This document shows positions 1 through 64,000 of a stretch of 64,000 nucleotides of DNA, piece by piece. The first letter of the stretch is position 1; every line of letters starts with the position of its first letter. The position numbers and the translations under genes were made by a program. This DNA is from Verrucomicrobiia bacterium (GTDB lineage: Bacteria > Verrucomicrobiota > Verrucomicrobiia > Limisphaerales > UBA1319): the NCBI GenBank assembly GCA_963664225.1, contig OY760937.1:1248001-1312000 (forward strand), given 5' to 3'. The notes under the pieces are model-generated. The model searched no databases and was not told the origin of the DNA. It saw only the letters and a list, made by a program, of their open reading frames with translations.

Positions 1-283
1 CAGCGCAATGAAGCGCGCAATGCACCGCTTTTGCGCTTTTTTATGGAGGCGCAGCACAAAATTCATCTGCAATGGCGAAAAGGCCAATAAATCCATGGGT
101 GTTCGTGAATGCTGCGGTTTCGCATTGTTCCCATGCGGGAAATGTCATCCCCTCTCCCTCGCCAGAGGGAAAGGGTGAGGGAGTTTTTATTCTTGAATCC
201 AAGTTCCTCTGGTCATCTTGGATTGATTCAACGTATCCGTCAGGCGAAGTGGCTATAGGCAATGGCCGGGCTGAAGTGGTTAA

Positions 284-631
284 ATGGGGGGCGTGAAGCA
301 CCGAACTGCATCCTCAAATCGATTTCCGCAAACCACATGTGAACAACGTGCCCAATGGATCCTTCGCTATCACCAGAGTGGATTGACGCGGCGCGCCTTT
401 GCTTCTGAGTATGGCATCGGATTGTCCACATTGGGGAGGTGGCTCAGAGACCCGGTGCCCACCGCCGTGGAACCACCCGCACTGCCACGCCTGCAGGAAG
501 TCCCTCTGGCTTCCCTGCTGGGAAATTCGCCTTGGGCTGCGGAAATCACCTTTGCCGACGGGACCGCGGTGCGCCTGACTGGGGACCTGGCCGACCGACT
601 TTTGCAACCCTGGCTTGGGGCGCGTTCATGA
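284..631 (+). CDS. tnpA: IS66 accessory protein TnpA (HTH)
   Basis: SGLTRRAFASEYGIGLSTLGRW HTH motif and EITFADGTAVRL C-terminus; first ORF inside the IRs; start could be GTG at 293. Confidence 0.85.
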   Translation: MGGVKHRTASSNRFPQTTCEQRAQWILRYHQSGLTRRAFASEYGIGLSTLGRWLRDPVPTAVEPPALPRLQEVPLASLLGNSPWAAEITFADGTAVRLTGDLADRLLQPWLGARS

Positions 632-963
632 TCACGCCCACTGCCGCCACACGTATCTTCGTTGCCCTGGCTCCGATGGACTTGCGCCAGTCCTTTAACG
701 GGCTGTGTGCCTGGGTCCAGGAGTCCTTGCGTCAGGATCCTCTCTCGGGCCATCTTTTTTTGTTCACCAACAAACACCGGAACCGTCTCAAGGCCCTTTA
801 CTGGGACGGCAGCGGACTTTGGGTCAGCACAAAACGTTTGGAGCGGGGTCGATTTACCTGGCCACAAGGGGAGGGATTGCAGGCAAACTTGCGCGCCGAG
901 GAACTCAGCGCGTTAGTCAACGGATTGGAGATCCGCGCACGCAAAGACTGGCGGCGAAACTGA
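628..963 (+). CDS. tnpB: IS66 accessory protein TnpB (Orf2)
   Basis: DLRQSFNGL...LFLFTNKHRNRLKALYWDGSGLWVSTKRLERGRFTWP signature; ATG at 628 overlaps the tnpA stop (ATGA). Confidence 0.95.
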   Translation: MITPTAATRIFVALAPMDLRQSFNGLCAWVQESLRQDPLSGHLFLFTNKHRNRLKALYWDGSGLWVSTKRLERGRFTWPQGEGLQANLRAEELSALVNGLEIRARKDWRRN

Positions 964-993
964 AAGATTCTTAAAATAAATTGCGTATAACTA

Positions 994-1021
994 TTGACAT
1001 AATAATTTATATTGTTATGAG
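994..1021 (+). promoter_or_regulatory. possible sigma70 promoter for tnpC inside IS66
   Basis: TTGACA at 994-999, 16-nt spacer, TG-n-TATGAG at 1013-1021 in an AT-rich tnpB-tnpC gap. Confidence 0.35.
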
Positions 1022-1029
1022 TAATAACA

Positions 1030-2679
1030 ATGAATCCAGCACCGTCACTGACTCCCGAACTTCTGGCTCAGATGCCCGAGTCCTTCCGCGGTGTCGTCCT
1101 CCAGGCCGTTGGTCAGCTCGAAAGTCAGGTGCAGTCTCTGTCCAGCGAGAACAAGCTCCTGCGCCAGAAAATCGATGCCCTGATCCGCCAGTATTTTGGT
1201 TCACCCAAAAACGAGACCCTCGATCCCAACCAACTGCTTCTGCTCTTGAGCGGACTGGCAGGAACCTCCGCCCCGGTTGCGGCCACCCCGGTCCAATCCG
1301 CCCCGGCTTCCAAAGCCACGACAAATCGCAAACCGGCCCGTTCGGGGATTCCGGAGAATCTGCCCATTGAAAAGGTGGTGCTGCTGCCCGACGAGGTGAA
1401 AGCCAACCCGGACCAGTTCCGCCAGATTGACCAGCTGATCACACGGGAATTGGACTATGAGCCGGGCCGGTTTTTCTGGAGGGAAATTACGCGGCCAAAG
1501 TTTGTGCGTCGGACTGCGGCGGCCCCGGCCCCCGAAATTTCGCTCACGACACCGGAAGGCAAGCTGCCGCCGCTGGCGTTGGCCCTGGCAATGACCTCGT
1601 TGCCCGAGGTCAGGGAGGTTCTGATCGCGGAGCTGCCCAACCGGCTGATCGAAAAAGGACTGCCGGGAGTGGGCTTGCTGGTCCACTTGATTTTGAGCCG
1701 CTTTGAAGATCATCTGCCCTTTTACCGGCTGGAAAAGATCTTCCGGGAACGACACAGGGTGCCCATCGCCCGGCAGACAATGGTCGATTGGACCGAACGC
1801 CTGGCCGATTGGTTCCTGCCGGTCTATCGCGAGATGGCCGCTGGACTGCGCGCCGCCAAATATCTTCAAGCCGACGAGACCCCCATTCAATATCTGGACC
1901 GGGAAGTGCCCGGGCGCAGTTGCACGGGATACTTCTGGGTGTATGGCCAGCCAGGCGGAGATGTGATTTTCGAGTGGAAGACCAGCCGGGGCCGGGAAGG
2001 ACCCAAGGCGTTTCTGGAGACTTTCAAGGGCAAGCTCCAATGCGATGGCTATGGCGTCTATCAATCTTTGGCTAGGGAACGGGAGGATTGGACCCTGATC
2101 GGTTGCTGGGCCCATTGCCGGCGATATTTCCATAAGGCCAAGGATCATGACCGGCACGCGGCCTGGTTTTTGAAGCAAATCAGCCTGCTCTATGAGATTG
2201 AACGACGTCTGAGCCAGCAGAAGGCCGGGCCCAACCTGCGGGAAGCCGTGCGGGCTGCGGAGGCCAAGCCCGTGCTCGCGCGCATTGGAAGGGCGCTGGA
2301 GAAAATCGAGCCCAAGATTTTGCCCCAAAGCCTTCTGGGCAAGGCCATCCATTATGCCAGGGGTTTGTGGACAGAGTTGAATCAATATGCCCAGTTCGGG
2401 GAGGTGGCGATTGATAATAATCCGATCGAGAACATAATTCGGCCCACGGCCATTGGGAAAAAGAACTTCCTGTTCATTGGCCATCCCGAGGCGGGCTGGC
2501 GAAGCGCCGTGATCTACTCGATCCTGGGCAGTTGTCATCGCCATAAAATCAATCCGGCCCTCTATTTGCGTGATGTGCTCAGCCGCCTCCCCAACATGCA
2601 GCAAAGTGAGGTGCCAACCATTACCCCAAAAGCCTGGGCCAAGGCACATCCCGAAGCGCTCGCACAGTTGCCCAAGTAA
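1030..2679 (+). CDS. tnpC: IS66 DDE transposase TnpC
   Basis: LQADETP, LQCDGYGVY, GCWAHCRR, IDNNPIENIIRP, GKKNFLF motifs and an N-terminal leucine zipper. Confidence 0.96.
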   Translation: MNPAPSLTPELLAQMPESFRGVVLQAVGQLESQVQSLSSENKLLRQKIDALIRQYFGSPKNETLDPNQLLLLLSGLAGTSAPVAATPVQSAPASKATTNRKPARSGIPENLPIEKVVLLPDEVKANPDQFRQIDQLITRELDYEPGRFFWREITRPKFVRRTAAAPAPEISLTTPEGKLPPLALALAMTSLPEVREVLIAELPNRLIEKGLPGVGLLVHLILSRFEDHLPFYRLEKIFRERHRVPIARQTMVDWTERLADWFLPVYREMAAGLRAAKYLQADETPIQYLDREVPGRSCTGYFWVYGQPGGDVIFEWKTSRGREGPKAFLETFKGKLQCDGYGVYQSLAREREDWTLIGCWAHCRRYFHKAKDHDRHAAWFLKQISLLYEIERRLSQQKAGPNLREAVRAAEAKPVLARIGRALEKIEPKILPQSLLGKAIHYARGLWTELNQYAQFGEVAIDNNPIENIIRPTAIGKKNFLFIGHPEAGWRSAVIYSILGSCHRHKINPALYLRDVLSRLPNMQQSEVPTITPKAWAKAHPEALAQLPK

Positions 2680-3001
2680 CCGATGCCTTGTTGCGGGTGA
2701 CTTCTGAAAGTTGCCATATTCGCCTTTCACGCCGCCAATCTAATCAGGCCAGCCCCACATTGCCTATTGCCACTTCGCCTGACGGATACGATTCAACCAG
2801 GACTACTCACATGCCCTTTTGAAGGTCGATTTCTCTTGCCGAAGAATTCTGTCATGCACCCTTTTTCCGCCATCCCCGATTTCGGGGATACTCAGGCTTT
2901 TTAAAATATGGTAGTTTCCCCATCTGATACTCCAATCGGAGGAAAACAGGCTTTTCCAAAGCATTAGACAGACCAACTGTAAACCCAAGGAAACGCAAAA
3001 A

Positions 3002-5701
3002 ATGAGGACACTACTAACCGCATGCCTGGTTGCAGCCCCATTGATAGCAGCCACGGTGAATGCTCAGACGACCACCGTCTGGAACCCGGCCGCCAATCCC
3101 ACCACTACCGGTCTTTGGAGCGAAAGCGCCAATTGGACCGGCGGCGTCGTTCCAGATTATTCTTACAAGGTCGTGTTCAACGTTGCCGGAGCCAGTCCCT
3201 GCACCGTCAAAAGCGTCGCCACACCCGGTCAGTTGGTCATGGGAGATGGCGGTCCCGGAACCGTGATTATCGGCACTGGCGGCACTCTGACCACCGGGAC
3301 GAATTGGACCGGCCTGGGCTACAACAACGTGGCCGGCATCGAGGTCAGGTCCGGCGGCGCCGCCATTTTTAACGACCACCTGTGGGTTGGTTTTCTGCCC
3401 GGCGCGGATGGCACCCTTACCCTGAACGGCGGCACCGTCAATGTCTCTGGAATGTTCGGCTTGGGCTGGAACGGGGGCAAGGGATCGGCCTTTATCTACA
3501 ACGGCACCCTGAACCTTGCTCAATGGCATCCAACCGATTCGATTAAAAGTAATTCGATCATGGACATCACCGCCGGCAAGGTGGTGATCACCGGTAACGT
3601 GCTGGAATCCGTCAGTAACTATGTGGCGGTTGGAAAAATCATCTCCTACGCGGGGGCGGGGACTGTGGCATCCGCTTTTGATGAAGCCGCAGGCAAGACC
3701 ACTTTGACCGGCATTCGCCCCATCGGCGTCGGCCCGTTTGCCCCCACCAATTGGCCGACGAGCATCAAACCCGACAAAAAGGTCCATTTTTTCGCGGCGG
3801 ATGAATCCTTCGGCGCGCCGAATGAGAACTGGAATAACTCACTGGGACTGTTGAACGACGGAGATCAGACGACCATTGACGGAATGATTAAAGGCTTTGT
3901 AAGCAAGAAGGCTGCTTCTAGTTTTTTCAATATCACCGACTCCGCATACCAGGAATGGAACGCCTATGATCGCATTGATATTCTCATGCAGGTTTATGGC
4001 GATATTTCCGTGCTCAAACCCGGCAATCTGACTCTGCCGCGCCATATCCAATTCCTGACCGGCACCGTGCCTACTGAATTGGCTGTGGATGGGGGAGATT
4101 ATTCGATCGCCGCTTACAATCAGCGCTGGAACTGGATTGCCTTCTCCATTACCAACACTCTCATCGACGGCGGCCCCAACCACAAGGTGGGTTTCGTGCC
4201 AGATGGCGCGCAAGGGAACACCACTTATGGCGGTGTCAATGGAGGCACCATCCGGCTCCAGGGTCCCGATAATGGGGTCAATGGCATGTCGGTTCACGCG
4301 ATTGCCTTTGGCGAACCTGGCGCGTTTGGCGCCATCGCGGATATCAACCAGTTCGATGTTCCCGACGTATCCTGCGGTCCGGTACCTGATGAAAATCTGG
4401 TCGGCATCGACATTGCCGCCAGCGTTACCAATCACCTGGTGGTGCTGAATGACCAGGACCAGACCGTGACAGCGGTCACGGACGTGGGTCCCACAGGGGA
4501 CAAGCGTAATGCCGTCCTTCCGCAAGGCACTCTGTTGAATTTTGGAATCACCGATGAATTCCTGGGCAAGCCCTGCCATGACAACGCAACTTTCAAAGTC
4601 TGCCTTGATTTCTATGACGATCCCGCCTTTGCGGGAATGGGCGTCCAGTTTGGACCCGAGGCCTATGCCATCGATGCCTCTGGCGCGGTCGCGGTTTTCC
4701 CGGCGGGTCAGCTTCAAACCCTGGAGGGCTCCGGCAAATGGATTCGCCGTTCGTGGCTGATTCCAGGCGTCAACTTAAAGGGCGTCAACACGGGCTCGCT
4801 CACCGGCGGTCCGCGCTTTATTTGCGTCAATGGCCAGGTGGCGGTTTCGCGTTGCGAAATGGCCATTTTACGGACCGGCGATCATCCCCTGGCGGGGCAG
4901 GATCCGTTGGCGGATTGCTATTCCGATCCGCTGGTTTGCAGCGACGTTTACGGCAACTTTGCGGAACTCGATCTCGCCCGCGGCATCACGGATGGTCTGG
5001 ACGTGGGCACCAGCGGCGGTGACCAGTTCATGGTGACTGAGGAAGCCGGTCCGGTGGGCGATCGCCGCATGGCCGTCCGTCCCTCCTATGGAGACATCGG
5101 CACCGGCCAATTCCTGAACTTTGCCATTCTGACCAATGCCTTCGGACCTTCCACGCAACCCAATGCCCGTCTGGCAATGGCCGTCACTTATTATGACGAT
5201 CCCGCGCTCGTCGGGAAGGGATTCCGGCCCCAGGTATGGAAAATGGATTCCTCCGGCACTGAAGTCTTCAATTATCTTCAGCCAAAGGATAACATCGTGC
5301 TTCAGGGCACCGATAAATGGCGCGTTGCCTATTGGGAACTCCCGGCCATCAAATTCACCGGCGTCAACCAGGGACCCCAGGCCGCAGCCCGCTTCGATCT
5401 TGAAGGAAAGATCTTTGTCACCCGCGTTCGTTACGCGGTGATTCGCGCCTGCGGCCCCAACATGGGAAGAAACCTCCTCGAGAGCGAAAAGCCTTCCATG
5501 ACCATCGCCAGGGATATCGATGGGCAATTAAAGATGACCTGGCTCTACAAGGCCCCGCAGAACCAGATTCAAGGCATAAACACCTTTGGCGAGCTCTGGG
5601 CGCCATTGCAGGCCACCAACACCATTGAGAACAGCGAATGGAACGCTGTTCTGATCGCCCCCGAAAAAACCACCCGTTTCTTCAGGTTGGTGATGCCGTA
5701 A
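3002..5701 (+). CDS. secreted modular protein: Gly-rich beta-helix-like N-terminus, three ~190-aa repeats, C-terminal RFFRL domain
   Basis: Signal peptide MRTLLTACLVAAPLIAATVNA; internal repeats (YDDPAF/YYDDPAL, GKW/DKW, GVN); C-terminal TRFFRLVMP. Confidence 0.8.
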   Translation: MRTLLTACLVAAPLIAATVNAQTTTVWNPAANPTTTGLWSESANWTGGVVPDYSYKVVFNVAGASPCTVKSVATPGQLVMGDGGPGTVIIGTGGTLTTGTNWTGLGYNNVAGIEVRSGGAAIFNDHLWVGFLPGADGTLTLNGGTVNVSGMFGLGWNGGKGSAFIYNGTLNLAQWHPTDSIKSNSIMDITAGKVVITGNVLESVSNYVAVGKIISYAGAGTVASAFDEAAGKTTLTGIRPIGVGPFAPTNWPTSIKPDKKVHFFAADESFGAPNENWNNSLGLLNDGDQTTIDGMIKGFVSKKAASSFFNITDSAYQEWNAYDRIDILMQVYGDISVLKPGNLTLPRHIQFLTGTVPTELAVDGGDYSIAAYNQRWNWIAFSITNTLIDGGPNHKVGFVPDGAQGNTTYGGVNGGTIRLQGPDNGVNGMSVHAIAFGEPGAFGAIADINQFDVPDVSCGPVPDENLVGIDIAASVTNHLVVLNDQDQTVTAVTDVGPTGDKRNAVLPQGTLLNFGITDEFLGKPCHDNATFKVCLDFYDDPAFAGMGVQFGPEAYAIDASGAVAVFPAGQLQTLEGSGKWIRRSWLIPGVNLKGVNTGSLTGGPRFICVNGQVAVSRCEMAILRTGDHPLAGQDPLADCYSDPLVCSDVYGNFAELDLARGITDGLDVGTSGGDQFMVTEEAGPVGDRRMAVRPSYGDIGTGQFLNFAILTNAFGPSTQPNARLAMAVTYYDDPALVGKGFRPQVWKMDSSGTEVFNYLQPKDNIVLQGTDKWRVAYWELPAIKFTGVNQGPQAAARFDLEGKIFVTRVRYAVIRACGPNMGRNLLESEKPSMTIARDIDGQLKMTWLYKAPQNQIQGINTFGELWAPLQATNTIENSEWNAVLIAPEKTTRFFRLVMP

Positions 5702-5726
5702 TGCAGGGTTGTCAATTCCTGCCCGT

Positions 5727-5764
5727 AAAAGCCCGTCCGGTCCAAAAAACCGGCCGGGCTTTTT
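5727..5764. terminator. probable bidirectional intrinsic terminator
   Basis: AAAA-GCCCGTCCGGT-loop-ACCGGCCGGGC-TTTTT between convergent genes. Confidence 0.65.
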
Positions 5765-5828
5765 GGCCGGTCACCGGACGCCTCGTGAGGACGCTTGGCA
5801 TACAACATTTTCAGGTGTACCACCCCCT

Positions 5829-5882
5829 GTAGGCCGGGTCCCCTGACCCGGCGTCCCTGTAGGCCGGAGCCCCCACCGGGCG
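5829..5882 (+). repeat. two GTAG-type REP-like palindromic units
   Basis: GTAGGCCGGGTCCCCTGACCCGGCG and GTAGGCCGGAGCCCCCACCGGGCG, 30-bp period, intergenic. Confidence 0.6.
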
Positions 5883-5917
5883 TCCCTTGGTATGGCATCC
5901 TTCGGCTTGGGTTTTGT

Positions 5918-7759
5918 TCATTTCTGCCCATGCTTCGTGACCAGCCATCGCATCGCAGCCTCTTCGCCAAAGCTCTGTATGCGGTCGATGTAGCTGATCC
6001 AATCCTGGTCTGGCATCGTTTGCAGCAAGGGCTCGCTCTGTTGAACGAGCGCATTGAACATCTCTTTTTGTTGGGCGATTTGGTTGAGCCGGTCTTGAAC
6101 AGTCTGCCCGCCGTCGCCATAGGGGCTGTTTGGATTCATTGCGCTCAAGGCATTGCGTTCGATGGCCAGGCCCACCAGATGGCTGATGGCGCCATCCCCC
6201 GCTGATCCCGCGCCGTAGCTTTGCCCCAGGCTTGCCGCGATTTGCAGAACCGCCTGCGCGGATGCCTGGTCGCCGACCTGTCGATAGGTGCTGGATAGGT
6301 CCACCATTTGCTGGCCAAGTTGCTTTAATTCCAGGAGTTGCGGCAGCTCCACCTGGGAACCGATCAATTTGGACGCCGCCGCGGAGTAACCGGCCGCAAG
6401 GTAGGCCTCTGCGTCATTCTGCGCGCGCTCGAGCGTGTAATCCTGGAACTGACGCTTTCCGGAGGCGGCCATCAATTCCTGCACAGCTTGATCCGTCTGG
6501 CCCGCCTTGAGGTAATCGCGCGCCGAGAGGTAATTCGCCAGCGCGTTGTCCGGAGCCGTCTGTTCGAAGTTGTTCAGCCATTGGCGTCGTTGCTCGGGTG
6601 TCAGGTCCCCCTTTAGAATCGCCTCAAAGGCCACCTTCGGGTCGCTGGGAAAGTTCTGCATGGCTTCCTTGAGCAATGCCGCGTTCCCGCTGGTGCGATA
6701 CGCCGCCAGCAGACTCGCGGCCTTGCGCCCGTTTGCCTTGAGATAAACCTCGACCTGTTCGGCGGTCAGCTTCGGTGGTTCATTGCCGAATCGGGTATAT
6801 AAATTGGTGGCTTGCGATTCCCCCATTGGGGAGGGCGTTTTCGTGGCAATCTGCATGGGCGGAACGGCCGGACGAGGCTCCCGGGCCTTCTTCGTTTGGG
6901 CGAACTGGTCAGAGAGGCCCGCGTTTTCGGACTGCAGTTGCGCGTTCTGCTGCTGCAACGCCTGGTTTTCCTCGCGAAGCCTCTCTTGCGTATGGTGCTG
7001 GATCACGAGCGTCGTCGTCGCCCCGGCAATCAGCAGGGCCGTGAATGTGAGTTGGAGTTTTGTCATGGCCAGTTTTTTTAGGAGTGTGAGTGTTGTTCCA
7101 GTTCCCACCGCCACCGCCGCAGTCGAGGTTGTCAGGAGCGTCGCCGCCAGGCCGGCCGGGGCCGCGGTGACGGCCTTGACGCTCAGTGTGGAGGCCAGCG
7201 CTGCCGCAGTGGAGGTAACGCCCTTGCGGGCCAGTTGCAGGCGCAGCTTGTCCAGCGCCCGGTCCACCCTCATGCGCGCGGCGTTGTCGCTCAGCCCCAG
7301 GGCCAGCCCCACCTCGTTCAGACTCTTGTTTTTGAAGAAGCGAAGCAGAACGGCATGGCGATCCGTGGCGCCGAGCTCATGCATGGCCTCTTCCAGCACG
7401 GGAAACAAATCATCGCCATTCGATTCTGAATCCGGTTCGCGCAGAAGTTCGATCATGGTATGGGCCTCCTGTTCGCGTGCCTGCCTTCGCTGTTCCGTGC
7501 GCCTCACCCGCAATGCCACCCAGCGGGTGGTGGTGTAGAGCCATCCCACAAGCGCGGGATGATTTCTAAGTCGGTTCGCCTGCCGCGCCAATTCCGAAAA
7601 AACCAGTTGGGTGACATCCTGCGCCCGGTGAAAGTCGCCGCCGGTCAAACGCAAGGCCGCGGAATAAACCAAATCCATGTGCCGTCGAATCAGCTCGGCA
7701 AAGTCCGCTTCTGAATGGTCGGCGGCATATCGGCTTAGCAATTCAGTATCTTCGCGCAT
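5918..7759 (-). CDS. ECF sigma-70 factor with long C-terminal extension (TM helix, coiled coil, TPR-like region)
   Basis: Region 2 (AQDVTQLVF..GWLY) and region 4 (LLRFFKNKSLNEVGLALGLSDNAARMRVDRALDKLR), then an Ala-rich linker and a hydrophobic helix. Confidence 0.9.
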   Translation of the reverse strand: MREDTELLSRYAADHSEADFAELIRRHMDLVYSAALRLTGGDFHRAQDVTQLVFSELARQANRLRNHPALVGWLYTTTRWVALRVRRTEQRRQAREQEAHTMIELLREPDSESNGDDLFPVLEEAMHELGATDRHAVLLRFFKNKSLNEVGLALGLSDNAARMRVDRALDKLRLQLARKGVTSTAAALASTLSVKAVTAAPAGLAATLLTTSTAAVAVGTGTTLTLLKKLAMTKLQLTFTALLIAGATTTLVIQHHTQERLREENQALQQQNAQLQSENAGLSDQFAQTKKAREPRPAVPPMQIATKTPSPMGESQATNLYTRFGNEPPKLTAEQVEVYLKANGRKAASLLAAYRTSGNAALLKEAMQNFPSDPKVAFEAILKGDLTPEQRRQWLNNFEQTAPDNALANYLSARDYLKAGQTDQAVQELMAASGKRQFQDYTLERAQNDAEAYLAAGYSAAASKLIGSQVELPQLLELKQLGQQMVDLSSTYRQVGDQASAQAVLQIAASLGQSYGAGSAGDGAISHLVGLAIERNALSAMNPNSPYGDGGQTVQDRLNQIAQQKEMFNALVQQSEPLLQTMPDQDWISYIDRIQSFGEEAAMRWLVTKHGQK

Positions 7760-8146
7760 GACGTTTCATAAAGTAATGCCCGCCCATGGGCAAAACGCAC
7801 AAGAATCTTTTCCCATGAATGAAATCCATTTGACAAGAGGTCTTTTGAGGCGCAAAAAGATCACGGCGTCAACGGTTTGCCTGACACGGATTCACCTTGG
7901 GCCACTATGAAAATATAACAGAAATGTTCAATGCGAAATGGAAAACGAATTCAAAATAATATGTCGATACGATATGCAATAATAAAAAGTGACAATCTAT
8001 ATGACTTTGAAAACACGTGTCGTTTGAAACATGCACAAAACAGGAGGTTTATAGAATAACGTTATGAAAACTTTATTAACAAACCGATATGCGAGTTGAA
8101 CCTAACGCTCAAAGGATAGCGCATATTTGTGAATTGACATCAATGT

Positions 8147-9175
8147 ATGAAATCCATTGTATTTTTTAATAACAAAGGTGGTGTGGGTAAAACTACGCTT
8201 ATTTGCAATGTCGCAGCAAACTTCGCAACGCGATTTAAAAAGAAGGTCCTCTTAATTGATTGTGACCCACAGTGCAATTCAACTCAATTAGTGCTCAACG
8301 ACGAGATATGCGCAGAACTCTACTGGAACAAAACGCCAAGCTTGCGCCACACATTATTAGATGTTCTGAAACCAATTGAAGTTGGAGACGCGGGCATTGA
8401 CCCCAACTTCACAGCGGTTTCTGCATCCGACAATCGATTCAATATCGACATTCTTCCAGGCCACCCTCGACTTTCATTAGTGGAAGATCGATTAGGTCAA
8501 GCGTGGAGTGAAGCCACTGGCGGCCAAATTGGCGGGTTGCGGAAAACAAATTGGGGAACTAGCCTTGGCAAATCATTACAAGGAAAATACGATGTTGTAT
8601 TCTTCGATGTTGGACCAAGCCTTGGCTCTTTAAACCGATCAGTTTTATTGGGGGCGGATTATTTCATCTCCCCGATGGGATGTGACATATTCAGTATTGT
8701 TGGCATTAGAAATATTGCAGAGTGGCTCAAACAATGGATATTATTGTATGAATCCGGAATCAACCTATGCAAGACTCAACATCCGGGTATGATTGATAGC
8801 TTTCCAATTGCAGTTGATGTAAAGATTTGTCATGGTTTCGCAGGTTACACTGTTCAGCAATACATTACCAAATCAAAGCTGGGTGTAAGGCGGCCAACAC
8901 TAGCCTTCGAGAAAATATTGGAAGATATACCAACAGAGATGGCAAGCAGTCTGCTGGGATTTGCAGCGACGGGTGTTGACACCGCCAAAGCGAAACTCGG
9001 TGATGTTCCAAATATGTTCAGTCTAATACCACTAGCTCAAACGGCAAAAGCCCCAATTCTAGACTTAAATTCATTAGACGGTCTTGTTGGAAGTCAATAC
9101 GTCCAGGCAAAGTCTTATGCAGTGTTCGTAGAATTGGTAAGCGAATCTTTACAGTCTAATATTGGAATTCTCTAA
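8147..9175 (+). CDS. ParA/Soj-family (deviant Walker A) ATPase, low GC
   Basis: FFNNKGGVGKTT, IDCDPQCN, FFDVGPSLG motifs. Confidence 0.9.
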   Translation: MKSIVFFNNKGGVGKTTLICNVAANFATRFKKKVLLIDCDPQCNSTQLVLNDEICAELYWNKTPSLRHTLLDVLKPIEVGDAGIDPNFTAVSASDNRFNIDILPGHPRLSLVEDRLGQAWSEATGGQIGGLRKTNWGTSLGKSLQGKYDVVFFDVGPSLGSLNRSVLLGADYFISPMGCDIFSIVGIRNIAEWLKQWILLYESGINLCKTQHPGMIDSFPIAVDVKICHGFAGYTVQQYITKSKLGVRRPTLAFEKILEDIPTEMASSLLGFAATGVDTAKAKLGDVPNMFSLIPLAQTAKAPILDLNSLDGLVGSQYVQAKSYAVFVELVSESLQSNIGIL

Positions 9176-9187
9176 TTTAGCGCGCAT

Positions 9188-10054
9188 ATGATAACATGGC
9201 CTGATTCACTAGTAGCTGAACTTGCGGAGCGAAGATGCGTTATTTTTCTTGGAGCGGGTGCTTCTGCCGGATGCAAAGCCCGATCTGCTACAAATGTTTA
9301 TCCACCGCCACCCACATGGCAACAATTACTCCTTGACGCCGCGGAAAAGATTCAGGATTTATCTGACAAGAGCGAAGCGATTAGGTTGGTCAATAGCGGG
9401 CATTATTTGGATGCAGCCCAAGTTGCTTGGGACAACATTAATGAGCCCGAAATCCGAGCTTTTTTATGGGATAAATTTAAGACTCCCAATTATGAGCCTT
9501 CAGACATTCATAAGGTAGTTCTTGATCTCGACCCTAAAGTTGTAATTACTACCAATATAGATGACATATACGAATCCTACTGCAAAAATGCTGGGTCTGA
9601 CCAAGGTTATAATCACTGTAATTATTATGACGGCCATGCGCTGAATGATGTTCGTTCAACGCTACGCGTTATTCTTAAAGCGCACGGGTGCATTACAGCA
9701 GTCAATCAAGTGATTATGACACGACGACAATATTATGAAGCGAGATTAAAGTATTCTCAATTTTATTGTTTGCTCGACGCCTTATTTCTAACAAACACGA
9801 TCCTCTTCATTGGGTGTGGATTAAATGATCCAGATATTCAAATGATTTTGGAAAACTCCAATATCGCCGTTCCAAGCGGCCACCCTCACTACTCGATAGT
9901 GGAGGAGGGACGTCATCATTCTTTGATAGAGTCAATTAAAAAAACATATAACATTCAACTGCTTGAATATCAAAATGGAGAACACGGTCAAGCTGTCACA
10001 GCTCTTCAAGATCTCTCAAAACGTGTCGAGGCGTATCGTGCTACCACCTATTGA
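9188..10054 (+). CDS. SIR2-like (SIR2_2) putative NADase, low GC
   Basis: IFLGAGAS, VITTNID, LKAHG, LFIGCGLNDPDI motifs; starts 12 nt after the ATPase stop. Confidence 0.88.
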   Translation: MITWPDSLVAELAERRCVIFLGAGASAGCKARSATNVYPPPPTWQQLLLDAAEKIQDLSDKSEAIRLVNSGHYLDAAQVAWDNINEPEIRAFLWDKFKTPNYEPSDIHKVVLDLDPKVVITTNIDDIYESYCKNAGSDQGYNHCNYYDGHALNDVRSTLRVILKAHGCITAVNQVIMTRRQYYEARLKYSQFYCLLDALFLTNTILFIGCGLNDPDIQMILENSNIAVPSGHPHYSIVEEGRHHSLIESIKKTYNIQLLEYQNGEHGQAVTALQDLSKRVEAYRATTY

Positions 10055-10270
10055 TATTCCTTTGTGCCTAATCGTGCTCAATTCGAAGACCGATTCGGCC
10101 TGAATATATTCGGCCTTGGTTGCATCGTGTTCCTGATGCGCAAGCTTCCCTTTCTGCATTATAACGAAACAGCTTTAAAAGCATGAAGCAACTTGGCACG
10201 AACATCTCCAATTCGCAAATCTGCGCCGCAGGACTTCTGATGGTTTCGGCAGTTCAGTTGTCCGCCTCAG

Positions 10271-10310
10271 TAAAGGTCTAAAGGTCTAAAGGGGTAAGGG
10301 GTCATAAAGG
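10271..10310. repeat. degenerate octamer tandem repeat (TAAAGGTC)
   Basis: TAAAGGTC TAAAGGTC TAAAGGGG TAAGGGGTCA TAAAGG at the edge of the low-GC cassette. Confidence 0.6.
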
Positions 10311-10691
10311 ACTCACCCATTAGTCCAGGGCTCACCACAACAAAACGTTGCTGCTCCGATTATTTATTTTTCGGTTTTTTTCTGTGGTGACCCGGGTACG
10401 CGTCTGCAGGTCCTGACCCAGTCCTGCGTTTTCGTCATTAATAATTCCGACCCACCCCCGCCACGGTCGCGGTCAACCCAATCACCCCGTGGTCAACCGG
10501 TTGAACGCAAGAAGGCACTCCTTGCGGAGGGATTGTTTGAAGCGGTTATGGCCCGGGGGGCTTTCTCCTGGCCCTGACGAATTTTGTCTTACGCCCAAAC
10601 GGAAACAGCCGCCCAGGCGTTTTTGAAGCTTGTATTCGTGGTGTATATGGGGACACCATCCTTCTTCCAGATTGAATCCAGATTGTGTCAA

Positions 10692-13025
10692 ATGAAGCGC
10701 TTTTTCATCATCATTTTGTCCGCCTTGTCGCTGAGCCTGGCGTTCCGTGCGCAGGCCCAAACCCGCTTGAAGCTTTCCAGCATCACTCCGGGCAGCGAAC
10801 AAACGCGCTTGGTTTACAATGGCGACTTCGAGTTCCAGACCCTGGGTGCCGGGGGACGCATCCTTCCCACTGGCTGGTCCTCTCAGGGGGATATGATCCT
10901 TGCGGTCGGCGTGAACACAAATGCCGTCAATCGGGGGTGGGTGGCCAGCGGGCGTGTGGATAATTCCGCCCCCGTTTCTCAGTGCCAGCGCATGATCGTT
11001 TTGGAACCGGCCACCCAATACGTGCTCAGCGCGTATATGTGGAATATGGGCGACGCTACAAACCATGTGGCGACAGTGGTTGATTTGAACGATGCCTTCG
11101 GTGAACCGCAAATGATTTTATCCGCAGCCGATTCTGAGGCGGACCACGGTTACTTCGTATATCGCTCGTTTAACACGGCCACCACGGGAACCAATGTCGT
11201 ATTGCGTTGCTTTTATGATGGGTTTTCCGGCACAGGCGCTGCCCCCGCGTATTTTCCCGTGGGCGCGCAGTGGGATAATATTTCCATCACCAGGGCTTCA
11301 GAATTTGCGCCACCCGCTGCGGCCAATAGCGGCGCCAACATTCTCCCTTCAGTCCGCATCACTGCTCCCACGGATGGAACAAACCTGTTCATCCAGAACT
11401 GGCCGGCAGTCGCGCAGATATCTGCGGAGGCCTCGGATTTGGATGGTTCGATAATCAAAGTGGAATTCTTCGCCGATGCCGTGAAAGTGGGGCAGGGGGC
11501 GTCGCTCCCTTGGACGGTGCCCTGGACCAATTCCGCCTCCGGCGATCATTCGCTCTGGGCCGTGGCCACGGACAACAAAGGTGCCACGACCCAATCGGCC
11601 CCCGTGAGCGTGGCGATTACCGTTCCACCGCCGCCGATTTCCCTGAGCATCGCGACCGCGGGCACCAACGTGGAGGTTTCCTGGCCGGTTGGAGCACCGG
11701 CCCTTTTTCTAAAATCCACAACAAATCTGGCGTTAACAAACGCCTGGAAACTGGTCACAAACGTTCCCTCCAGCAACAACACCGAACTCCAGGTCACCGT
11801 CCCGGGTTCCGACAACCAACGCTTTTTCCAACTGGCGCCGGACATTGACCCATCCACGCTGGATCGCAAGATGATGATGGGGTATCAGGGATGGTTTGCT
11901 TGCGCCAACGACGGCTCTCCTGTGAATCGCTGGGTGCACTGGTTCCGTCGGCAGTCAACGGTCGCCACCAACGCAACCGTGGACTTCTGGCCCGATATTT
12001 CCGAGTTGGACAGCGACGAGCTTTATCCCACCGAAATGACCCTGCCAGGCGGTGCGCCCGCGCAGCTCTACTCGGCCTTTAACCGTAAGACAGTGGTGCG
12101 CCATTTTAAATGGATGAAAGACTACCAGATAGACGGCGTGTTTCTGCAGCGCTTCACATCGGAGTTGGGGAGTCCCTCATTCTTCGCATTGCGCAACCGG
12201 GTCGCTGAAAATGTGCGTGCCGGGGCCGAGGAGAACGGGCGTGTGTTCGCCATCATGTACGATATTTCCGGCCAGTCCGCTTCCACGCTCTTGAGTGCCT
12301 TGACCAATGATTGGGCCTACCTGACCGGTACCTTGCGCCTGACCAACAGCCCCTGTTACGTGCGTCATAATGGAAAACCTGTCGTCGCCGTGTGGGGACT
12401 TGGTTTTACCGACCGACCTGGAACACCCCAGGATGCGCAGGCGGTGATCGCCTTTTTCAAGGCAGCAAATGTCACTTTGATGGGCGGCGTGCCGACCGGG
12501 TGGCGCACTTTGAACAGTGACTCCCAAACCGCTTCGGCGTGGGCATCCGTTTACCGTTCCTTTGATATCATCAGCCCATGGGCGGTTGGCCGCTACGGCA
12601 CCACCGCTGAGGCGGACAACTTCAAGCTCAACCAGATCGTTCCCGATCTGAACGAAACCCGGCTGCGTGGCATCGACTACATGCCGGTCGTTTTTCCCGG
12701 TTTTTCCTGGCACAACCTGAATGCGGGCACTCTCAACCAGATTCCCCGATACAGCGGGACATTCTATTGGCGGCAGGTTTACAACGCCCTGACCGCCGGT
12801 TGCAGCATGATCTACGTCGCCATGTTCGATGAAATGGATGAGGGCACCGCCATGTTGAAAATGGCCCCCACGCGCAACGAGCTTCCCGCTCAGGGTCAGT
12901 TTGTCCCGCTGAACGTCGATGGAAAACTGCTCCCCAGCGACTGGTATTTGCGTGTCGCAGGTGAAGCGTCGAAAATGCTGCGCCGTGAAATCCCGCTGAC
13001 CTCCCAAATCCAGATCAAGCCCTGA
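10692..13025 (+). CDS. secreted GH71/GH99-like glycoside hydrolase with CBM-like and Ig-like N-terminal domains
   Basis: Signal peptide from ATG 10692 (MKRFFIIILS); GYQGWF, HFKWMKDYQIDGVFLQRF, MYDISG, SPWAVGRY, PGFSWHNL, AMFDEMDEGTA motifs; Ig-like ASDLDGSIIKVEFF. Confidence 0.85.
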   Translation: MKRFFIIILSALSLSLAFRAQAQTRLKLSSITPGSEQTRLVYNGDFEFQTLGAGGRILPTGWSSQGDMILAVGVNTNAVNRGWVASGRVDNSAPVSQCQRMIVLEPATQYVLSAYMWNMGDATNHVATVVDLNDAFGEPQMILSAADSEADHGYFVYRSFNTATTGTNVVLRCFYDGFSGTGAAPAYFPVGAQWDNISITRASEFAPPAAANSGANILPSVRITAPTDGTNLFIQNWPAVAQISAEASDLDGSIIKVEFFADAVKVGQGASLPWTVPWTNSASGDHSLWAVATDNKGATTQSAPVSVAITVPPPPISLSIATAGTNVEVSWPVGAPALFLKSTTNLALTNAWKLVTNVPSSNNTELQVTVPGSDNQRFFQLAPDIDPSTLDRKMMMGYQGWFACANDGSPVNRWVHWFRRQSTVATNATVDFWPDISELDSDELYPTEMTLPGGAPAQLYSAFNRKTVVRHFKWMKDYQIDGVFLQRFTSELGSPSFFALRNRVAENVRAGAEENGRVFAIMYDISGQSASTLLSALTNDWAYLTGTLRLTNSPCYVRHNGKPVVAVWGLGFTDRPGTPQDAQAVIAFFKAANVTLMGGVPTGWRTLNSDSQTASAWASVYRSFDIISPWAVGRYGTTAEADNFKLNQIVPDLNETRLRGIDYMPVVFPGFSWHNLNAGTLNQIPRYSGTFYWRQVYNALTAGCSMIYVAMFDEMDEGTAMLKMAPTRNELPAQGQFVPLNVDGKLLPSDWYLRVAGEASKMLRREIPLTSQIQIKP

Positions 13026-13198
13026 ATTGGAGACTTGCGACCACTGCCGACTTTGCGATAAAGTGCCGTCGGATGAGATTTGAGGCGGGACTTGGCGGGG
13101 ACACATAAACCTCGTTTGGTTACTGGAGAGCAACACGCGTGCCAGGTTGTGAGACTCAAATCTAAATCTTCCGTAAGTCGTTGATTATTAGTAATATT

Positions 13199-13286
13199 GC
13201 CGGTGTGGCGAAATGGCAGACGCACAGGACTTAAAATCCTGGGACCGTAAAAAGTCGTGTCGGTTCGAGTCCGACCACCGGCACCA
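13199..13286 (+). tRNA. tRNA-Leu (anticodon TAA)
   Basis: Acceptor stem GCCGGTG/CACCGGC, anticodon arm CAGGA-CTTAAAA-TCCTG, long variable arm, GGTTCGAGTCC T-loop, encoded CCA. Confidence 0.97.
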
Positions 13287-13334
13287 CTTGTAAATCATTT
13301 TACATCAAGTCTTTGCGCGTGGGGGAGGCTCCAG

Positions 13335-13358
13335 CGGACACCAAAACGGACACCAAAA
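13335..13358 (+). repeat. tandem 12-bp direct repeat, probable integrase arm-type sites
   Basis: CGGACACCAAAA x2 between the tRNA 3' end and the integrase. Confidence 0.6.
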
Positions 13359-13457
13359 ATGGTAGTCCATTACTAGGGCGTCAGTGCTCGCATATGCGCT
13401 GCCACTACTCCCTAACGCTGGAGAATCGAAGTCAATTACGCTCGATTTCACGAACGT

Positions 13458-14564
13458 ATGAAGACCAGATTCCATTTAATTCGGCGCAATCATCGCGGGG
13501 GAACGTTTTATTGCACGGACACCCTCACCGGCCATCGCACCAGCCTTCAAACAAAGGACGAAGCCGAAGCCACGCAAATCGTGCAGGCCAAAAACCAGGC
13601 TTTGCGCCAGCCCATGCTGAATCTCCAGATTGCCAAAGCGTATTTGGCCGGCAGCGATTCAGGCGTCAACACGCGAACCTGGCAGCATGCTTTTGACGCC
13701 ATCATTAAACTCAAAGAGGGTGAAACCAAAGCGCGTTGGATGCGGGCGTCGTGCGAGGAACCCTTTGAATTGATCCGCAACCGGATTGTCATCGAAACGA
13801 AGGCCGAGCATTTTCTCGAGGTTTTGCAGGATGGAACTGTCAGCACCAATGTTCATCTGCGTAAACTGCACAACTTCTGTTTGGATATGAACTGGCTCCC
13901 TTGGCCCATTCTTCCCAGAAAGCAATGGCCACCCGTTCATTACCAGGAAAAGCGGGCCATCCTGGAAGGGGAACACCGGCAAATCATTCAAGCCGAGAAA
14001 AACGTTGAATTGAAAATGTTCTACGAATTGTGCTGGCACCTCGGCGGATCCCAGTCCGACATCGCCACACTCACCGCAGAATGTATCCAATGGGATGATC
14101 GGGTAATCGCTTATCGGCGCAAGAAAACGCACGTGGTATCCATTTTTCATTTTGGAGATGAGGTTGCCGATATCATTCAAGAACTCTCCACCGCAGGACC
14201 ATTATTCCCACGCCTGGCCCTGATGCACGAAAAACACCGCGCCAAAGAGTTTAAACGCCGCTGCAATGGCTTGGGAATCCACGGCGTGACGCTGCATAGC
14301 TACCGGTATGCGTGGGCGGAACGCGCCAAGAATTGCGGCTATCCAGAACGTTTTGCTCAAGAGGCGCTTGGCCATAACAGCAAGGCGGTTCACCGCGCTT
14401 ATGCGCGGAAAGCGCAGGTCCAGTTGCCAGCCCTCGAAGATTACGAAAAAGCCTATGCGAACAAGAACATTATTCCCTTCGACCTGCAGAAGGGAAAGCT
14501 AAACACGAAGACAACCCTGCTGGGCGGAGAAAACGAAAAAACGACAATGGCGGACAATCATTAA
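13458..14564 (+). CDS. tyrosine recombinase/integrase
   Basis: TLHSYRYAWA (HxxR), LGHNSKAVHRAY (H..Y nucleophile); adjacent to a tRNA. Confidence 0.92.
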   Translation: MKTRFHLIRRNHRGGTFYCTDTLTGHRTSLQTKDEAEATQIVQAKNQALRQPMLNLQIAKAYLAGSDSGVNTRTWQHAFDAIIKLKEGETKARWMRASCEEPFELIRNRIVIETKAEHFLEVLQDGTVSTNVHLRKLHNFCLDMNWLPWPILPRKQWPPVHYQEKRAILEGEHRQIIQAEKNVELKMFYELCWHLGGSQSDIATLTAECIQWDDRVIAYRRKKTHVVSIFHFGDEVADIIQELSTAGPLFPRLALMHEKHRAKEFKRRCNGLGIHGVTLHSYRYAWAERAKNCGYPERFAQEALGHNSKAVHRAYARKAQVQLPALEDYEKAYANKNIIPFDLQKGKLNTKTTLLGGENEKTTMADNH

Positions 14565-14775
14565 GGATTTGCTCACAATCCACCTGCCACCCATCGACTA
14601 CTCGCTAACCGATTTATTGGCGCTTCTGTTTCTCGGGCCTTTGGCAGGCTCGCTCGGCCTGGGGTCTCAATGACCGATGAAACAACGTTTCGGATTGGTT
14701 GACTAGCCGGTTTGAGTTGCGATAGAACGACTTTACCCACGAAGCAGGCACCGGTTCCATCGAAGAACGGGCCCA

Positions 14776-17700
14776 ATGACAGGGAGGAGGTTCATGCCGG
14801 CAGCAGGCAGGGTCATTAAAAACGATCTGCAACTTGATTTGTTCACTTTTGACCGAAGGAGACCAGCCTATGATCAAGCCACTGACGCAACTCGGCTTAA
14901 TGGCCGAGAAACACTGGAGACAATATCTGCCGAAAATGGTCGCGGAACTGGAAGCCAAGGGCCAACTCCAGGCCATGCTGCTGGAGGCGGAGGAAAAGAC
15001 CGAGGCGGACCTGGACCGGATTCGACGGCAGTTGATTCAGTGGGGCCAGTCGCCCCTGCAAGCGCACGTCCAGGCCTGGGAAATGGTCCGCCAACACTAC
15101 ATCTTACTGCCGCCCGAGTCATAGCAAACGGCCACGATTCTGTCGGTCACCAGGAGGGCCACAACGCGGGCAGTGACGAAACCACCACGTCCATGCCGGT
15201 TTCACCGTCCGCCGACGAGGAGCAGCAAGGTGGAGCGGCTCTTTCGTTCCAGAAACCCCCTGTATTTGAACCCGAACCGCTCCGCAACCAGACCAACTAT
15301 CGGATCACCGTCGGAGATCGCCTGGGAAGCGGGTCGCTGAAACAAAAGTGCCACGACAACCTCGCGGCCATTGAGTTGCTCAAGCGCTTGGAGGCCGAAG
15401 CCCGACCGCCTACCATTGAGGAAAAGAGAGGGATGGTGCGTTACGTAGGTTGGGGTGGATTACCCCAGGTCTTTGACGTCTGGAATGACGAGTGGAAGGA
15501 ACAACACGAACGGTTGGAGCGGTTGCTTGAGCCCGATGAATTGGAATCCGCCCGCGCTTCCACCCTGAACGCCCATTACACGGCCCCACAAGTCATCCGG
15601 GCCATGTATGCCGCGTTGCAGCGGTTCGGCTTCACTCAGGGCCGCATTCTCGAGCCTGCCTTGGGTCTTGGACATTTTATCGGCCTCATGCCCGACGAAA
15701 TGCATTCCCGCTCGCTGATCACCGGTATCGAAATAGATTCGCTCACCGCCCGGTTGGCCAAGGCGCTTTATCCCGACGCCGACATCCGGCATCAACCGTT
15801 CGAGGAAACCAAGCTGCCTGACGGATTCTACGATGTGGCCATTTCCAACATTCCTTTCGGGAACTACAAGCCCTTCGATCCCCGGTTCAAAGGCTGGAAT
15901 TTCCTCATCCATGATTATTTCTTCGCCGCCGCGCTCAACAAGATTCGCCCCGGCGGACTGATCCTGTTCATCACTTCGCACGGCACGCTCGACAAACAGG
16001 ACGCCGCGCTTCGGAATTACCTCTTCCACCAGGCGGACCTGCTGGGGGCCATCCGTCTGCCCAACGATGCCTTCAAACGCAATGCCAACACCGAAGTCAC
16101 CACCGACATCGTCATGTTGCGCAAGCGGCTTCCAGGTGAAACACCAAAAGGCCCGGAATGGATGCAGACCGTCGAGATCACCAACTCGGTGGGGGAAACC
16201 ATTTCGATCAACGAATACTTCGCCGCCCACCCGGAAATGCTGCTGGGCGAGATGCGTCTGGAGGGCCGGATGTATGGGCGGGGTGAAGCGACGCTCGTCG
16301 GTAACAAGCGTGACCTGGCAGAGCAATTGGCCGAGGCCATCGCGTTGCTGCCACGGGACATATTCCGTCGCGAGATCAAGACGGTTGAAAATCCGTCGCT
16401 GTCCCATACGTTCCCCGCCCCGGAGCACGTCAAGCCCAACGCCTATACCATCGTCAACGGTCAGATCGCCATTCGCGACGAAGACCGTCTCCGCCTATTG
16501 ACCGGACTGTCCTCCCAAGTGGCCGCGCGTATACGAGGGCTGATCCGCGTGCGGGACGCCATGCGGCGCTGCCTCCTGGCCCAAGTCAAGGAAGCCGACG
16601 AGTGCGAAGTGGCGTCGTCACGAGAGCAACTCAACCACGCCTACGACTATTTTGTGGCCCGGTTCGGACCGATTTCCGAACGCGCCAACACCAGCGCCTT
16701 CCGGGGGGATCCCGATCAGCCGCTGTTGTTGTCCCTGGAGAATTACAACGAGGAAACCCGGCGCGCGACCAAGGCCGCCATCTTTCGGGAAAGAACTATC
16801 CAGAAGAAACGTCCGCTGGCCGTCGTCAATTCCCCGGAAGAAGCCTTGCTTGTCACCTTGAACGAGCGGGGCTGCGTGGACCTGGACTACCTGGTAGGCC
16901 TGCTCCATCGCCGCCCGACGGAGTTCCTGCCGGACCTGCGCGGCACGATATTCCTCAATCCCCAGACCAATCGCTGGGAAACCGAGGATGCCTACCTGTC
17001 GGGCAATGTTCGGGCGAAATTGGAGACCGCCGAGGCGGCCCTGCTGTTGGATGAACAATTCAAAATCAACGTCGAGGCGCTCAAAGCCGTCCAACCGACT
17101 GACCTATCGGCGGTGGAAATTGACGCCCGCATGGGCAGTACATGGATTCCGCCAGAGGACATCGAGCGATTCGCCGAAGAACTGCTGGGCGAAACGAGCA
17201 TCCATGTCAGCCATGCCCCGCAGCTTGGGCTGTGGGTTGTCCGTGGTGGTTGGAGCGCGAAAATCTCCATCGCCAACACGACAGAATGGGGCACGGAGCA
17301 GCGTAGCGCCCTCGACCTTATCGAGGATGCCCTGAACCTGCGCACACCCACCGTTTATGAACACGATCCACACACTGACCGCGACGTGGTGGATGTTGCG
17401 GCCACCGAGGCCGCCCGCGACAAACAGGAGAAGATCAAAGAGCGGTTCAAGGAATGGATTTGGCAGGATGATGCCCGGCGGGAGCGTTTGGCACGGAAAT
17501 ACAACGACGAGTTCAACCACACGCGGCTCCGGTCGTTCAACGGCAATCATCTCACCCTGCCTGGGGCCAGTCCCGCGATTGACCTCCGTTCGCACCAGAA
17601 AGCCGCCGTGTGGCGCATCCTGCAAACGCCCAACTGCCTGCTGGCCCATGTGGTCGGGGCGGGCAAAACTTATGTGATGGTGGCCGCCGCCATGGAGCTG

Positions 17701-20070
17701 AAGCGGCTGGGGCTGGCGCAAAAGCCAATGATTACCGTGCCCAACCACATGCTCGGCCAGTTCACGGCCGAATTGCTGGGGCTGTATCCCGGCGCCAATA
17801 TCCTCGTGGCCACCAAGGACGATTTTGAGAAAGAGAAGCGCAAGACATTGATGAGCCGGATTGCCACGGGGAATTGGGACGCGGTCATCGTCACCCATTC
17901 CGGGTTCGAGAAAATCCCTGTCGCGCGGGAAACCCAGGAGGAATTCTTTCAGGAACACTTGCGGGAATTGGCCCTGGCCATCGAACAGCAGCGAAAGGAG
18001 GGCGACTGTCGTATCATCAAGGCCCTCGAACGCGCCAAGAAACAACTGGAGTCCAAGCTGAAGGAATTGGCGGCGAATGAGAAAAAAGACGACGGCCTCA
18101 CGTTCGAGGAATTGGGCGTGGACCGGTTGTTCGTGGACGAGGCCCATTGTTTCAAGAACCTGTTCTATGTCTCGAAGATGACGCGCATCGCCGGGCTGCC
18201 CCAGACGGCGTCGCAGCGCGCCTTTGATATGTTTCTGAAGGCGCAGCATGTGCAGCGAATGAATGGAGGCGGAGGCGTGGTGTTTGCAACAGGAACGCCG
18301 GTGACCAACAGCGTGGCCGAGATGTTCACCATGCAGCGGTTCCTCCAGATGATGACACTGAAGGATCAGAACGTGGCCCATTTCGATTCCTGGGCGGCGA
18401 CCTTCGGCGAGCCGGTGACGGCGATGGAGTTGGCCCCGGACGGTTCCGGTTATCGGTTACACACTCGTTTTGCCCGGTTCATCAACGTGCCGGAATTAAT
18501 GCAGATGTTCCGTCAAGTGGCCGACATTCAAACGCAGGAGATGCTCAAGTTGCCAGTCCCCGAATTGAGGCAGGGAAAACCGGCCGTCATCAGTTCTCCG
18601 TGCTCACCGGAATTGAAAGAGATCGTTCAGTCGCTGGTCGAGCGGGCTGAGGCATTGCGCACCGGCTCAGTTGATCCACGTGATGACAACATGCTTCTGG
18701 TGACCACCGATGGTCGCAAGGCAGCTCTGGACTTGCGATTGCACGACCCATCGCTGCCCGACCATGACAACAGCAAGGTCAACCGGGCGGTGGAGATGAT
18801 TGAACGCATCTGGCGGGAGACAGCGGAAGGCCGTTCCGCGCAATTGGTGTTCTGCGACATGTCCATTCCGACCGGCGGCAAGGGATTTTCAGTCTATGAA
18901 GACATACGGAACAAATTGATTGCGCGGGGTGTGCCGGATAAGGAAATCGCCTTTATCCAGGACCACGATAGCGATGCCGCCAAGCTGATGCTGTTCCGGG
19001 ATGTGCGGGCAGGCAAGGTGCGGATTCTTATCGGTAGCACACAGAAAATGGGCACTGGTGCGAATGTTCAGGAACGCTTGATAGCCTTGCATCACCTCGA
19101 CGCGCCGTGGCGGCCAGCCGATGTCGAGCAACGGGAAGGCCGGATTCTCCGGCAAGGCAACTCGAATCCTGAAATCCAGATCTACCGATACGTTACCGAA
19201 GCCTCGTTCGACGCCTACATGTGGCAAACGCTCGAGACCAAGGCCAAGTTCATTGGCCAGGTGATGACCGGCGAGAGCGATTTGCGTCGCATCGAGGACA
19301 TCGACGGCACCGCCCTGACCTATGCCGAAGTCAAGGCCATCGCGTCGGGCAATCCGCTCGTGATTGAGAAGGCCCGGATTGATGCCGAGGTGGCGCGCCT
19401 CAGCCGATTGCATTGCGAGCACCAGGAAACTCAATTCCGGCTCCGGTCGCGGGTCCGACACCTGACCGATGAGCTTCCGCGTTTGGAAAAACGGTTGGAG
19501 GATGTGGGCCGGGATATTGGGACACGTCAGGACACAAGCGGCGACAAGTTCGTCCTGATGCTGGAAGATCAGGAGATACGGGATCGCGGTATTGGTGGTG
19601 AACTCCTGCTCCGTCGGGCAGAACGGATACGTGGGAGTCGCTCCGAGCGCCTGGTGGGCAGCTTGGCTGGCTTCCAGTTATTCGTTGCCGACAACTTCAT
19701 GCAAGGCCCCGAATTGGTGATCAAAGGGACCACGACCTACACCGCCAAAGTCACTGACACAGCGCTGGGCACCATCCGCTCGCTGGAGCATACGATTCAA
19801 CACCTCGAAGAGGTATCAGCGAACCTGACCCACAACATCCAAGACAACCGGAAACGACTGACGGATCTTCACGTTCAAGCCAACACGCCCTTCGAATACG
19901 CCGAACGCCTGGTATCGCTCCGACGGCGCCAACAAGAGATTGCGGACGAACTGGATTTGACCAAGAACCAAACGCCTGCCCAACTGGAGACAACGGAAGG
20001 CGATCTTGAAAACGCCATTCCTAGCTGTTGCCCACCTGCTCGGTCATTGCTAGAGCAACGGAAGGACTGA
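14776..20070 (+). CDS. DarB-like large DNA adenine methyltransferase/SNF2 helicase fusion (true start probably near ATG 15193)
   Basis: YVGWGGL, ILEPALGLGHF, ISNIPF MTase motifs; LLAHVVGAGKT, VDEAH, ATGTP, QREGRILRQGN helicase motifs. Confidence 0.92.
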   Translation: MTGRRFMPAAGRVIKNDLQLDLFTFDRRRPAYDQATDATRLNGRETLETISAENGRGTGSQGPTPGHAAGGGGKDRGGPGPDSTAVDSVGPVAPASARPGLGNGPPTLHLTAARVIANGHDSVGHQEGHNAGSDETTTSMPVSPSADEEQQGGAALSFQKPPVFEPEPLRNQTNYRITVGDRLGSGSLKQKCHDNLAAIELLKRLEAEARPPTIEEKRGMVRYVGWGGLPQVFDVWNDEWKEQHERLERLLEPDELESARASTLNAHYTAPQVIRAMYAALQRFGFTQGRILEPALGLGHFIGLMPDEMHSRSLITGIEIDSLTARLAKALYPDADIRHQPFEETKLPDGFYDVAISNIPFGNYKPFDPRFKGWNFLIHDYFFAAALNKIRPGGLILFITSHGTLDKQDAALRNYLFHQADLLGAIRLPNDAFKRNANTEVTTDIVMLRKRLPGETPKGPEWMQTVEITNSVGETISINEYFAAHPEMLLGEMRLEGRMYGRGEATLVGNKRDLAEQLAEAIALLPRDIFRREIKTVENPSLSHTFPAPEHVKPNAYTIVNGQIAIRDEDRLRLLTGLSSQVAARIRGLIRVRDAMRRCLLAQVKEADECEVASSREQLNHAYDYFVARFGPISERANTSAFRGDPDQPLLLSLENYNEETRRATKAAIFRERTIQKKRPLAVVNSPEEALLVTLNERGCVDLDYLVGLLHRRPTEFLPDLRGTIFLNPQTNRWETEDAYLSGNVRAKLETAEAALLLDEQFKINVEALKAVQPTDLSAVEIDARMGSTWIPPEDIERFAEELLGETSIHVSHAPQLGLWVVRGGWSAKISIANTTEWGTEQRSALDLIEDALNLRTPTVYEHDPHTDRDVVDVAATEAARDKQEKIKERFKEWIWQDDARRERLARKYNDEFNHTRLRSFNGNHLTLPGASPAIDLRSHQKAAVWRILQTPNCLLAHVVGAGKTYVMVAAAMELKRLGLAQKPMITVPNHMLGQFTAELLGLYPGANILVATKDDFEKEKRKTLMSRIATGNWDAVIVTHSGFEKIPVARETQEEFFQEHLRELALAIEQQRKEGDCRIIKALERAKKQLESKLKELAANEKKDDGLTFEELGVDRLFVDEAHCFKNLFYVSKMTRIAGLPQTASQRAFDMFLKAQHVQRMNGGGGVVFATGTPVTNSVAEMFTMQRFLQMMTLKDQNVAHFDSWAATFGEPVTAMELAPDGSGYRLHTRFARFINVPELMQMFRQVADIQTQEMLKLPVPELRQGKPAVISSPCSPELKEIVQSLVERAEALRTGSVDPRDDNMLLVTTDGRKAALDLRLHDPSLPDHDNSKVNRAVEMIERIWRETAEGRSAQLVFCDMSIPTGGKGFSVYEDIRNKLIARGVPDKEIAFIQDHDSDAAKLMLFRDVRAGKVRILIGSTQKMGTGANVQERLIALHHLDAPWRPADVEQREGRILRQGNSNPEIQIYRYVTEASFDAYMWQTLETKAKFIGQVMTGESDLRRIEDIDGTALTYAEVKAIASGNPLVIEKARIDAEVARLSRLHCEHQETQFRLRSRVRHLTDELPRLEKRLEDVGRDIGTRQDTSGDKFVLMLEDQEIRDRGIGGELLLRRAERIRGSRSERLVGSLAGFQLFVADNFMQGPELVIKGTTTYTAKVTDTALGTIRSLEHTIQHLEEVSANLTHNIQDNRKRLTDLHVQANTPFEYAERLVSLRRRQQEIADELDLTKNQTPAQLETTEGDLENAIPSCCPPARSLLEQRKD
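14870..15124 (+). CDS. small TnpV-like helical protein
   Basis: AGGAG RBS before ATG 14870; LGLMAEKHWRQYLPKMVAELEAKGQL...AWEMVRQHYILLP resembles TnpV-like mobile-element proteins. Confidence 0.7.
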   Translation: MIKPLTQLGLMAEKHWRQYLPKMVAELEAKGQLQAMLLEAEEKTEADLDRIRRQLIQWGQSPLQAHVQAWEMVRQHYILLPPES

Positions 20071-20293
20071 TCGGCAGTGAAATCGAGTCCTGTTTTGTCG
20101 AAGCCCGTTACGCTGGTTTCGGTCAGGATCAGGAACCCACCGACCTCACCATTGCCCAAGTCCTGACCGATTTTGTCCCGCTGTCCAAAATGATGGCGGA
20201 GCAGATTGGGGGGTGAGGAACTGGGCGAAAGGGAGGGCCAGGTATGCGACTTCATCGGTTTCAGAATCGAAGCTGAGGAGGTTGGTGGTGTAG
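20040..20293 (+). pseudogene. C-terminal remnant of a Ycf46-like AAA ATPase with a frameshift
   Basis: ARATEGLIGSEIESCFVEA...FVPLSKMMAEQIG, then after a frameshift in the G-run near 20210 RNWAKGRARYATS...*; no N-terminal part. Confidence 0.7.
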
Positions 20294-20397
20294 TTCGAAA
20301 GGGGAATGTGGCATCGGGCTGGATTCCTCTTTTTTTAGCTGTCTGCCTGTCCTGCGCAGAAAGTTCCACAAACTAATCGGTCAGGGAAACAGCGACT

Positions 20398-20895
20398 TCA
20401 GGTTTGCGGCGTTAAAGCTGAGGAAATGAATTGGTTGAACGCATCCACATCGCTCGCTGGGAGTTCAGCCAAGGAACCGGACAACTTCCCATCAGAGGGG
20501 TGCTGTAAAAAGTATCCACCAATCCCGGAAGCAGTGATATAAGCGGCATGCTGTGGGGTAATCGGCGTTGTTCGTTTGGTGTTTGGCCAATCTCCATGAT
20601 CGAGGAATGAACTGGATATTGCAATCGACCCGCTGACAAGCATTGATCCGAATGGGTGTTCATCGACCTCCGAACCATCAATGCGACGAAAATTATAGAG
20701 AATGACGGGGCTGTTCCCTGCACTTCCTGAGATGATGCGGGTGGCTGAATCAAACTTGGCTGCCAGACTTCCTGGGATAAACGAAGGGAAGTCGGCTGGG
20801 CCGACAACAAGGAACCCATCACCATCCACCAAGACGCTACCAAGCTCGACTGATTCAGTTGGGTCTAATCGGAATGGATGCACGAAGTTTGGCAT
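20398..20895 (-). CDS. hypothetical protein, last gene of the defence operon
   Basis: ORF 11 nt downstream of the nuclease gene; no recognised motif. Confidence 0.6.
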   Translation of the reverse strand: MPNFVHPFRLDPTESVELGSVLVDGDGFLVVGPADFPSFIPGSLAAKFDSATRIISGSAGNSPVILYNFRRIDGSEVDEHPFGSMLVSGSIAISSSFLDHGDWPNTKRTTPITPQHAAYITASGIGGYFLQHPSDGKLSGSLAELPASDVDAFNQFISSALTPQT

Positions 20896-20906
20896 GGCAA
20901 GGAATA

Positions 20907-22145
20907 TCAAAGCCCTCTTGGGCCAACAATCACAATAATCCGCATCCGTTCCGTCGTTTCGGACAGATCCTTCTCCAGTGCGGTGGGTTTGTCACAATAC
21001 CTTTCCGGGTCGTAAACGAAGCAAATCAGGGTGCGGCAGTGGGGATGCGATTTGTATCTTTCCTTGTCTTCGGCCAACTGGGAGGTGAGCTCGCGTTGGC
21101 CAAGGTTCTTGCGAGTCATCTTCACCTCGACAACTACCTCTTCAGGCATGAGCAGGAAGTCCATTCGCGCTGAACTTCCTCCGTGGCTGGGAGTGGTTTC
21201 CTCAGGCCGCACGTCTTCAAAATGGAGTTGCAGCAGTGCGTGCATGAGGTCCTGCACGTCATACTCATCCTTGATCTGGATTCCTTTGCGTTTGTCGTGC
21301 CGCTTCTGCAACTGTTTTGCGAACAAGGGAAACCGCCTGCAAATGGATTCTACCAGTGACGCTGCATCCTGCGTGCTTCTGGACAGAATCCAGGTATCGG
21401 CAATGGCGGAGCAGAGCCTTGATCGGATTGCCTGCCTCAGCGAGCAGCAGAGAACGGACGCCTCCGCCAAGTCATGAACGTTTAGCTCAGATTCCAAGCT
21501 ACTCAAAAGCAGAGCCTTGTCCACGGGTGCAAAGGCGTGGTCGGTGAAAGTCGCAAACGCCTTGGAAGCGCTTCCGACCCACCGTGCTAGGGCCAACTCC
21601 TGAGCCCGGAGGCCTGCCCATTGGGATGGTGTATTGACAGTTTTCTGGACGCCAAGGATGTCGCCAGCGAACTGATGCAACGTTGATTCCCAGAAGCTGA
21701 CGCCGCTTGATTTTGCCAACTCTGCCAAAGCACCGATCAGCCACTCCACCTGTTGATCTTCGTGGTGTTTGCAGCAGGACAATCCAAGTGCAAGGCCAAC
21801 CACTTCGAGCGGGCGATATGCAAACGACGAACGGTCCACAGGGAACAATTCGCGCTTCTGGAGCCGCTGCAAGGCTTTCAGCCACGCAGCCTCGTCTGGC
21901 AGAGCCGACCGCCACAGCCCAGCCGCCATCGCGCTACCTGCAGCGGCGAGAATTGGGGCTTCGTCAAGGCGCTTCGCGTCCAGTGAAATCTTGGCCTCTG
22001 TCAGAAATGAAGGCACTTCACCGATTTTCCTGTAAATGACACCCGCGAATGCCATCGCTGGCGAAAAAGACCCCACGTTACGCCGTTGGAACTCATCCAG
22101 GCGTGCCAACTGAGCCGCGAGGCTGTGGTGCAAGACGTCGCTCAT
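20907..22145 (-). CDS. Argonaute-associated nuclease with C-terminal DpnII/MboI-like PD-(D/E)XK domain
   Basis: DEYDVQDLMHALL...VRPEETTPSHGGSSARMDFLL...VVEVK motif; ATG at 22145 overlaps the pAgo stop (ATGA). Confidence 0.88.
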   Translation of the reverse strand: MSDVLHHSLAAQLARLDEFQRRNVGSFSPAMAFAGVIYRKIGEVPSFLTEAKISLDAKRLDEAPILAAAGSAMAAGLWRSALPDEAAWLKALQRLQKRELFPVDRSSFAYRPLEVVGLALGLSCCKHHEDQQVEWLIGALAELAKSSGVSFWESTLHQFAGDILGVQKTVNTPSQWAGLRAQELALARWVGSASKAFATFTDHAFAPVDKALLLSSLESELNVHDLAEASVLCCSLRQAIRSRLCSAIADTWILSRSTQDAASLVESICRRFPLFAKQLQKRHDKRKGIQIKDEYDVQDLMHALLQLHFEDVRPEETTPSHGGSSARMDFLLMPEEVVVEVKMTRKNLGQRELTSQLAEDKERYKSHPHCRTLICFVYDPERYCDKPTALEKDLSETTERMRIIVIVGPRGL

Positions 22146-24433
22146 AGGAACCATTTGCTTGCGCGCAACTTGATGTTCAGCATCGCTGGTGACCAATCAG
22201 GGACGGTTCGCATCCGACTCAACAGGCCGGCGATCAGCTCGGAATAGTAGATGGTGACGGGCAGCTTTGCCGGCAGAGTGGAACGCCACGACAGAGAGGT
22301 GAACTTCAACACCTGCTCAGCCAGCGAAGCCAGGTCACGATAACTGGATTCTGGATGAATACGCACCAGCAAGGGCACCGGCAGCGGTGAAACCGGGCGC
22401 TTGATCAATTCAGGTCCGTTGGTGCAGAGCAGCCGCGTGAAAGCTCCAAGCTGCGCGATGACACCACGCTGCGGCACGAAAACGGCCTTCCTCATTTCAC
22501 CGTGGTTCCTCATCGGTATGCCTGGCTGATCGCAATCAAACAGTCGGAACGGATGATCCTGCGTGACAGTCAGGAACGCGAACTCCACGTTCTGTTCATC
22601 TCCAACGGTTGCGACGCAGTCCTTCATGATGCTCGCAAGCTCCAGCTTCTTGAGCGGCTTAAAGGAATGCACGACCACGCGAACGGTGTCCCCCGGCTGC
22701 CAACCGTTTCGTTTCTTGATCTCTTTCAGGATCTCCACAGTCGAACGCTGAAGCACCTCCGGATAGTCGTCGTATCCACACTCCGATGACAGGTTCGAGA
22801 GCAGATAGTTTCCATCACCCCTGAAAACGGTGGTGATGCCGATGAAACGCTTGCGAGCCTCGAACCTGCTTTCTCGCATCTCGCAGGAACCGAGACCGAG
22901 CACCAACTCGTCCGCGATGGTCAGGTCGTGGTCCACTGTCCAAGGGATGCCGTTCAGCTTCGCGTAAAGGGCCACTGAGATGTTTTGCAGGTTATACTGG
23001 AGACTGGCTTCGGGCTGGCTGATGGTAAACACTCGAACATCCTGCACCGGGATTCCGGCCATCAGCAGCACTGCCTTGGAGTGAAGATATGGGTTTTGCG
23101 GGTCTGGAAGTCTGGCGTGGTCGTTCAAAATCGTCACGATGGCAGCATCGAACTGCGCGTCCCGACTCAGGAACTCGCTGATCGTTCTGCGGTATATTGC
23201 GGCTGGACTATCGTTTTGTCGGGGGAAGAGCGGTATGCGGCAGGGCACGAACTGGGGATTCACCAGGCAGAAAGATTTTGCAAAACCACCACCGTAGCGG
23301 CTATTCTGTAATCCTGTGATACCATCCCGGAAATACTTGAGGAAGCGCTCTGCCGGTCCTTGCACCGAATCCGGAAACACGAAGAGAATCCGCGGCGACT
23401 TCTTGGCCAAGGTGTCGCGGCTGAACGGGCCGAAACTCTCGAGACCAGGCCAGGCATATTTGTTCCTCTTGCTACGCGCTGAATCGAAGCAATAGTCTAC
23501 CACTGGAGCCTGAACAACAGTCTTGTAGTTGCCCACGTTCTGCATTCGGATGCGTTCACCGATTGAACACTGGATATCCGGACACAAAGTCAGCGGAGAT
23601 GCCTTTCGCAAATACTCACCCATGCGCCCAACCCGTTCGTCGAGGGCATCGCCAACCAGCACCAGTCCCTCTTGCTCTTGGCGTTCCTTTTCGAAGTCAT
23701 CGTATGCCTTGCCAAGCAACTGCTTGAGGCAATGTGCGAACGAAGCCCTCGACCCCTCCAGAAGAACATCGTCCACGAAAATGTCAGTCACTTTGTCGTG
23801 GGCTTCAGAGAGCGTGATTCTCTGCCCGATCACTTCCTTGATGCGGCCAACCAGCCTGCGGCCTTTTGGATCTGGAACCCGTCGCACGACATAAAGCCCT
23901 GCCACATCAATCCCAGACGTCTTGAGTTCGTCCAAGGGTGCGAGAATCTGCCAGTTCGTGGCGATGTCCACGAAAAGTCCGACCCGCAGCTCTCCCTCGC
24001 GCAATTCAATCATCCTGGCGTCCAACTCGAAAGTAAGGGAAATCTTGAACTTGCTCACAACGGGCGGGAGCCGTGTCAGCCGGGTTAAGATCGCTGCCAC
24101 AATTTCTTCTTTCTGACCACGAAACTTGAATGGCTTGCGCCGAAACGCTTCATACTGTGGGAACTTCTCCGGTAAAACGTCCGTCAACCGTCGCGCCAAC
24201 AGGGAGAGATGATCGGCGACTTTCAGCGTCTGTGCATGCCCGAATGGTTTTGACGGCGTTGCGCATTTCGGCAGTCCGTATGCAACCCCATCGTGCCAGT
24301 GGATAAACCATTCATCACCCAGTGCCTCCCGAGTAGGTTCCAACTGCTGGTTGTCGGGCATCGGGCTGACATAGCCGGTGAAGTCCTCCTTCGTGAAGGA
24401 CACTGAAAAGCCGTTGAAGAACAGGTTGCTCAT
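22142..24433 (-). CDS. long-B prokaryotic Argonaute (RsAgo-like, catalytically inactive PIWI)
   Basis: MID YLHSK..VQ..NISVALYAKLNGIPW; PIWI LVLGLG (no catalytic Asp), IGITTVFRGDGNY, KFTSLSWRSTLP..PVTIYYSELIA, terminal SKWFL; recalled close resemblance to Rhodobacter sphaeroides Ago. Confidence 0.95.
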   Translation of the reverse strand: MSNLFFNGFSVSFTKEDFTGYVSPMPDNQQLEPTREALGDEWFIHWHDGVAYGLPKCATPSKPFGHAQTLKVADHLSLLARRLTDVLPEKFPQYEAFRRKPFKFRGQKEEIVAAILTRLTRLPPVVSKFKISLTFELDARMIELREGELRVGLFVDIATNWQILAPLDELKTSGIDVAGLYVVRRVPDPKGRRLVGRIKEVIGQRITLSEAHDKVTDIFVDDVLLEGSRASFAHCLKQLLGKAYDDFEKERQEQEGLVLVGDALDERVGRMGEYLRKASPLTLCPDIQCSIGERIRMQNVGNYKTVVQAPVVDYCFDSARSKRNKYAWPGLESFGPFSRDTLAKKSPRILFVFPDSVQGPAERFLKYFRDGITGLQNSRYGGGFAKSFCLVNPQFVPCRIPLFPRQNDSPAAIYRRTISEFLSRDAQFDAAIVTILNDHARLPDPQNPYLHSKAVLLMAGIPVQDVRVFTISQPEASLQYNLQNISVALYAKLNGIPWTVDHDLTIADELVLGLGSCEMRESRFEARKRFIGITTVFRGDGNYLLSNLSSECGYDDYPEVLQRSTVEILKEIKKRNGWQPGDTVRVVVHSFKPLKKLELASIMKDCVATVGDEQNVEFAFLTVTQDHPFRLFDCDQPGIPMRNHGEMRKAVFVPQRGVIAQLGAFTRLLCTNGPELIKRPVSPLPVPLLVRIHPESSYRDLASLAEQVLKFTSLSWRSTLPAKLPVTIYYSELIAGLLSRMRTVPDWSPAMLNIKLRASKWFL

Positions 24434-24439
24434 TGATGA

Positions 24440-25408
24440 TTAGGCAGCAGGTGGACTTGTGACAACATTACCGTATATTTCCGGCAGCGCTTTCATGACC
24501 TCTGGAAAGACAGCCCCGGGAGGAAGCAAGAGCATGGCCGGTGCAATCGCGTTTAGCAAATCACGTCTACCAACATTTCTAAACAGCAGGGCGGCAGACA
24601 TGAGCGCCGGAGCCAGTCCCCGCATCATTTCGGCCAGTTGTTCATTCGTCTTACAAGTTCCAACCCACCATGCAAGGCCCCCGTTGTAGCCATCCGGGTT
24701 CGTGTCACCACAAATGAAACCGCCGCGAATTGTGAGGTTGAACCACCAGAAGAACGGCGTCTGCATTTGCGCATAACGAGCGCTTTGCGCCCCGAGGTCC
24801 AGAACTTTGCGCAACGACACCTTTTTCTTGTTCAGCGCTTTCTCATCATCGAGCTCATCAACAGATATCGTGGTAATCGGAAAGCCGAGTTCCACCCGAA
24901 ATCGCTTTCTGCCACCTGCAGCGGGGTCAACTCCCAGATCTTTTGGCTGATCTACGCCGCAAACTGAGCCCGACTTTCTTAGGTTGGGCACAAGTTCAAT
25001 AATCCCGCATTCAGCCTTGTGTTGGTGGTAAACGAACCAAGCCGGAAGTGTTGAATAGAGCGACAGCGTCCTTTTGTTCTTGTTCACGACAGCCAACATA
25101 AGCGGAAGGCCTAAACTAAAGAACCAGTCAAAATGAGCTGTGTAGGTCGAGTCGCCTTTTTGAGAGTCTGGCGGGGCAAGAACAATCTTGGGCTTTGACG
25201 CGGATTTCACAGACACCAGGTAGTGAGAAGTGAAGCTGAGCAGGTCCGCCTTGGAGTTATAATCCGACAGGTTGCAGACCAGATCAAAACCGATGTCCTC
25301 CTACCGCGGGACTTGCGTAACCAATCCGAGACCAGAAAGGATATATACCGCGAGGTATTCGCTTCGGTCTCCTTGCCTAAAATCAGGGTGTCGTGTGCCA
25401 GTTGACAT
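24440..25408 (-). pseudogene. PD-(D/E)XK (DUF4365-like) nuclease gene interrupted by an in-frame TAG
   Basis: From ATG 25408: MSTGTRHPDFRQGDRSEYLAVYILSGLGLVTQVPR*EDIGFDLVC...LVSVKS; TAG at 25301-25303 is in frame with the 258-aa ORF. Confidence 0.75.
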
Positions 25409-25417
25409 AAAAGCTGT

Positions 25418-27379
25418 TCAAATATTGTCCCTCAGAAACCGCCGCTCCTTCTCTGTTGAAGAAAACGGCGGATGCACCAGCCAGGGCATGCCTTTCAGGT
25501 GCTCTGGCGGCGGTTCAGTGGTGGTGATAATGTATTGGATTGGCGCTTCTGCCTCGCTGAACTCCTCGTCCTTGGGAATGTCGAAGATGCGCCGGTAAAT
25601 GGAGGCGGTCAGGTCAGCTTCACGGGGGCTGTCGTGAATCAGGAAGCCAGGGTGCTGTTCGATTTGGCGGGCTGATGAGAGCAAGGCTGCGAGGTCGAAA
25701 ATCAGAACCTTTAGCGTCGTCAATGCCGTGCTTGTCAGGTCGCTATAATCGAGTTCCAGTTTCACATCGTCGGCAAGGAAACGCACCGTGCCGCGATTCT
25801 CCGATTGCAGGACTCGTCCAGCGAGCAGGCTGAACACCTCTGAGAAATCCGACTGGCGGGCCGTCGCCTTTTGCCGCAGACTTTCCTGGTAATCCGTTGA
25901 CTTCCGCTGCTCGCCTTGAAGTCGCTCGGATTTCTTTTGCTCGGCCTCCAGTTCTTCGGTGAGGGTCAAAAGGTCCGAAGTGACTTCATGCTTGCGCCGC
26001 GCAAGGGAGAGGTCCCCCTCTAACGCTTCGATTCTTTCCTGATGCTTCTGGCGGGCAGTTGCAATTTGCTTTTCGAGCCGTTGTTTCTCTTTCACACTTT
26101 CGGCCTGTTCACGTTTTAATCGACCGACTTGGTCCTGAAGGCTAGACACCCGCGCCTGTAATACGCCCTGGGTGGACTGAAGTTCAGCCAGGACATGCTC
26201 GGCAAAGCGATTGGGATGCAGCGCCTCCGCGAGCTTGCATCCGTGCGCGATTGCCAGTTCAAGCGGGGCGCTGCACTGGTCAGCCCGCAATGGCATCTGA
26301 GCTAGCTGTTGACGATATTCCTCCTGAGTGATGCGTTTTTCATGGAAATCCAAGGTAAGCGTCGCCTTCTTTCCATCATTCTCTGCGTCCTCCAGTTTCT
26401 TAGCCAAATCTGCCAGTTGTGTGATTTTCTTGTCTCTTTGAACTGGCAGCAAATCGCCCGCGCCATCCCGTTGCCGCATTTCGCCAATCAAGTTAAGAAT
26501 CCGGGTTTCCTCCTTTTCAAGCCCGGCCTTCTCCACCGTCAACGTGCTCTCCATGATCGTGGCATCTGGCGCATTCATCACGCTGCGGTATTTCTTCTCC
26601 GCCCGCCCACGTACGTAAGTTAGCTTGGGAATTAGCGTGTCACAGTCTCCCTTGTCTCGAAGAAGTCGCATATGTTCCCGCCGCGCCTCAAGCTCTCCAG
26701 GTTGGGTTAATCCCAGCACCGTGCGAACCAGAAGCGTGCGGTCTGAGCTGTGAATGTCGCCTAGAGACGACGCGCCCCCGTAACTGGAACGCCAGTCGAG
26801 CACATGGTCGTAGCGCGCTTCCTGGTCACGGCTCAACCACGCGAGCAGGTGCGCCCAATCCACTTGCTTGCCAGAACCCGGATAGACTTCAATTGGCAAC
26901 GGTTGGATGAACGCCTTCTGCAACGCGCGCACGAAATCGGCGTACGCCTGCCGATCGACACTCGCGTCAAACAACTTCTCGAATGTCACTCCGCGTGCGC
27001 TCCAATGCGGGCCGCCCGTGATGCCGACAAATCGGCCCACCAGCCACGCCTCGCCATCGAGATGCACCTCACCGGCCACCCACGCGTTGGGGAATTTGTT
27101 CCGAAACGCATCGCGAAACGTGTCGTTCCCGAAGTTGGAATCTCCCAGCAAGTAGCGGAGGAATCGGCAGAACGTCGTTTTCCCAGCCGCATGTCCGCCC
27201 GCACCTTGTTCGGATGGTTCAGCCCAGAGGATATTCAAGCCCTGTCGCAGAGTGATCCGCCGTTGGAGCGCATCCGGCTTCCACTCCCGATACACTGCGA
27301 GTTCCTTCACCCACAGCCGCGGTTCGCGGCGTGTTGCAGTTGGCAGCGTGGAGGCAAAAGGAAGGTCTGGTGTTTTCAT
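25418..27379 (-). CDS. SMC/Rad50-like coiled-coil ABC ATPase (ABC-three-component/Lamassu LmuB-like)
   Basis: GLNILWA..GHAAGKTT Walker A, long coiled coil, PGFLIHDSPREADL Walker B, QYIITTT. Confidence 0.85.
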   Translation of the reverse strand: MKTPDLPFASTLPTATRREPRLWVKELAVYREWKPDALQRRITLRQGLNILWAEPSEQGAGGHAAGKTTFCRFLRYLLGDSNFGNDTFRDAFRNKFPNAWVAGEVHLDGEAWLVGRFVGITGGPHWSARGVTFEKLFDASVDRQAYADFVRALQKAFIQPLPIEVYPGSGKQVDWAHLLAWLSRDQEARYDHVLDWRSSYGGASSLGDIHSSDRTLLVRTVLGLTQPGELEARREHMRLLRDKGDCDTLIPKLTYVRGRAEKKYRSVMNAPDATIMESTLTVEKAGLEKEETRILNLIGEMRQRDGAGDLLPVQRDKKITQLADLAKKLEDAENDGKKATLTLDFHEKRITQEEYRQQLAQMPLRADQCSAPLELAIAHGCKLAEALHPNRFAEHVLAELQSTQGVLQARVSSLQDQVGRLKREQAESVKEKQRLEKQIATARQKHQERIEALEGDLSLARRKHEVTSDLLTLTEELEAEQKKSERLQGEQRKSTDYQESLRQKATARQSDFSEVFSLLAGRVLQSENRGTVRFLADDVKLELDYSDLTSTALTTLKVLIFDLAALLSSARQIEQHPGFLIHDSPREADLTASIYRRIFDIPKDEEFSEAEAPIQYIITTTEPPPEHLKGMPWLVHPPFSSTEKERRFLRDNI

Positions 27380-27385
27380 AGGGGT

Positions 27386-30300
27386 TTATGCGGCTGCCCA
27401 GAGTTTGAGGACTTCTTCCGGGACTGCTTCCAGCCAAGGCTTCGTTACGGTTCCTGCCGCGGCTGCATGGCTTAAGGCCATCTTGGCATCAACCAGCGTC
27501 CAGTCGAAGGTGATGGCTGTCCATTGAAGCCCTTTGAAAATCAAATGGCCGTTTTCCTCCGGGCGAATGTTCAGGGCGTGACGCATGACGATCAAATCGT
27601 GTAGCGCGGCCTGGAACGCCTTCGGGTCAACCAGGGACGATGGGAATTGTGACCGCCAAAGGCCGAACACTGAAGAGGCGCCTGTCGGAAGCGAGACAGC
27701 AGACATGGGGGGCGCGGCCAGGAACGTCAGGGCTTCCAAAAGCTCGGTATAGCCCAGTCTGTCACCAGCCATTTGGACCAGCGCCGGGATGAGCGTGACG
27801 TAAAACTCCGCTGGAGTGTTGATATGCGGGCGGCGTCTGGATGGTAGAACAAAATCGAAACCCGCAACCACTTCCTGCAAGCTGGGTGGATGGATTGCTT
27901 TGGGAATGGGAACTTGCTTTGCCGGATGACAGCAGAGTGGGTCTGCCGGGGGCGTATCCAGGCGGGTTTGGTAGGGGGTGCTGGTGCGGATAGATTCGGC
28001 GAGGGCGTCGTAAATTTCCAGGATGGTGTCTTTGGTGCGGTAGGTGCCGCATTTGGCCTCGTCCTTGCGTTTAACGATGGGGAAGGTGTCCATGATATAG
28101 GCCACGGCATCGCGAGGCGTGGGGAATGCTTGAGTCAGCGCGGCGGGGTTTTTGCGCCATTCTTCTTCTGAACCGAGGTAGAGGTGGAAGAAGGCGGCGT
28201 CCAACTCGCAGCGGAGCATGAAGCGGCGCTCCTCGTCCCAACGGAACGGCGGGCCGGACCAGTCGCAGTCCTGCGCGAACGCCTCCAAGTCCCACGCCGT
28301 GTAGGTCAGCTCCAGAACGCGTGGCAACATCCACTCGTTGAGCCGGCTCACTCCGTGCGCCCAGGGACAGTCGGCTTCATACTGCGGCAGCCCGATTACA
28401 GGCAACTGGCCGAGGTAGTGCCCACGGAGGTGGAGCCCTGCGACTTTCTGGCGCGCAACGTAGTCGAACGGAAGGGAGTTCAGGTTCGCTAGCAGACAAG
28501 CAGTCATGCTCGCGGCCTGTTCGGTCCCAAGCCAGGGCAGAGAGTCGGTTAGAGCAACTCCTGCCAGCATCGCTGCGATAGAGGTCCGCTCGTTTGTTGA
28601 CGAGGTGACGTCCTTTACCGCCAGACACCACCGTGGCACACCTCCACAGCGTTCGGCGACGCTCGCTGAGTTTACCCAGAACATAGGCAATGCCAGTTGC
28701 GCTGCGTCTTCGTGCTGCGACTCGGACAGTGCGACGGGCTGATTTCGCCGGACACGGTTGGTGGGATCGAACCGGATGCTCGCCGCCCGATGGTCATACA
28801 TGCCAACCATCTTTCCCTCGTAGAATGGCAGCCAAACCTCCTGATCCTGCACGTAACGATTTCCGTCCAGGTGGCATCCGGCGGTTTCAAGTTCCTCTGC
28901 CGTGCGATGACCCTTCATTTCGGCGTTCATCATGAACATCAGCATCGGCCTGATTCCCCAAGGGTGATCGCCGTCGCTACTGCCAATGATGGAGCCGACC
29001 TTCTGCATCTGGAGAGTCAAAACGTAATCATGCCGAGAGCGGAACAGTGGTGCGGTTCGGCTCAGCGGGTTCAAGGCACAGACAGCGTGGTGTGACAGCA
29101 GAACGTGGCGCCAAGAATCTGCCAGGTCGGAAGCCGAGTGCGCGAAGAAGACGAAGTCTGTTTCAGCACAGGCACCGTGACCGCCAATTGTGAGGAGGGA
29201 GAATCGGTATCTGCTGTCAACACTTGGGAAGAGACCTAGTCGGTTCTCGAAGTCGAAGAGGCTGACCAATCGCCCTTCGCCATGCAGCGCGGAGAAGTGG
29301 TCTTGGGAGAACGAATCGGAAGCGAAACCGGACGGCAGCACGATTCCAACTCGTCCGGCTGGCCGCACCAGTGTATGCCCTGCTTCAAGGAACAAGCGGT
29401 AGAGGTTCATCCTGCCAGTGGCAGAAAGGGGGAATCCTCCGCTGTGGGCCATGAAGTGCCGTTGTCCATAAGTCACACGGACATACTCTTGATACGATTG
29501 CCACAACGCAGGCTCTGAAGCACGAATTCTGGCCAGCACGGCAGCTTTGTCCTTCGCGCTCTTGACGGACAGGATTTCGGGGAAACTGGCGGCGAAGAAC
29601 TCATTGTCCTTCACCTCCTGCACGTCCCAGGGAGGATTGCCAAGGTTCACGTCGAAGCCGCCTTGCGCGGACACTTCGGGAAAGGCGAGATGCCAGTGGA
29701 AGAATTGGTATTGGTCGGCCAGTCGCTTGGCTTCGGCGAGCAGGCCGTCGGGCAGTGCTCCGCCTGCCACAAAGTCGCGGAGGTGCTGCGTCGTAATGCC
29801 GATGGGGACTTCTAAACTCGCTCGACTGCCCGCTTTGGCTTTCTTGGCTTTCGGGGCTTCTTCCGTGCCGCCGAAAAGGCCGGCTTGCGTTTCCGTGGGG
29901 CCGGAGGGGGCAGGCAACTTGAGATTGGAGATTTGAGACGTCCCACCAAGGAAATGCTTCTTGATGACGAAGGCAGAGCACCAGAGATTCGCCAAATCCC
30001 AGGCTTTCTGAAAATCGAAATTGGACTGCTCGGCTCGGTAGGCGTCCTCTTTGCACTTGATGTCCTCGGGTCGGCTGTCGCCCATTTCATCAATGGCCGC
30101 CGCCGCTTGGTTCATGCGATCCCGGAGGGTGGTGTCCTCGGCAATGAACAGATGGCGCAGTCCCTCGCGTTGCGCGCGGTTCAGTTTCTTGAGACTAGCA
30201 CAGGCTTCCTTGTCGTCGCCCTCGATGGGGTCGAAGGCTTCGTCGGGGAGGCCGACGGAGATGAGTTCCGGAGTCGTGCCGAGGAGGCTGTTGCCGCAGC

Positions 30301-32341
30301 GGATGTGGTGGTCCAGGAAGGAAAGGGGTTTGCCCGGTTCCATGGCTTCGAGCCAAAGGGTGACTTTGCACAGTTCAACGGCCATGGGGTTGATGTCCAC
30401 GCCATATAGACAGTGGCCGATAACGTCGCGCAAGGCGGTCTGGTAGAGCAATGGGGAGGGTTCGCTCTCGCCCTGGGCCATGGCGCGCACGCGGGCAAGG
30501 TGCCGGGCCAGCCGGTGACCCGCGCCGACGAGGAAGTGACCGGAGCCGACGGCTTTGTCGCAGACTTTGATGGCCAGGATGGCTTCTTCCGAGAGTTTCC
30601 ACCGCCGGGGCGTAGGCGAAACGGAATCCCAGGCACGCTTCCGCTCCTCAGTCGTGGCGGTTTTGGATGCTCCGGCGTGTTTGGTGAGGAAGGCGAGGAC
30701 GTAGGTGCGCTTGGCCGCGTCAGTCTGGATTTCCTTTTCGACGGCAGTCCAGTCGGCTTTCGCGAGACGCTCGGCGTCCGCCAGACGTTCGTTGACCACA
30801 GGGTCGAGCGCGGAATCGAGGAGGCATTGAACGAGGCTGTCGGGCGTGTAGTAGGATCCAGAGGTCTTGCGGTCGTTACCGGCGAATTCGGCGAAGGTGA
30901 ACCGCGCTCCGTCGCCGCTGATTTGCGGCGTCAGGGCGAGAAAGCTTTCATACACGCCGCCGAACTCCTCCGAACCGAGATTCTTGTAGTCCACGGGGCG
31001 GAGGATTTTGTCCTTGCGGATGAACGCGAGGTTGCGGAGCGCATCGAGGAAATCAACGTTGGAGAGTTCTGTCCCTGGGGTGCTCAGTCCCGACCCGTTC
31101 AGGAGCGCAGTGGAAGCGGGATTCCAGAGCATGCTGCCAAGCGATGGCAGCGAGAGAGCGCTGCGCGTGGCAGCGAAACGGTCTTCCCCCGAAAGCGCAC
31201 CGACCAGGAGTTGGAATTGACGCCAGAGATCGCCGTGGCGGCTGCCCTTGATGCGGGAGGAGAGTTCGCGGAGACGGCTGGTGCTGTAATGCGCGGCGTA
31301 ACGTTCACGGGCGAGGCGGGCTGGGTCGGATTTGTTCTGCGGGTGCAGAAGGGAGATGCCTTCGAGTTCACGGTCTTCGGCAACGAAGAGGAAGATAAGC
31401 CGATAGACGATGCGCAAAAGCTGACCGTGAAAATCCTTTAGGCTGACAGTGCCGTTGCGGAGGGCCTCGCGCAGATGGCTGTTCCTGGGATGGCTAACAA
31501 AGCCCTGGCCGAGAATTTCAAGCGCCTTTTCAACACCGCCGCGCAAGTCGGTGAGCGCGGCAACGCCTTGTTCAGCGGCTTCCTTGCTCCATGTTTCGAG
31601 CCAGCACGCCTGCGGCGAGCCGCCATCGGGGCGGCCATGTTCGCGCGGCAGGAATCGAGTAGCGTGGGCGATGAGCCAGAGAAGCACGAAGTCGGAATAG
31701 ACTTCGCCGTCGAACATGGCTTCGAGGTCGAATTCCAGGAAGGATTGACGCGAGAGAGCCTGGTTGTCGCGCAGGATGCGGAAAGAAATACCGTTGGAGA
31801 CGATGGCCCAAAGGTGGGCGGAGCTGCGGTTGAGAAATTCCTGAACGAGTCCGTGGGGATTTGATTGAGCTGCGCCGCGAACACCGGCCGCGCGATGGTC
31901 GAGGCTGACGCCACAGCCAACAAGATGAATGGCGGTATTACCGGCAAAGCGGCTGATCGCGTAAGTCTTGCCATCAATGGTCGGACCGGCAGTGGTGGTG
32001 AGAAAGCCGAAACCGAGTTCGCGCAATAGGGGCAACGACCATTTATCGTTGGTCAGGCCGGTGAGGGCTTCGGCCGGGAACGAGGGACCAGATCGCTGAT
32101 CGCTAATGGCCGATGGGGAAATGAGGGGGGCCGCAGCGCGGAATTCGGCCCAGTGACGGCGCAGGCGATTCCAGCTTTGGGTGATCGCTTCATTGATTCG
32201 TTCGCCAGCAGGCAGACCGTAAGCTGCGGGTTCGACACCGGAGACTTTGGCTGCCGGGTCAACCAAACGCCGCAACAAGTCGGGCGGCAACAATCCGCCC
32301 TCGGAGCGGATGGTCTGAAAATCTGTGGTGCGGCGAGGCAT
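27386..32341 (-). CDS. Eco57I/type IIG-like N6-adenine methyltransferase (DrmMI/ArmB-like) with extra C-terminal domain
   Basis: RKTSGSYYTP, CDKAVGSGHFL (motif I), YGVDINP, LGNPPW (motif IV), target-recognition region. Confidence 0.92.
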   Translation of the reverse strand: MPRRTTDFQTIRSEGGLLPPDLLRRLVDPAAKVSGVEPAAYGLPAGERINEAITQSWNRLRRHWAEFRAAAPLISPSAISDQRSGPSFPAEALTGLTNDKWSLPLLRELGFGFLTTTAGPTIDGKTYAISRFAGNTAIHLVGCGVSLDHRAAGVRGAAQSNPHGLVQEFLNRSSAHLWAIVSNGISFRILRDNQALSRQSFLEFDLEAMFDGEVYSDFVLLWLIAHATRFLPREHGRPDGGSPQACWLETWSKEAAEQGVAALTDLRGGVEKALEILGQGFVSHPRNSHLREALRNGTVSLKDFHGQLLRIVYRLIFLFVAEDRELEGISLLHPQNKSDPARLARERYAAHYSTSRLRELSSRIKGSRHGDLWRQFQLLVGALSGEDRFAATRSALSLPSLGSMLWNPASTALLNGSGLSTPGTELSNVDFLDALRNLAFIRKDKILRPVDYKNLGSEEFGGVYESFLALTPQISGDGARFTFAEFAGNDRKTSGSYYTPDSLVQCLLDSALDPVVNERLADAERLAKADWTAVEKEIQTDAAKRTYVLAFLTKHAGASKTATTEERKRAWDSVSPTPRRWKLSEEAILAIKVCDKAVGSGHFLVGAGHRLARHLARVRAMAQGESEPSPLLYQTALRDVIGHCLYGVDINPMAVELCKVTLWLEAMEPGKPLSFLDHHIRCGNSLLGTTPELISVGLPDEAFDPIEGDDKEACASLKKLNRAQREGLRHLFIAEDTTLRDRMNQAAAAIDEMGDSRPEDIKCKEDAYRAEQSNFDFQKAWDLANLWCSAFVIKKHFLGGTSQISNLKLPAPSGPTETQAGLFGGTEEAPKAKKAKAGSRASLEVPIGITTQHLRDFVAGGALPDGLLAEAKRLADQYQFFHWHLAFPEVSAQGGFDVNLGNPPWDVQEVKDNEFFAASFPEILSVKSAKDKAAVLARIRASEPALWQSYQEYVRVTYGQRHFMAHSGGFPLSATGRMNLYRLFLEAGHTLVRPAGRVGIVLPSGFASDSFSQDHFSALHGEGRLVSLFDFENRLGLFPSVDSRYRFSLLTIGGHGACAETDFVFFAHSASDLADSWRHVLLSHHAVCALNPLSRTAPLFRSRHDYVLTLQMQKVGSIIGSSDGDHPWGIRPMLMFMMNAEMKGHRTAEELETAGCHLDGNRYVQDQEVWLPFYEGKMVGMYDHRAASIRFDPTNRVRRNQPVALSESQHEDAAQLALPMFWVNSASVAERCGGVPRWCLAVKDVTSSTNERTSIAAMLAGVALTDSLPWLGTEQAASMTACLLANLNSLPFDYVARQKVAGLHLRGHYLGQLPVIGLPQYEADCPWAHGVSRLNEWMLPRVLELTYTAWDLEAFAQDCDWSGPPFRWDEERRFMLRCELDAAFFHLYLGSEEEWRKNPAALTQAFPTPRDAVAYIMDTFPIVKRKDEAKCGTYRTKDTILEIYDALAESIRTSTPYQTRLDTPPADPLCCHPAKQVPIPKAIHPPSLQEVVAGFDFVLPSRRRPHINTPAEFYVTLIPALVQMAGDRLGYTELLEALTFLAAPPMSAVSLPTGASSVFGLWRSQFPSSLVDPKAFQAALHDLIVMRHALNIRPEENGHLIFKGLQWTAITFDWTLVDAKMALSHAAAAGTVTKPWLEAVPEEVLKLWAAA

Positions 32342-32617
32342 GGTCTAAGTGGTGAATGCCGAGTGGCGAATGCCGGGCGGCAAGTTGTCAGGCATGTGAG
32401 TCATTTCTGAGGCGTTGTCCTGCCGACGGTTCATACGGCCTTTCCTTTGCAGCCAGCCTCTTTTGTCATGAGATCGTTTAAGTCTCTAAGGAATGTTTTT
32501 AGGTTTCTTTGCTGTGCATTAAGGGCCAATTTGCGAAACGATGTCTCGTTCAGCCAGTCGCGCCAGATGGCATTGATGAAGATTCTCGGGCTATTCATGG
32601 TCGTTGGCACGATGCTC

Positions 32618-35464
32618 TCATCCTTGCAGGATGGGTAACAGTAAATACGCGCCGAGTATGTCCACCGGCAGGACGGGTTCGATTTGGACCTTGGCTTTGG
32701 CGCGCGAGGCTTCGCGCACACGGTCATGAGCCTTCAGTTGGAGAACGGCGCGGTGGGAGGCGATCTGGCCAAGGGCGATTTGGAAGTCAGGCAAACCACC
32801 GAGTAACAACGGGAGTTGCTGATCTACGAGCGAAGAATTGATGTTTGCATCCGGTCGCGCGCTAAGCAGGGCTTCGGCTTGTTCACCCTCGATCCATTGA
32901 GGTGACTGGGCGCTGCCATGGAACGCGAGTGGGACGATTTCCTCGCAAAGCAGGGTGAGATCTTCCGAGACGCGCGGCTTGAGATGGTAACGAAAGCGGA
33001 CGACCACGAGCGTGGTGCGGACATCGACGCGCCGGGTGCGGACAATGCCGCAACGAGCGGCCACGGGGGCAGCGTCACGGGCGGCGGGATCGAGCGCCTG
33101 ATCCAGCACCCAGCCGGCCAGTCCCTCGACCGCCGGGCTGGTGCGACCGAGGTAGATTTCACCGTCCTGCAAGGGGAGATCAAAGCGCCCAGCGAATTTC
33201 GTTTCCTGCTGGAGCGCCTGGCGTAAAGCGCGCGGCGTCTCCTTCTCGTGGACGCAAACCTCAATGGCTCTCATGGGCGCAGGTTTGATGGGCACATTAG
33301 CGATGGCCATGGCTTGACGAAAAAACAGTTCGACATCGGCAGGACTGCCGAGCGCCTGACGGACGGCGTTCATCTCGGCGGCGACCAGTTCGGGCTTGAG
33401 CGCATTCTGGGCGTAGCGGGAACGGCTTGCCTTTTCCTTGTCGCGGGCGTTTTCCCACTCGCGGTGGAGGGCTTCCTTGCGAGTTTGGGTGGCGGACTTG
33501 AAATCAAAGGTGAGCTGGTCGTTTGAGCTGCCAGCCATTTCGCGGAATAGGGCACCTTCGAACAGGGCTTCGGCAACTTCCTCGCTCGAACCGGGCACGG
33601 CGACGGAAACACCGAGGTCACTCTTGATGCTCTTGTGCTTACGGAGGAGCACGTCGAGGATGACCCCGTCAATGGGGTTGTCGCGGCCGTAGAAGGTGAG
33701 AACACGAACCTCGGGGGTTTTCTGGCCAAAACGGTCCACGCGGCCTTCGCGTTGCTCGTGACGGGTGGGATTCCAACACAGGTCGTAGTGAACGACGGCG
33801 TCGAACTCGCGTTGAAGGTTGATACCCTCGGAGAGGCAGTCAGTGCAGACAAGGACATGCTGGGGGGAGGAGGCGAGGACGGCGATGCGCGCTTCTCGCT
33901 CACTGGGCGGCAGCGTTCCCGTGACGGAGTCAACAGCGATGTTCTTGGCAAGCGCTTCCCGCAAGTGGCGGGCAACGTAGTCGGCGGTATCAATGAAACG
34001 GCAAAAGACGATGGGCTGAGAGCCAGCAGCGAGAAGGGCTTTGATGTGCCTGGTGGCTTCGATCAGTTTCTGGTCAGACTTGCCGGCCATCTCCTCTGCA
34101 CGACGCGCGAAGGCGAGCAGTTGACGCCGATTGGGTTCATCCTCGGTGCCTTCGGGGCTGGCCCCGGGTGTAAAGTCAGGAACTACCGGTTTATCATCTT
34201 CGGATTCATCCATGACCCGCTCGCGCCCGATTTGATTGACCTCTTCGACGGTCTGTCCTTCCTCCACGTCAGCACGATTGCGCAACGTGGCGACTGCGGC
34301 GGCAGGACTGGAAGAGAAGCAACGCAGCAAGGCGAGCGCAGACCAATATCTGACGCGCTGAGCACGTCGCTGCTGATCACCGGTGGTGACGAACTCGCGA
34401 GCGAATTGAATGACGTCGAGGAAAAGCTTTCGATATTCGGGGCTGAATGCGTAGGTTTCTTCTTTGTCCAATCGTGTTGGGAACGATGTGTCAGTGTCGA
34501 GGAACCGGCGGATGTCGGCACGGCGACGCTGGACCAGGTGAAGCGCGAGTTTCTTGCGAAGGCTTTCACGGGTGTCGAGTTCGATCTCGGAGGGAAGGTT
34601 CTCGAACTCGCTATCGAGCAGGCCCAGGAGAGAGCGGAAGGCCTGTTCGTTCCCACTATGCGGCGTGGCGGTGACGAGAACGACATGGCGCTCCGGCGAC
34701 TGGGTAATCTGGCGGATGAGTTCGTAGCGGAGTTGGCGACCAGCTCCCCTGCCGCCTGCCGGTGTGCAACCGTGGGCTTCGTCGACGATGACGAATTCCG
34801 GGCACTTGAGCGCGAAGTCGTCACGACGACCCTTGCCTTTGATGAAATCGGTGGAGACGATGACAAACGGATGGCGGTCGAACACGGAAACACCGATGGG
34901 TAGATCGCGCTCGAGACGCTGGATCGTGCTACTGAGTATCAACTCAGCTTCAAGGTGGAACTTGGAGGCAAGTTCCTTCTGCCATTGCTCGGCGAGGTGC
35001 GGCGGACAGAGCACGGCGAGAGTTTTAATTTCGCCCCGGTCGAGGAGCTCACGGGCGATCAGGCAAGCTTCGACCGTCTTGCCGATGCCGACGTCGTCAG
35101 CAATCAACAGGCGGATGGGGTCGAGGCGCAAGGCCATGATCAGTGGGACGAGCTGATAGGGGCGAGGGTCCACCGCGATGCGGCCAAAGCTGCGGAACGG
35201 ACCAGCGGCGGCCCGGGTGGAGATGCGGGCGGCATCACGCAACAAGGTGCCAGCTTGATAGTCGCCCAGGTCATTGCGCGTTGGGAAAGAGAAGGTCGCG
35301 CTTTGGACCGGCTCTACCGCCGGGAGCAGGCCGGTGACCTCTTCATCCAACCCGCCGACCGGGCGAAGCATCAATAAATCATCGGTCGAATCGGGCAGGA
35401 CAATCCATTCGCGTCCGCGCGCATGCACCAGAGTTCCTGGATTAGAAAGGGTTGCGACGCTCAT
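32618..35464 (-). CDS. SNF2-family helicase (DrmD/ArmA-like)
   Basis: PRPYQL, LLIADDVGIGKT, VDEAH, TATPH, SEGINLQ, QREGRVDRFGQ. Confidence 0.93.
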   Translation of the reverse strand: MSVATLSNPGTLVHARGREWIVLPDSTDDLLMLRPVGGLDEEVTGLLPAVEPVQSATFSFPTRNDLGDYQAGTLLRDAARISTRAAAGPFRSFGRIAVDPRPYQLVPLIMALRLDPIRLLIADDVGIGKTVEACLIARELLDRGEIKTLAVLCPPHLAEQWQKELASKFHLEAELILSSTIQRLERDLPIGVSVFDRHPFVIVSTDFIKGKGRRDDFALKCPEFVIVDEAHGCTPAGGRGAGRQLRYELIRQITQSPERHVVLVTATPHSGNEQAFRSLLGLLDSEFENLPSEIELDTRESLRKKLALHLVQRRRADIRRFLDTDTSFPTRLDKEETYAFSPEYRKLFLDVIQFAREFVTTGDQQRRAQRVRYWSALALLRCFSSSPAAAVATLRNRADVEEGQTVEEVNQIGRERVMDESEDDKPVVPDFTPGASPEGTEDEPNRRQLLAFARRAEEMAGKSDQKLIEATRHIKALLAAGSQPIVFCRFIDTADYVARHLREALAKNIAVDSVTGTLPPSEREARIAVLASSPQHVLVCTDCLSEGINLQREFDAVVHYDLCWNPTRHEQREGRVDRFGQKTPEVRVLTFYGRDNPIDGVILDVLLRKHKSIKSDLGVSVAVPGSSEEVAEALFEGALFREMAGSSNDQLTFDFKSATQTRKEALHREWENARDKEKASRSRYAQNALKPELVAAEMNAVRQALGSPADVELFFRQAMAIANVPIKPAPMRAIEVCVHEKETPRALRQALQQETKFAGRFDLPLQDGEIYLGRTSPAVEGLAGWVLDQALDPAARDAAPVAARCGIVRTRRVDVRTTLVVVRFRYHLKPRVSEDLTLLCEEIVPLAFHGSAQSPQWIEGEQAEALLSARPDANINSSLVDQQLPLLLGGLPDFQIALGQIASHRAVLQLKAHDRVREASRAKAKVQIEPVLPVDILGAYLLLPILQG

Positions 35465-38400
35465 GTGGAAGGGGTGCCGAATACATCCGGATGACGCGGG
35501 AAAATTTCGTTCCAGTCGGCCTTGTGGTGAAACCGGATGACGAGATAGCCCGTCTCCATCAGCCGCTGTGTGATGGCCTCGTCCTGTCGAATCTGGTCTG
35601 CCCCGTCATGGGGTGGTCCGTCAATGTAGATCGCCGCATTGTGTTCACGGTAGTAGAAGTCAGGGCGCGTGGTGCAGGATTCGATCAGGAATTGCGCATC
35701 GCTGGGCGGGCGGAGGAGCAAGGAATCAATGCGATCGAGCCAGCGCTTTTCCAACTGGCTATCGCAGCGCTTATGCAGGGCGGCCAGCCGTTCGGCGCGC
35801 GACCCGGCGCCACCTGCGGGGCAACAGACTGATCTTGCAAGATCCGAAAGAAGGTCGCGGATGAGATACCGGTTGAGATCCTTGTGGTCCGGCTGATTAA
35901 AATAATCGAGAAGGCACTCATAGCATGCCTTGCCACAGGTCTTGGCCCCCTTATCTTCGAGAGTGTCCGCATCGAAGTGGAGTATCTCAAGCGCACGCCT
36001 TGCCAATAGAGGAATCAAAGTGGGGTCTTCGGCGATCTGCCGCAACACGCCAGCACCACCCTCGGACGCTTCATAGAACAGGATTTCCTGCCGGTCTTTG
36101 GCTGATGGCATCGGCTCGCAGGAGAGTTCGCGCGGCTCAAGTTGGAAATGTTTGAGGATGGCCTGTTTGAAGGCAGATTGCAGGCTAGCCATTTCCGGGC
36201 CTGACCGGGCTGGCTCAATGCGCATGACGAGCGCGTTTTTGGTGTCTTTCACGTATGGCACCACGCGCTGAAGCCGACCTTGGGCGGTGGCATCGTCCTC
36301 GTCCTCATCATCGGCCTGGTTGCGTGACCAGTAGCCGCGTTCCAGGTCGAGATTGAAACCGGGCGGCTGGGTGCCCCGTTGATTGGCCCAACCCAGATTG
36401 ATGCGGTAAAGATCCGTGGCGTCCCCATAACTGAGACGCATCGCGAGGGTGTCACCGCAGTAAACCTCAGCGTCCTTGCGGTCCAGTTTGCCGCCGATTT
36501 CCGGAAAGCGGTAAGAGGTAACCAGTTTGTAACCGAAACGCTGACGCTCCTCTTCATCACAGGTGATGCGCTGGGCCATCTTGAGGCTGACGTTTTGCAG
36601 GTGAACGAGGTTGTCAATGCGGGCGGGACCATCGAGCGCGGCACCACAGCGATCACATACTTCGACCAAGTTTTTCCCCTGCTCCAAGTGAGCATAGCCG
36701 CATTTCGGACAACGCTTCATGGTGGCGGTCACCAAATCATGCGTCGCCTCGATATCGTCTGAGCCGAAGTCGAGGTTCACCTTGTAAACGCGGTAACGGG
36801 CACCTTCGTGATAGATGAGGGCGCGAGGGCCGAACTCGGAAATGGCCAGAAAACGAGGGCGGGAGACGAATTCATCGCGCCCCTTCCTTTTGCGGCGGCC
36901 TGGAACGTAAGCGGAAAGCGGTAAACGCGGAAAATTGTATCCAGGAAGGAAGCCTTCGGCGGCGAAATAGCGATAAGAATAGAAGTCACCTTCGTAGATG
37001 CTTTCAGCCTCTGTGAGCAGGCGAATCTGGCTCTCGGCCTGGGCGCGGAGACGGCGCGACTGGTTGCGCTCGGCCTCCGGTCTGGCATGGTCGCCGATGA
37101 TCTTGTGGTGCAGTTCGCGCTGACGTAACGCGGAGCGATAGAGCCCCCGCCAGCGGTCGCAAGCCGAATCGAAGGCTCGCTCGATCTGGTCAAGCACCTC
37201 CCGGGTCCAGTTTTCATGGAACCAGGCGGCTGTGGACAGGTCATCGCGAATGCTGGCAATGAGCGAGTTGGCTTTAGCCAAGGCGGATGCTCGGTGGATT
37301 GGATTCCGAAGTTCTTTCCCAAGGGCGTCCTTGACGGGCAACGGGATCTTGCCATCGGCAGCGGCCAGGTCGAGGACGGTGGCTAAGGTCTTGCCAAGGT
37401 CCGGTGTGGCGACTTCCATCCAAATGGCATGGACATGTGAACGGACCAGGTCGCGGTTGCGAATGTCGATGCGCGGGGGGGCAACGAAGCCGGCGACCAT
37501 CTGGTGCGGTTCGCGGAAGTAATATTGGTCGTGTGGGCTGCGTCCGGCACAATAGGTATAGACGAGTGCTGGCTGGCCGCCACGTCCGGCCCTGCCGCTG
37601 CGCTGGGCGTAATTGGCGGGGGTAGGCGGGACATTGCGGAGATTGACGAGGTTTAACTGGGCGATGTCCACGCCCAGTTCCATGGTCGGAGAACAAAAAA
37701 GCAGAGGCAGATCGCCAGTGCGGAAACGGTCTTCGCGGTCTTCGCGGTCTTCGGCTGTGACCTGGGCGGTATGCTCGCGCGCTTCCAAAACACACTTTAG
37801 GTCGACGAAGCTGCGATAGCACTCAACGAAGTATCGGTTGACCTCAGGCGGGATTTCACCCACCTCGAGCAGGCGAGTGCGGTCAAGCGGGCGAATCTCC
37901 CCTTGTGCCGGCAACCAGCGTAAGGCGTCGGCGTTGATCTGGTAGCCGGGGACCTCACCACTGCGGACTTGCTCAACGATTCCGTAGCGCTTAAGGGCGA
38001 GGAACAAAAACCGGATGGCTTGTTCCACTTCCGGCCGACCGAAATTTTGACCTTGCGGGACGTGTTGCCGCAATAAGCGTTTCACGTAACGACCATAGCT
38101 TCCATAGGAGGAGACGAAGAATCCGGTTCGATCCATCGGCTGCTTGGGACGCGGGTAAGCCACGACGGATTTCACCAGTTCGCGCGCATCCTCCAGATAC
38201 CAGACCGTATCCTCCAACAGCCTGGGCATGGTTTGTTCGACCAGGTCGAGCTGTTTTTGAGGATCGAGCACATCCACCTTTATGGCCAGCGATCGGCGAA
38301 GAACGTCAAGGAGGGTGCGAAGGAGTTCTTCGCGTAACTCGGGCTGGCAAGATTGCAACGGCGGAGGGGTCTCGATAAACTGTTCCACGTCACGGTCCAC

Positions 38401-40716
38401 CTGGATTTTGAAGCCGGTGCTCCAAAGTTGCACCTCGTCAAGCAGGCTATCAGTTCCCTTCAATCCTTCGTAGTCGAAGACGAGCAAACCGCAATCTTCC
38501 AGATTTGGCGCGGTCACCCGCCAACCGCGCTGGAGATCACGATAAAGGTAATAATCGATGACACGGCGAAGGGCGTCATTGGTGGCGTTCTTTGCTGGGC
38601 CGCGCACTTCCGGGTCGGCGGCGTATTCGTCGAACTGAAGCTGCATGGCCTCGAAGACCGAGCGCGAAAGTTCGCCGTGGTTGATTCCGGGGCCGCGTTT
38701 TTCCTGGGTCGCTTTATGAAGCGCCGACCGGAGCAGGGCCACTTGGGCGAAATCATTGAAGTGACCGGCCTGAAGCGAAGCATCCTGCCGGTTGTCCGTA
38801 AAACTGAGGAGTTTACGGGCCTCGGGGTTGAGATCGCGGTCGCGCTGCAATTCGATAAGCGAGCGGACCGCCAGGATAGTGGTTGCCGTGCTGCGATTAT
38901 CCACCCCGAGGGTGGCCAGCTTGGGGCGCTCTGAACGCTGGTTCCTGGTGTATGCCACACCGCATGATGGATGAAGGCAGAAGAGGAAGTTTCCATGGAT
39001 GAGCGCTGCCGGCATACCCTGGCCTTCGGAGACGAGTCGGCCCGTGGCGTCAACGAAGACGGGTTCTGGCATATCGGAGCGTGAGGAGGGAGCAATCCGT
39101 TCCACACCTTGAGGTGTGGTTTCCTTCATGAAGGCCGGGAGCCGCTCCAACAGTTCCGCTCCCTCGGTTCGTGGCCAGGGATGCGATGTGGAGACATAAA
39201 GATAAGCATCGCCATTGCCATCGTCACCTTCCTCACGGCGGTCCTCCCGCGGCAGCAGCGCTTTGCCCTGCTCAGTGGACACCGTTTTCACACGATGGTA
39301 TGCGGTGCCGCACTGACGACAAAAGACCAGGGGAAAGAGCAACTTGTCAGGCTCGCCAGGCTTGGAGCCTTTCTTGGACATTTCCAAGTGGCGCTGTGGC
39401 TCGGGTTCGAGAGTGGTCCAAACGGTGTCACCACGCGTGAAAAACTGATGCAGCCGGAACGCAAAGATGGGAAAGCGGCTCGATGCGCTTCGCCGGAGTT
39501 CGGAGCCCTTCAGCAGGTATTGGCGCAGCACCGCTTCGCAGCGTGGCGGTTCGGTAATGGTCAGGTGCGCAAGTTCTTCTGCGGCACTGTCAGAACCCTG
39601 CAAGCGCCGTGGTGCCTGCCGGATGAGACGGACAGTTCCTGCCTCGGCGCGGACACCAAAGGTTGTTTCGATCCAAGAGGCCAAAGGGTGAATTCGGAAG
39701 TGTTCGTAATCGTCGGGAGGCGGCGTTTCGGCCTGGATGGTGTCGCGCAAGGACTGAACCACTTTGGAGTCCTTGAAATCAACCTCCGGGGTAGCGCGTT
39801 CCAATGACTCACCAATCACCTGCGAAGCATCAAACGGGACACCCAAAAGCATCTTTGCAACATTGGCGACTTCGCGCTTCTGATCATCGGTAGAGCCACC
39901 ACTGGCCATTGTCGCCGAGGTGCCGACGCAGATAATGTCGTGGCCGCCGAAAGCTTGGCGGCAGCGGCGGATGAGTAGCGCTACGTCTGCACCCTGGCGC
40001 CCACGATAAGTGTGCAACTCATCGAAGACGAGAAAACGTAATCCCTGCGCGGCTCGGATTAGTTCGCGGTCCTCATGGCGCGTGAGGAGCAATTCCAGCA
40101 TCATGTAGTTCGTCAGCAAGATATCGGGCGGATTGCTGCAAATTAAGTCACGCTCTGGCCGTTTTTCCTGGCCGGTGTAGCGAGCGAAGCGAACGGGGGG
40201 CTTTCCTTCCGGGTATCCCTGTTTAAGGAACTTGCCAAGCTCCTCGTCCTGACTGTTAGCCAGGGCGTTCATGGGATATACGACGATACCTTGGATGCCT
40301 CGGCCTGAGCCACGCCGAAGAACATGATCCACAATCGGGACGATGTAAGTCAGACTTTTGCCGGAGCCGGTGCCGCTGGTTAGAACGTATGATTTGTTTT
40401 CCTTGGCTTTGCGAATGCCTTCAGTCTGGTGTGTGTGGAGAAGGAGTTGTTTGCCAGCCAGATCGGCCTGCGTTTTGTCGATGCGGAAGATTCTGGCACA
40501 TTCGGGGTGCAGGGTTCCGTCAGCGACGAGGTCGTCGATGGTGCCACCTGGCTGGAATGTTGGATTTAGCTGAAGGAGGGGTTCCGGCCAGAATGCGCCG
40601 GCATTGAGTTCGGAATCGACTTTTGAGAGAATGGACGCGTCGGCGATCTTTATGAAGCTCTTGGTATAGCTTGCGTAATCGTTAACCAGACGTTGCCGTA
40701 AATCGAAGACATTCAT
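35461..40716 (-). CDS. YprA-family DEAD/DEAH helicase fused to DUF1998 and a C-terminal Vsr/DUF559-like nuclease domain
   Basis: TSGTGSGKS, YPMNALANSQ, FDELH, TMELGVDI, QRSGRAGR; DUF1998 FYEASEGGAG and CGKACYECL; RPDFYY..YIDGPPH; start at ATG 40716 (MNVFDLRQRL). Confidence 0.92.
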   Translation of the reverse strand: MNVFDLRQRLVNDYASYTKSFIKIADASILSKVDSELNAGAFWPEPLLQLNPTFQPGGTIDDLVADGTLHPECARIFRIDKTQADLAGKQLLLHTHQTEGIRKAKENKSYVLTSGTGSGKSLTYIVPIVDHVLRRGSGRGIQGIVVYPMNALANSQDEELGKFLKQGYPEGKPPVRFARYTGQEKRPERDLICSNPPDILLTNYMMLELLLTRHEDRELIRAAQGLRFLVFDELHTYRGRQGADVALLIRRCRQAFGGHDIICVGTSATMASGGSTDDQKREVANVAKMLLGVPFDASQVIGESLERATPEVDFKDSKVVQSLRDTIQAETPPPDDYEHFRIHPLASWIETTFGVRAEAGTVRLIRQAPRRLQGSDSAAEELAHLTITEPPRCEAVLRQYLLKGSELRRSASSRFPIFAFRLHQFFTRGDTVWTTLEPEPQRHLEMSKKGSKPGEPDKLLFPLVFCRQCGTAYHRVKTVSTEQGKALLPREDRREEGDDGNGDAYLYVSTSHPWPRTEGAELLERLPAFMKETTPQGVERIAPSSRSDMPEPVFVDATGRLVSEGQGMPAALIHGNFLFCLHPSCGVAYTRNQRSERPKLATLGVDNRSTATTILAVRSLIELQRDRDLNPEARKLLSFTDNRQDASLQAGHFNDFAQVALLRSALHKATQEKRGPGINHGELSRSVFEAMQLQFDEYAADPEVRGPAKNATNDALRRVIDYYLYRDLQRGWRVTAPNLEDCGLLVFDYEGLKGTDSLLDEVQLWSTGFKIQVDRDVEQFIETPPPLQSCQPELREELLRTLLDVLRRSLAIKVDVLDPQKQLDLVEQTMPRLLEDTVWYLEDARELVKSVVAYPRPKQPMDRTGFFVSSYGSYGRYVKRLLRQHVPQGQNFGRPEVEQAIRFLFLALKRYGIVEQVRSGEVPGYQINADALRWLPAQGEIRPLDRTRLLEVGEIPPEVNRYFVECYRSFVDLKCVLEAREHTAQVTAEDREDREDRFRTGDLPLLFCSPTMELGVDIAQLNLVNLRNVPPTPANYAQRSGRAGRGGQPALVYTYCAGRSPHDQYYFREPHQMVAGFVAPPRIDIRNRDLVRSHVHAIWMEVATPDLGKTLATVLDLAAADGKIPLPVKDALGKELRNPIHRASALAKANSLIASIRDDLSTAAWFHENWTREVLDQIERAFDSACDRWRGLYRSALRQRELHHKIIGDHARPEAERNQSRRLRAQAESQIRLLTEAESIYEGDFYSYRYFAAEGFLPGYNFPRLPLSAYVPGRRKRKGRDEFVSRPRFLAISEFGPRALIYHEGARYRVYKVNLDFGSDDIEATHDLVTATMKRCPKCGYAHLEQGKNLVEVCDRCGAALDGPARIDNLVHLQNVSLKMAQRITCDEEERQRFGYKLVTSYRFPEIGGKLDRKDAEVYCGDTLAMRLSYGDATDLYRINLGWANQRGTQPPGFNLDLERGYWSRNQADDEDEDDATAQGRLQRVVPYVKDTKNALVMRIEPARSGPEMASLQSAFKQAILKHFQLEPRELSCEPMPSAKDRQEILFYEASEGGAGVLRQIAEDPTLIPLLARRALEILHFDADTLEDKGAKTCGKACYECLLDYFNQPDHKDLNRYLIRDLLSDLARSVCCPAGGAGSRAERLAALHKRCDSQLEKRWLDRIDSLLLRPPSDAQFLIESCTTRPDFYYREHNAAIYIDGPPHDGADQIRQDEAITQRLMETGYLVIRFHHKADWNEIFPRHPDVFGTPST

Positions 40717-40723
40717 GAGCACT

Positions 40724-40987
40724 TTATTGGATGCGGCCAGTCTGATCTGGAGGAAAGGCGGTTTTGGGAAGCAGTTCAGTGATGCCGTAAAGTGGGTTTG
40801 GCCGAGGCGACTTTCTCGCGGCATAAACGACCTGGACCCACGGTTCAATCTCGAACGCCAGGAAATTCCACAGGCTTCCAAGTTTGTGGACAAGAGTTCT
40901 ATTGCGAAAGATACGGCTATAAGTCGTGTCTGGATCGACGTCCAAGTGCGTCGCAATCTCTCCAAGTGACAGCCAATATGCTTGCAT
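40724..40987 (-). CDS. excisionase-type HTH (HTH_17) regulator heading the defence operon, divergent
   Basis: WLSLGEIATHLDVDPDTTY..HKLGSLWNFLAFEIEPWV matches the MerR-like HTH_17 pattern; ends 7 nt before the helicase ATG. Confidence 0.7.
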   Translation of the reverse strand: MQAYWLSLGEIATHLDVDPDTTYSRIFRNRTLVHKLGSLWNFLAFEIEPWVQVVYAARKSPRPNPLYGITELLPKTAFPPDQTGRIQ

Positions 40988-41539
40988 AAAAATCTGTGAC
41001 GAAGCCCTGATCGAGCCTCGGTCAGGAGCAGTAACCCTCAAGTTCCAAGCGACTCTGGAGAAGTCTGCCTAATTATGCCAGAACAAATCCATGCGAACAT
41101 ATTCGTTTGGAGCAGAACCTTTTGAGTGAAAGAGTGCCATTTTGGCCCTTAAGAACCACCCAAGGCTTCGATGTTGGAAGACTGAAGCGTTTGGGGGGAT
41201 GATTGTGGGGAATAGATGGTCTGGGATGGAATGACGGGGCCATATTAAAAAACGTGCGTCGCCGACTGGTGAAATCCGAAGTGTCTTCCAGAATATCGAT
41301 CCTACCGGTTTCTGTCCGGCAGCGGCGAATGGAGATTCGATGGGATGATTCAGGATTTGGACGTGTTAACAAGCGATCCCCTCGTAACGGTGCGGGTGCC
41401 GTGTGTATTTAGGAGCCATTCGAGAGGTTTTTGTTAACAAAACGTTAACAATGTAACTCTTTGCAGCGCAGTATTTAGAGAGTGTTTTTGTTCTGTTTTC
41501 TGTCTTTATTGCACCGTTAGGTGCATCTGGTGTGGGGGT

Positions 41540-41609
41540 TTCAAAGGGGGGCTTTCAGGGGAGGTGATTGTGGGGGGTTCAAAGGGGGGCTTTCAGGGGA
41601 GGTGATTGT
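41540..41609. repeat. 32-bp G-rich direct repeat x2 (38-bp period)
   Basis: TTCAAAGGGGGGCTTTCAGGGGAGGTGATTGT at 41540-41571 and 41578-41609. Confidence 0.85.
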
Positions 41610-41859
41610 TGATCGGGGCAAAAGGGGGGGATCTTGGGGGTGAGTCTTTTTGAGGCGGCGCGGTGCGGAGTCGCGTCGGAGGTGGGTCAGAATGGCACCA
41701 AGCAGAAAGCCGCCCGGGATTGGGATGTCGAATCCGTTTCGTGATTTGGAAACGGGCGACAAGATGCCAAGCGGCGGGGGATATCGTATGGTATTTCTTG
41801 CCGGACACGGGACGGCGTCGCGGGGCTTTTGCGGGCAGCGGCCTACCGGGCTGTTCCTG

Positions 41860-42327
41860 TTAAGGTTTCCGCGGGCGCATTTCGTCATGTTCTTGGAAGG
41901 AGTAAAACCCCGCGTTACCAATGACCAGGTGATCTAATACGGGAATCCCCAGGAGTTCGCCCGCTTCCTGAAGTCGGTGCGTCACCGCGACATCCTCCGC
42001 GCTGGGGATGATTCCCCCGGCATTCTGACCCGAAGTATGGTTGTGAGCGACGATGATCGATGTGGCACCGGCCGCCAGAGCGGCTTGAAAAACTTCCTTG
42101 GCGCCGACGGGGCAACTGGAAGCCGTTCCCGTCGCGGCCACATAGTAGCCCATGACTTGGTTGCGGTTATCGAGAAACAGGGTTAAAAAATGCTCGCGGA
42201 CGTTATCCGGTAAAACCCGCCGCATGAATTCGGCCGCTTTCGCGGGTGAACCGACCGCGTCAAAAGTGACTCCCCGGCGTGGTCCTCGATATTTCAGCGA
42301 CACCTCACGAACAAAAACAACAGCCAT
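41860..42327 (-). CDS. short RadC-like JAB-domain protein
   Basis: REHFLTLFLD, IIVAHNHTSG...SAED, VLDHLVIG. Confidence 0.88.
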   Translation of the reverse strand: MAVVFVREVSLKYRGPRRGVTFDAVGSPAKAAEFMRRVLPDNVREHFLTLFLDNRNQVMGYYVAATGTASSCPVGAKEVFQAALAAGATSIIVAHNHTSGQNAGGIIPSAEDVAVTHRLQEAGELLGIPVLDHLVIGNAGFYSFQEHDEMRPRKP

Positions 42328-42393
42328 GTGTTTTCCTCCTCGGTTTTCTTGTGGAGGTCCGCGTCCATCAGGCGTGGACCTCCCATCATTAAG

Positions 42394-43299
42394 TTAAGCA
42401 GTCGCCTGCAAGACTTCGCGCTCCTCGTTCCCCCCGTCGGTGGGATCCTGAATGGGGATCTTCCCGCGGATAAAGTCGGCGGCGCGCTGGGCAGCCGAGG
42501 CCGCCCGAACAAGAATCCGGCTATCCTGCCGGAACACGCGCGCCCAGCCTTCGATGTAACTGGCCTGGAGCATTTCGGTGTCCGGATTCTGTATTCCCGC
42601 AAAGCCACACAGGAAGGCAGCGCCAAACTCAGCGACCAGCTCCTCGAAGGAATATTTTTCGACACGGTCGCCTTCGGCCTCGGCGAAGCGGTTCAAGCGC
42701 CGTGGATGGCCCGAGGAATGCACCAATTCATGGAAAAGGGTCGCGTAATACTCATCAGCACTCTCGAATTGGCTCAAGTGCGGCAAGGTGACGCGGTCCA
42801 AGCGCGGGCTGTAAGCGGGTTGCGCTATGATGGCATGGACGATTTCCGGTTTGTCGGGCATGACGTCGAGCATCTGATCGGCGAGCTGGACCCGGTCGTC
42901 AAGCCGGGGTTGGACGTCGTCATCGGGTCGTGCGACACCTTCGACTTGGTCGAGATTAAACACGGCGCTCACAAACGGCACGCAGGGAGCGATCTGTTGC
43001 TGGCCTGTGAGCTCGGCACGTCGGGCGAGTTCTTCGAGGGTGCGCCATTTCCAATAAACCACGGGCGTCGCGCGCTGGCCCTTACGGACGTGTCCGCCTT
43101 GGCGCTGGGCCTCCCGATAGGTGAGCCAATACGGGGAAGTGTATTCGGTGCAGCCCAGCACCAGAATATTAATACCGCGGTATTCCTTGGCGGTGGCGAG
43201 GCTCTTGGGCAGGCCCGTCTTCCAGGTCTTGCGCCAGGGGACTTGACCGGCGGCGAGTTGATTCAAAATGCGGGCGGTGACCGTTTCATAAATGCTCAT
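42394..43299 (-). CDS. ardC: ArdC-family ssDNA-binding antirestriction protein with zincin-like domain
   Basis: VPWRKTW, YRGINIL, WLTYREA..GGHVRKGQR, TLFHELVHSSGH..RLNR, YSFEELVAE. Confidence 0.9.
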   Translation of the reverse strand: MSIYETVTARILNQLAAGQVPWRKTWKTGLPKSLATAKEYRGINILVLGCTEYTSPYWLTYREAQRQGGHVRKGQRATPVVYWKWRTLEELARRAELTGQQQIAPCVPFVSAVFNLDQVEGVARPDDDVQPRLDDRVQLADQMLDVMPDKPEIVHAIIAQPAYSPRLDRVTLPHLSQFESADEYYATLFHELVHSSGHPRRLNRFAEAEGDRVEKYSFEELVAEFGAAFLCGFAGIQNPDTEMLQASYIEGWARVFRQDSRILVRAASAAQRAADFIRGKIPIQDPTDGGNEEREVLQATA

Positions 43300-43361
43300 G
43301 GTTCGTATCTCCTTGTTGGATTTAAAAGGCCGTCGGAGCGGATTCCCCGGCGGCGGGTTTT

Positions 43362-43643
43362 CTAATATTCCTCAAGCATCAACGTGGTTAACGACCGATC
43401 GGCTTCGGTAATGATCCAGAAGTGGGTCCCGTTCCGGTCCTGGTAAGCTGACAGGAGACGGAGGCCCTCAATTAAAGACACCTCGTTTTTCTGCGCGTCT
43501 GCGGGGACGATTTCACCCCAATCACCCGAGGCATGACGGCGCAGGCAAGCGCAGGCGTCGTCGGCATTGAGTCGCTTCGATGCGGTGGTCGTGATGACGA
43601 TTTGGCCCAAGGCGAAGCGTTGTTTCAATTGGCTCTGTTGCAT
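43362..43643 (-). CDS. conserved plasmid/ICE hypothetical protein
   Basis: FALGQIVIT..RHASGDWG..RLLSAY..FWIITEADRSLTT family pattern; GGAGG RBS before ATG 43643. Confidence 0.8.
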   Translation of the reverse strand: MQQSQLKQRFALGQIVITTTASKRLNADDACACLRRHASGDWGEIVPADAQKNEVSLIEGLRLLSAYQDRNGTHFWIITEADRSLTTLMLEEY

Positions 43644-43763
43644 GACAATTTCCTCCAAAGTTTCACCCCGGCACCTCCCAAGAGCAGTTTCCCCTGGGAG
43701 GCGGGGTGTTTTCACAATTACTTGAAACACTCCGCCTCCCAGTGGAAACGAAAACAACAAAGG

Positions 43764-43998
43764 CAGCCCGCAGGGCTGACCACTTAGGACCGGGCGTAGT
43801 CAACCCCGGACCCGGCGGCGACTAGTTGCAGAATCCGTGACAGCGGAACCAGGAGAACGGACGCCACCTCGGTCCGCACCGCAGCCACACCCGGCAAGGG
43901 GGTTGCGCCCAGGCTCGGAGCTGGCGCGGATTGTGCCCTACCAAGCCGACGGGGCCGGGGGTGCGAAGCCCAAAGACACAGCCAGCCCGTCAGGGCTG
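43764..43998 (-). promoter_or_regulatory. long imperfect hairpin, candidate single-strand (Frpo/ssi-like) promoter
   Basis: Imperfect ~50-bp inverted repeat (43804-43853 vs 43908-43961) bracketed by two CAGCCC..GGGCTG hairpins; upstream of the hyp-ardC-radC genes. Confidence 0.55.
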
Positions 43999-44052
43999 AC
44001 CGATTGGGAATTTTGGAATTATGGAATTATGGAATTGGGGGTGACCGCTGTT

Positions 44053-45357
44053 TTACGGCTCGAGCAGTTTCATTTCGACCAGGACCGGACCGAGTTCGGT
44101 GAGCAGTTCCTGGGCTTCTTTGATGCGCTCGATGGCGTCGGGATAATGAAGATAGCTTGCTGAATTGATTTTCCAGCGCGGCCGCACCCGGTCGTTCGAA
44201 GAGGAAACAATGGATGCCATCGTGCTGCCCCCCTTGGGGGTTGACGCTAATGCACCGCTGTTCACGAGCCTGGTGAAGGAAAGCGGTTTCTTCTCGAGCG
44301 TGCTGCCTCTTATCTGCCAGTAACCGGGGGTGATGAAGGATGCCAGCTTGGCCTGAATTGCCGGGTCCGCCGCTTTCTTGCGGAGTTCAATCTTGTGCGC
44401 CTCGTCTCCGGCCGTCGCGACCGCCACCTTGTTTTTGGCTTCCTCCGTCTGCTGGTCGGCTTTCTTGATCAAGATATCGCGATCCAGCGCGGCCTTCTTT
44501 TCCTCCGACTCGGCGCGGATTTTCGCGGCCTCGCGGTTCGCCTCGTCAATTATTCGCTGGGCTTCCGCCTTGGCGAGCGTTTGAACCGCCTGATCTTTCG
44601 CCTCCGTAGTATTGTCTGCCAGCGTCTGACGAGTTTTGGTGGCGTCGGCTTCCGCCTGTTGCTGGAGGGCCACCTCGAGGGTCGGCGAACTCGGGCTGAG
44701 CGTGGCGGTGGTGTATTTAACCTTCGATTCCTGGATTAGCGAGGCAAGGACAGTGCGCACTTGCGCCACTTTCTGCAGATCCTGATTGGCGACGGACACT
44801 GCTTTCTGAGCACTGATTACGAGTTCCGGCTCGGGCTCATAAGCGGTCCCGGCTTGGGAAAGGATTTGCTGCTCCATCCGACGGGCGCCCTCCAACCGAG
44901 TGGTGATGTCCGGTGTTGGCGGCAGGTCCGGAATCTGCTTCTGGTAAAAGGCCCGGGTTTGATCGACGAGTTGTGGATACAAGGCGATGCGCTTGCCGTC
45001 CTCGTTGGTTTTGAGGGTGGTCGCGTCCAAGGTCAAACTGTTGACCTCCCTCAATAATTGCTCGAGTGCATTGGTTGCCACCTGGGTTTGTGCCAGCAGA
45101 TCTTTCTGACGGTTGGCTGCCATTGTGAGCTTGACTGCCTCAGCCCCTTTTTGGCGTTCCAGTTCATGTTGGTCCTGTGCCGCTTTCTGAGCCGCCATAT
45201 CGGTTCGAAGCTTGGCGTTCTCACGGTTCAGATAATAAAACACCCCGCCCACAGCGGCCAGGCCGACCAGGGTGAAAACCAAAAGCGCGAGGAATGCGGC
45301 CCAGATTGGAATGCCTTGGGGTTTGTCAGATTGAGGCTTGGATTGGGTTTTATTCAT
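44053..45357 (-). CDS. membrane-anchored coiled-coil hypothetical protein
   Basis: N-terminal TM helix (IWAAFLALLVFTLVGLAAVGGVFYYL) followed by Ala/Gln/Lys-rich heptads; in the mob operon. Confidence 0.8.
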   Translation of the reverse strand: MNKTQSKPQSDKPQGIPIWAAFLALLVFTLVGLAAVGGVFYYLNRENAKLRTDMAAQKAAQDQHELERQKGAEAVKLTMAANRQKDLLAQTQVATNALEQLLREVNSLTLDATTLKTNEDGKRIALYPQLVDQTRAFYQKQIPDLPPTPDITTRLEGARRMEQQILSQAGTAYEPEPELVISAQKAVSVANQDLQKVAQVRTVLASLIQESKVKYTTATLSPSSPTLEVALQQQAEADATKTRQTLADNTTEAKDQAVQTLAKAEAQRIIDEANREAAKIRAESEEKKAALDRDILIKKADQQTEEAKNKVAVATAGDEAHKIELRKKAADPAIQAKLASFITPGYWQIRGSTLEKKPLSFTRLVNSGALASTPKGGSTMASIVSSSNDRVRPRWKINSASYLHYPDAIERIKEAQELLTELGPVLVEMKLLEP

Positions 45358-45371
45358 GATCGATGCGTGGC

Positions 45372-47000
45372 TCAGGGTTGTGTGTCTTCCGGGGGGAACC
45401 CGGGAAGATTGGGAGGCGGCAGCCGACGGCGGCCAGGCTTGGATCGGGCTCCAGCGGAGGCTTTCTTTGAAGTCGGCTTCAGGCCAAACAATGTTTTCTC
45501 TTCGTTAGCCGTCCATTCCTTGAGTTTCTGGCTCTCTGCGTCGGGGTGCGGCACGAACGCCTGGACCTCCTTGTCAGGCGGCCGCCGCCAGGCGTTTACC
45601 TCGTCGAACCACCGCTCGGTGATCACGATGCAATTCAGCCATGGGACATCGTGGACGGCTTTAAATTCTTTACGCGGACCGGTGAACGGCAGGTCCATGA
45701 AATAGGACGCCAACAAAGTGGGCCGGTCCTGAAGATTATATTGGACTGAAGTGGAATTTCCCGATTTGTCGCCACTACTCTCGCTGAAGACCGGCTCGGT
45801 GCGCCGGGTCTTGCCAAAATAACTCTCAGCCCAAGCCGCCGTTTTCGGATCCCCCAGCCGTAGAAAACTTTTGTTGGCGCACGCTCCCAAAATATCCTCG
45901 GCACGGTGCTCATTGTAGATATCTATCAAGCCCTCGATGGTTTGAAGGGCGAGCAGGACCGAGGCCCCTTTTGCCCGTCCGCGATTGAGCAGATTGTGAA
46001 TGGAGTCCACTTTTTCCATGGCGCGAAACTCGTCTAACACGAACCAGTGCCTGGGGCGGCGGTTGTTGGGACCGCGCAGGATTTCGTCCGTCAGCGCCTT
46101 GATCACGATGGCGTTGATCGGCCACAGACTTTCATGGAGCACGGGATCATATCCCAGCACCAACACACCGGGGCGTTGAAGAAACCTGTCGATGGAGAAG
46201 CGAGGTCCCGCTTCGCGGGTGTGCCACAGTGCGGCGACCTCCTCAAACCGGGCCAGCTTGGTGGTCAGGGTCGATAGCACCCCGAAAGCGTGCTTGTCGT
46301 CATTCAGGATGGCTCCTGCCAGCCGACTGGCACGTGTATGGCCGGTCGTCACGGCCACGATGTGTTCCTTCGAGTCCAGTGCGCAAAGCAAGTCGCGGAG
46401 AGTCCAGCGCGATTGCATAATCCGATTCAGTCCCCACATCGCATACACCACCAGATCGCGCGCGGCGGAGGCAAAGAAAGGCGACGTGGATGTGGGTTCC
46501 TGGGGCACCAAAAGCGTGGCGATATAGCGAGCCATGGCCGGGGTCTTCGCCGCCTCGGCGAGGTTCCAGACCGCACACCGTTCGTCGAACGGGTTCAAGA
46601 TCCAGAAGTTGTCCTGTCCGTGCCGCAGACCCAAGCCGGCCAGCGTGGGCAGAATGTCTCGCTTTGCGTCGAAGATAATCAACTGCTCCGGTTGCGTCCT
46701 GTTGGGGTGGAATCGCGGGGCGATGGACTGGAGGAATAAGTCAATCGCTGTCGTTTTGCCGGCTCCCACAGCCCCGGTAATCAGAAAGTGCTTCGCGGCT
46801 TCCTCGATCGGCATGTTGCGCATGGCCCAATAGACCTGATCTTCGTTGAAGCAGATCGCGCAGGGCAACTGTTGTCGCCGCGATTGCCGGCCCTTGCCGG
46901 ATTGCGTGGGTCTTGCGAGAATGCTTAGGAGCGAAGGTTCCGCCGCTTTCTCGCGAGCGACTTTGCCAAACATGTCCCAGAAGGAGCGGTTCATATTCAA
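45372..47000 (-). CDS. type IV coupling protein-like ATPase (TrwB/TraD DNA-binding domain)
   Basis: HFLITGAVGAGKT, IFDAKRD, LNPFDER, WFVLDEF, GRAKGASVLLALQ. Confidence 0.88.
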   Translation of the reverse strand: MNMNRSFWDMFGKVAREKAAEPSLLSILARPTQSGKGRQSRRQQLPCAICFNEDQVYWAMRNMPIEEAAKHFLITGAVGAGKTTAIDLFLQSIAPRFHPNRTQPEQLIIFDAKRDILPTLAGLGLRHGQDNFWILNPFDERCAVWNLAEAAKTPAMARYIATLLVPQEPTSTSPFFASAARDLVVYAMWGLNRIMQSRWTLRDLLCALDSKEHIVAVTTGHTRASRLAGAILNDDKHAFGVLSTLTTKLARFEEVAALWHTREAGPRFSIDRFLQRPGVLVLGYDPVLHESLWPINAIVIKALTDEILRGPNNRRPRHWFVLDEFRAMEKVDSIHNLLNRGRAKGASVLLALQTIEGLIDIYNEHRAEDILGACANKSFLRLGDPKTAAWAESYFGKTRRTEPVFSESSGDKSGNSTSVQYNLQDRPTLLASYFMDLPFTGPRKEFKAVHDVPWLNCIVITERWFDEVNAWRRPPDKEVQAFVPHPDAESQKLKEWTANEEKTLFGLKPTSKKASAGARSKPGRRRLPPPNLPGFPPEDTQP

Positions 47001-47779
47001 TCGTATATTCCGGCGCGTCCCTGGGGATCGGAGGGATTAATGTTCTGTGGCCCCCCCACAATGATGTTGGCAGCCCCCAGATAGGCCGGCCAGAAGAAAC
47101 GGCACAACACCCAAGAGCCAGCCCACGAGACCACGAAAAGGCCGGCCAAAATGCTTGACCGCGTCCACCACGCCCCGATGAAATTCTGCGTCAGTAGGAG
47201 CAGGGTCAGGTAGTTGACGACCACTCCCAGCTTTACCAGCCCAGAGGTGTGGCACGAAAAGGAGGTCCAGACGTTCTTCGGCACCAGCAGCGCGGCCAAC
47301 AGGGCGAAAGCCGCAAAATACAATATCGACAGTGTCGCCTGGCCCACCCAATCCTTGGCATGATGCGTCTCCGTGTATCCCAGCATCCACCAAAGCAGGG
47401 TCAGGCTCAACAGGAGGTAGCCCCACTGGATGCGTCTGGTCGTCTTGTCATCAATGCGCTTTACGGACCTCCGCCAACGTCGGCGCAAAGGCGTCAAGGT
47501 CAACTCGACCGCAGCAGCGACGGTCATGGGCTGACCGCAGTGGATACAGTTGCGTGCGCGCAATGGGGAGGTCCGTTTGCAGGTAGGACATCTGAGAGAA
47601 GTGATTCGGGTTAACCAGCGGCCGAGGCTGCGCGCGAAAATGGCCAGCAGTGTGAAGGGACCGAAGACCTTGCCGCAATGAGAACAAGAACGGTCAAACA
47701 GACTCAAGCCGTTCCCACATTCGGAACAAGCGAGTATTATGCGTTCAGTGCGAGTGTCCCTGGTCCTTCGATTTGGCAT
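46997..47779 (-). CDS. double zinc-ribbon membrane protein
   Basis: CSECG..CSHCG and CPTC..CIHCG, then several TM helices. Confidence 0.8.
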   Translation of the reverse strand: MPNRRTRDTRTERIILACSECGNGLSLFDRSCSHCGKVFGPFTLLAIFARSLGRWLTRITSLRCPTCKRTSPLRARNCIHCGQPMTVAAAVELTLTPLRRRWRRSVKRIDDKTTRRIQWGYLLLSLTLLWWMLGYTETHHAKDWVGQATLSILYFAAFALLAALLVPKNVWTSFSCHTSGLVKLGVVVNYLTLLLLTQNFIGAWWTRSSILAGLFVVSWAGSWVLCRFFWPAYLGAANIIVGGPQNINPSDPQGRAGIYD

Positions 47780-49754
47780 TTTTTTGAGCTGGCCGTTTCG
47801 ATTTGTGCGACGGTTTGAATGCCTTCCACTTTGACTTCTTTAGCGTGAAACGCAAGGCTAAAGCGGTCCGTCCATAAAACGGGCTCCATTGAGGGGCGTT
47901 TCGGAAAAGGATGCGATCCTGGAGGCGCACCTCAAACAGTTTGAAGTCCTTCTTCCATTTTATAGTCCACCAACGCGGATCACGATTGCCCACGACAATC
48001 ACCGGCGCCTTTAATTTCCTGGCCGGACTCCAGTTCGGGGCCTTGGGAAACAATTGCTTCCACTCGATGCGAATGAAGGCTGGCCGCTCGGGAACTCGTT
48101 TGTTGCGGGTGCCGCTTTGTGCCGGGCGCGCTTTTGTGTCCGGCTTTTTTCGACCCTTGTCCTGACGGGCATTTTTCGCACTCGCATTGCCGGTGCCGTG
48201 GCCTTGCTCCCGATTCCCCTGGCGCGCCTCTTCAGGCGGATCCCAAAGATCAAGGGCGTGTTGAGCTTTCTGGCCGCTCGCAGCGCTTTCTGGCCAAGCG
48301 GACTGCTGGTCAGTAGGAGTGATCCTTTCCTTCGCCTTCAATTGGCCGGATTTCTTCGTGGGGAACGGTTTCGTTTCGGACCCAACCGTTTGCTTTTGGT
48401 CGAATCCGGGCTCATTCTCGGTGCGATTGCCCGTTAACTGGCTTGGTTCAACCCGCGGTGGGGGGATGAGTTCTCCAGGCAACGAACCCAATAAACTGCG
48501 TTGATCCGCCTGGTCTGATGCCAAACCCGTATGCTTGGTGGCAGCGGCTTCCTGTTTTAGCCCCGCCTCGCGAACGGACTGCCGTGACGCGGGCGGCTCA
48601 TGTTGTTCATGGTGGCCTTCGTGTTGTGACATGGTCCGGTCCTGCCAACGCGGCTGCCAGAGAACCCCACGACCGTCCGACATGCGAAGTTGGGTCAGAC
48701 TTTGGAAGAGCGTTTGGCCGTCGGCCCCTTTTTGGAGGGCGATCCCAGCCGCCAGGCGGATCAGCGGCGCGCGCGCTTGTTTTTCCCGGGGAGCCTCATG
48801 AACGGCTTGCCCGACCAACTTATCCAACGTCTCCGTCCGGATGGAATCCTGCCTTTCAGCGCCGATGAGCTTCATTGCCTGCTCGCGGCTCCAGCCATAC
48901 TCCTTGCCCTTCTCCTGCCAGTGGGCGAAGAGCAGGTCCGGAGCCGCCTCTTCCTTGTGCGGACGTGTCGCCTTTGCGACCGTTTGCGCCGCCACCGCCC
49001 CCGTTAGTCCGCGCTCGTTCATCGTCTGTTTGATGGTTTGGCCGCGCTTCGAGAAATAGCGACAGAGTTCTTGGGGAACCCCACGAATTCCGAAACCAAC
49101 TTTTTCCGGTTCGATGTTCAGACCCAGCCGTTGGTTAAGCTTGGACGCTAGGTCCGCCTGATAGATTGCTCCCAGGGCCATTTTCCAACGAAAGAGATTC
49201 AGAGTGGAGATCGACCCGTAGGTCCCGCTCTGGCGGCGACCGAGATTGATCAAGACGGCATGGGTGTGCAGGTGCGGATCCTGTGCCCGCGACGTGCCCT
49301 CCTGGAACGTGGCCCAGAGCAACTCCGCAGGCTCCTTGATTTTGCCTCCAGGGCCGGTTCGCGTGATGCCGCCAATCTCTTCGGCAATTCTCAGCGTCGT
49401 ATGGAGCGCCTCCCGGCGGCATTCCTCAATCTGACGCCGGACGTCCAGTGGCGACATCGCCCAAAACGTCGAAACCGCCTTTGGGTCGTTGAATGTCATG
49501 TCCCAGCACGCCTGCCGATCCGGATGACCCGCATTTTGGACCAGCCCCTTCCCTCCATCCGGTGAGAAACCGTTCAACAGGTTGCGAAACTCCTCCCGTT
49601 GCACGGTCTGCCCCAATCCCAGGGGCTGCGCCGCCTTTCCAAACCACAGCCCTTTCTTGTCGATGCCATTGAGGTAGTAATCCTCCTTGCGTTCGTCCGT
49701 GTAATAATCGACGGCGGCGGCCGCACTTTTCATCGGGTGGGAGAGAGAGAGCAT
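47745..49754 (-). CDS. MOB-F (TrwC-like) relaxase lacking a helicase domain
   Basis: DYY..EDYY, GLWFGKAA, WDMTFNDPKAVS, TSRAQDPHLHTH, FSKR motifs. Confidence 0.92.
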   Translation of the reverse strand: MLSLSHPMKSAAAAVDYYTDERKEDYYLNGIDKKGLWFGKAAQPLGLGQTVQREEFRNLLNGFSPDGGKGLVQNAGHPDRQACWDMTFNDPKAVSTFWAMSPLDVRRQIEECRREALHTTLRIAEEIGGITRTGPGGKIKEPAELLWATFQEGTSRAQDPHLHTHAVLINLGRRQSGTYGSISTLNLFRWKMALGAIYQADLASKLNQRLGLNIEPEKVGFGIRGVPQELCRYFSKRGQTIKQTMNERGLTGAVAAQTVAKATRPHKEEAAPDLLFAHWQEKGKEYGWSREQAMKLIGAERQDSIRTETLDKLVGQAVHEAPREKQARAPLIRLAAGIALQKGADGQTLFQSLTQLRMSDGRGVLWQPRWQDRTMSQHEGHHEQHEPPASRQSVREAGLKQEAAATKHTGLASDQADQRSLLGSLPGELIPPPRVEPSQLTGNRTENEPGFDQKQTVGSETKPFPTKKSGQLKAKERITPTDQQSAWPESAASGQKAQHALDLWDPPEEARQGNREQGHGTGNASAKNARQDKGRKKPDTKARPAQSGTRNKRVPERPAFIRIEWKQLFPKAPNWSPARKLKAPVIVVGNRDPRWWTIKWKKDFKLFEVRLQDRILFRNAPQWSPFYGRTALALRFTLKKSKWKAFKPSHKSKRPAQKNAKSKDQGHSH

Positions 49755-49756
49755 AT

Positions 49757-50068
49757 TCAGTTGCGGTTAAGCATGGTTTTCACCCAGTCACGCGCTTGTT
49801 TCTCGCTGACCCGCCCTGCGGAGGCCAACAGGGCTTCCACGGCCAGGGCCAGGTCTTTATTCAATTGCTGCATTTGTTGATGCACAATGCCAACGGCGTT
49901 GCCCACCGCCGCAAGTCCCTCTGCCGCGAGCAGGCTCTCGACAACGTAATGCCGGGCCAGTTCGTGCGGACTGACACCCAGGCGGGCAGCGCGTTCGGCC
50001 AGCAGGCCCGCCTGGTCGGGTTCAAGGCGAAAACCGATGACGACACGAATCTGAGACGGGGATTTCAT
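49757..50068 (-). CDS. ribbon-helix-helix-like relaxosome accessory protein
   Basis: VIGFRL..LAERAARLGVSPHELAR; immediately upstream of the relaxase. Confidence 0.7.
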   Translation of the reverse strand: MKSPSQIRVVIGFRLEPDQAGLLAERAARLGVSPHELARHYVVESLLAAEGLAAVGNAVGIVHQQMQQLNKDLALAVEALLASAGRVSEKQARDWVKTMLNRN

Positions 50069-50403
50069 CGGGTGGGACGGTTAGAGTTGGCGAGGAGTAG
50101 TCCGGCCGCCGGGCCACCATTGGGCGGGGTGCGACGCTGGTTCTTCTGTCGCCAATGGTGTTGGAGGGTGTTGGTGACCCGCGCCAGCCACGCCGGGTCC
50201 CGGGAGAGTTTGAGAATCTCCGGCGTCGCGAAGAACTTGGTCCCGTTCGGGGATGGGTTGCCGAGGGGCTTGAGTACGCGGGCGGCCACGAGGATGGCGA
50301 TGTCATGCGGCTGGCAATTGAGCACCCAGGCGGTTTGCTCGACGGTCAGGCGTGCTGGCGTGCCGGCCAACAGGGACAGAAACTGGCGTTGTTCATCGTT
50401 CAT
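50065..50403 (-). CDS. small putative DNA-binding protein (excisionase-like)
   Basis: RLTVEQTAWVLNC..ILVAARVLKPLG HTH-like pattern; stop overlaps the next start. Confidence 0.65.
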   Translation of the reverse strand: MNDEQRQFLSLLAGTPARLTVEQTAWVLNCQPHDIAILVAARVLKPLGNPSPNGTKFFATPEILKLSRDPAWLARVTNTLQHHWRQKNQRRTPPNGGPAAGLLLANSNRPTR

Positions 50404-50542
50404 GGTTTTGGAGAGGGCTGGACCGGGGACGTCCCGATCTGGCCTTCCAAAGGGTCCAGTCGTTGGAGGGAGTGATTGCGAACAAAATATTTGATTAAAT
50501 TCTGCAGTTGAAGCGCGCGGTTGATTTCTTTAGGTTGCGGTC

Positions 50543-51130
50543 GTGGCCAATGAATTAGTCGCGTTAGCCCACGTCTGCCGTGACACAACCGAACTCCACG
50601 AGCGCGTGCGATTTGCCGAGGAGATCGTGGTGCGGGTCGGTCCAATGCTGCGCGTGTTTGTGGCGAGGCGATGTCCTCCGGCAGCAGTCGATGATGTCGT
50701 GCAGGAAACTTTGATCGGCATCGGCAGAGGTGCGGGCTGCTTCCATGGCAAAACGGATCGCGAGTTCTGGCGCTGGTGTTACAGGATAGCGTTTAATAAG
50801 CTGACCAACCACCTTCGCCGGGAAGGTGTCCAGCAGACCGCGTCCCTCGATAACGAGGAGATCTGGCGTGCCGTCGAGGCCACCATGGAGGACTCGACGA
50901 TGCAGCCCGGAGATCGCCTGGACCTCGAAGAGGCGATGGATCTTCTCCGTCAATCCAAACCGCCCTGCGTGGGTTATTTGACTTTACACTTCATCGAGGG
51001 CTTGGATCCTGCCGAACTTGCAGAGCTTTACCACTCCACCCCCAGTGCCATCCGAATGCAGATCATCCGGTGTTTGTCTTTGGCGCACAAAATGCTAACC
51101 AAATCCTCCTCCATTTATGAGCAACGATAA
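50543..51130 (+). CDS. ECF sigma-70 factor carried by the element
   Basis: DDVVQET..FWRWCYRIAFNKLTNHLRR (region 2); LHFIEGLDPAELA..AIRMQIIR (region 4). Confidence 0.85.
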   Translation: MANELVALAHVCRDTTELHERVRFAEEIVVRVGPMLRVFVARRCPPAAVDDVVQETLIGIGRGAGCFHGKTDREFWRWCYRIAFNKLTNHLRREGVQQTASLDNEEIWRAVEATMEDSTMQPGDRLDLEEAMDLLRQSKPPCVGYLTLHFIEGLDPAELAELYHSTPSAIRMQIIRCLSLAHKMLTKSSSIYEQR

Positions 51131-51398
51131 CACCAAAGAGGCCGCGAAACTGAGCCAGCTCGGCGAACGGGCGCGCGCGGGTTTGGCCAAGTTGCATCCA
51201 GTCAGCGAGCAGCATCTGGCCGCCGTCCGTGCCGCCGTCCGCCAACAGTGGGATCAGGAGCATGCGGGCAAGTCATCCTCCAAGACGCAACAATCTGCCG
51301 GGCAATCGCAATTAAATCAGCCACCGTCCGCGCAACAGGCGCAGGCCGCGAAGCCGAAGCGGCAGTCCAAATCACAAGACCACGGTCACAGCCATTGA
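51117..51398 (+). CDS. small hypothetical protein ending in DHGHSH
   Basis: Overlaps the sigma gene stop; basic tail KPKRQSKSQDHGHSH. Confidence 0.7.
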   Translation: MSNDNTKEAAKLSQLGERARAGLAKLHPVSEQHLAAVRAAVRQQWDQEHAGKSSSKTQQSAGQSQLNQPPSAQQAQAAKPKRQSKSQDHGHSH

Positions 51399-51538
51399 GT
51401 GACCGTCCTGGCCGAAGGGTGAGGATTGATTAAAGGCTCAATCCCCGAAAGCCGTGAACCCTCGAGCCAACAGCGGAAGACATTTGGTCCTTTGGTAATT
51501 GGCTATTGTCCTTTGGTTTTGATAATTGGCATTTACCG

Positions 51539-51799
51539 TTATGCGGACGGTTCTTCCTTCTCCTGGCCTTGCTTGAAGATCCAGGTGTGTGACAGGTCGG
51601 CGACCTTGCGGAGCACCAGCAGGTCATCCCGCCCGAAGGAGTCGGTCGATTTCCACTGGTCGTCTTCCTTTTCTTTGTAGATGCGGCTGAACGTGACGTT
51701 GTAGCGCACACCCCCGGCCGTGTCGTTCTTCCAGATGGCGGCCTTGACGGTGCCGATCCGGATCTCTTGTATGGGTCTGTCTTTGGGTTTGAGCATCAT
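51539..51799 (-). CDS. conserved small mobile-element protein, possibly ssDNA-binding
   Basis: IRIGTVKAAIWKN..YNVTFSRIYK..WKSTDSFGRDDLL family pattern. Confidence 0.75.
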   Translation of the reverse strand: MMLKPKDRPIQEIRIGTVKAAIWKNDTAGGVRYNVTFSRIYKEKEDDQWKSTDSFGRDDLLVLRKVADLSHTWIFKQGQEKEEPSA

Positions 51800-52151
51800 A
51801 TCTTTCTTGGTTTTGAACCTCCCTGAAATGACCTTTAACCCGAGTCCTGCCACCCAGTCCGCCAACCAAAAAGGCGCGGACGGTCTTTTCGACCAGGGTG
51901 ACAGGCCCCGCCGGTCCCAATCCTCTGGTGTCGATGTTTCAGGGTCTGGTTCCATTTTGGAGGCGGTGGAGCGCGTCTGCGCCCCAAACAACCGCCATCC
52001 CGTCACCTTTCCAGTCGCAGCGGACCCTGCATTCCGAACAGGAAAGTTTTCCCGGCTCGCCGTTTGGAGCGGCTTCCGCCCTTAATCTCGTCGGAGAGAC
52101 GAGAAAATCCGACCGCAAGGCGGCATCAAATTCCGCGCGAACGGGCAGGAT

Positions 52152-53636
52152 TCAGTTCTCCTCGCACATGAGTTTCAGGGCGCAGGCATCGAGCAGGGTC
52201 TTGCGCATGGCTGCGGCGAGCATTCCGCCCTGTTCCATCATCTTGCGCTGAGCAACGCTGATCTGCTGGAGCGCGTCCTGCTCCATGCGCTCCCGTTCGA
52301 CGGCCGAGAGCGTCTGCCAGAACTGCTGAATCGCCTTTTCCCGGGCTTCCTCTTTCGTTCGCGTTGCCGCCTCCTGCTGTTCCCTGCGGCGCGCCTCGCG
52401 GGTGCGCCTTTGTTCGGCCTCTTCCCTGCGACGCGCCATTTCCTCATGGTTTAGAAAATCCCTGGGCGGCGCGTATTCGCCGCGAATGGCACTCAAGAGG
52501 AAGCCCGGCGGATTGCGTGAGACTTTCGGGTCCTTCTGCACCACCAGGTAGTCAAAGACCTCAAGCTGCGGCTGGATGCGCTCAGGCGCGAACTGCTTCA
52601 CTGTGCTCCTTGCGGTGGACGGAGACACGCCCCGCGCGATAAGGGCCGCGACCAGCGCCTCCGCCGGTTCGTCGGCTGGAGTTGGCTTCCGGTTCGCCTC
52701 CCCTTTCGCCTTCTCGAACACAATCCGCCACTCTCCGCTGCATACCTTGAGAAAGCGCTCTGTCTCCGAGAGCGCCCGCAAATAGCCGCGCTGTTCCAGT
52801 TCCGTAATGCCGCACCGCAACTTGCGCTTCAGGTTGGCCGTGTCGTAGTTCCGGGACAGACCGGCGTGTTCGCAGGCGAACTCCTTAAGGTTGAAATCCC
52901 ACCGGTCCCGGTGGAAAAAGCGCTTGTCGAGGAAACGGTAGAGCCGTCGTGCAATGGCGCTCCGCAAATCGCGAAAGAAGTCAAAATCGATGCTCTTGAG
53001 ATTGCCGGCCTGGAAACTGCGAAAGATCACCTCGTTCCAGACGAACACCGAGCTGCCGGACTCGTCATCCCCAACCCTGCGGCCATACTCGCGTTGAAAC
53101 AGACGCACGTTGTCCAGGACATGAAACTTCTCATCCACCCAGCACTGCTTCGCCTTGTTCCACCAGGCGCGCTGGTAATAAAGCGTCACCCCGGTCCAAC
53201 GATTGAGAGACGCCTCGATCCGCTCGTAGCTCTTGCTTTCGTTGCGCCAGCCGAGCAGCTGGATGAGCTGGTAGCGCGTGAAGCGCACCGTGCGGGCGGC
53301 GAAATGCTCGAGCCGGGAAAGCTGGATCAAACCCAGCAGCACCGCGTCATCGAGGGCGGTTGGCAGGCCGTAGGCATCGGAACCGGTGATGGTGAGCTGA
53401 CGGGTGATGGTCTCCCCGCGGCCATGGTCCCAGACCCGGTCCTCGAAGCGCAGCGTCTTCTGGTCCGGCCGAAGCCGGTGCGCCAGCGCGCATAGCGGAA
53501 ACTCCGCCAGGTTTAGTTCATCTCGTCCATCGCTGATCTTTTGTGGCATCGATTCTACTTCGATGCGTTCCTGCGCTTCCAAGATTCCTTCGCCTCCTTG
53601 CCAGTCAATAACACCCCCCGACGGGCTGCTGTTCAT
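52152..53636 (-). CDS. replication initiator protein A (start may be ATG 53549)
   Basis: GRDELNLAEFP, YGLPT..D, FTRYQLIQLLGW, RLYRFLDKRF; iterons directly upstream. Confidence 0.85.
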   Translation of the reverse strand: MNSSPSGGVIDWQGGEGILEAQERIEVESMPQKISDGRDELNLAEFPLCALAHRLRPDQKTLRFEDRVWDHGRGETITRQLTITGSDAYGLPTALDDAVLLGLIQLSRLEHFAARTVRFTRYQLIQLLGWRNESKSYERIEASLNRWTGVTLYYQRAWWNKAKQCWVDEKFHVLDNVRLFQREYGRRVGDDESGSSVFVWNEVIFRSFQAGNLKSIDFDFFRDLRSAIARRLYRFLDKRFFHRDRWDFNLKEFACEHAGLSRNYDTANLKRKLRCGITELEQRGYLRALSETERFLKVCSGEWRIVFEKAKGEANRKPTPADEPAEALVAALIARGVSPSTARSTVKQFAPERIQPQLEVFDYLVVQKDPKVSRNPPGFLLSAIRGEYAPPRDFLNHEEMARRREEAEQRRTREARRREQQEAATRTKEEAREKAIQQFWQTLSAVERERMEQDALQQISVAQRKMMEQGGMLAAAMRKTLLDACALKLMCEEN

Positions 53637-53710
53637 TTAAGGTTTTGAGAACAGAGTTCGAAGTTAGGGTCAGAAATCGCGAACCGGCGCGCGGGGTTGC
53701 CGTGCTTTTT

Positions 53711-53839
53711 CTGCCCCGAATCCCGGTAAATCCTGTCTCGACTCCCACTGCCCGGCTGCCCCGGTTCCCGGTAAAACCTGCCTCAAATCCCGCCCCCAAA
53801 CTGTCCCGGTTCCCAGTAGCGTTCTGTCTCAAATCCCAC
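53711..53839. repeat. three ~38-bp iteron-like direct repeats at 45-bp period (candidate oriV)
   Basis: CTGCCCCGAATCCCGGTAAATCCTGTCTCGACTCCCAC / CTGCCCCGGTTCCCGGTAAAACCTGCCTCAAATCCCGC / CTGTCCCGGTTCCCAGTAGCGTTCTGTCTCAAATCCCAC. Confidence 0.8.
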
Positions 53840-53960
53840 TCTGGTTTTTGTAACACATTTTAACACGCGTGGGTAGGTCATGATTCCGAAGTTTGCAGGC
53901 TCCCTCCCTATCGCTCCGCGCCTGCGCGAGCACAGAAAGCGATGGTATAACGCCTGCAAA

Positions 53961-53996
53961 TGGTATTTGTATTGGTATTGGTATTGGTATTTGTAA
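53961..53996. repeat. hexamer tandem repeat (TGGTAT) x6, degenerate
   Basis: TGGTAT TTGTAT TGGTAT TGGTAT TGGTAT TTGTAA between repA and parA. Confidence 0.8.
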
Positions 53997-54087
53997 TGGC
54001 CCCCGATCCGGCGACTTGCCGATGTTTCGTCCATCCATTCGCATGGCCGGGGGGAGCGTTATTAACCCAAATGAGCCGGAGGCGACG

Positions 54088-54180
54088 TGTAAAATGCATG
54101 TTTGCAGGCATGCTGGATTGCATGCAAGTCTGCAGGTCCGCAAGCAGGAATGTCTTGATATATACTCTCTTGCATATATG
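54088..54180. promoter_or_regulatory. TGCA-periodic region, candidate parS centromere/par operator
   Basis: Repeated TGCA/TGCATG units directly upstream of parA, as in type Ib partition loci. Confidence 0.45.
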
Positions 54181-54256
54181 TCAGTTTAAGTGCTAGTAAG
54201 ACAATATGCCCGCGACACTGAAGCCGCGGGCCATTTTGTTCAGGGAGGGGAAGGCA

Positions 54257-54916
54257 ATGATCGTCGCGCTCAGCAATTCCAAAGGCGGAGTGGGCAAGTC
54301 CACCCTGGCCGTGCATCTGGCCGTGTCGTGGCTTGAAGAGGGGACGGGCGTCGCGTTGGTGGATGCCGACGTGCAAGGCTCGTCGTCGGGGTGGCTCCAT
54401 GAAGCCGCCCCGCAATTGCCGGTGTTCCGGTTACAAACTCCCGACGAGGTGCTGGAGCAGGTGCCGGTCATCGCGGGCCAGTTCCAGCGGGTCGTGATTG
54501 ACGGGCCGGCGGGGCTTTCCGAGGTCACGCGGGCCATCCTCTTGGTGGCTGACATCGCGCTCCTGCCCTGCGGGCCATCCGTCCTGGATTTGCGGGCTGT
54601 GCATGAAGCGTTGCGCGTCGTGAGGCAGGCCCAGCAGATCCGTCAGGGACCTCCGAGCCCGATGGTCGTTCCCAACAAGCTGCAGGTTCAATACCGGCTC
54701 AGCCAGGAGTTGTTGGAAACTGCGAAATCGCTGGGCATCCCATCGCTGCCGGGTCTGCGCCTGCGCCAGGCGTATGCGGACGCCGCAGGGCAGGGCACAG
54801 TGGTCTGGCGGATGGGGCCGCGCGGTGAAGCCGCCGCATCGGAATTGAGAAACCTCTTTCAGGAGTTGGCCAGCTATGAATCGTCGAACTTTGAGCGCCG
54901 CGCTGCAAACGGTTAG
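54257..54916 (+). CDS. parA: type Ib plasmid partition ATPase ParA
   Basis: NSKGGVGKSTLA, VDADVQGS, VIDGP; short, no N-terminal HTH. Confidence 0.9.
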   Translation: MIVALSNSKGGVGKSTLAVHLAVSWLEEGTGVALVDADVQGSSSGWLHEAAPQLPVFRLQTPDEVLEQVPVIAGQFQRVVIDGPAGLSEVTRAILLVADIALLPCGPSVLDLRAVHEALRVVRQAQQIRQGPPSPMVVPNKLQVQYRLSQELLETAKSLGIPSLPGLRLRQAYADAAGQGTVVWRMGPRGEAAASELRNLFQELASYESSNFERRAANG

Positions 54917-55250
54917 CCTGACCGAATCGGCATTGGATTTCGTGAAGGCCGGCAATGCCAGACCAGCCCTGGACACCACGGCCGCCACGCCGATTCCGCC
55001 AACAAGCGCCGAGGAACCGCGTCCGGCAGGGAATGGATTGAAGCCGCGCTGGCAAGTCGGCGATGAAGCGGAACTCGAAGCAGACGCGGGTCTGGTCTCG
55101 TTGACCGTGCGGGTGCCGCGTGGTGTGCCGACGGGATTGCTGCTGGCCTCGATGGACCGGAAGCTCAAGCGCCAACGTCCTTGGACCCAGCAGGAAATCG
55201 TCGCCGAGGCCCTGACTCAATGGCTAAAGCAGCATGGATATCTGTCTTGA
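54876..55250 (+). CDS. ParG-like ribbon-helix-helix partition partner
   Basis: Flexible N-terminus, then SLTVRVP..TQQEIVAEALTQWL; overlaps parA. Confidence 0.7.
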   Translation: MNRRTLSAALQTVSLTESALDFVKAGNARPALDTTAATPIPPTSAEEPRPAGNGLKPRWQVGDEAELEADAGLVSLTVRVPRGVPTGLLLASMDRKLKRQRPWTQQEIVAEALTQWLKQHGYLS

Positions 55251-55274
55251 ACGAAAGTGATAAAGGGAGGAAGT

Positions 55275-55634
55275 ATGGAAGACCTGAACCGTTTGATTGA
55301 TGTCACGACCTTCGGCACGGTGCGCCGTTACCTCAGAGCCGCGCCTTCGCCCCGCACGACCGTCATGCTGGTGCGACACCGTGACATATTGCCACGCGTG
55401 GGCACGGCGCTGGTGACGGACCCGGGCAACCGCCGGACCTTTCGTCGCCGACAGTGGGCCGATTGGCTCACCTCGGGCGAGGTCCGATTCGACGGGACCC
55501 CCACCGCAGGCCAAAGCGCAAATCTCGACGCGATCCCGGACTCCGCTCTCTGCGATGTGCTTTACGTGCCGCCATTTTACCTGGTGTCCCTGCGCGGCTA
55601 CAAGGTGCCGGTGGTGCGTCGCGCTGACGCCTGA
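55275..55634 (+). CDS. hypothetical protein
   Basis: GGGAGG RBS before ATG 55275; plausible globular composition. Confidence 0.65.
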   Translation: MEDLNRLIDVTTFGTVRRYLRAAPSPRTTVMLVRHRDILPRVGTALVTDPGNRRTFRRRQWADWLTSGEVRFDGTPTAGQSANLDAIPDSALCDVLYVPPFYLVSLRGYKVPVVRRADA

Positions 55635-55739
55635 CATCCCTCCTATCGCGGTTCAAACCGTGTCTCATATTTTCCGCTACCAACGCCGTGCGGGAAGTGC
55701 TACGCATGGCACAGTGGGAGGTTTTGTTCTCCCCCAAAC

Positions 55740-57060
55740 GTGAGGATTGCCCACGCAATCTTTGACGTCGTTGTGATCGGCGCTGGCACCCGGAAAACCT
55801 GGCTCACCACCAGGCTAAGGGGACGGTCTTACCAACCGTCATGTCAGTGTCCCGTAGAGCGTGGTGCCACGAGAGTGGCCCGCCACGTTCGAGGGAGGCT
55901 TTCGGAAGTAATCCCGCCTTATCAGCGGAGTAATCTCCGGATTCTATCCCATAACGAGATGGTGCTCGTGAATGCGGGCGAGCGGGACACGCCGGTTGCT
56001 GAAATGCAGCCGGTCGGTCCTGTCCAAAATGGGTGCGTCGTGCCCAGGGGCACGGCATATCCCTCGGCGGGAATCGGACCAAAGCCGCAAGGCCAATCGG
56101 GTGCAAGGCTCGACAGGTTCGTTTAACGCGCGCTGGCGTCGGGAGCTTCCCGGTGGCAACACCGAGGAACCGGAGGCCGACAACCTCCGGGGTTCTGCCA
56201 AAACAGCAGACCGTGAAAAGCTCAACGATGAGAGGGGCGTCAAGCCCTTGCCAGTAAACGATAGCAGAGACGGAGCCGAATCGGCGAAGTTCAACCAGGG
56301 TGGGTAAGGGGGCGCTTCTGTATTCTATCCCCTGAAATCAGTCCCGCAGTGGGACTGGAAACCATGCCGGGGCGGGAGCCTCGGACATGCCTGGTGAGCG
56401 TGGACGCTTGCGCGTCCAGCCAACGTGACTGCTGTGGTGAAGGACAGGAATAACCGCGCAAGGAGTGTGGCGGCCGGAGTGGTATCCGGTGCCGGCGTGT
56501 CAGCCGGTGCTTCAATAGCCGCACTCTGATGAGAGTGCCCCAAGTAGGACCAGGCGGAGCCTGGACCCAATCGCCTTCGGCTTTCGAGCCGAAGGCAGGG
56601 TGTCACTCCAGCAAGGCAGTTGGAGTGGCGGGTGCGCGTCAACGGGTGGTGCCGGGCGCAACAGCACACACGAAAGGGGTGACGGGATAAATCGGTCACA
56701 ACGATGTGGTGGGCAGGTGGAATCAAACTCCACCTGCCCGCTGCCTAACCGACAAAGATTTGCGTTCCGCATATCGTTCCTGGGGACAGGCCACGATGCA
56801 TGGAAGGCAGCCTTATACATTGGAGAAACAGCCATGAGTGGGTGAACGAAGAGGATTTAAGCAGCCGCTACCGCCATGGATGGGCAACTGCAACATTGGA
56901 ATGCAGCGCGCGCGCCGTGATGGCCGAAGAACCTGCGCTTTGCGTGGACCAGAGGTTCTGAGACGGGCTTGCGGGGGGCGCGTTATTCGAGCGAGTGACA
57001 GGCTGCAAGAAGGTTACGGCTTTCGGGAGGTTGCGCCGCATAAGCAACCTTCCACCCTTT
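55740..57060 (+). ncRNA. large highly structured non-coding RNA candidate (group II intron-like or MISL-like); boundaries approximate
   Basis: No credible ORF; more than 15 hairpins, several with GNRA/TTCG tetraloops; long-range 14-bp helix 55767-55780 with 56692-56705 using G-U pairs on the + strand. Confidence 0.75.
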
Positions 57061-57090
57061 AGACGCCATAACACCGTTTGGAGGTGTGGT

Positions 57091-57720
57091 ATGGCATATC
57101 GGTGTGTGGCGGTTTCCGTGGCCGGATTCGTCCAGCAACTGGCCGTGGCTTACGTGGCTAACGGCTATTGGTTTTACGTGATGGGCCGGGTGCCGGATCC
57201 CAAAGATCCGGTCAGCGTGGATCGCAAGATGGTGACGCAATACGGGATCGATGTCTCGAAGTGGACGCGGGCGCGCTGCAAGAAAACGGGTCAGGCGCGC
57301 GTGCAGTATCTTCGATACGGCCGGTTCTTTGTGATTCTCGCGACCCACGGAGAGCACCCGTTCTTCGCCGTGGAGGGCAAGCAGGTTCGGGATTTCCGGC
57401 GGCATCCGCTCCACTTCATGGGCTACGCGATCAGTTGCCGCCAGGGACGCGATGGCAAGACCTGGCACCCATCGGTCCGCATCGATCGCGGGTTGTGCCT
57501 CGAATTGAAGGCCCGCTTTGCTGCGCTCGCCGTGCATCGGCCGCTTGAAGAGTTGTGCCGTGAACTCAGGCGGATTGATTTTGAGCCCTATGCGCCCGTC
57601 CGCGATCAACTCCGCGGCATCCTGCGGGCCGTGAACCGCCGCCGCAAAGCCGCTGGCCTGGAACTGGTGCCATGGGAAGCGCTCTGGCTGCGGCGAATGC
57701 CGGTCAAGCCATTCGGATAA
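57091..57720 (+). CDS. basic conserved hypothetical protein of PVC-type mobile elements
   Basis: GGAGGT RBS; GFVQQLAVAY..GYWFYV..KDP..D.K..YGID.SKW.RAR..VQYLRY..FFVILATHG; Arg-rich. Confidence 0.8.
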   Translation: MAYRCVAVSVAGFVQQLAVAYVANGYWFYVMGRVPDPKDPVSVDRKMVTQYGIDVSKWTRARCKKTGQARVQYLRYGRFFVILATHGEHPFFAVEGKQVRDFRRHPLHFMGYAISCRQGRDGKTWHPSVRIDRGLCLELKARFAALAVHRPLEELCRELRRIDFEPYAPVRDQLRGILRAVNRRRKAAGLELVPWEALWLRRMPVKPFG

Positions 57721-57726
57721 TCTGTG

Positions 57727-58347
57727 CTACTGAAGGTAGCCCAATTCGCGTAAGGATAGGAAATCCTTGGGCCGTTCGGTGGTGGCCTGGCCCAGGATGA
57801 TATGGTCCAGAACCTCGATTTTGAGCAATTGGCCCGCTCGGACTAGCTCGCAGGTGACTTTGATGTCAGCCGCACTGGGGGTGGGGTCGCCGCTGGGATG
57901 ATTATGCGCGAGAATAATGGCCGCCGCCCGATGGGCTATGGCTGTGCCAAAAACTTCGCGCGGATGGACCAGAATGGTGTCCAAGGTGCCCTGGGAGATG
58001 GTTTGCACCGCAATCAGGCGCCGACGGGAGTTCACCAGGATCGTCTGGAAAACCTCAACGGTGTAAAGCCGGTTTCGCTCACGCAACAGGTCCGCCACAC
58101 GTTCCGGGGCGTCCAGCATGGGCGGCTCGATAATGGTCTCGTGGCTGAGGCGCTGGGCGAGAAGGAAGGCCGATTTGATGGCGGCAGCGCGTGATTTGCC
58201 TACGCCTTTGATTTGTTGGAGTTCGTTGAGCGAGACCTGCGCCAGCTTGGTCAGCCCTCCGTATTCTTCCATCAGCATTGTCGCGGCCGATTTGCCGGCC
58301 AGCGTGGAAAGCAGGTCAACATTGCTGGCGTGTTCGAAATGCTCCAT
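57727..58347 (-). CDS. radC: RadC-family JAB protein with HhH domain
   Basis: ELQQIKGVGKSRA HhH; GTLDTILVHPREVF, AHNHPSGDPTPS..D, LDHIILG; start ATG 58347. Confidence 0.9.
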   Translation of the reverse strand: MEHFEHASNVDLLSTLAGKSAATMLMEEYGGLTKLAQVSLNELQQIKGVGKSRAAAIKSAFLLAQRLSHETIIEPPMLDAPERVADLLRERNRLYTVEVFQTILVNSRRRLIAVQTISQGTLDTILVHPREVFGTAIAHRAAAIILAHNHPSGDPTPSAADIKVTCELVRAGQLLKIEVLDHIILGQATTERPKDFLSLRELGYLQ

Positions 58348-58773
58348 GGCTTGATCCCTCCCTTCGATGGGACGAATCTTACCACTGTTTGAATCCTTAA
58401 GGAACAATTTGGAGGCCGTGTTCTATTGCAATGACCGTGCCATGGATTGGCCGGATACGACGTGTTACATGTTACACCGAAGTGGAGGTCCGAAGACCGG
58501 CGGCATCGGGGCGACGAGGCCCGGGCGCACGCCCCTTGGATCGCGGGCCTCGCAGCCGAGCGGAGCGAGGGGCACCTTGGGCCGCCGCAGTTGAGGGCCG
58601 GAACTATGCCTGGATAGGCTTGAATTGGCATCTCACTTCACACGGTAGATTATGAACTGCTCTGGCAATATTCGTGAGCCTATCGTCGGCAAGCTCGCCG
58701 TACAATCAGTTCGGGTTCCACTGACAACGCGTGGGCAATACCTATCCTTTGGCGCTGGCCGCAACTTCAAATT

Positions 58774-59028
58774 ATGGGAACACTGAACGGATTGTTTTTA
58801 AGGGTTCATTTCGCTTGCACTATCGCCGTCATCATCTACGTTTTGAGACTCTTGAAGCGGTTTGTGGGTGCTCATGAGCGAGTTGCGAGCGCTCTTGAGA
58901 GCGAATCTCGTATGATGCGAGAGAATAGTAAGCCATGGAAGTATTATTTTGCCAAGCCAAGCAGATGCTCAGAACCCTGCCATGACGACGCTGTTCCAAT
59001 GGAGGCTTCACTGGCGCGGGGTATGTGA
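58774..59028 (+). CDS. small membrane hypothetical protein (cassette-like)
   Basis: One TM helix followed by FVGAHERVASALE; reads into an attC-like hairpin. Confidence 0.4.
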   Translation: MGTLNGLFLRVHFACTIAVIIYVLRLLKRFVGAHERVASALESESRMMRENSKPWKYYFAKPSRCSEPCHDDAVPMEASLARGM

Positions 59029-59043
59029 TCTGCGACGTTAGGC
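58951..59043 (+). other. degenerate attC-like recombination site
   Basis: Hairpin GCAGATGCTCA..ACCCTGCCA / TGGCGCGGGGT..TGTGATCTGC ending in GTTAGGC (R' box); R'' box degenerate (GCCAAGC). Confidence 0.45.
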
Positions 59044-59234
59044 GTCGTTACCATGAGGCCATCTTAGATGCGTTCGCCCTGTTGAGCGAGGCGGAATTAC
59101 AATTGATTTAATCCAAAAACCTGATTGCTTTTGCTGAATGAATAACCGGAAAGCCCAATGGGCATTCTGTCACAGCCCGACATTTTGTGGAAGCAGCAGG
59201 CCGCTGCCGAAGAGGAATATGGATTGCAGCAGAT

Positions 59235-60128
59235 TCATTTCTCATGTGCCTTAAGCGCCTCGAATCCTGAAATCACGTCAAAAAGTTCCTCGTCAATGCC
59301 GCTCTGGCGCAAACGGTGGAACGTACCGTGAAGATGTTCCATCAAGTCATCAATATTTTTATCGGCGCGCTGCATCGCCGCCAGGCGGCTCGCGTTCTCG
59401 CTCGCGAGGGATTCGGCGCACGCCCTGAACAGCGAGATGAACAGATACTCGCGAATGAGAGCGCGCAACGTCGCTGTGCCTCCACCCATGACTTCAGGCA
59501 AGGTCTTTGTCGGCCATGGAACTTTGGCCAGACTCTGAGCCCACGCCCCATCGAGCGGCAGCAATCGTTGGCTAACCGGTTCATAGAGCGCCCCGGATTG
59601 CGGGCGGTTGTGAAAGACGTAAAGCTGCGCATACTCACCTTCCGCCCGGTGCGCTTCGCTTTCAATTTGAATCTCTCCAACGAGCGGAGTAATGGCCCGG
59701 ACGGAATTCGGGATGGCGAACAATCCTATAGGCGGCAAGCCCGCATCCGTCAGCCGCGCGTGAACACGCTCACCGACGGCCCAGACATGGGGTTTGCCAG
59801 GTAGAGCGGCCAGAGTCTTAACCGCAAAATCGGCCACCACATCGTTGAACTGGCCGACCAGTCCTTGATCTGAACCAAACACAACTGCGCCAATCGCACC
59901 GGCATCGGTTTGTCCTCTCCGTTCCACCAGTAAAGTCGCAGGTTCGTTTTCCCGAAAACACGCGCCCAACCCCAACTGCACGGTTCGATAGTAGTCGCCT
60001 AACGCGTGCACAGATTTCTCGTATTGACCGATGCTCGAAGCAGCCAGTGCTTTCATCGTGCGGACGACGGATTGGAGATCCCCAGCACTGCTTATTTTCC
60101 GGCGCAAACTCGCTGTGGTGTCGCTCAT
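59235..60128 (-). CDS. atpG: N-type F1Fo ATPase gamma subunit
   Basis: [40 protein letters not shown]. Confidence 0.95.
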
Positions 60129-61918
60129 GGTTTGACCTTGGCCTCCGGTTCAGTGACAGGCTCGGGCTTCGTTGGACCATCCGGCTTGGACTCGGTTTCA
60201 GTTTTCAGTTTCGGCTTAGCGTCCGGTTTGGTTTCTGTTATGGCATCCGACTTAGACTCGCTATCGGGCTTGGATTCTGCCTCCGGTGTGGACTTGTTCG
60301 ATTTGGATTCTGGCTTTTTCCCGTCCTTTGCTTCAGGTTCGGGTTTCTTTACGGTCTTTTGGTCAGGCTCGTCGGGCTTGGCTTCCGGTTTGGGCAGGAA
60401 AACTACCAGCGCTTGGCGGGCGATTTCGATAATTGTTTTGCGATCCTCATCGCTCAACTTGTCGGCGGTTTCAAATCGCGCGCTCACCTCGGCCGGGATT
60501 TTAGCCGCCGCCTCTTGCACTGCATGCCCGGCGTCCTTCATTTGGTCCAGCGGCACTGGGTCGAAAAGATTCGCAGTTAAAGCCAGCAGGATGGCGATTT
60601 GTGCGGGCACGGCCACCGGGGAGAACTCCGGCTGCTTGAGGCAGGCGCGGATTCGGCGGCCATGTTCGATGATTTTGCGCGTGTCGTCATCCAGCCGAGC
60701 GCCGAATCTGGAAAAGGTTTCAAGCTCCTCAAACTGTGCATAGGCGAGCTTTAGGTCGCCCGCCACGGCGCGATAGGCCGCTCGTTGCGCTTTGCCACCC
60801 ACACGCGAAACGGATTTTGCAACATCCACCGCTGGTAACACGCCCAGCTCGAACAGCGACGGCGAGAGATAAATCTGCCCGTCGGTGATGGAAATGAGGT
60901 TTGTCGGGATGTAGGCGGAAATATTCTGCGCCTCGGTCTCGATGATGGGGAGGGCAGTGAGCGAGCCGCCGCCGTGTTCCTTGCGCAGATGGGTCGCCCG
61001 TTCCAACAGCCGCGAGTGGATGTAGAAAATGTCGCCGGGAAAGGCTTCACGTCCAGGCGGTCGGCGTAGCAAAAGGGAAAGCTCGCGATAGGCGCGAGCG
61101 TGGTGAGTGAGGTCATCATAAACGATCAGCACATCGCGACCCGCTTCCATGAAATGTTCAGCGATGCTGGTCGCGGCGTATGGAGCTATGTAAGCAAGTC
61201 CGGGTGGATCGTTGCCCTCGGTCACGACGACGACGGTGTAATCCATCGCGCCTTTTTCGCGGAGGTTGGCCACAACCTTGGCGACGGCGGACGCGCGCTG
61301 ACCGATGGCACAATAGACGCACACGACATTCCGGTCGCGTTGGTTGAGAATGGTGTCGAGGGCGATCGCCGTCTTGCCTGTTCGACGGTCACCGAGGATC
61401 AATTCGCGCTGGCCGTGTCCGATGGGAATAAGTGCGTCAATGACTTTGAGGCCGGTCTGAAGCGGCACGGTGACCGGCGCGCGATCCATGATGGCTGCGG
61501 CGGGGCGTTCGATGGGCAGGCGCTCACTGGTTGCCACCGGTCCATTGGCATCGAGCGGCCGGCCAAGTGGGTCAATGACGCGCCCCAGCAATCCTTCGCC
61601 CACGGCCACGTCCATGACCCGGCCCGTGCGCTCGACCTCATCGCCAGCGTGCAGATGTGAGTATTCGCCGAGCAGCACAACACCGATTTCATCCTCATCA
61701 ACGTTGAACGCGATGCCAAACGCGCCGCCGGGGAATTCCACCAACTCCTCGAAGCCCACGCTGGGAAGGCCGGAAACCCGCGCGATGGCCGTGGAAACAC
61801 TCATGATCGTGCCGATTTCGCGCGGCTTAAGTTGTTGGGTATAGGCTTCGCGCCCCTGACTGATTCCGGCGAAGGTGCGGTCGAATACACTCTGCAAATT
61901 CTCAGGCGAAGTGTTCAT
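60125..61918 (-). CDS. atpA: N-type F1Fo ATPase alpha subunit with Lys/Pro/Glu-rich tail
   Basis: [46 protein letters not shown]. Confidence 0.96.
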
Positions 61919-62832
61919 TGGCTCTTTTTCGCGAGCATAGGTTCTTCCGGTTTAGTTTCGACCTCGGCTTCAGTTTTCGGTTCGCCTTTGGCTTCGGGCT
62001 TAGTTTCGACTTTAACTGCGGATTTAGTTTCGGGTTTGGCTTCAGGTTTAGGCTCGGCTTTGGGTTGTGGCTTGTCCTTCTCTTTCAGAAGTTCACCGAT
62101 GCCTTTTTCCAGCGACGCGAGGTAATCTGCGATGCTCCAACCGACTTTTTGCCCATTAATGGTGAGTTCAATCCCACTGACCAGGTCGGGCGCGGTTTCA
62201 AACCGAAGGGGAATGTCAGCCGAGAAAGTTTCGTTGAGTGCATTCTGTATCGTCGCGCGTTGGTCGGCGGCCAGTCCAAACGCACTGCGCACGAGAACAG
62301 GCACCGACGCGGTCCTGATGGCCTCGGCGAGGCTGACTTTCGCCTTGCCGTCCATCTCGCGCAAACGACGCGTGAACACTTCGCCCATCCGCTCTTCCAA
62401 ACTCGTCGTAGCGAGATCCGCCAGCGCCTTTCGCGCGATGGCAAACACTTCCTGCTGCGTCCGGCGACTGATGGCTTGATTCAGGTTGCGAGCGTCGTTG
62501 GTCAGCGATTCCTGTCGCTTCGCACTCAAGGCGTCAGCAGCCTTGCGCGCTTCGTCAAGCAATCGCTGACGTTCGGCTTTCGCCTCGTCCGTCGCCTTGG
62601 TCAAAAGTGCGGCGCGCTGCTGGTCGAACTCCTCGTTCTTATGCTGGAACTCGTCACGATCCTTTTGAGCTTCGGCCTTTTTTGCATCGGCGTCCGCAAG
62701 TTCTTTTGCGATCCGCTTCTCACGCGCGTCAATCGCGTGGAGGATGGGCTTGTAAAGAAAGCGCTTCATCAGCCACACCAGGATAAGGAAGTTGAGCGCC
62801 TGCGCACCAACGGTGAACCAGTCAATCAACAT
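61915..62832 (-). CDS. atpF: N-type ATPase b/delta fusion subunit with PKPE-type tail
   Basis: [30 protein letters not shown], coiled coil, delta-like LVSGIEL..GWS. Confidence 0.93.
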
Positions 62833-62836
62833 AGGA

Positions 62837-63127
62837 TTACTTTCCTACCGCCTGGGTTGCCCCGGAGATGACGTGATTCCAGAACGGGTTGGCGAAGATG
62901 AGGATCATCGAGACCACGAAGCAATAGATTGCCGTGGACTCGATCATCGCCAGACCGACGAACAAGGTTCGGGTTATCGTTGCGGAGGCGTCGGGCTGCT
63001 GCGCCAGTGCGGTAAGCGCCGTCGCGACCGCCTTCCCTTCGCCCAGTGCAGGCATCATACACCCCAGGCTGGTCGTAATTCCAGCCGTGACGATTGAGGC
63101 AACGCCAATGAGAGTCATGCTATCCAT
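62837..63127 (-). CDS. atpE: N-type ATPase c subunit
   Basis: PALGEG..AQQPD..LFVGLAMIESTAIY. Confidence 0.95.
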   Translation of the reverse strand: MDSMTLIGVASIVTAGITTSLGCMMPALGEGKAVATALTALAQQPDASATITRTLFVGLAMIESTAIYCFVVSMILIFANPFWNHVISGATQAVGK

Positions 63128-63157
63128 AAAATGTCCTTTGGTTAGTTCTTTATTGTT

Positions 63158-63853
63158 TCAAGTTTTGGGCGCTGGCTCCGGCCTGGCCTTGCGCGTGCGC
63201 GTGGCGGCTGCGATGTAAACCGCCGCCAGAATGCTGAAAATATATGCCTGCACCATGCCAGTGAGCAGGCCGAGTAACGTCATGATGATCGGAAAGACGA
63301 ACGGCGTGATGGTCAGCAGAATCGCGATGATCATTGCCCCGCTCATCATGTTTCCGAACAGCCGGACCGCTAGCGCGAGTGTGCGCGAAAGCTCGCTGAT
63401 GATATTAAAGGGCAGCATTATAAACGTCGGCTTCACATAGGACTTGAGGTAGCCGCCCAATCCCTGTTCCTCGATGCCGAAAAGCGGCACGGCCACAAAC
63501 ACGCACAGCGCGAGGGCCGCCGTGGTTGAGAGCGAGCTGGTCGGCGGCTCATAGCCTGGGATGATCGTGCAAAGGGCGGCCAGGGCGACGAACAAAAAGA
63601 GCGTGCCTAGAAAACCAATATATTTTTCGGGATGAGGGAGGCCAACTTCTTCGATTTGTTTCTGGATGCCGGTGACGACGATTTCCAAAAGGTTCTGCCA
63701 GCGGGAACGTTTCAGACCTGTGGAAAGTTGGCGCGTGATGAGTTTCGAGCCAACCACCAGAACGAGCATCAGACCCCATGTGAATACAATCGTGCCATTG
63801 AGTTTGAGGAACCCATGTTGCCAGAAAATCATCTGGTCGGGACTAAGGCGCAT
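63158..63853 (-). CDS. atpB: Fo subunit a
   Basis: PPTSSL, NIISELSRTLALAVRLFGNM, VQAYIFSIL. Confidence 0.95.
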   Translation of the reverse strand: MRLSPDQMIFWQHGFLKLNGTIVFTWGLMLVLVVGSKLITRQLSTGLKRSRWQNLLEIVVTGIQKQIEEVGLPHPEKYIGFLGTLFLFVALAALCTIIPGYEPPTSSLSTTAALALCVFVAVPLFGIEEQGLGGYLKSYVKPTFIMLPFNIISELSRTLALAVRLFGNMMSGAMIIAILLTITPFVFPIIMTLLGLLTGMVQAYIFSILAAVYIAAATRTRKARPEPAPKT

Positions 63854-64000
63854 GGCGGGCCTCCTTTGCCGGAGAGTTGGAGCGTTCGAACGACGCGCTG
63901 GTGAATCGCATCACGAGGAAGCGTGCGATGACAAATCCGATGAGACACAGCAGCAGCCGCTCCCAATGCTCGCGCCCGATAAGATAAAATCCGGCCAGGA
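63843..64000 (-). CDS. atpR: N-ATPase membrane subunit AtpR, 5' truncated by the window edge
   Basis: ..LAGFYLIGREHWERLLLCLIGFVIARFLV..HAP*; overlaps the atpB start at its canonical position in the N-ATPase operon. Confidence 0.75.
   Translation of the reverse strand, partial: LAGFYLIGREHWERLLLCLIGFVIARFLVMRFTSASFERSNSPAKEARHAP

Follow-up and report, generated by a model that had tools for sequence, protein, structure and literature searches.

Nine co-directional ORFs lie on the minus strand of the window, by which we mean the whole 64-kb stretch of DNA analysed, and they follow one another closely at all but one junction (Table 1). In the order of reading they encode a small HTH protein, a YprA-like helicase, an SNF2 helicase, an N6-adenine DNA methyltransferase (MTase), a coiled-coil ABC-type ATPase, a DUF4365-like nuclease, an Argonaute (pAgo), a bAgaN-type nuclease (REase) and a conserved 165-aa protein. 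The last two open with ATG codons at 22145 and 20895, respectively. An earlier note on this DNA had described nine genes with the same spacing; the ORFs and all eight gaps were reproduced exactly from the ORF coordinates, and the names given to the parts agree with matches in Pfam, PADLOC and NCBIfam. What had been overlooked is an in-frame TAG in the sixth gene, and the array therefore consists of eight intact genes and a broken one.

Table 1. Features of the array in the order of reading, with the distance from each gene to the next (negative values are overlaps)
Feature	Position in the window	Strand	Gap to next gene (nt)	Basis
HTH protein, 87 aa	40724..40987	-	7	HTH_17 and NCBIfam MAD1-like HTH, both weak
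YprA-like helicase, ARMADA Type I, 1751 aa	35461..40716	-	-4	DEAD/Helicase_C, MZB (DUF1998), putative C-terminal DUF559/Vsr-like domain
SNF2 helicase, BrxHII/DrmD-like, 948 aa	32618..35464	-	276	PADLOC DpdE, DrmD
Spacer between SNF2 and MTase, 276 nt, with a 55-aa ORF (32598..32431)	32342..32617	-		Sequence
N6-adenine DNA methyltransferase, PglX/DrmMI-like, 1651 aa	27386..32341	-	6	Eco57I, N6_Mtase, DrmMI
Coiled-coil ABC-type ATPase, DUF2326/LmuB-like, 653 aa	25418..27379	-	9	DUF2326, PADLOC LmuB
Broken DUF4365-like gene, putative PD-(D/E)xK, 322 codons	24440..25408	-	6	In-frame TAG 25303..25301 (codon 36)
RsAgo-type long-B pAgo, 763 aa, predicted catalytically inactive	22142..24433	-	-4	NCBIfam NF052569, PDB matches
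bAgaN-type nuclease, 412 aa	20907..22145	-	11	DpnII-MboI, PADLOC Aga_Helical-REase
Conserved 165-aa protein	20398..20895	-		9 homologs, without family match

Scans for promoters and terminators within the array gave nothing convincing, with counts at or below the shuffled expectation. Because of junctions as tight as 6 nt and overlaps of 4 nt, read-through transcription of the whole array is likely. A normal promoter would not fit into the nuclease/pAgo (6 nt) and pAgo/REase (-4 nt) junctions, so expression of the pAgo pair is probably driven from upstream, an arrangement that would fit functional integration as well as mere stacking. One weak promoter-like site (24465..24436) stops 3 nt short of the start of the pAgo gene; it was given no weight.

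The three large genes behind the HTH gene match ARMADA Type I, which was named in 2025 and is defined by the order YprA-like helicase, BrxHII-like SNF2 helicase and PglX-like methylase (Bell et al. 2025, bioRxiv 10.1101/2025.09.15.676423, PMC12458937); the initial view of the core as ARMADA-type thus holds. The helicase contains DEAD (E = 3e-23), Helicase_C (4e-12) and MZB (4e-10) domains according to Pfam, carries GSGKS and DELH motifs in its translation, and shares 35-37% identity along its entire length with helicases that Table S1 of Bell et al. assigns to ARMADA Type I. Like those systems it appears to join DUF1998/MZB to a C-terminal Vsr/DUF559-type domain, the DUF559 match in its last 150 aa being just under the cut-off (E = 6e-4, 20.1 bits against 20.6). 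The SNF2 gene overlaps the helicase gene by 4 nt; its product matches PADLOC DpdE (PDLC02853, E = 7e-243) and DrmD (8e-84), as well as NCBIfam DrmD (6e-90, under the cut-off), and is 38-44% identical to the SNF2 proteins of other ARMADA loci with the ATPase. The MTase matches Eco57I (1e-17) and N6_Mtase in Pfam, and DrmMI (5e-56) and type IIG (2e-46) models in PADLOC. Its translation contains VGSGHF (the SAM-binding GxG) and GNPPW, which includes the NPPW catalytic motif shared with ARMADA Type I and needed by ArmB (Bell et al. 2025, PMC12458937). Carriage on a mobile element is a further common trait.

The core also resembles DISARM class 1 in its YprA-family helicase, DrmD-like SNF2 helicase and DrmMI-like adenine methylase. 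However, helicase and DUF1998/MZB are fused here in a single protein, whereas DISARM has separate DrmA and DrmB, and no PLD nuclease (DrmC) was found in the array by Pfam or PADLOC. The best PADLOC match of the helicase is DruE3 (1e-110), which recalls Druantia type III, but no DruH partner is present. These DruE, DrmD and DrmMI labels are obtained because PADLOC 2023 has no ARMADA models. The HTH protein matches HTH_17 weakly (E = 0.018) and an NCBIfam MAD1-like HTH model at E = 1.3e-7 (31.8 bits, under the cut-off of 80), and BLAST found no homolog of it upstream of YprA in seven plasmid ARMADA-ATPase loci; it is a probable operon regulator or element-borne AlpA-like protein. The 276-nt spacer between SNF2 and MTase is a departure from ARMADA Type I, and the 55-aa ORF within it is without a family match. 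In relatives this junction is a variable insertion slot, occupied by a YhcG nuclease gene (loci L002 and L123) or by ORFs of 171-194 aa (L125, L126 and L132). Derivation of the spacer from the L002 YhcG gene was considered and rejected (blastx E = 3.5).

Beyond the methylase, the array differs from ARMADA Type I in having a fourth gene, the DUF2326/LmuB-like ATPase, and a fifth position that is a nuclease slot. The ATPase comprises a head half with Walker A, a coiled coil of ~280 aa with a Cys pair, and a C-terminal head half with HDSPREAD. Its Pfam match to DUF2326 is under the cut-off (1.7e-5), and PADLOC LmuB models match it with E values from 1e-13 to 0.004 and its homologs with values up to 1e-21. 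When the profile was compared with PDB sequences, residues 245-520 matched coiled coils only, Smc included. We found 83 homologs; in the alignment the Walker A and Walker B-like motifs are invariant, as are G66, K67, D583, E587, D589 and C381, and C369 is invariant or nearly so. These weak profile matches and motifs suggest an SMC-like fold, in agreement with the earlier SMC/LmuB-like assignment, and the conserved Cys pair in the middle of the coiled coil is possibly a zinc hook.

In 15 of the 22 ATPase-anchored loci, which come from several phyla, the ATPase immediately follows an ARMADA I core: the single locus on genome contigs (1/1), 7/8 plasmid records, 1/2 viral-contig loci having upstream sequence, and 6/11 loci in ten other genomes of the same phylum. 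The helicases of three ATPase-bearing plasmid loci are named 'ARMADA Type I helicase' in Bell Table S1. Overlap of the ATPase gene with the stop of the MTase gene is frequent, and ARMADA-linked ATPases are present in both halves of the ATPase tree. We infer that the ATPase belongs with the ARMADA core, as a fourth gene, recurrent and of ancient linkage, in a subset of ARMADA I operons. The main text of Bell et al. contains no mention of SMC, ABC ATPase, Lamassu or DUF2326, with 'ATPase' appearing only in a reference title; its supplements contain no DUF2326, Rad50 or Argonaute, and among the rows listed there SMC and ABC occur only inside locus tags, accessions and strain names. Searches of the literature on DUF2326, and on ARMADA/YprA with SMC or ATPase, did not find an ATPase-bearing subtype described. 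It is thus only the ATPase-extended part of ARMADA that looks undescribed.

Lamassu consists of the SMC-like ATPase LmuB and a variable effector, LmuA, with LmuC depending on the type. As 7/22 ATPase loci are without an ARMADA core, the ATPase may be an autonomous module, and the most serious alternative to our reading is that ATPase and nuclease form an autonomous, Lamassu-like two-gene system that has a preference for landing at the 3' end of restriction-modification-type operons and takes no part in the working of ARMADA. Such a system would share with Lamassu the coiled-coil ABC/SMC-like ATPase that matches LmuB models, albeit weakly (E = 1e-13 here), and a neighbouring nuclease-type effector that differs between loci. 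The ATPase also follows a Type III R-M operon (L088), similar large-gene contexts (L127, L130 and L131) and other genes (L095, L122 and L124), and the cassette stands apart from the core both in its history (80% identity to L002, where the core has 30-40%) and in the sign of its GC skew. Nevertheless, the gene order of Lamassu differs from that of this locus: here the effector is downstream of the ATPase and sometimes absent, and in nearly all cases the ATPase closes a methylase-containing operon or is the penultimate gene of one. No LmuA or LmuC was matched by PADLOC among the ATPase neighbours, and a sensor without an effector, as in L002 and L092, makes no autonomous system. Furthermore, the ATPase start overlaps or abuts the stop of an upstream MTase or REase gene in nearly all loci, and the ARMADA linkage extends across the whole ATPase tree. 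We therefore regard full autonomy as unlikely, at roughly one chance in a handful, and prefer to see the ATPase as an extension of the ARMADA operon.

The gene behind the ATPase varies between loci, being DUF4365-like, HNH or Schlafen-like, and in L002 and L092 the ATPase has no nuclease gene behind it. A DUF4365-like nuclease comes directly after the ATPase in eight metagenome loci (L009-L013, L039, L071 and L086). The family of the broken gene comprises 64 homologs of about 310 aa; five of 20 family members match DUF4365 (best E = 0.0011), the ESM Atlas gave a DUF4365 lead for the family, and the family profile found no match among PDB sequences up to E = 10. Weak profile matches and motifs suggest a PD-(D/E)xK fold, with E37, D38, D42 and K68 invariant in 14 aligned homologs. 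The stop codon takes the place of a Gln present in 14/14 of these homologs, inside the invariant RQEDxGxD motif. Since the nonsense codon precedes the catalytic residues, the nuclease arm is probably disabled in the source genome. TAG terminates 2/31 genes in the window; its recoding or suppression was considered and rejected, as no CUA-anticodon tRNA is found among the 50 tRNAs of the genome. We also rejected the idea that the DUF4365-like gene and the pAgo form a pair as in SPARDA, since the family adjoins a pAgo in 0/80 loci. SPARDA joins a short pAgo to a DREN(DUF4365)-APAZ protein (Liu et al. 2026, PMC13535254), whereas the pAgo here is long (763 aa).

Comparison with L002 indicates a mosaic history, the core being 30-40% and the ATPase 80% identical. 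The identity of the nuclease stays at 61-63% alongside ATPases of 87% and of 32% identity alike, DNA homology to L002 stops exactly at the ATPase stop, and the coding-strand GC skew switches sign at the MTase/ATPase junction. The array rides on an integrated conjugative element at tRNA-Leu, and IS66 and other mobile genes are part of this island. The 64-kb window contains no second copy of 14 nt or more of the tRNA-Leu 3' end. A second alternative is that the array is decaying cargo, part or all of it free of selection in this host, whose arrangement is functionally meaningless. The premature TAG inside an otherwise invariant motif, the spacer where relatives show genes or overlaps, and the presence of IS66 and other mobile genes on the island could all be read in this way. 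Yet the TAG is the single lesion found. The remaining eight ORFs, the longest of 1751 codons, run without interruption and retain their catalytic motifs, and the 20-kb stretch shows 0 differences in contigs from two public runs, although these runs may themselves be the source of the assembly and thus perhaps not independent of it. A decaying cargo region of this kind appears to us quite improbable.

The pAgo scores 864.7 bits with the NCBIfam equivalog model NF052569, whose cut-off is 700, contains a Piwi domain and matches PADLOC pAgo_II at E = 2e-209. Its residues 4-763 match PDB 5awh/6d8a, which we take to be RsAgo, at E = 4e-213, and it matches EcAgo at 5e-68. Its tetrad positions G515, D555, S590 and E732 align with G492, E532, Q568 and D700, the residues named at these positions of EcAgo (Liu et al. 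2026, PMC13535254), so that the same two positions are substituted in both proteins, the first Asp by Gly and the third Asp by another residue. The incomplete DEDX tetrad (G-D-S-E) predicts a catalytically inactive pAgo. The overlapping downstream gene encodes a protein with a helical N-terminal domain and a DpnII-MboI-like PD-(D/E)xK domain with a D...EVK motif (Pfam DpnII-MboI, 5.5e-52; PADLOC Aga_Helical-REase, 2e-69). It is distant from EcbAgaN (PDB 23wq, E = 5.5e-4), with D and EVK aligned to the D-EVK motif of bAgaN (Liu et al. 2026, PMC13535254). The equivalog match, the tetrad and the adjoining DpnII-like gene support what had been proposed, namely an inactive long-B pAgo with a partner nuclease. 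A full-length pAgo equivalent to the Rhodobacter Argonaute and an overlapping nuclease gene downstream are shared with BPAN systems, whose operons are simple, of two to three genes, with the pAgo upstream (Song 2023, PMC10620215). Here, by contrast, the pair lies inside a nine-ORF array, starts 6 nt after the broken nuclease gene without an upstream intergenic region, and is followed by the conserved 165-aa gene. Judged by its sequence features, the pAgo pair alone is nevertheless an ordinary, self-contained BPAN system, and two BPAN genes are enough for defence (Liu et al. 2026, PMC13535254).

A pAgo/REase pair was found near none of the 80 nuclease-anchored loci, none of the eight ATPase plasmid loci and none of the 11 ATPase loci of the phylum; neither pAgo nor bAgaN is near any of the 22 ATPase-anchored loci. 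Conversely, ARMADA or the ATPase occurs at 0/5 pAgo-anchored loci examined, a sample with one close relative (46.5%) that leaves aside four plasmid matches and G297. Among 401 genomes of the phylum, the ATPase is present in 11 and the pAgo in four, overlapping only in the source genome. The closest pAgo found, that of 46.5% identity, belongs to a pair of genes that stands alone on a different conjugative element (G168), and a stand-alone pair also occurs in Methylococcus. The earlier note had argued from tight coupling to one cooperating system, and had named in advance three observations that would together refute it: the pair next to this core only here, a promoter of its own, and fully independent activities in deletions. 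At the depth sampled, the first of these is what we found: the ATPase, and not the pAgo, tracks the core.

The idea of a single integrated nine-gene system, with the Argonaute branch fed or triggered by helicase/nuclease or ATPase activity, can draw on the co-directional ORFs with gaps of at most 11 nt save one of 276 nt, on the lack of a convincing promoter or terminator inside the array, on the broken nuclease directly upstream, whose effector slot BPAN could have taken, and on the synergy of ARMADA II with a neighbouring Druantia III in E. coli (Bell et al. 2025, PMC12458937). With the combination seen only in the source genome (0/80, 0/22 and 0/5 loci, and no overlap in 400 other genomes), with BPAN functioning with two genes and RNA guides, and with a stand-alone pair as the closest one found, we consider it very improbable. 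Moreover, we know of no route by which ARMADA products would reach RNA guide loading. Functional coupling of the pAgo pair to the upstream modules is thus unsupported.

The explanation that we favour, with moderate confidence, is that defence modules accumulated as a stack behind an ARMADA Type I operon, at its 3' end, as cargo of a conjugative island integrated at tRNA-Leu. The first module would be ARMADA Type I itself, with the YprA helicase-nuclease, the SNF2 translocase, the N6-adenine methylase and the small HTH protein in front. By analogy with Type II, the ARMADA type that was tested experimentally (Bell et al. 2025, PMC12458937), the methylase probably gives host DNA its mark, and invader DNA that lacks this mark is probably attacked by both motors and the Vsr-like nuclease while the cell survives. 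The second module would be the DUF2326/LmuB-like ATPase with its slot for differing nucleases; by analogy with Lamassu LmuB, the ATPase most likely senses DNA ends or abnormal DNA structures in the manner of SMC/Rad50 and controls the adjoining nuclease. The third would be a complete BPAN. In its E. coli homologs an RNA-guided pAgo activates bAgaN, resulting in non-specific DNA degradation (Liu et al. 2026, PMC13535254), and by this model the inactive pAgo would take RNA guides, recognise invader DNA, and recruit and activate bAgaN, with degradation of DNA as an abortive-type defence. The outcome would be layered immunity through juxtaposition, and not a single nine-protein machine.

More tentatively, we propose as a possibility somewhat short of even that a subset of ARMADA I combines a methylation-based restriction core with a Lamassu-like arm, in which a Rad50/SMC-like ATPase, tied to the methylase operon, controls an exchangeable nuclease slot, and that in this genome the resident nuclease died and a complete Argonaute-nuclease pair came to sit in the slot, on the same transcript. 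That BPAN functionally took over from the lost effector seems improbable to us. A conserved SMC-like ATPase with a swappable nuclease, if true, would define an ARMADA I subtype and would offer a handle on infection sensing and effector choice in large helicase-methylase systems. The locus illustrates the build-up of defence genes on conjugative elements, one cassette at a time and at two fixed junctions of a single operon. As a natural construct, it would also allow methylation-based defence, which is non-abortive, and RNA-guided Argonaute defence, which is abortive, to be compared for additive versus synergistic effects when co-transcribed.

The conserved protein at the end of the array has nine homologs of about 165 aa (54-85% identity) and no family match in Pfam, PADLOC or NCBIfam. 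Its gene is absent after the nuclease in the G168 and Methylococcus pairs, and the homolog in G159 follows a weak-HNH gene of 329 aa with no pAgo nearby; it is not a regular BPAN component. Neither the pAgo nor this protein had homologs among the viral contigs searched. Finally, BPAN-like pairs on a Fibrella plasmid and in G313 sit directly downstream of modification-type genes, and a looser preference of BPAN for modification-gene sites is therefore possible.

Rereading of the open reading frames reproduced the layout on which the earlier note had built a nine-gene super-operon, with nine genes at the same coordinates on one strand (minus) and recomputed gaps of 7, -4, 276, 6, 9, 6, -4 and 11 nt, all as first listed. 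The arrangement stands, but its reading as a single system is not supported: the pAgo pair was found at none of the other ATPase and nuclease loci sampled. Loci were gathered by anchoring on three genes (ATPase, broken nuclease and pAgo), and the proposed coupling of pAgo and ATPase found no counterpart: pAgo and its nuclease were present at none of eight plasmid and none of eleven phylum ATPase loci, nor at any of 80 nuclease-anchored loci, iterated profiles included. Among the 401 genomes of the phylum sample, four carry a pAgo, and only the window's own genome also has the ATPase. Conversely, neither ARMADA nor the ATPase was found at the five pAgo loci examined, a set that leaves out four more plasmid matches and genome G297. 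On present evidence, we conclude that the array is a one-off juxtaposition, not a system; its BPAN pair (long-B pAgo and bAgaN nuclease) and its ARMADA Type I (ARMADA I) core are of already known kinds.

Coordinates of the array, its surroundings and the homologous loci discussed
Feature	Sequence	Position (strand)	Remark
AAA_31 and SIR2_2 genes	window	8147-10054 (+)	342 aa, 288 aa
Low-GC stretch	window	8001-10000	GC 0.418
tRNA-Leu(taa)	window	13199-13286	
Tyrosine integrase	window	within 13199-14564	follows tRNA
Large helicase-like protein	window	14776-20070 (+)	1764 aa
Nine-gene array	window	40987..20398 (-)	
Sixth gene	window	25408..24440 (-)	
In-frame TAG	window	25303..25301 (-)	in sixth gene
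GTG restart	window	25216	in sixth gene
Cysteine pair of ATPase	window	~26275..26237 (-)	C369, C381
SNF2/methylase junction	window	32342-32617	276-nt spacer
RadC-like JAB gene	window	41860-42327	
RadC-like JAB gene	window	57727-58407	
ATP synthase operon start	window	59235	
Repeat of tRNA 3' end	beyond window	148929 (window coordinate)	22 nt, exact
YhcG/DUF1016 nuclease	L002	4087-5241	SNF2/methylase slot
YhcG/DUF1016 nuclease	L123	5507-7119	SNF2/methylase slot
Small ORF	L125	6798-7313	SNF2/methylase slot
Small ORF	L126	6600-7172	SNF2/methylase slot
Small ORF	L132	6927-7511	SNF2/methylase slot
pNOCA01 locus	L102	13001-28982	Nocardioides sp. JS614
Fibrella plasmid locus	L103	5307-13317	
G313 pAgo locus	L007	8519-15526	
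G159 locus	L108	8662-10184	165-aa homolog

The earlier claim of an ARMADA-type core was borne out. In the portions of Bell et al. 2025 (PMC12458937) considered here, ARMADA I operons begin with a YprA homolog to which a Vsr-type nuclease is fused; a BrxHII-like helicase comes second and a PglX-like methylase third, which is the order of the array. Its helicase (1751 aa) contains DEAD, Helicase_C and MZB/DUF1998 zinc domains, and its last 150 residues match DUF559, a Vsr-like family, slightly below the cut-off (E 6e-4, 20.1 bits). The SNF2 protein matches the DpdE model over its full length (E 7e-243) as well as DrmD models, and the methylase (1651 aa) matches Eco57I/N6_Mtase and DrmMI models, with GSG and NPPW motifs visible in its translation. 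The core received DruE/DrmD/DrmMI labels because PADLOC 2023 is without ARMADA models. Matches of the HTH protein are weak (HTH_17, E 0.018; MAD1-like, E 1.3e-7, under the cut-off).

The 653-aa ATPase has an invariant Walker A motif, a coiled-coil middle and a C-terminal H-D-S-P-R-E-A-D block, and matches DUF2326 and LmuB models weakly. A cysteine pair midway along the coiled coil is invariant or nearly so among aligned homologs: C381 is invariant in both ATPase alignments, C369 in one and in at least 90% of the other. By sequence, the pair is reminiscent of a Rad50-type zinc hook in placement and spacing.

This ATPase is recurrently linked to ARMADA I. The sole match in the species-genome collection, a Verrucomicrobiia MAG (L002) whose ATPase is 80% identical, has the order YprA, SNF2, YhcG nuclease, methylase and ATPase, followed by housekeeping genes on the opposite strand. 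Seven of eight plasmid records with a homolog have YprA, SNF2, methylase and ATPase (hosts: Paraburkholderia, Caballeronia, two Mesorhizobium, Agrobacterium, two Rhizobium), and Table S1 of Bell et al. gives three helicases from the ATPase-bearing plasmid loci as 'ARMADA Type I helicase'. All four genes are also present on viral contig L091; on viral contig L088 the ATPase comes after a Type III restriction-modification operon. Of 401 phylum genomes, 11 encode the ATPase, the window's included; the ten others hold 11 loci, with the core directly upstream in six, SNF2 and large genes in an L088-like arrangement in three and other neighbours in two. Overall, 15 of 22 ATPase-anchored loci with sufficient upstream sequence carry the core. 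In a tree of 26 ATPases, ARMADA-linked members fall in both halves, with the remaining contexts nested among them, so we consider the link old. Figures apart, the main text of Bell et al. 2025 (PMC12458937) contains no mention of DUF2326, SMC, ABC ATPase or Lamassu, and 'ATPase' only in one reference title; the supplements covered, again apart from figures, do not mention a DUF2326/LmuB-like ATPase that follows ARMADA I and is itself followed by a swappable nuclease, nor was a description found in the literature searched. The combination is apparently new, though it may stand in published figures.

The gene 3' of the ATPase differs by locus: a DUF4365-like nuclease, an HNH gene (directly or after one or two additional genes), a Schlafen AlbA_2 protein, unknown genes, or none. 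A metagenome scan with the nuclease-family alignment yielded the 80 nuclease-anchored loci, in eight of which the ATPase lies directly upstream (L009-L013, L039, L071, L086); L009 has the YprA tail, SNF2, methylase, ATPase and nuclease consecutively. The ATPase is absent at L008 and L014, close relatives within this set, and distant family members have mixed restriction, defence and mobile-element surroundings. Between L002 and the window, core proteins are 30-40% identical and the ATPases 80%, and DNA similarity ends exactly at the ATPase stop codon. Nuclease identity is 61-63% at both L010 and L009, where ATPase identity is 87% and 32%, respectively, and the coding-strand GC skew switches sign between methylase and ATPase. 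These discordant identities, the abrupt end of similarity and the skew switch indicate that the operon's 3' end was assembled from exchanged cassettes.

ARMADA I operons with the ATPase vary at a second place, between SNF2 and methylase. In the window this junction holds a 55-aa ORF without a family match; two relatives have a YhcG/DUF1016 nuclease gene there, and three have ORFs of 171-194 aa. On Nocardioides plasmid pNOCA01, the ARMADA I methylase gene overlaps a gene for an McrB-like AAA ATPase, followed by McrC, with a DISARM drmA/drmB locus immediately upstream. This is another restriction module joined to an ARMADA I 3' end; tightly joined extra genes thus occur on other ARMADA I operons too.

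The earlier note took the sixth gene for a nuclease. Its family matches DUF4365 weakly (five of 20 members, E 0.0011 at best), and DUF4365 is also the ESM Atlas lead, but an in-frame TAG had been missed. Fourteen of 14 aligned homologs, from a family of 64 with about 310 residues each, have Gln at this position, inside an invariant R-Q-E-D-x-G-x-D motif. None of the genome's 50 tRNAs has a CUA anticodon, and a whole-genome search found a sole copy, bearing one TAG. Contigs from two public runs, which may be the assembly's own source, show no differences across window positions 20001-40000. TAG is the stop codon of two of the window's 31 genes. On these observations the gene is broken; the product of the GTG restart would be without conserved E37, D38 and D42.

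That an inactive long-B pAgo adjoins a partner nuclease was confirmed. The pAgo scores 864.7 bits against the NCBIfam Rhodobacter Argonaute equivalog (cut-off 700) and aligns over its whole length with PDB 5awh/6d8a, which we take to be RsAgo (E 4e-213). Mapping through the EcAgo tetrad residues in the part of Liu et al. 2026 (PMC13535254) used here places its tetrad at G515, D555, S590 and E732, which means loss of the first and third Asp of the catalytic set. The nuclease gene overlaps it by 4 nt and matches DpnII-MboI (5.5e-52) and PADLOC Aga_Helical-REase (2e-69); its match to EcbAgaN is weak, with the D...EVK motif aligned. The two make up a BPAN system as presented in the sections consulted of Song et al. 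2023 (PMC10620215) and Liu et al. 2026. The closest pAgo found, in G168, is 46.5% identical and its nuclease 34.7% (coverage 99% each); there they form a two-gene unit in a different conjugative element, with a coupling-protein gene on one side and an HTH/relaxase pair on the other. On a Methylococcus plasmid, too, pAgo and nuclease stand by themselves. On a Fibrella plasmid, a methylase, a small gene and a DEAD-box helicase directly precede the pair, co-directionally, and in G313 a 28%-identical pAgo lies directly behind a co-directional 1218-aa type IIG-like methylase. These two loci point against independence of the pair from modification genes: BPAN-like pairs do land behind modification-type genes, and they may tend to settle downstream of restriction-modification operons.

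The last ORF (165 aa) belongs to a real but rare family of nine homologs (54-85% identity). The only other one among the 401 genomes, in G159, lies behind the gene of a 329-aa protein that matches HNH_2 weakly, so that in both genomes the protein comes directly after a nuclease gene.

In the parts of Bell et al. 2025 considered, ARMADA Type II confers protection that involves no growth arrest and depends on every gene and on the NPPW motif; the ARMADA I core here may operate similarly. The ATPase could be an SMC/Rad50-like sensor coupled to the core and the nuclease slot, an arm that the nonsense codon would cripple in this genome. EcBPAN, in the part of Liu et al. 2026 used, has RNA guides and recognizes DNA, and its pAgo and bAgaN assemble into an active non-specific DNase; the BPAN here would act on its own. 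Because of junctions of 6 nt and -4 nt, an upstream promoter would probably be read through across the entire array.

The array sits in an integrated conjugative island. The 3' end of a tRNA-Leu gene is repeated about 135.7 kb to the right, pointing to integration at tRNA-Leu of an island of about 136 kb, or of elements in tandem, with the defence array and conjugation genes inside. Backbone genes comprise ArdC, two RadC, a TrwB-type coupling protein, TrwC relaxase, RepA and ParA, and an ATP synthase operon starts within the putative island. The window's only low-GC stretch holds genes for a ParA-like AAA_31 ATPase and a SIR2_2-domain protein, possibly another small defence pair. Convergent to the array, a 1764-aa protein has SNF2/ResIII/helicase matches in its C-terminal half and, by eye, the look of an adenine methylase in its N-terminal part; such proteins are typical cargo of conjugative elements.

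Follow-up and report, generated by a model that had tools for sequence, protein, structure and literature searches.

A hairpin-rich, gene-free stretch of the window (the whole 64,000-nt piece of Verrucomicrobiia DNA analyzed here), running on the + strand from about 55713 to 56745 with a 3' extension to about 57060, is very probably a circularly permuted (CP) group II ribozyme. The RNA is a member of the class published in 2021, with Cte 1, Tth and Gdi-1 as representatives (Roth, Weinberg, Vanderschuren, Murdock and Breaker, 2021; PMC8637638), and not a novel RNA class. A cryo-EM structure of the class followed in 2026 (PMC13717195; also bioRxiv 10.64898/2025.12.30.696962). Structure, conservation, homology and gene linkage of the window RNA are observed, and all features below lie on the + strand. 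Read from 5' to 3', the RNA is predicted to consist of a leader, the 5' part of a split D4 carrying the p1 and p2 hairpins, D5, D6, the 3' splice site and a 23-nt linker, after which the 5' splice site GGGCG, D1, D2, D3 and the 3' part of D4 would follow. The D4 stem would be re-formed by two helices between leader and tail, and the p1 and p2 hairpins would be docked on D2 and D3 through two kissing loops.

A preliminary description had pointed to a structured RNA without a credible protein gene in 55740-57060. This holds: the ORFs in this interval reach at most 133 aa, and no Pfam family matched the ORF at 55740-56126 when it was tested. The hairpins it listed are present at their positions, and its view that the + strand folds as RNA is supported: 55760-56710 folds to -470 kcal/mol compared with -393.3 +/- 6.7 for 20 shuffles (z -11.5), while the - strand reaches a z of only -5.0. 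As the + strand folds far better, we count this result in favor of the CP ribozyme reading.

D5 and D6 are found 5' of D1-D3 on one transcript strand, with a match to RF00029 at 55855-55952 and the D1-D3 helices at 55976-56681. The RF00029 match scores 44.3 bits (gathering score 40) with an E-value of 7.4e-7. An Rfam search had been suggested as a check, and this D5-D6 match is what it gave; no other family matched 55200-57600 at E < 1. The Rfam D1-D4 models had no match at E <= 10 in the region, and only tRNA was returned for the whole window at gathering thresholds. No Rfam family spans the whole window RNA, but since Rfam 15 also misses the validated pTT8 RNA, the absence of such a match is uninformative.

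Domain V (55857-55890, RF00029) has the full 34 nt with an AGC triad, five pairs, a 2-nt bulge and a GAGA loop. Its helix 12 is 97.8% paired with eight compensatory pairs, and the triad is AGC in 33 of the 39 sequences and CGC in the other 6. The preliminary description reported no canonical 34-nt domain V, even though the first hairpin it listed, GCCAC-GAGA-GTGGC (55866), is the top of this D5. Domain VI follows at 55893-55952 (RF00029, helices 13-14) with a bulged branch-point A at 55946. The 3' splice site comes after ..CCCAU (55952), i.e., D6 ends in U, and T243-A253 of row 1 are invariant or nearly so. The domain VI-like element previously placed at the 3' end was thus mislocated, as the real D6 occupies 55893-55950. 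Since D5 and D6 at the 5' end were overlooked, so was the defining feature, namely circular permutation. A derived ORF-less group II intron was still the closest of the three earlier readings in that the RNA is a group II ribozyme derivative, although this reading missed the 5' location of D5 and D6.

The linker between the splice sites, placed by the splice-site consensus of Roth et al. (2021), is found at 55953-55975 and is the predicted 23-nt circular product. Linker length ranges from 16 to 101 nt in the 39 sequences and exceeds 86 nt in four of them, compared with a predicted circle size of 15-86 nt for the published class (PMC8637638). IBS1 at the end of the linker (55970-55975) pairs with EBS1 at 56320-25, which is exposed in the loop of hairpin 56307-33. 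This helix 15 is 90.6% paired with compensatory changes in 4 of 6 pairs. The pairing is imperfect, as several sequences have 4-5 of 6 pairs (4/6 in L048, L056 and L062) and 6 of 39 rows lack the pair beside the splice site. The 5' splice-site motif GGGCGA (55976-81), where D1 starts, is invariant in 39/39 and 31/31 rows, and the order D5-D6-linker-GGGCGA is kept in all aligned relatives (the 39-row and 31-row alignments and the covariance-model matches). This agrees with the GGGCG reported as the 5' splice site of the class (PMC8637638). GUGCG at 56033-37 was considered as an alternative 5' splice site and rejected, as it lies inside D1, enclosed by the covarying helices 55982-85/56454-57 and 56017-25/56442-50 (helices 16 and 18), and as the class motif is GGGCG (Roth et al., 2021).

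These two helices form the base of domain I (55976-56459, helices 16-42), from which three arms extend at 56065-56132, 56133-56254 and 56258-56438. The resemblance to group II intron domain I noted earlier for 56280-56475 is correct, since this segment is part of D1 and includes EBS1. Domain II (56462-56527) consists of a 10-bp stem and two hairpins (helices 43-45, 97-98.7% paired). The hairpin GCACTCT/AGAGTGC of the preliminary description is not conserved, and its 5' arm is instead the 3' strand of the D2 stem (helix 43, 98.7% paired). The purine-rich junction J2/3 (56528-56535) is conserved as GAUGAGAG, with G829, G832, A833, G834 and G836 of row 1 invariant. Domain III (56536-56681, helices 46-51) has a basal stem flanked by conserved AGUA and GAA internal loops, which would be E-loop-like. 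It also contains a variable insert (56556-94) and a GUGGUG loop at 56646-51.

Domain IV is split between the two ends of the RNA. Its 3' part provides the 5'-side strands 56682-87 and 56692-704 (within 56682-56704; helices 11 and 4), and the 3'-side strands lie upstream of D5. The outer closing helix (helix 4) pairs 55768-55780 with 56692-56704 and has 13 pairs, of which 12 are compensatory, and 90.3% of cells paired in 39 sequences, in support of the long-range helix previously proposed at 55767-80/56692-705. The inner helix is formed by the pre-D5 spacer (55850-55855), a counterpart of the omega-omega' D4 stem, which pairs with 56682-56687 (helix 11; 99.6% paired, 4/6 pairs compensatory). 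This is the only supported one of the four long-range helices in the preliminary description, and the other three fare less well across the family. Helix 55847-54/55983-90 is 70.7% paired family-wide, and the same 5' bases pair with 56682-87 at 99.6%. Helix 56861-66/57001-06 is 59.1% paired. Helix 55754-64/56753-64 forms 8-10 of 11 pairs in some close relatives only and is not a feature of the family, where it is 38-64% paired.

The 5' part of D4 (55781-55849) is a stem (55781-87/55843-49) bearing two hairpins, and its helices 5-7 and 9 are 92-99% paired. A p1-like hairpin at 55798-55814 carries CACCA in its loop, and a p2-like hairpin at 55822-55840 carries UACCA. The first D2 loop (56479-84) kisses the p2-like loop: 55830-34 covaries with 56480-84 (helix 10), with 95.4% of cells paired, compensatory changes in 3 of 5 pairs, and CG/UA swaps of 17/17, 32/7 and 36/1. 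Between the p1-like loop (55805-09) and the D3 loop (56647-51) there is a complementarity (helix 8) that is nearly invariant (97.9% paired).

Outside this core, the 5' leader (55714-55767) forms two hairpins (55714-19/55730-35 and 55739-44/55762-67). Leader helices 1-3 are weaker than the core, with pairing in 70-85% of cells and changes on both sides in 13 of 15 pairs. At the other end, D4 is extended by a 14-bp hairpin (56709-56741; helix 52, 81.6% paired, 13/14 compensatory), followed by the 3' extension (56742-57060), which contains hairpin 57025-57053. The sequence of this extension is conserved in closer relatives. The nhmmer alignments extend to query position ~1360 in 24 relatives, and the extension remains with the RNA in 12 loci that have other genes inserted ahead of the partner ORF described below.

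Covariation among homologues, proposed earlier as a check, supports the structure as a whole. In the curated structure of 310 pairs, 91.8% of cells are paired across 39 homologues compared with 35.4-41.0% when the structure is slid, and compensatory changes on both sides are found in 233 of the 310 pairs. The covariation score of 0.475 compares with 0.072-0.095 and was equalled in 0 of 500 shuffles. A naive all-against-all scan for tertiary pairs gave no run of three or more pairs and was dominated by phylogenetic signal, so named pairs were tested instead.

A covariance model of D5-D6-linker-5' splice site (R1) matches plasmids of Calothrix, Planctomycetes, Leptolyngbya and B. cereus at 51-115 bits, and RF00029 scores 49.4 and 47.6 bits in two plasmid relatives. 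The best match of R1 in Thermus pTT8 is full-length on the - strand (5778-5920) and falls within the published RNA (5976..5075), but it is weak, with 14.2 bits and an E-value of 0.027, the E-values being rough. The window RNA has diverged from the pTT8 sequence beyond the reach of nhmmer, both with a single sequence and with a profile, and a "distant" blastn search of plasmids with the window RNA gave no match. R1 at E <= 1e-12 found no match among the 20 candidates scored per genome in 150 other genomes of the phylum.

The window RNA shares with the CP group II class the order D5-D6-linker-D1-D2-D3-D4, the GGGCG motif, a short linker predicted to circularize, EBS1 in a conserved D1 loop, and the P2-D2 kissing loop. 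In both, a further hairpin presents the same loop sequence to D3, the pre-D5 spacer pairs with the 3' part to restore the split D4, no ORF lies inside the RNA, and an acpG relative adjoins it. J2/3 and the P2-D2 pseudoknot have been named as class features (PMC8637638), and kissing loops of identical sequence and an omega-omega' D4 stem were described for Gdi-1 (PMC13717195). The extra 13-bp outer closing helix, the two extra leader hairpins and the ~350-nt 3' extension set the window RNA apart. Its D5 is also more canonical, with the A of AGC paired, and RF00029 matches the window RNA and not the Thermus RNA. The published class comprises about 290 sequences from Deinococcus-Thermus, Firmicutes and Proteobacteria (PMC8637638), while the hosts of the window clade are Verrucomicrobiota, Planctomycetota, Cyanobacteriota, Nitrospira and others, which are absent from the named taxa of Data S1 of Roth et al. 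(2021). The locus belongs to a large sister clade of CP group II ribozymes in taxa outside the 2021 list.

With canonical bacterial group II introns (RF00029; L090-L093 are RT-encoding copies in the same genome), the window RNA has in common the sequence and structure of D5 and D6, the branch A, the AU 3' end, the EBS/IBS logic and J2/3. It differs in its permuted domain order, in having GGGCG and not GUGYG, and in lacking an RT ORF in D4. Canonical introns have the domains in the order D1-D6, splice sites at the two ends and a GUGYG 5' end, and this arrangement is not found here. The splice sites of the window RNA face inward, so the predicted product is a circle and not joined flanking exons. 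An ordinary RT-encoding group II intron is present in at least 15 copies in the genome.

Those copies, together with the fact that D5-D6 is the sole Rfam match, would fit a decayed remnant, in which the D5-D6 3' end of an ordinary intron is followed by unrelated non-coding DNA. We consider this very unlikely, as the ~750 nt beyond D6 show conservation and D1-D3 covariation in the 39 sequences, which come from several phyla. All 39 retain the D5-D6-linker-GGGCGA order, and the leader and tail pair together through helices 4 and 11. It is likewise highly improbable that the RNA represents a new large ncRNA class unrelated to group II introns, as raised in the preliminary description, or a relative of MISL, GOLLD, ROOL, HEARO or OLE. 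Such a reading would account for a stretch that is covered by no Rfam family and that, with ~1000-1350 nt, is longer than the ~900 nt of CP group II RNAs (PMC8637638). However, D5, D6, the branch A, GGGCG, EBS1-IBS1, the P2-D2 kissing loop, J2/3 and the split D4 are all present, an architecture matching the class of 2021, and the validated pTT8 RNA escapes Rfam 15 too.

The RNA could also be a structured leader that controls the acpG-like gene in cis, with ribozyme activity lost or incidental, e.g., if the branch or fold stabilizes or gates the mRNA. In 22 of 48 loci the start of the ORF follows the conserved RNA at a distance of 26-74 nt, and no terminator-like site is found between RNA and ORF in the window. 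We nevertheless regard this as unlikely, because the catalytic elements are all invariant, 12 of 48 loci have other genes between RNA and ORF, and the Thermus pair is divergent; in addition, such control is compatible with an active ribozyme rather than opposed to it. Organelles contain split group II introns whose parts assemble in trans (mentioned in PMC8637638), and the two parts here might accordingly be trans-splicing intron halves joining coding exons elsewhere. This explanation is the one to which we give least credence, as the two halves share a strand and are separated by 16-101 nt, no coding capacity is conserved in the linker, and the halves base-pair through D4.

For the CP ribozyme reading, we infer transcription and catalysis of the window RNA rather than observe them. 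By analogy with tested class members, the 2'-OH of A55946 would in the first step attack the bond preceding G55976. In the second step, the linker's 3' end, now free and kept in place by IBS1-EBS1 pairing, would attack the bond following U55952. The linker would thereby be released as a 23-nt RNA circle, together with a T-shaped 2'-5' branched RNA.

Thirty nt downstream of the RNA lies an acpG-like gene of 209 aa (57091-57720) with a GGAGG ribosome-binding site at 57081-85. Among the 51 loci with at least 2400 nt of upstream DNA, the RNA is found upstream of the ORF on the same strand in 48; the exceptions L035, L037 and L055 have no R1 match on either strand. The acpG-like gene is thus almost always downstream on the same strand, while the Thermus pair is divergent and the published arrangement is often so. 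AcpG was described in 2021 as homology-free (PMC8637638). Comparison of profiles by hhalign relates the 209-aa protein to the Thermus AcpG family (94.2%, E 1.1e-7, 157 columns for A6 vs A5; 88.4% for A1 vs A5), and on this basis we judge it to be a distant AcpG homologue. BLASTP of the ORF against Thermus AcpG gave no pairwise similarity, so the relation is visible only by profile-profile comparison. Both the 209-aa protein and Thermus AcpG (TTHC007) adjoin a CP group II RNA, although AcpG is longer (~260 aa).

An AF2 model of the 209-aa protein has a pLDDT of 97.3, and its best structural matches are group II intron RTs (8h2h_D, 8t2r_D, 6me0_C and 7uim_D), covering 180-191 of 209 residues with Z-scores of 8.6-10.3, which is modestly above the usual noise ceiling of 7-8. 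Alignment with the host RT by hhalign places YLRYGRFFVIL on MVRYADDFVIL, with YGRF at the YADD position, and HFMGYAIS on KFLGFALT, i.e., both aspartates of YxDD are replaced. The modeled fold resembles the palm and thumb of group II intron RTs without the catalytic aspartates, and compared with an RT/maturase the N-terminal fingers part is absent. None of 62 family members match RT families (Pfam RVT, maturase domain) at E <= 1, and neither the 209-aa ORF nor the two small upstream ORFs match Pfam or NCBIfam. With no fingers, replaced YxDD aspartates and no Pfam RVT or maturase match, the protein would be at most a non-polymerase derivative. It would most likely bind the ribozyme as a maturase-like helper.

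We tentatively raise the possibility that the RNA and ORF together make up a single, complete group II retroelement in circularly permuted form, with the AcpG-like protein as a shrunken intron-encoded protein that acts as a back-splicing maturase. The protein would have kept the palm and thumb and lost the fingers and catalytic aspartates, and the ORF would occupy the place of an intron ORF, directly past the D3-side strand of domain IV. In the window clade, ribozyme and ORF would share a transcript, and the reaction would give the acpG message a 2'-5' branched 5' end that resists exonucleases. A similar role for a homing-endonuclease mRNA is played by the lariat-capping ribozyme. If true, the retroelement reading would give AcpG an origin and a job and would account for the spread of the pair on plasmids and integrative elements. 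CP group II ribozymes are rare makers of RNA circles with no known biological role. The near-strict linkage of RNA and ORF (48/51), the RT-like fold without catalytic residues and the intron-ORF position offer concrete experiments on the RNA-protein pair, and the clade provides new natural scaffolds for RNA circularization. The partner protein forms 1259 clusters at 50% identity.

Upstream of the leader, a scan with the sigma-70 consensus found no promoter. A possible -10 box (TAnnnn) is located at 55701-55706, 7-9 nt before the first hairpin, and most of the 38 relatives having upstream DNA show a hexamer starting with TA at this offset.

No gene with a family match lies between the 125-aa ORF (55257-55634) and the 209-aa ORF (57091-57720), in agreement with a preliminary description that saw no credible protein in 55740-57060. 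That description also proposed dense, strand-specific structure, and this holds: the + strand of 55760-56710 folds at -470 kcal/mol compared with -393.3 +/- 6.7 kcal/mol for shuffled sequences (z -11.5, against z -5.0 for the - strand), and the hairpins it listed are present in the sequence.

At gathering thresholds, a tRNA elsewhere in the window is the sole Rfam match. With laxer filters on 55200-57600, the model Intron_gpII (RF00029, D5-D6) matches 55855-55952 at 44.3 bits (gathering score 40, E 7.4e-7). The match includes a canonical 34-nt D5 at 55857-55890, which had been reported as absent, although the first hairpin listed in the same description is the top of this domain. In this stretch D5-D6 come first, at its 5' end, and this order is the hallmark of circularly permuted (CP) group II ribozymes. 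The CP class carries the 5' splice-site motif GGGCG and not GUGYG, and its predicted circles measure 15-86 nt (Roth et al., 2021, PMC8637638). Here, GGGCGA is found at 55976-81, 23 nt past the D6 end (CCCAU, ending at 55952), so that the predicted circle is 23 nt in the window; it is 16-101 nt across 39 aligned sequences. GUGCG at 56033 was rejected as the 5' splice site, as it lies inside D1 and is enclosed by the covarying helices 55982-85/56454-57 and 56017-25/56442-50.

All parts of the RNA lie on the + strand. Leader hairpins (55714-67) are followed by the outer D4 helix, in which 55768-80 pairs with 56692-704 and 12 of 13 pairs are compensatory; this is the long-range helix first noted at 55767-80/56692-705. 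The 5' D4 branch (55781-55849) carries two hairpins with ACCA in both loops, and the pre-D5 spacer (55850-55) pairs with 56682-87 (99.6% paired). After D5 and D6, with its bulged A55946, come the linker (55953-75), a three-armed D1 (55976-56459), D2 (56462-56527), J2/3 (56528-35) and D3 (56536-56681), followed by the 3' D4 strands and a 14-bp hairpin (56709-41). A terminator-like hairpin with a T-rich tail (55647-55662) directly follows the upstream 125-aa ORF, suggesting a separate transcription start for the ribozyme.

The structure was tested on 39 near-full-length RNA sequences (alignment A3). Helices were taken from RNAalifold, four doubtful ones were removed and three tertiary pairings put in, after which pairing and covariation were counted over 310 pairs in 52 helices. 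Since the structure was derived from the very sequences tested, the comparison with slid versions is biased in its favour; cells are nevertheless paired in 91.8% compared with 35.4-41.0% after sliding by 1-3 columns, the covariation score is 0.475 against 0.072-0.095 (none of 500 shuffles as high), and both sides change in 233 of the 310 pairs, so the difference is wide and compensatory pairs are many despite this bias. Other long-range pairings from the preliminary description did not extend to the family: 55847-54/55983-90 is perfect in the window, but distant relatives keep 2-5 of its 8 pairs, and no family-wide conservation was found for 56861-66/57001-06 or 55754-64/56753-64.

The best-supported class-specific feature is the P2-D2 pseudoknot (Roth et al., 2021, PMC8637638). 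Our alignment shows it as covariation between two loops, 55830-34 and, in D2, 56480-84 (ACCA/UGGU, AUCA/UGAU, ACUA/UAGU). The second loop (55805-09) is complementary to the D3 loop at 56647-51 and is nearly invariant. The 2026 cryo-EM report on the CP member Gdi-1 (PMC13717195) describes kissing loops p1 and p2 of identical sequence that contact D2 and D3, as well as an omega-omega' pairing of the pre-D5 spacer with 3' D4 that restores the D4 stem; the window RNA matches both features. IBS1 (55970-75) and EBS1 in a conserved D1 loop (56320-25) are 90.6% paired with four of six pairs compensatory, and the pairing is imperfect in several sequences.

Homologues of the downstream ORF occur on plasmids of a planctomycete, Leptolyngbya, Calothrix and Bacillus cereus, each immediately preceded by a CDS-free gap of 1.4-1.7 kb, and RF00029 matches in two of these gaps. 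Two relatives' plasmids were typed MOBF. When one genome per species was scanned, 148 stretches were confirmed, and 80 loci were retained from these. In most of them, nhmmer with the window RNA matched the + strand upstream of the ORF. Among the 51 loci with 2400 nt or more of DNA upstream, a profile search placed the RNA upstream of the ORF and on its strand in 48. For the exceptions (L035, L037 and L055), a filter-free covariance-model search of both strands found no RNA. Twelve of the 48 loci have other genes between RNA and ORF. The 3' extension (56742-57060), whose sequence is conserved in 24 closer relatives and whose hairpins are moderately supported, remains with the RNA there and thus belongs to the RNA unit. 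Among the inserted ORFs between extension and acpG-like ORF are one of 258 aa in relative L014 (1571-2347, -), with an NPPY motif that by eye is methyltransferase-like, and one of 347 aa in L041 (1368-2411, +).

A covariance model of D5, D6, linker and 5' splice site (R1) gave the four plasmid relatives scores of 51-115 bits. Plasmid5 of Calothrix sp. NIES-4101 (L005) holds two CP group II copies about 2.1 kb apart (123-263 and 2274-2405; R1 107 and 115 bits). In Thermus pTT8, the best R1 match (5778-5920, -) is full-length but marginal at 14.2 bits (E 0.027), and falls within the published RNA position, 5976..5075 on the same (-) strand in Data S1 (Roth et al., 2021, PMC8637638). As nhmmer found no match to the window RNA in pTT8, class membership rests mainly on shared defining features and not on sequence similarity. 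Rfam 15 likewise gave no meaningful match on the experimentally validated pTT8 RNA (L007, 4100-6300), and the library therefore seems to be without a model for the CP class. With strict filters, 150 other sampled genomes of the phylum held no strong R1 match. The CP class is already known, and with this locus it gains a member from a large and diverged clade, found in phyla outside the named taxa of Data S1, which lists Thermus, Geobacillus and several Proteobacteria together with 51 environmental sequences (Roth et al., 2021, PMC8637638). Six names that we looked for are absent from three supplementary files of that paper.

For AcpG, whose gene adjoins the published CP RNAs, no homology to a known class of proteins was detectable according to Roth et al. 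(2021, PMC8637638); judged by titles, theirs is the only paper concerning the AcpG protein among those listed as naming both AcpG and "group II". Pairwise BLASTP of the window ORF against Thermus AcpG (L007:6164-6943) was negative. Profile-profile comparison of the window-ORF family with the Thermus AcpG family (A5) gave 88.4% for alignment A1 and 94.2% for A6 (E 1.1e-7, 157 columns). The ORF family is a large one, with 2082 members in one protein library (E <= 1e-3) and 1259 clusters in a second one clustered at 50% identity, and no Pfam or NCBIfam model matched the window protein or sampled family members. Its AlphaFold2 model (62 sequences) is very confident (pLDDT 97.3, pTM 0.90). In Foldseek, retron and group II RTs match best, with E-values that are modest (1e-4 to 1e-2), and VIA-align ranks group II intron RTs on top among these candidates (8h2h_D, Z 10.3, rmsd 3.9 A over 191 residues; 8t2r_D, Z 9.2; 6me0_C, Z 9.0). 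When 48,161 representative chains were searched independently, 6me0_C (9.0) and 7uim_D (8.6) came first, with just three chains at Z >= 8 and RT-like proteins, Prp8 among them, in all top eight rows. Aligned by hhalign with the host's own group II RT (E 2.4e-4, 43.6%), YLRYGRFFVIL falls on MVRYADDFVIL and HFMGYAIS on KFLGFALT; YGRF opposite YADD indicates that the YxDD aspartates are lost. The partner protein is thus likely, but not proven, to be RT-derived and non-catalytic, as the structural Z-scores are just above the usual noise ceiling.

Our results establish the structure and its conservation, and they link the RNA to an AcpG homologue. By analogy with tested class members, the branch point would attack at G55976 and the linker 3' end would then attack the bond after U55952, giving a 23-nt circle and a T-branched RNA. 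The ORF follows the D3-side strand of D4, the position of an intron ORF, and on this basis RNA plus ORF might, speculatively, be an entire retroelement in permuted form whose maturase has degenerated. If the two were co-transcribed, the acpG message might even be left with a branched 5' end.

The neighbours include RepA (PF10134), ParA and RadC. Two small ORFs after parA (54876-55250 and 55257-55634, +) are without a Pfam or NCBIfam family, and the RadC-like JAB-domain gene (57727-58407, -) is convergent with the acpG-like ORF. Beyond it, genes for ATP-synthase gamma, alpha and b (59235-62832, -) probably mark where an integrated mobile element ends, which would place the RNA close to one of its borders. 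A second RNA-plus-ORF cassette in the genome (G000:C1:2792083-2794344, L002/L088) is 96-97% identical, while the remaining genes of its element are 74% identical or unmatched, with the radC part about 4 kb farther along, which suggests recent movement of the cassette between elements. An ordinary group II intron that encodes an RT is also present in the genome, in at least 15 copies (L090-L093 and 11 more places), and is a possible source of a trans-acting RT or maturase. D5-D6 of the four copies checked (L090-L093) score an identical 49.3 bits each on RF00029, and L091 has a 442-aa RT ORF with YADD that ends about 30 nt before D5.
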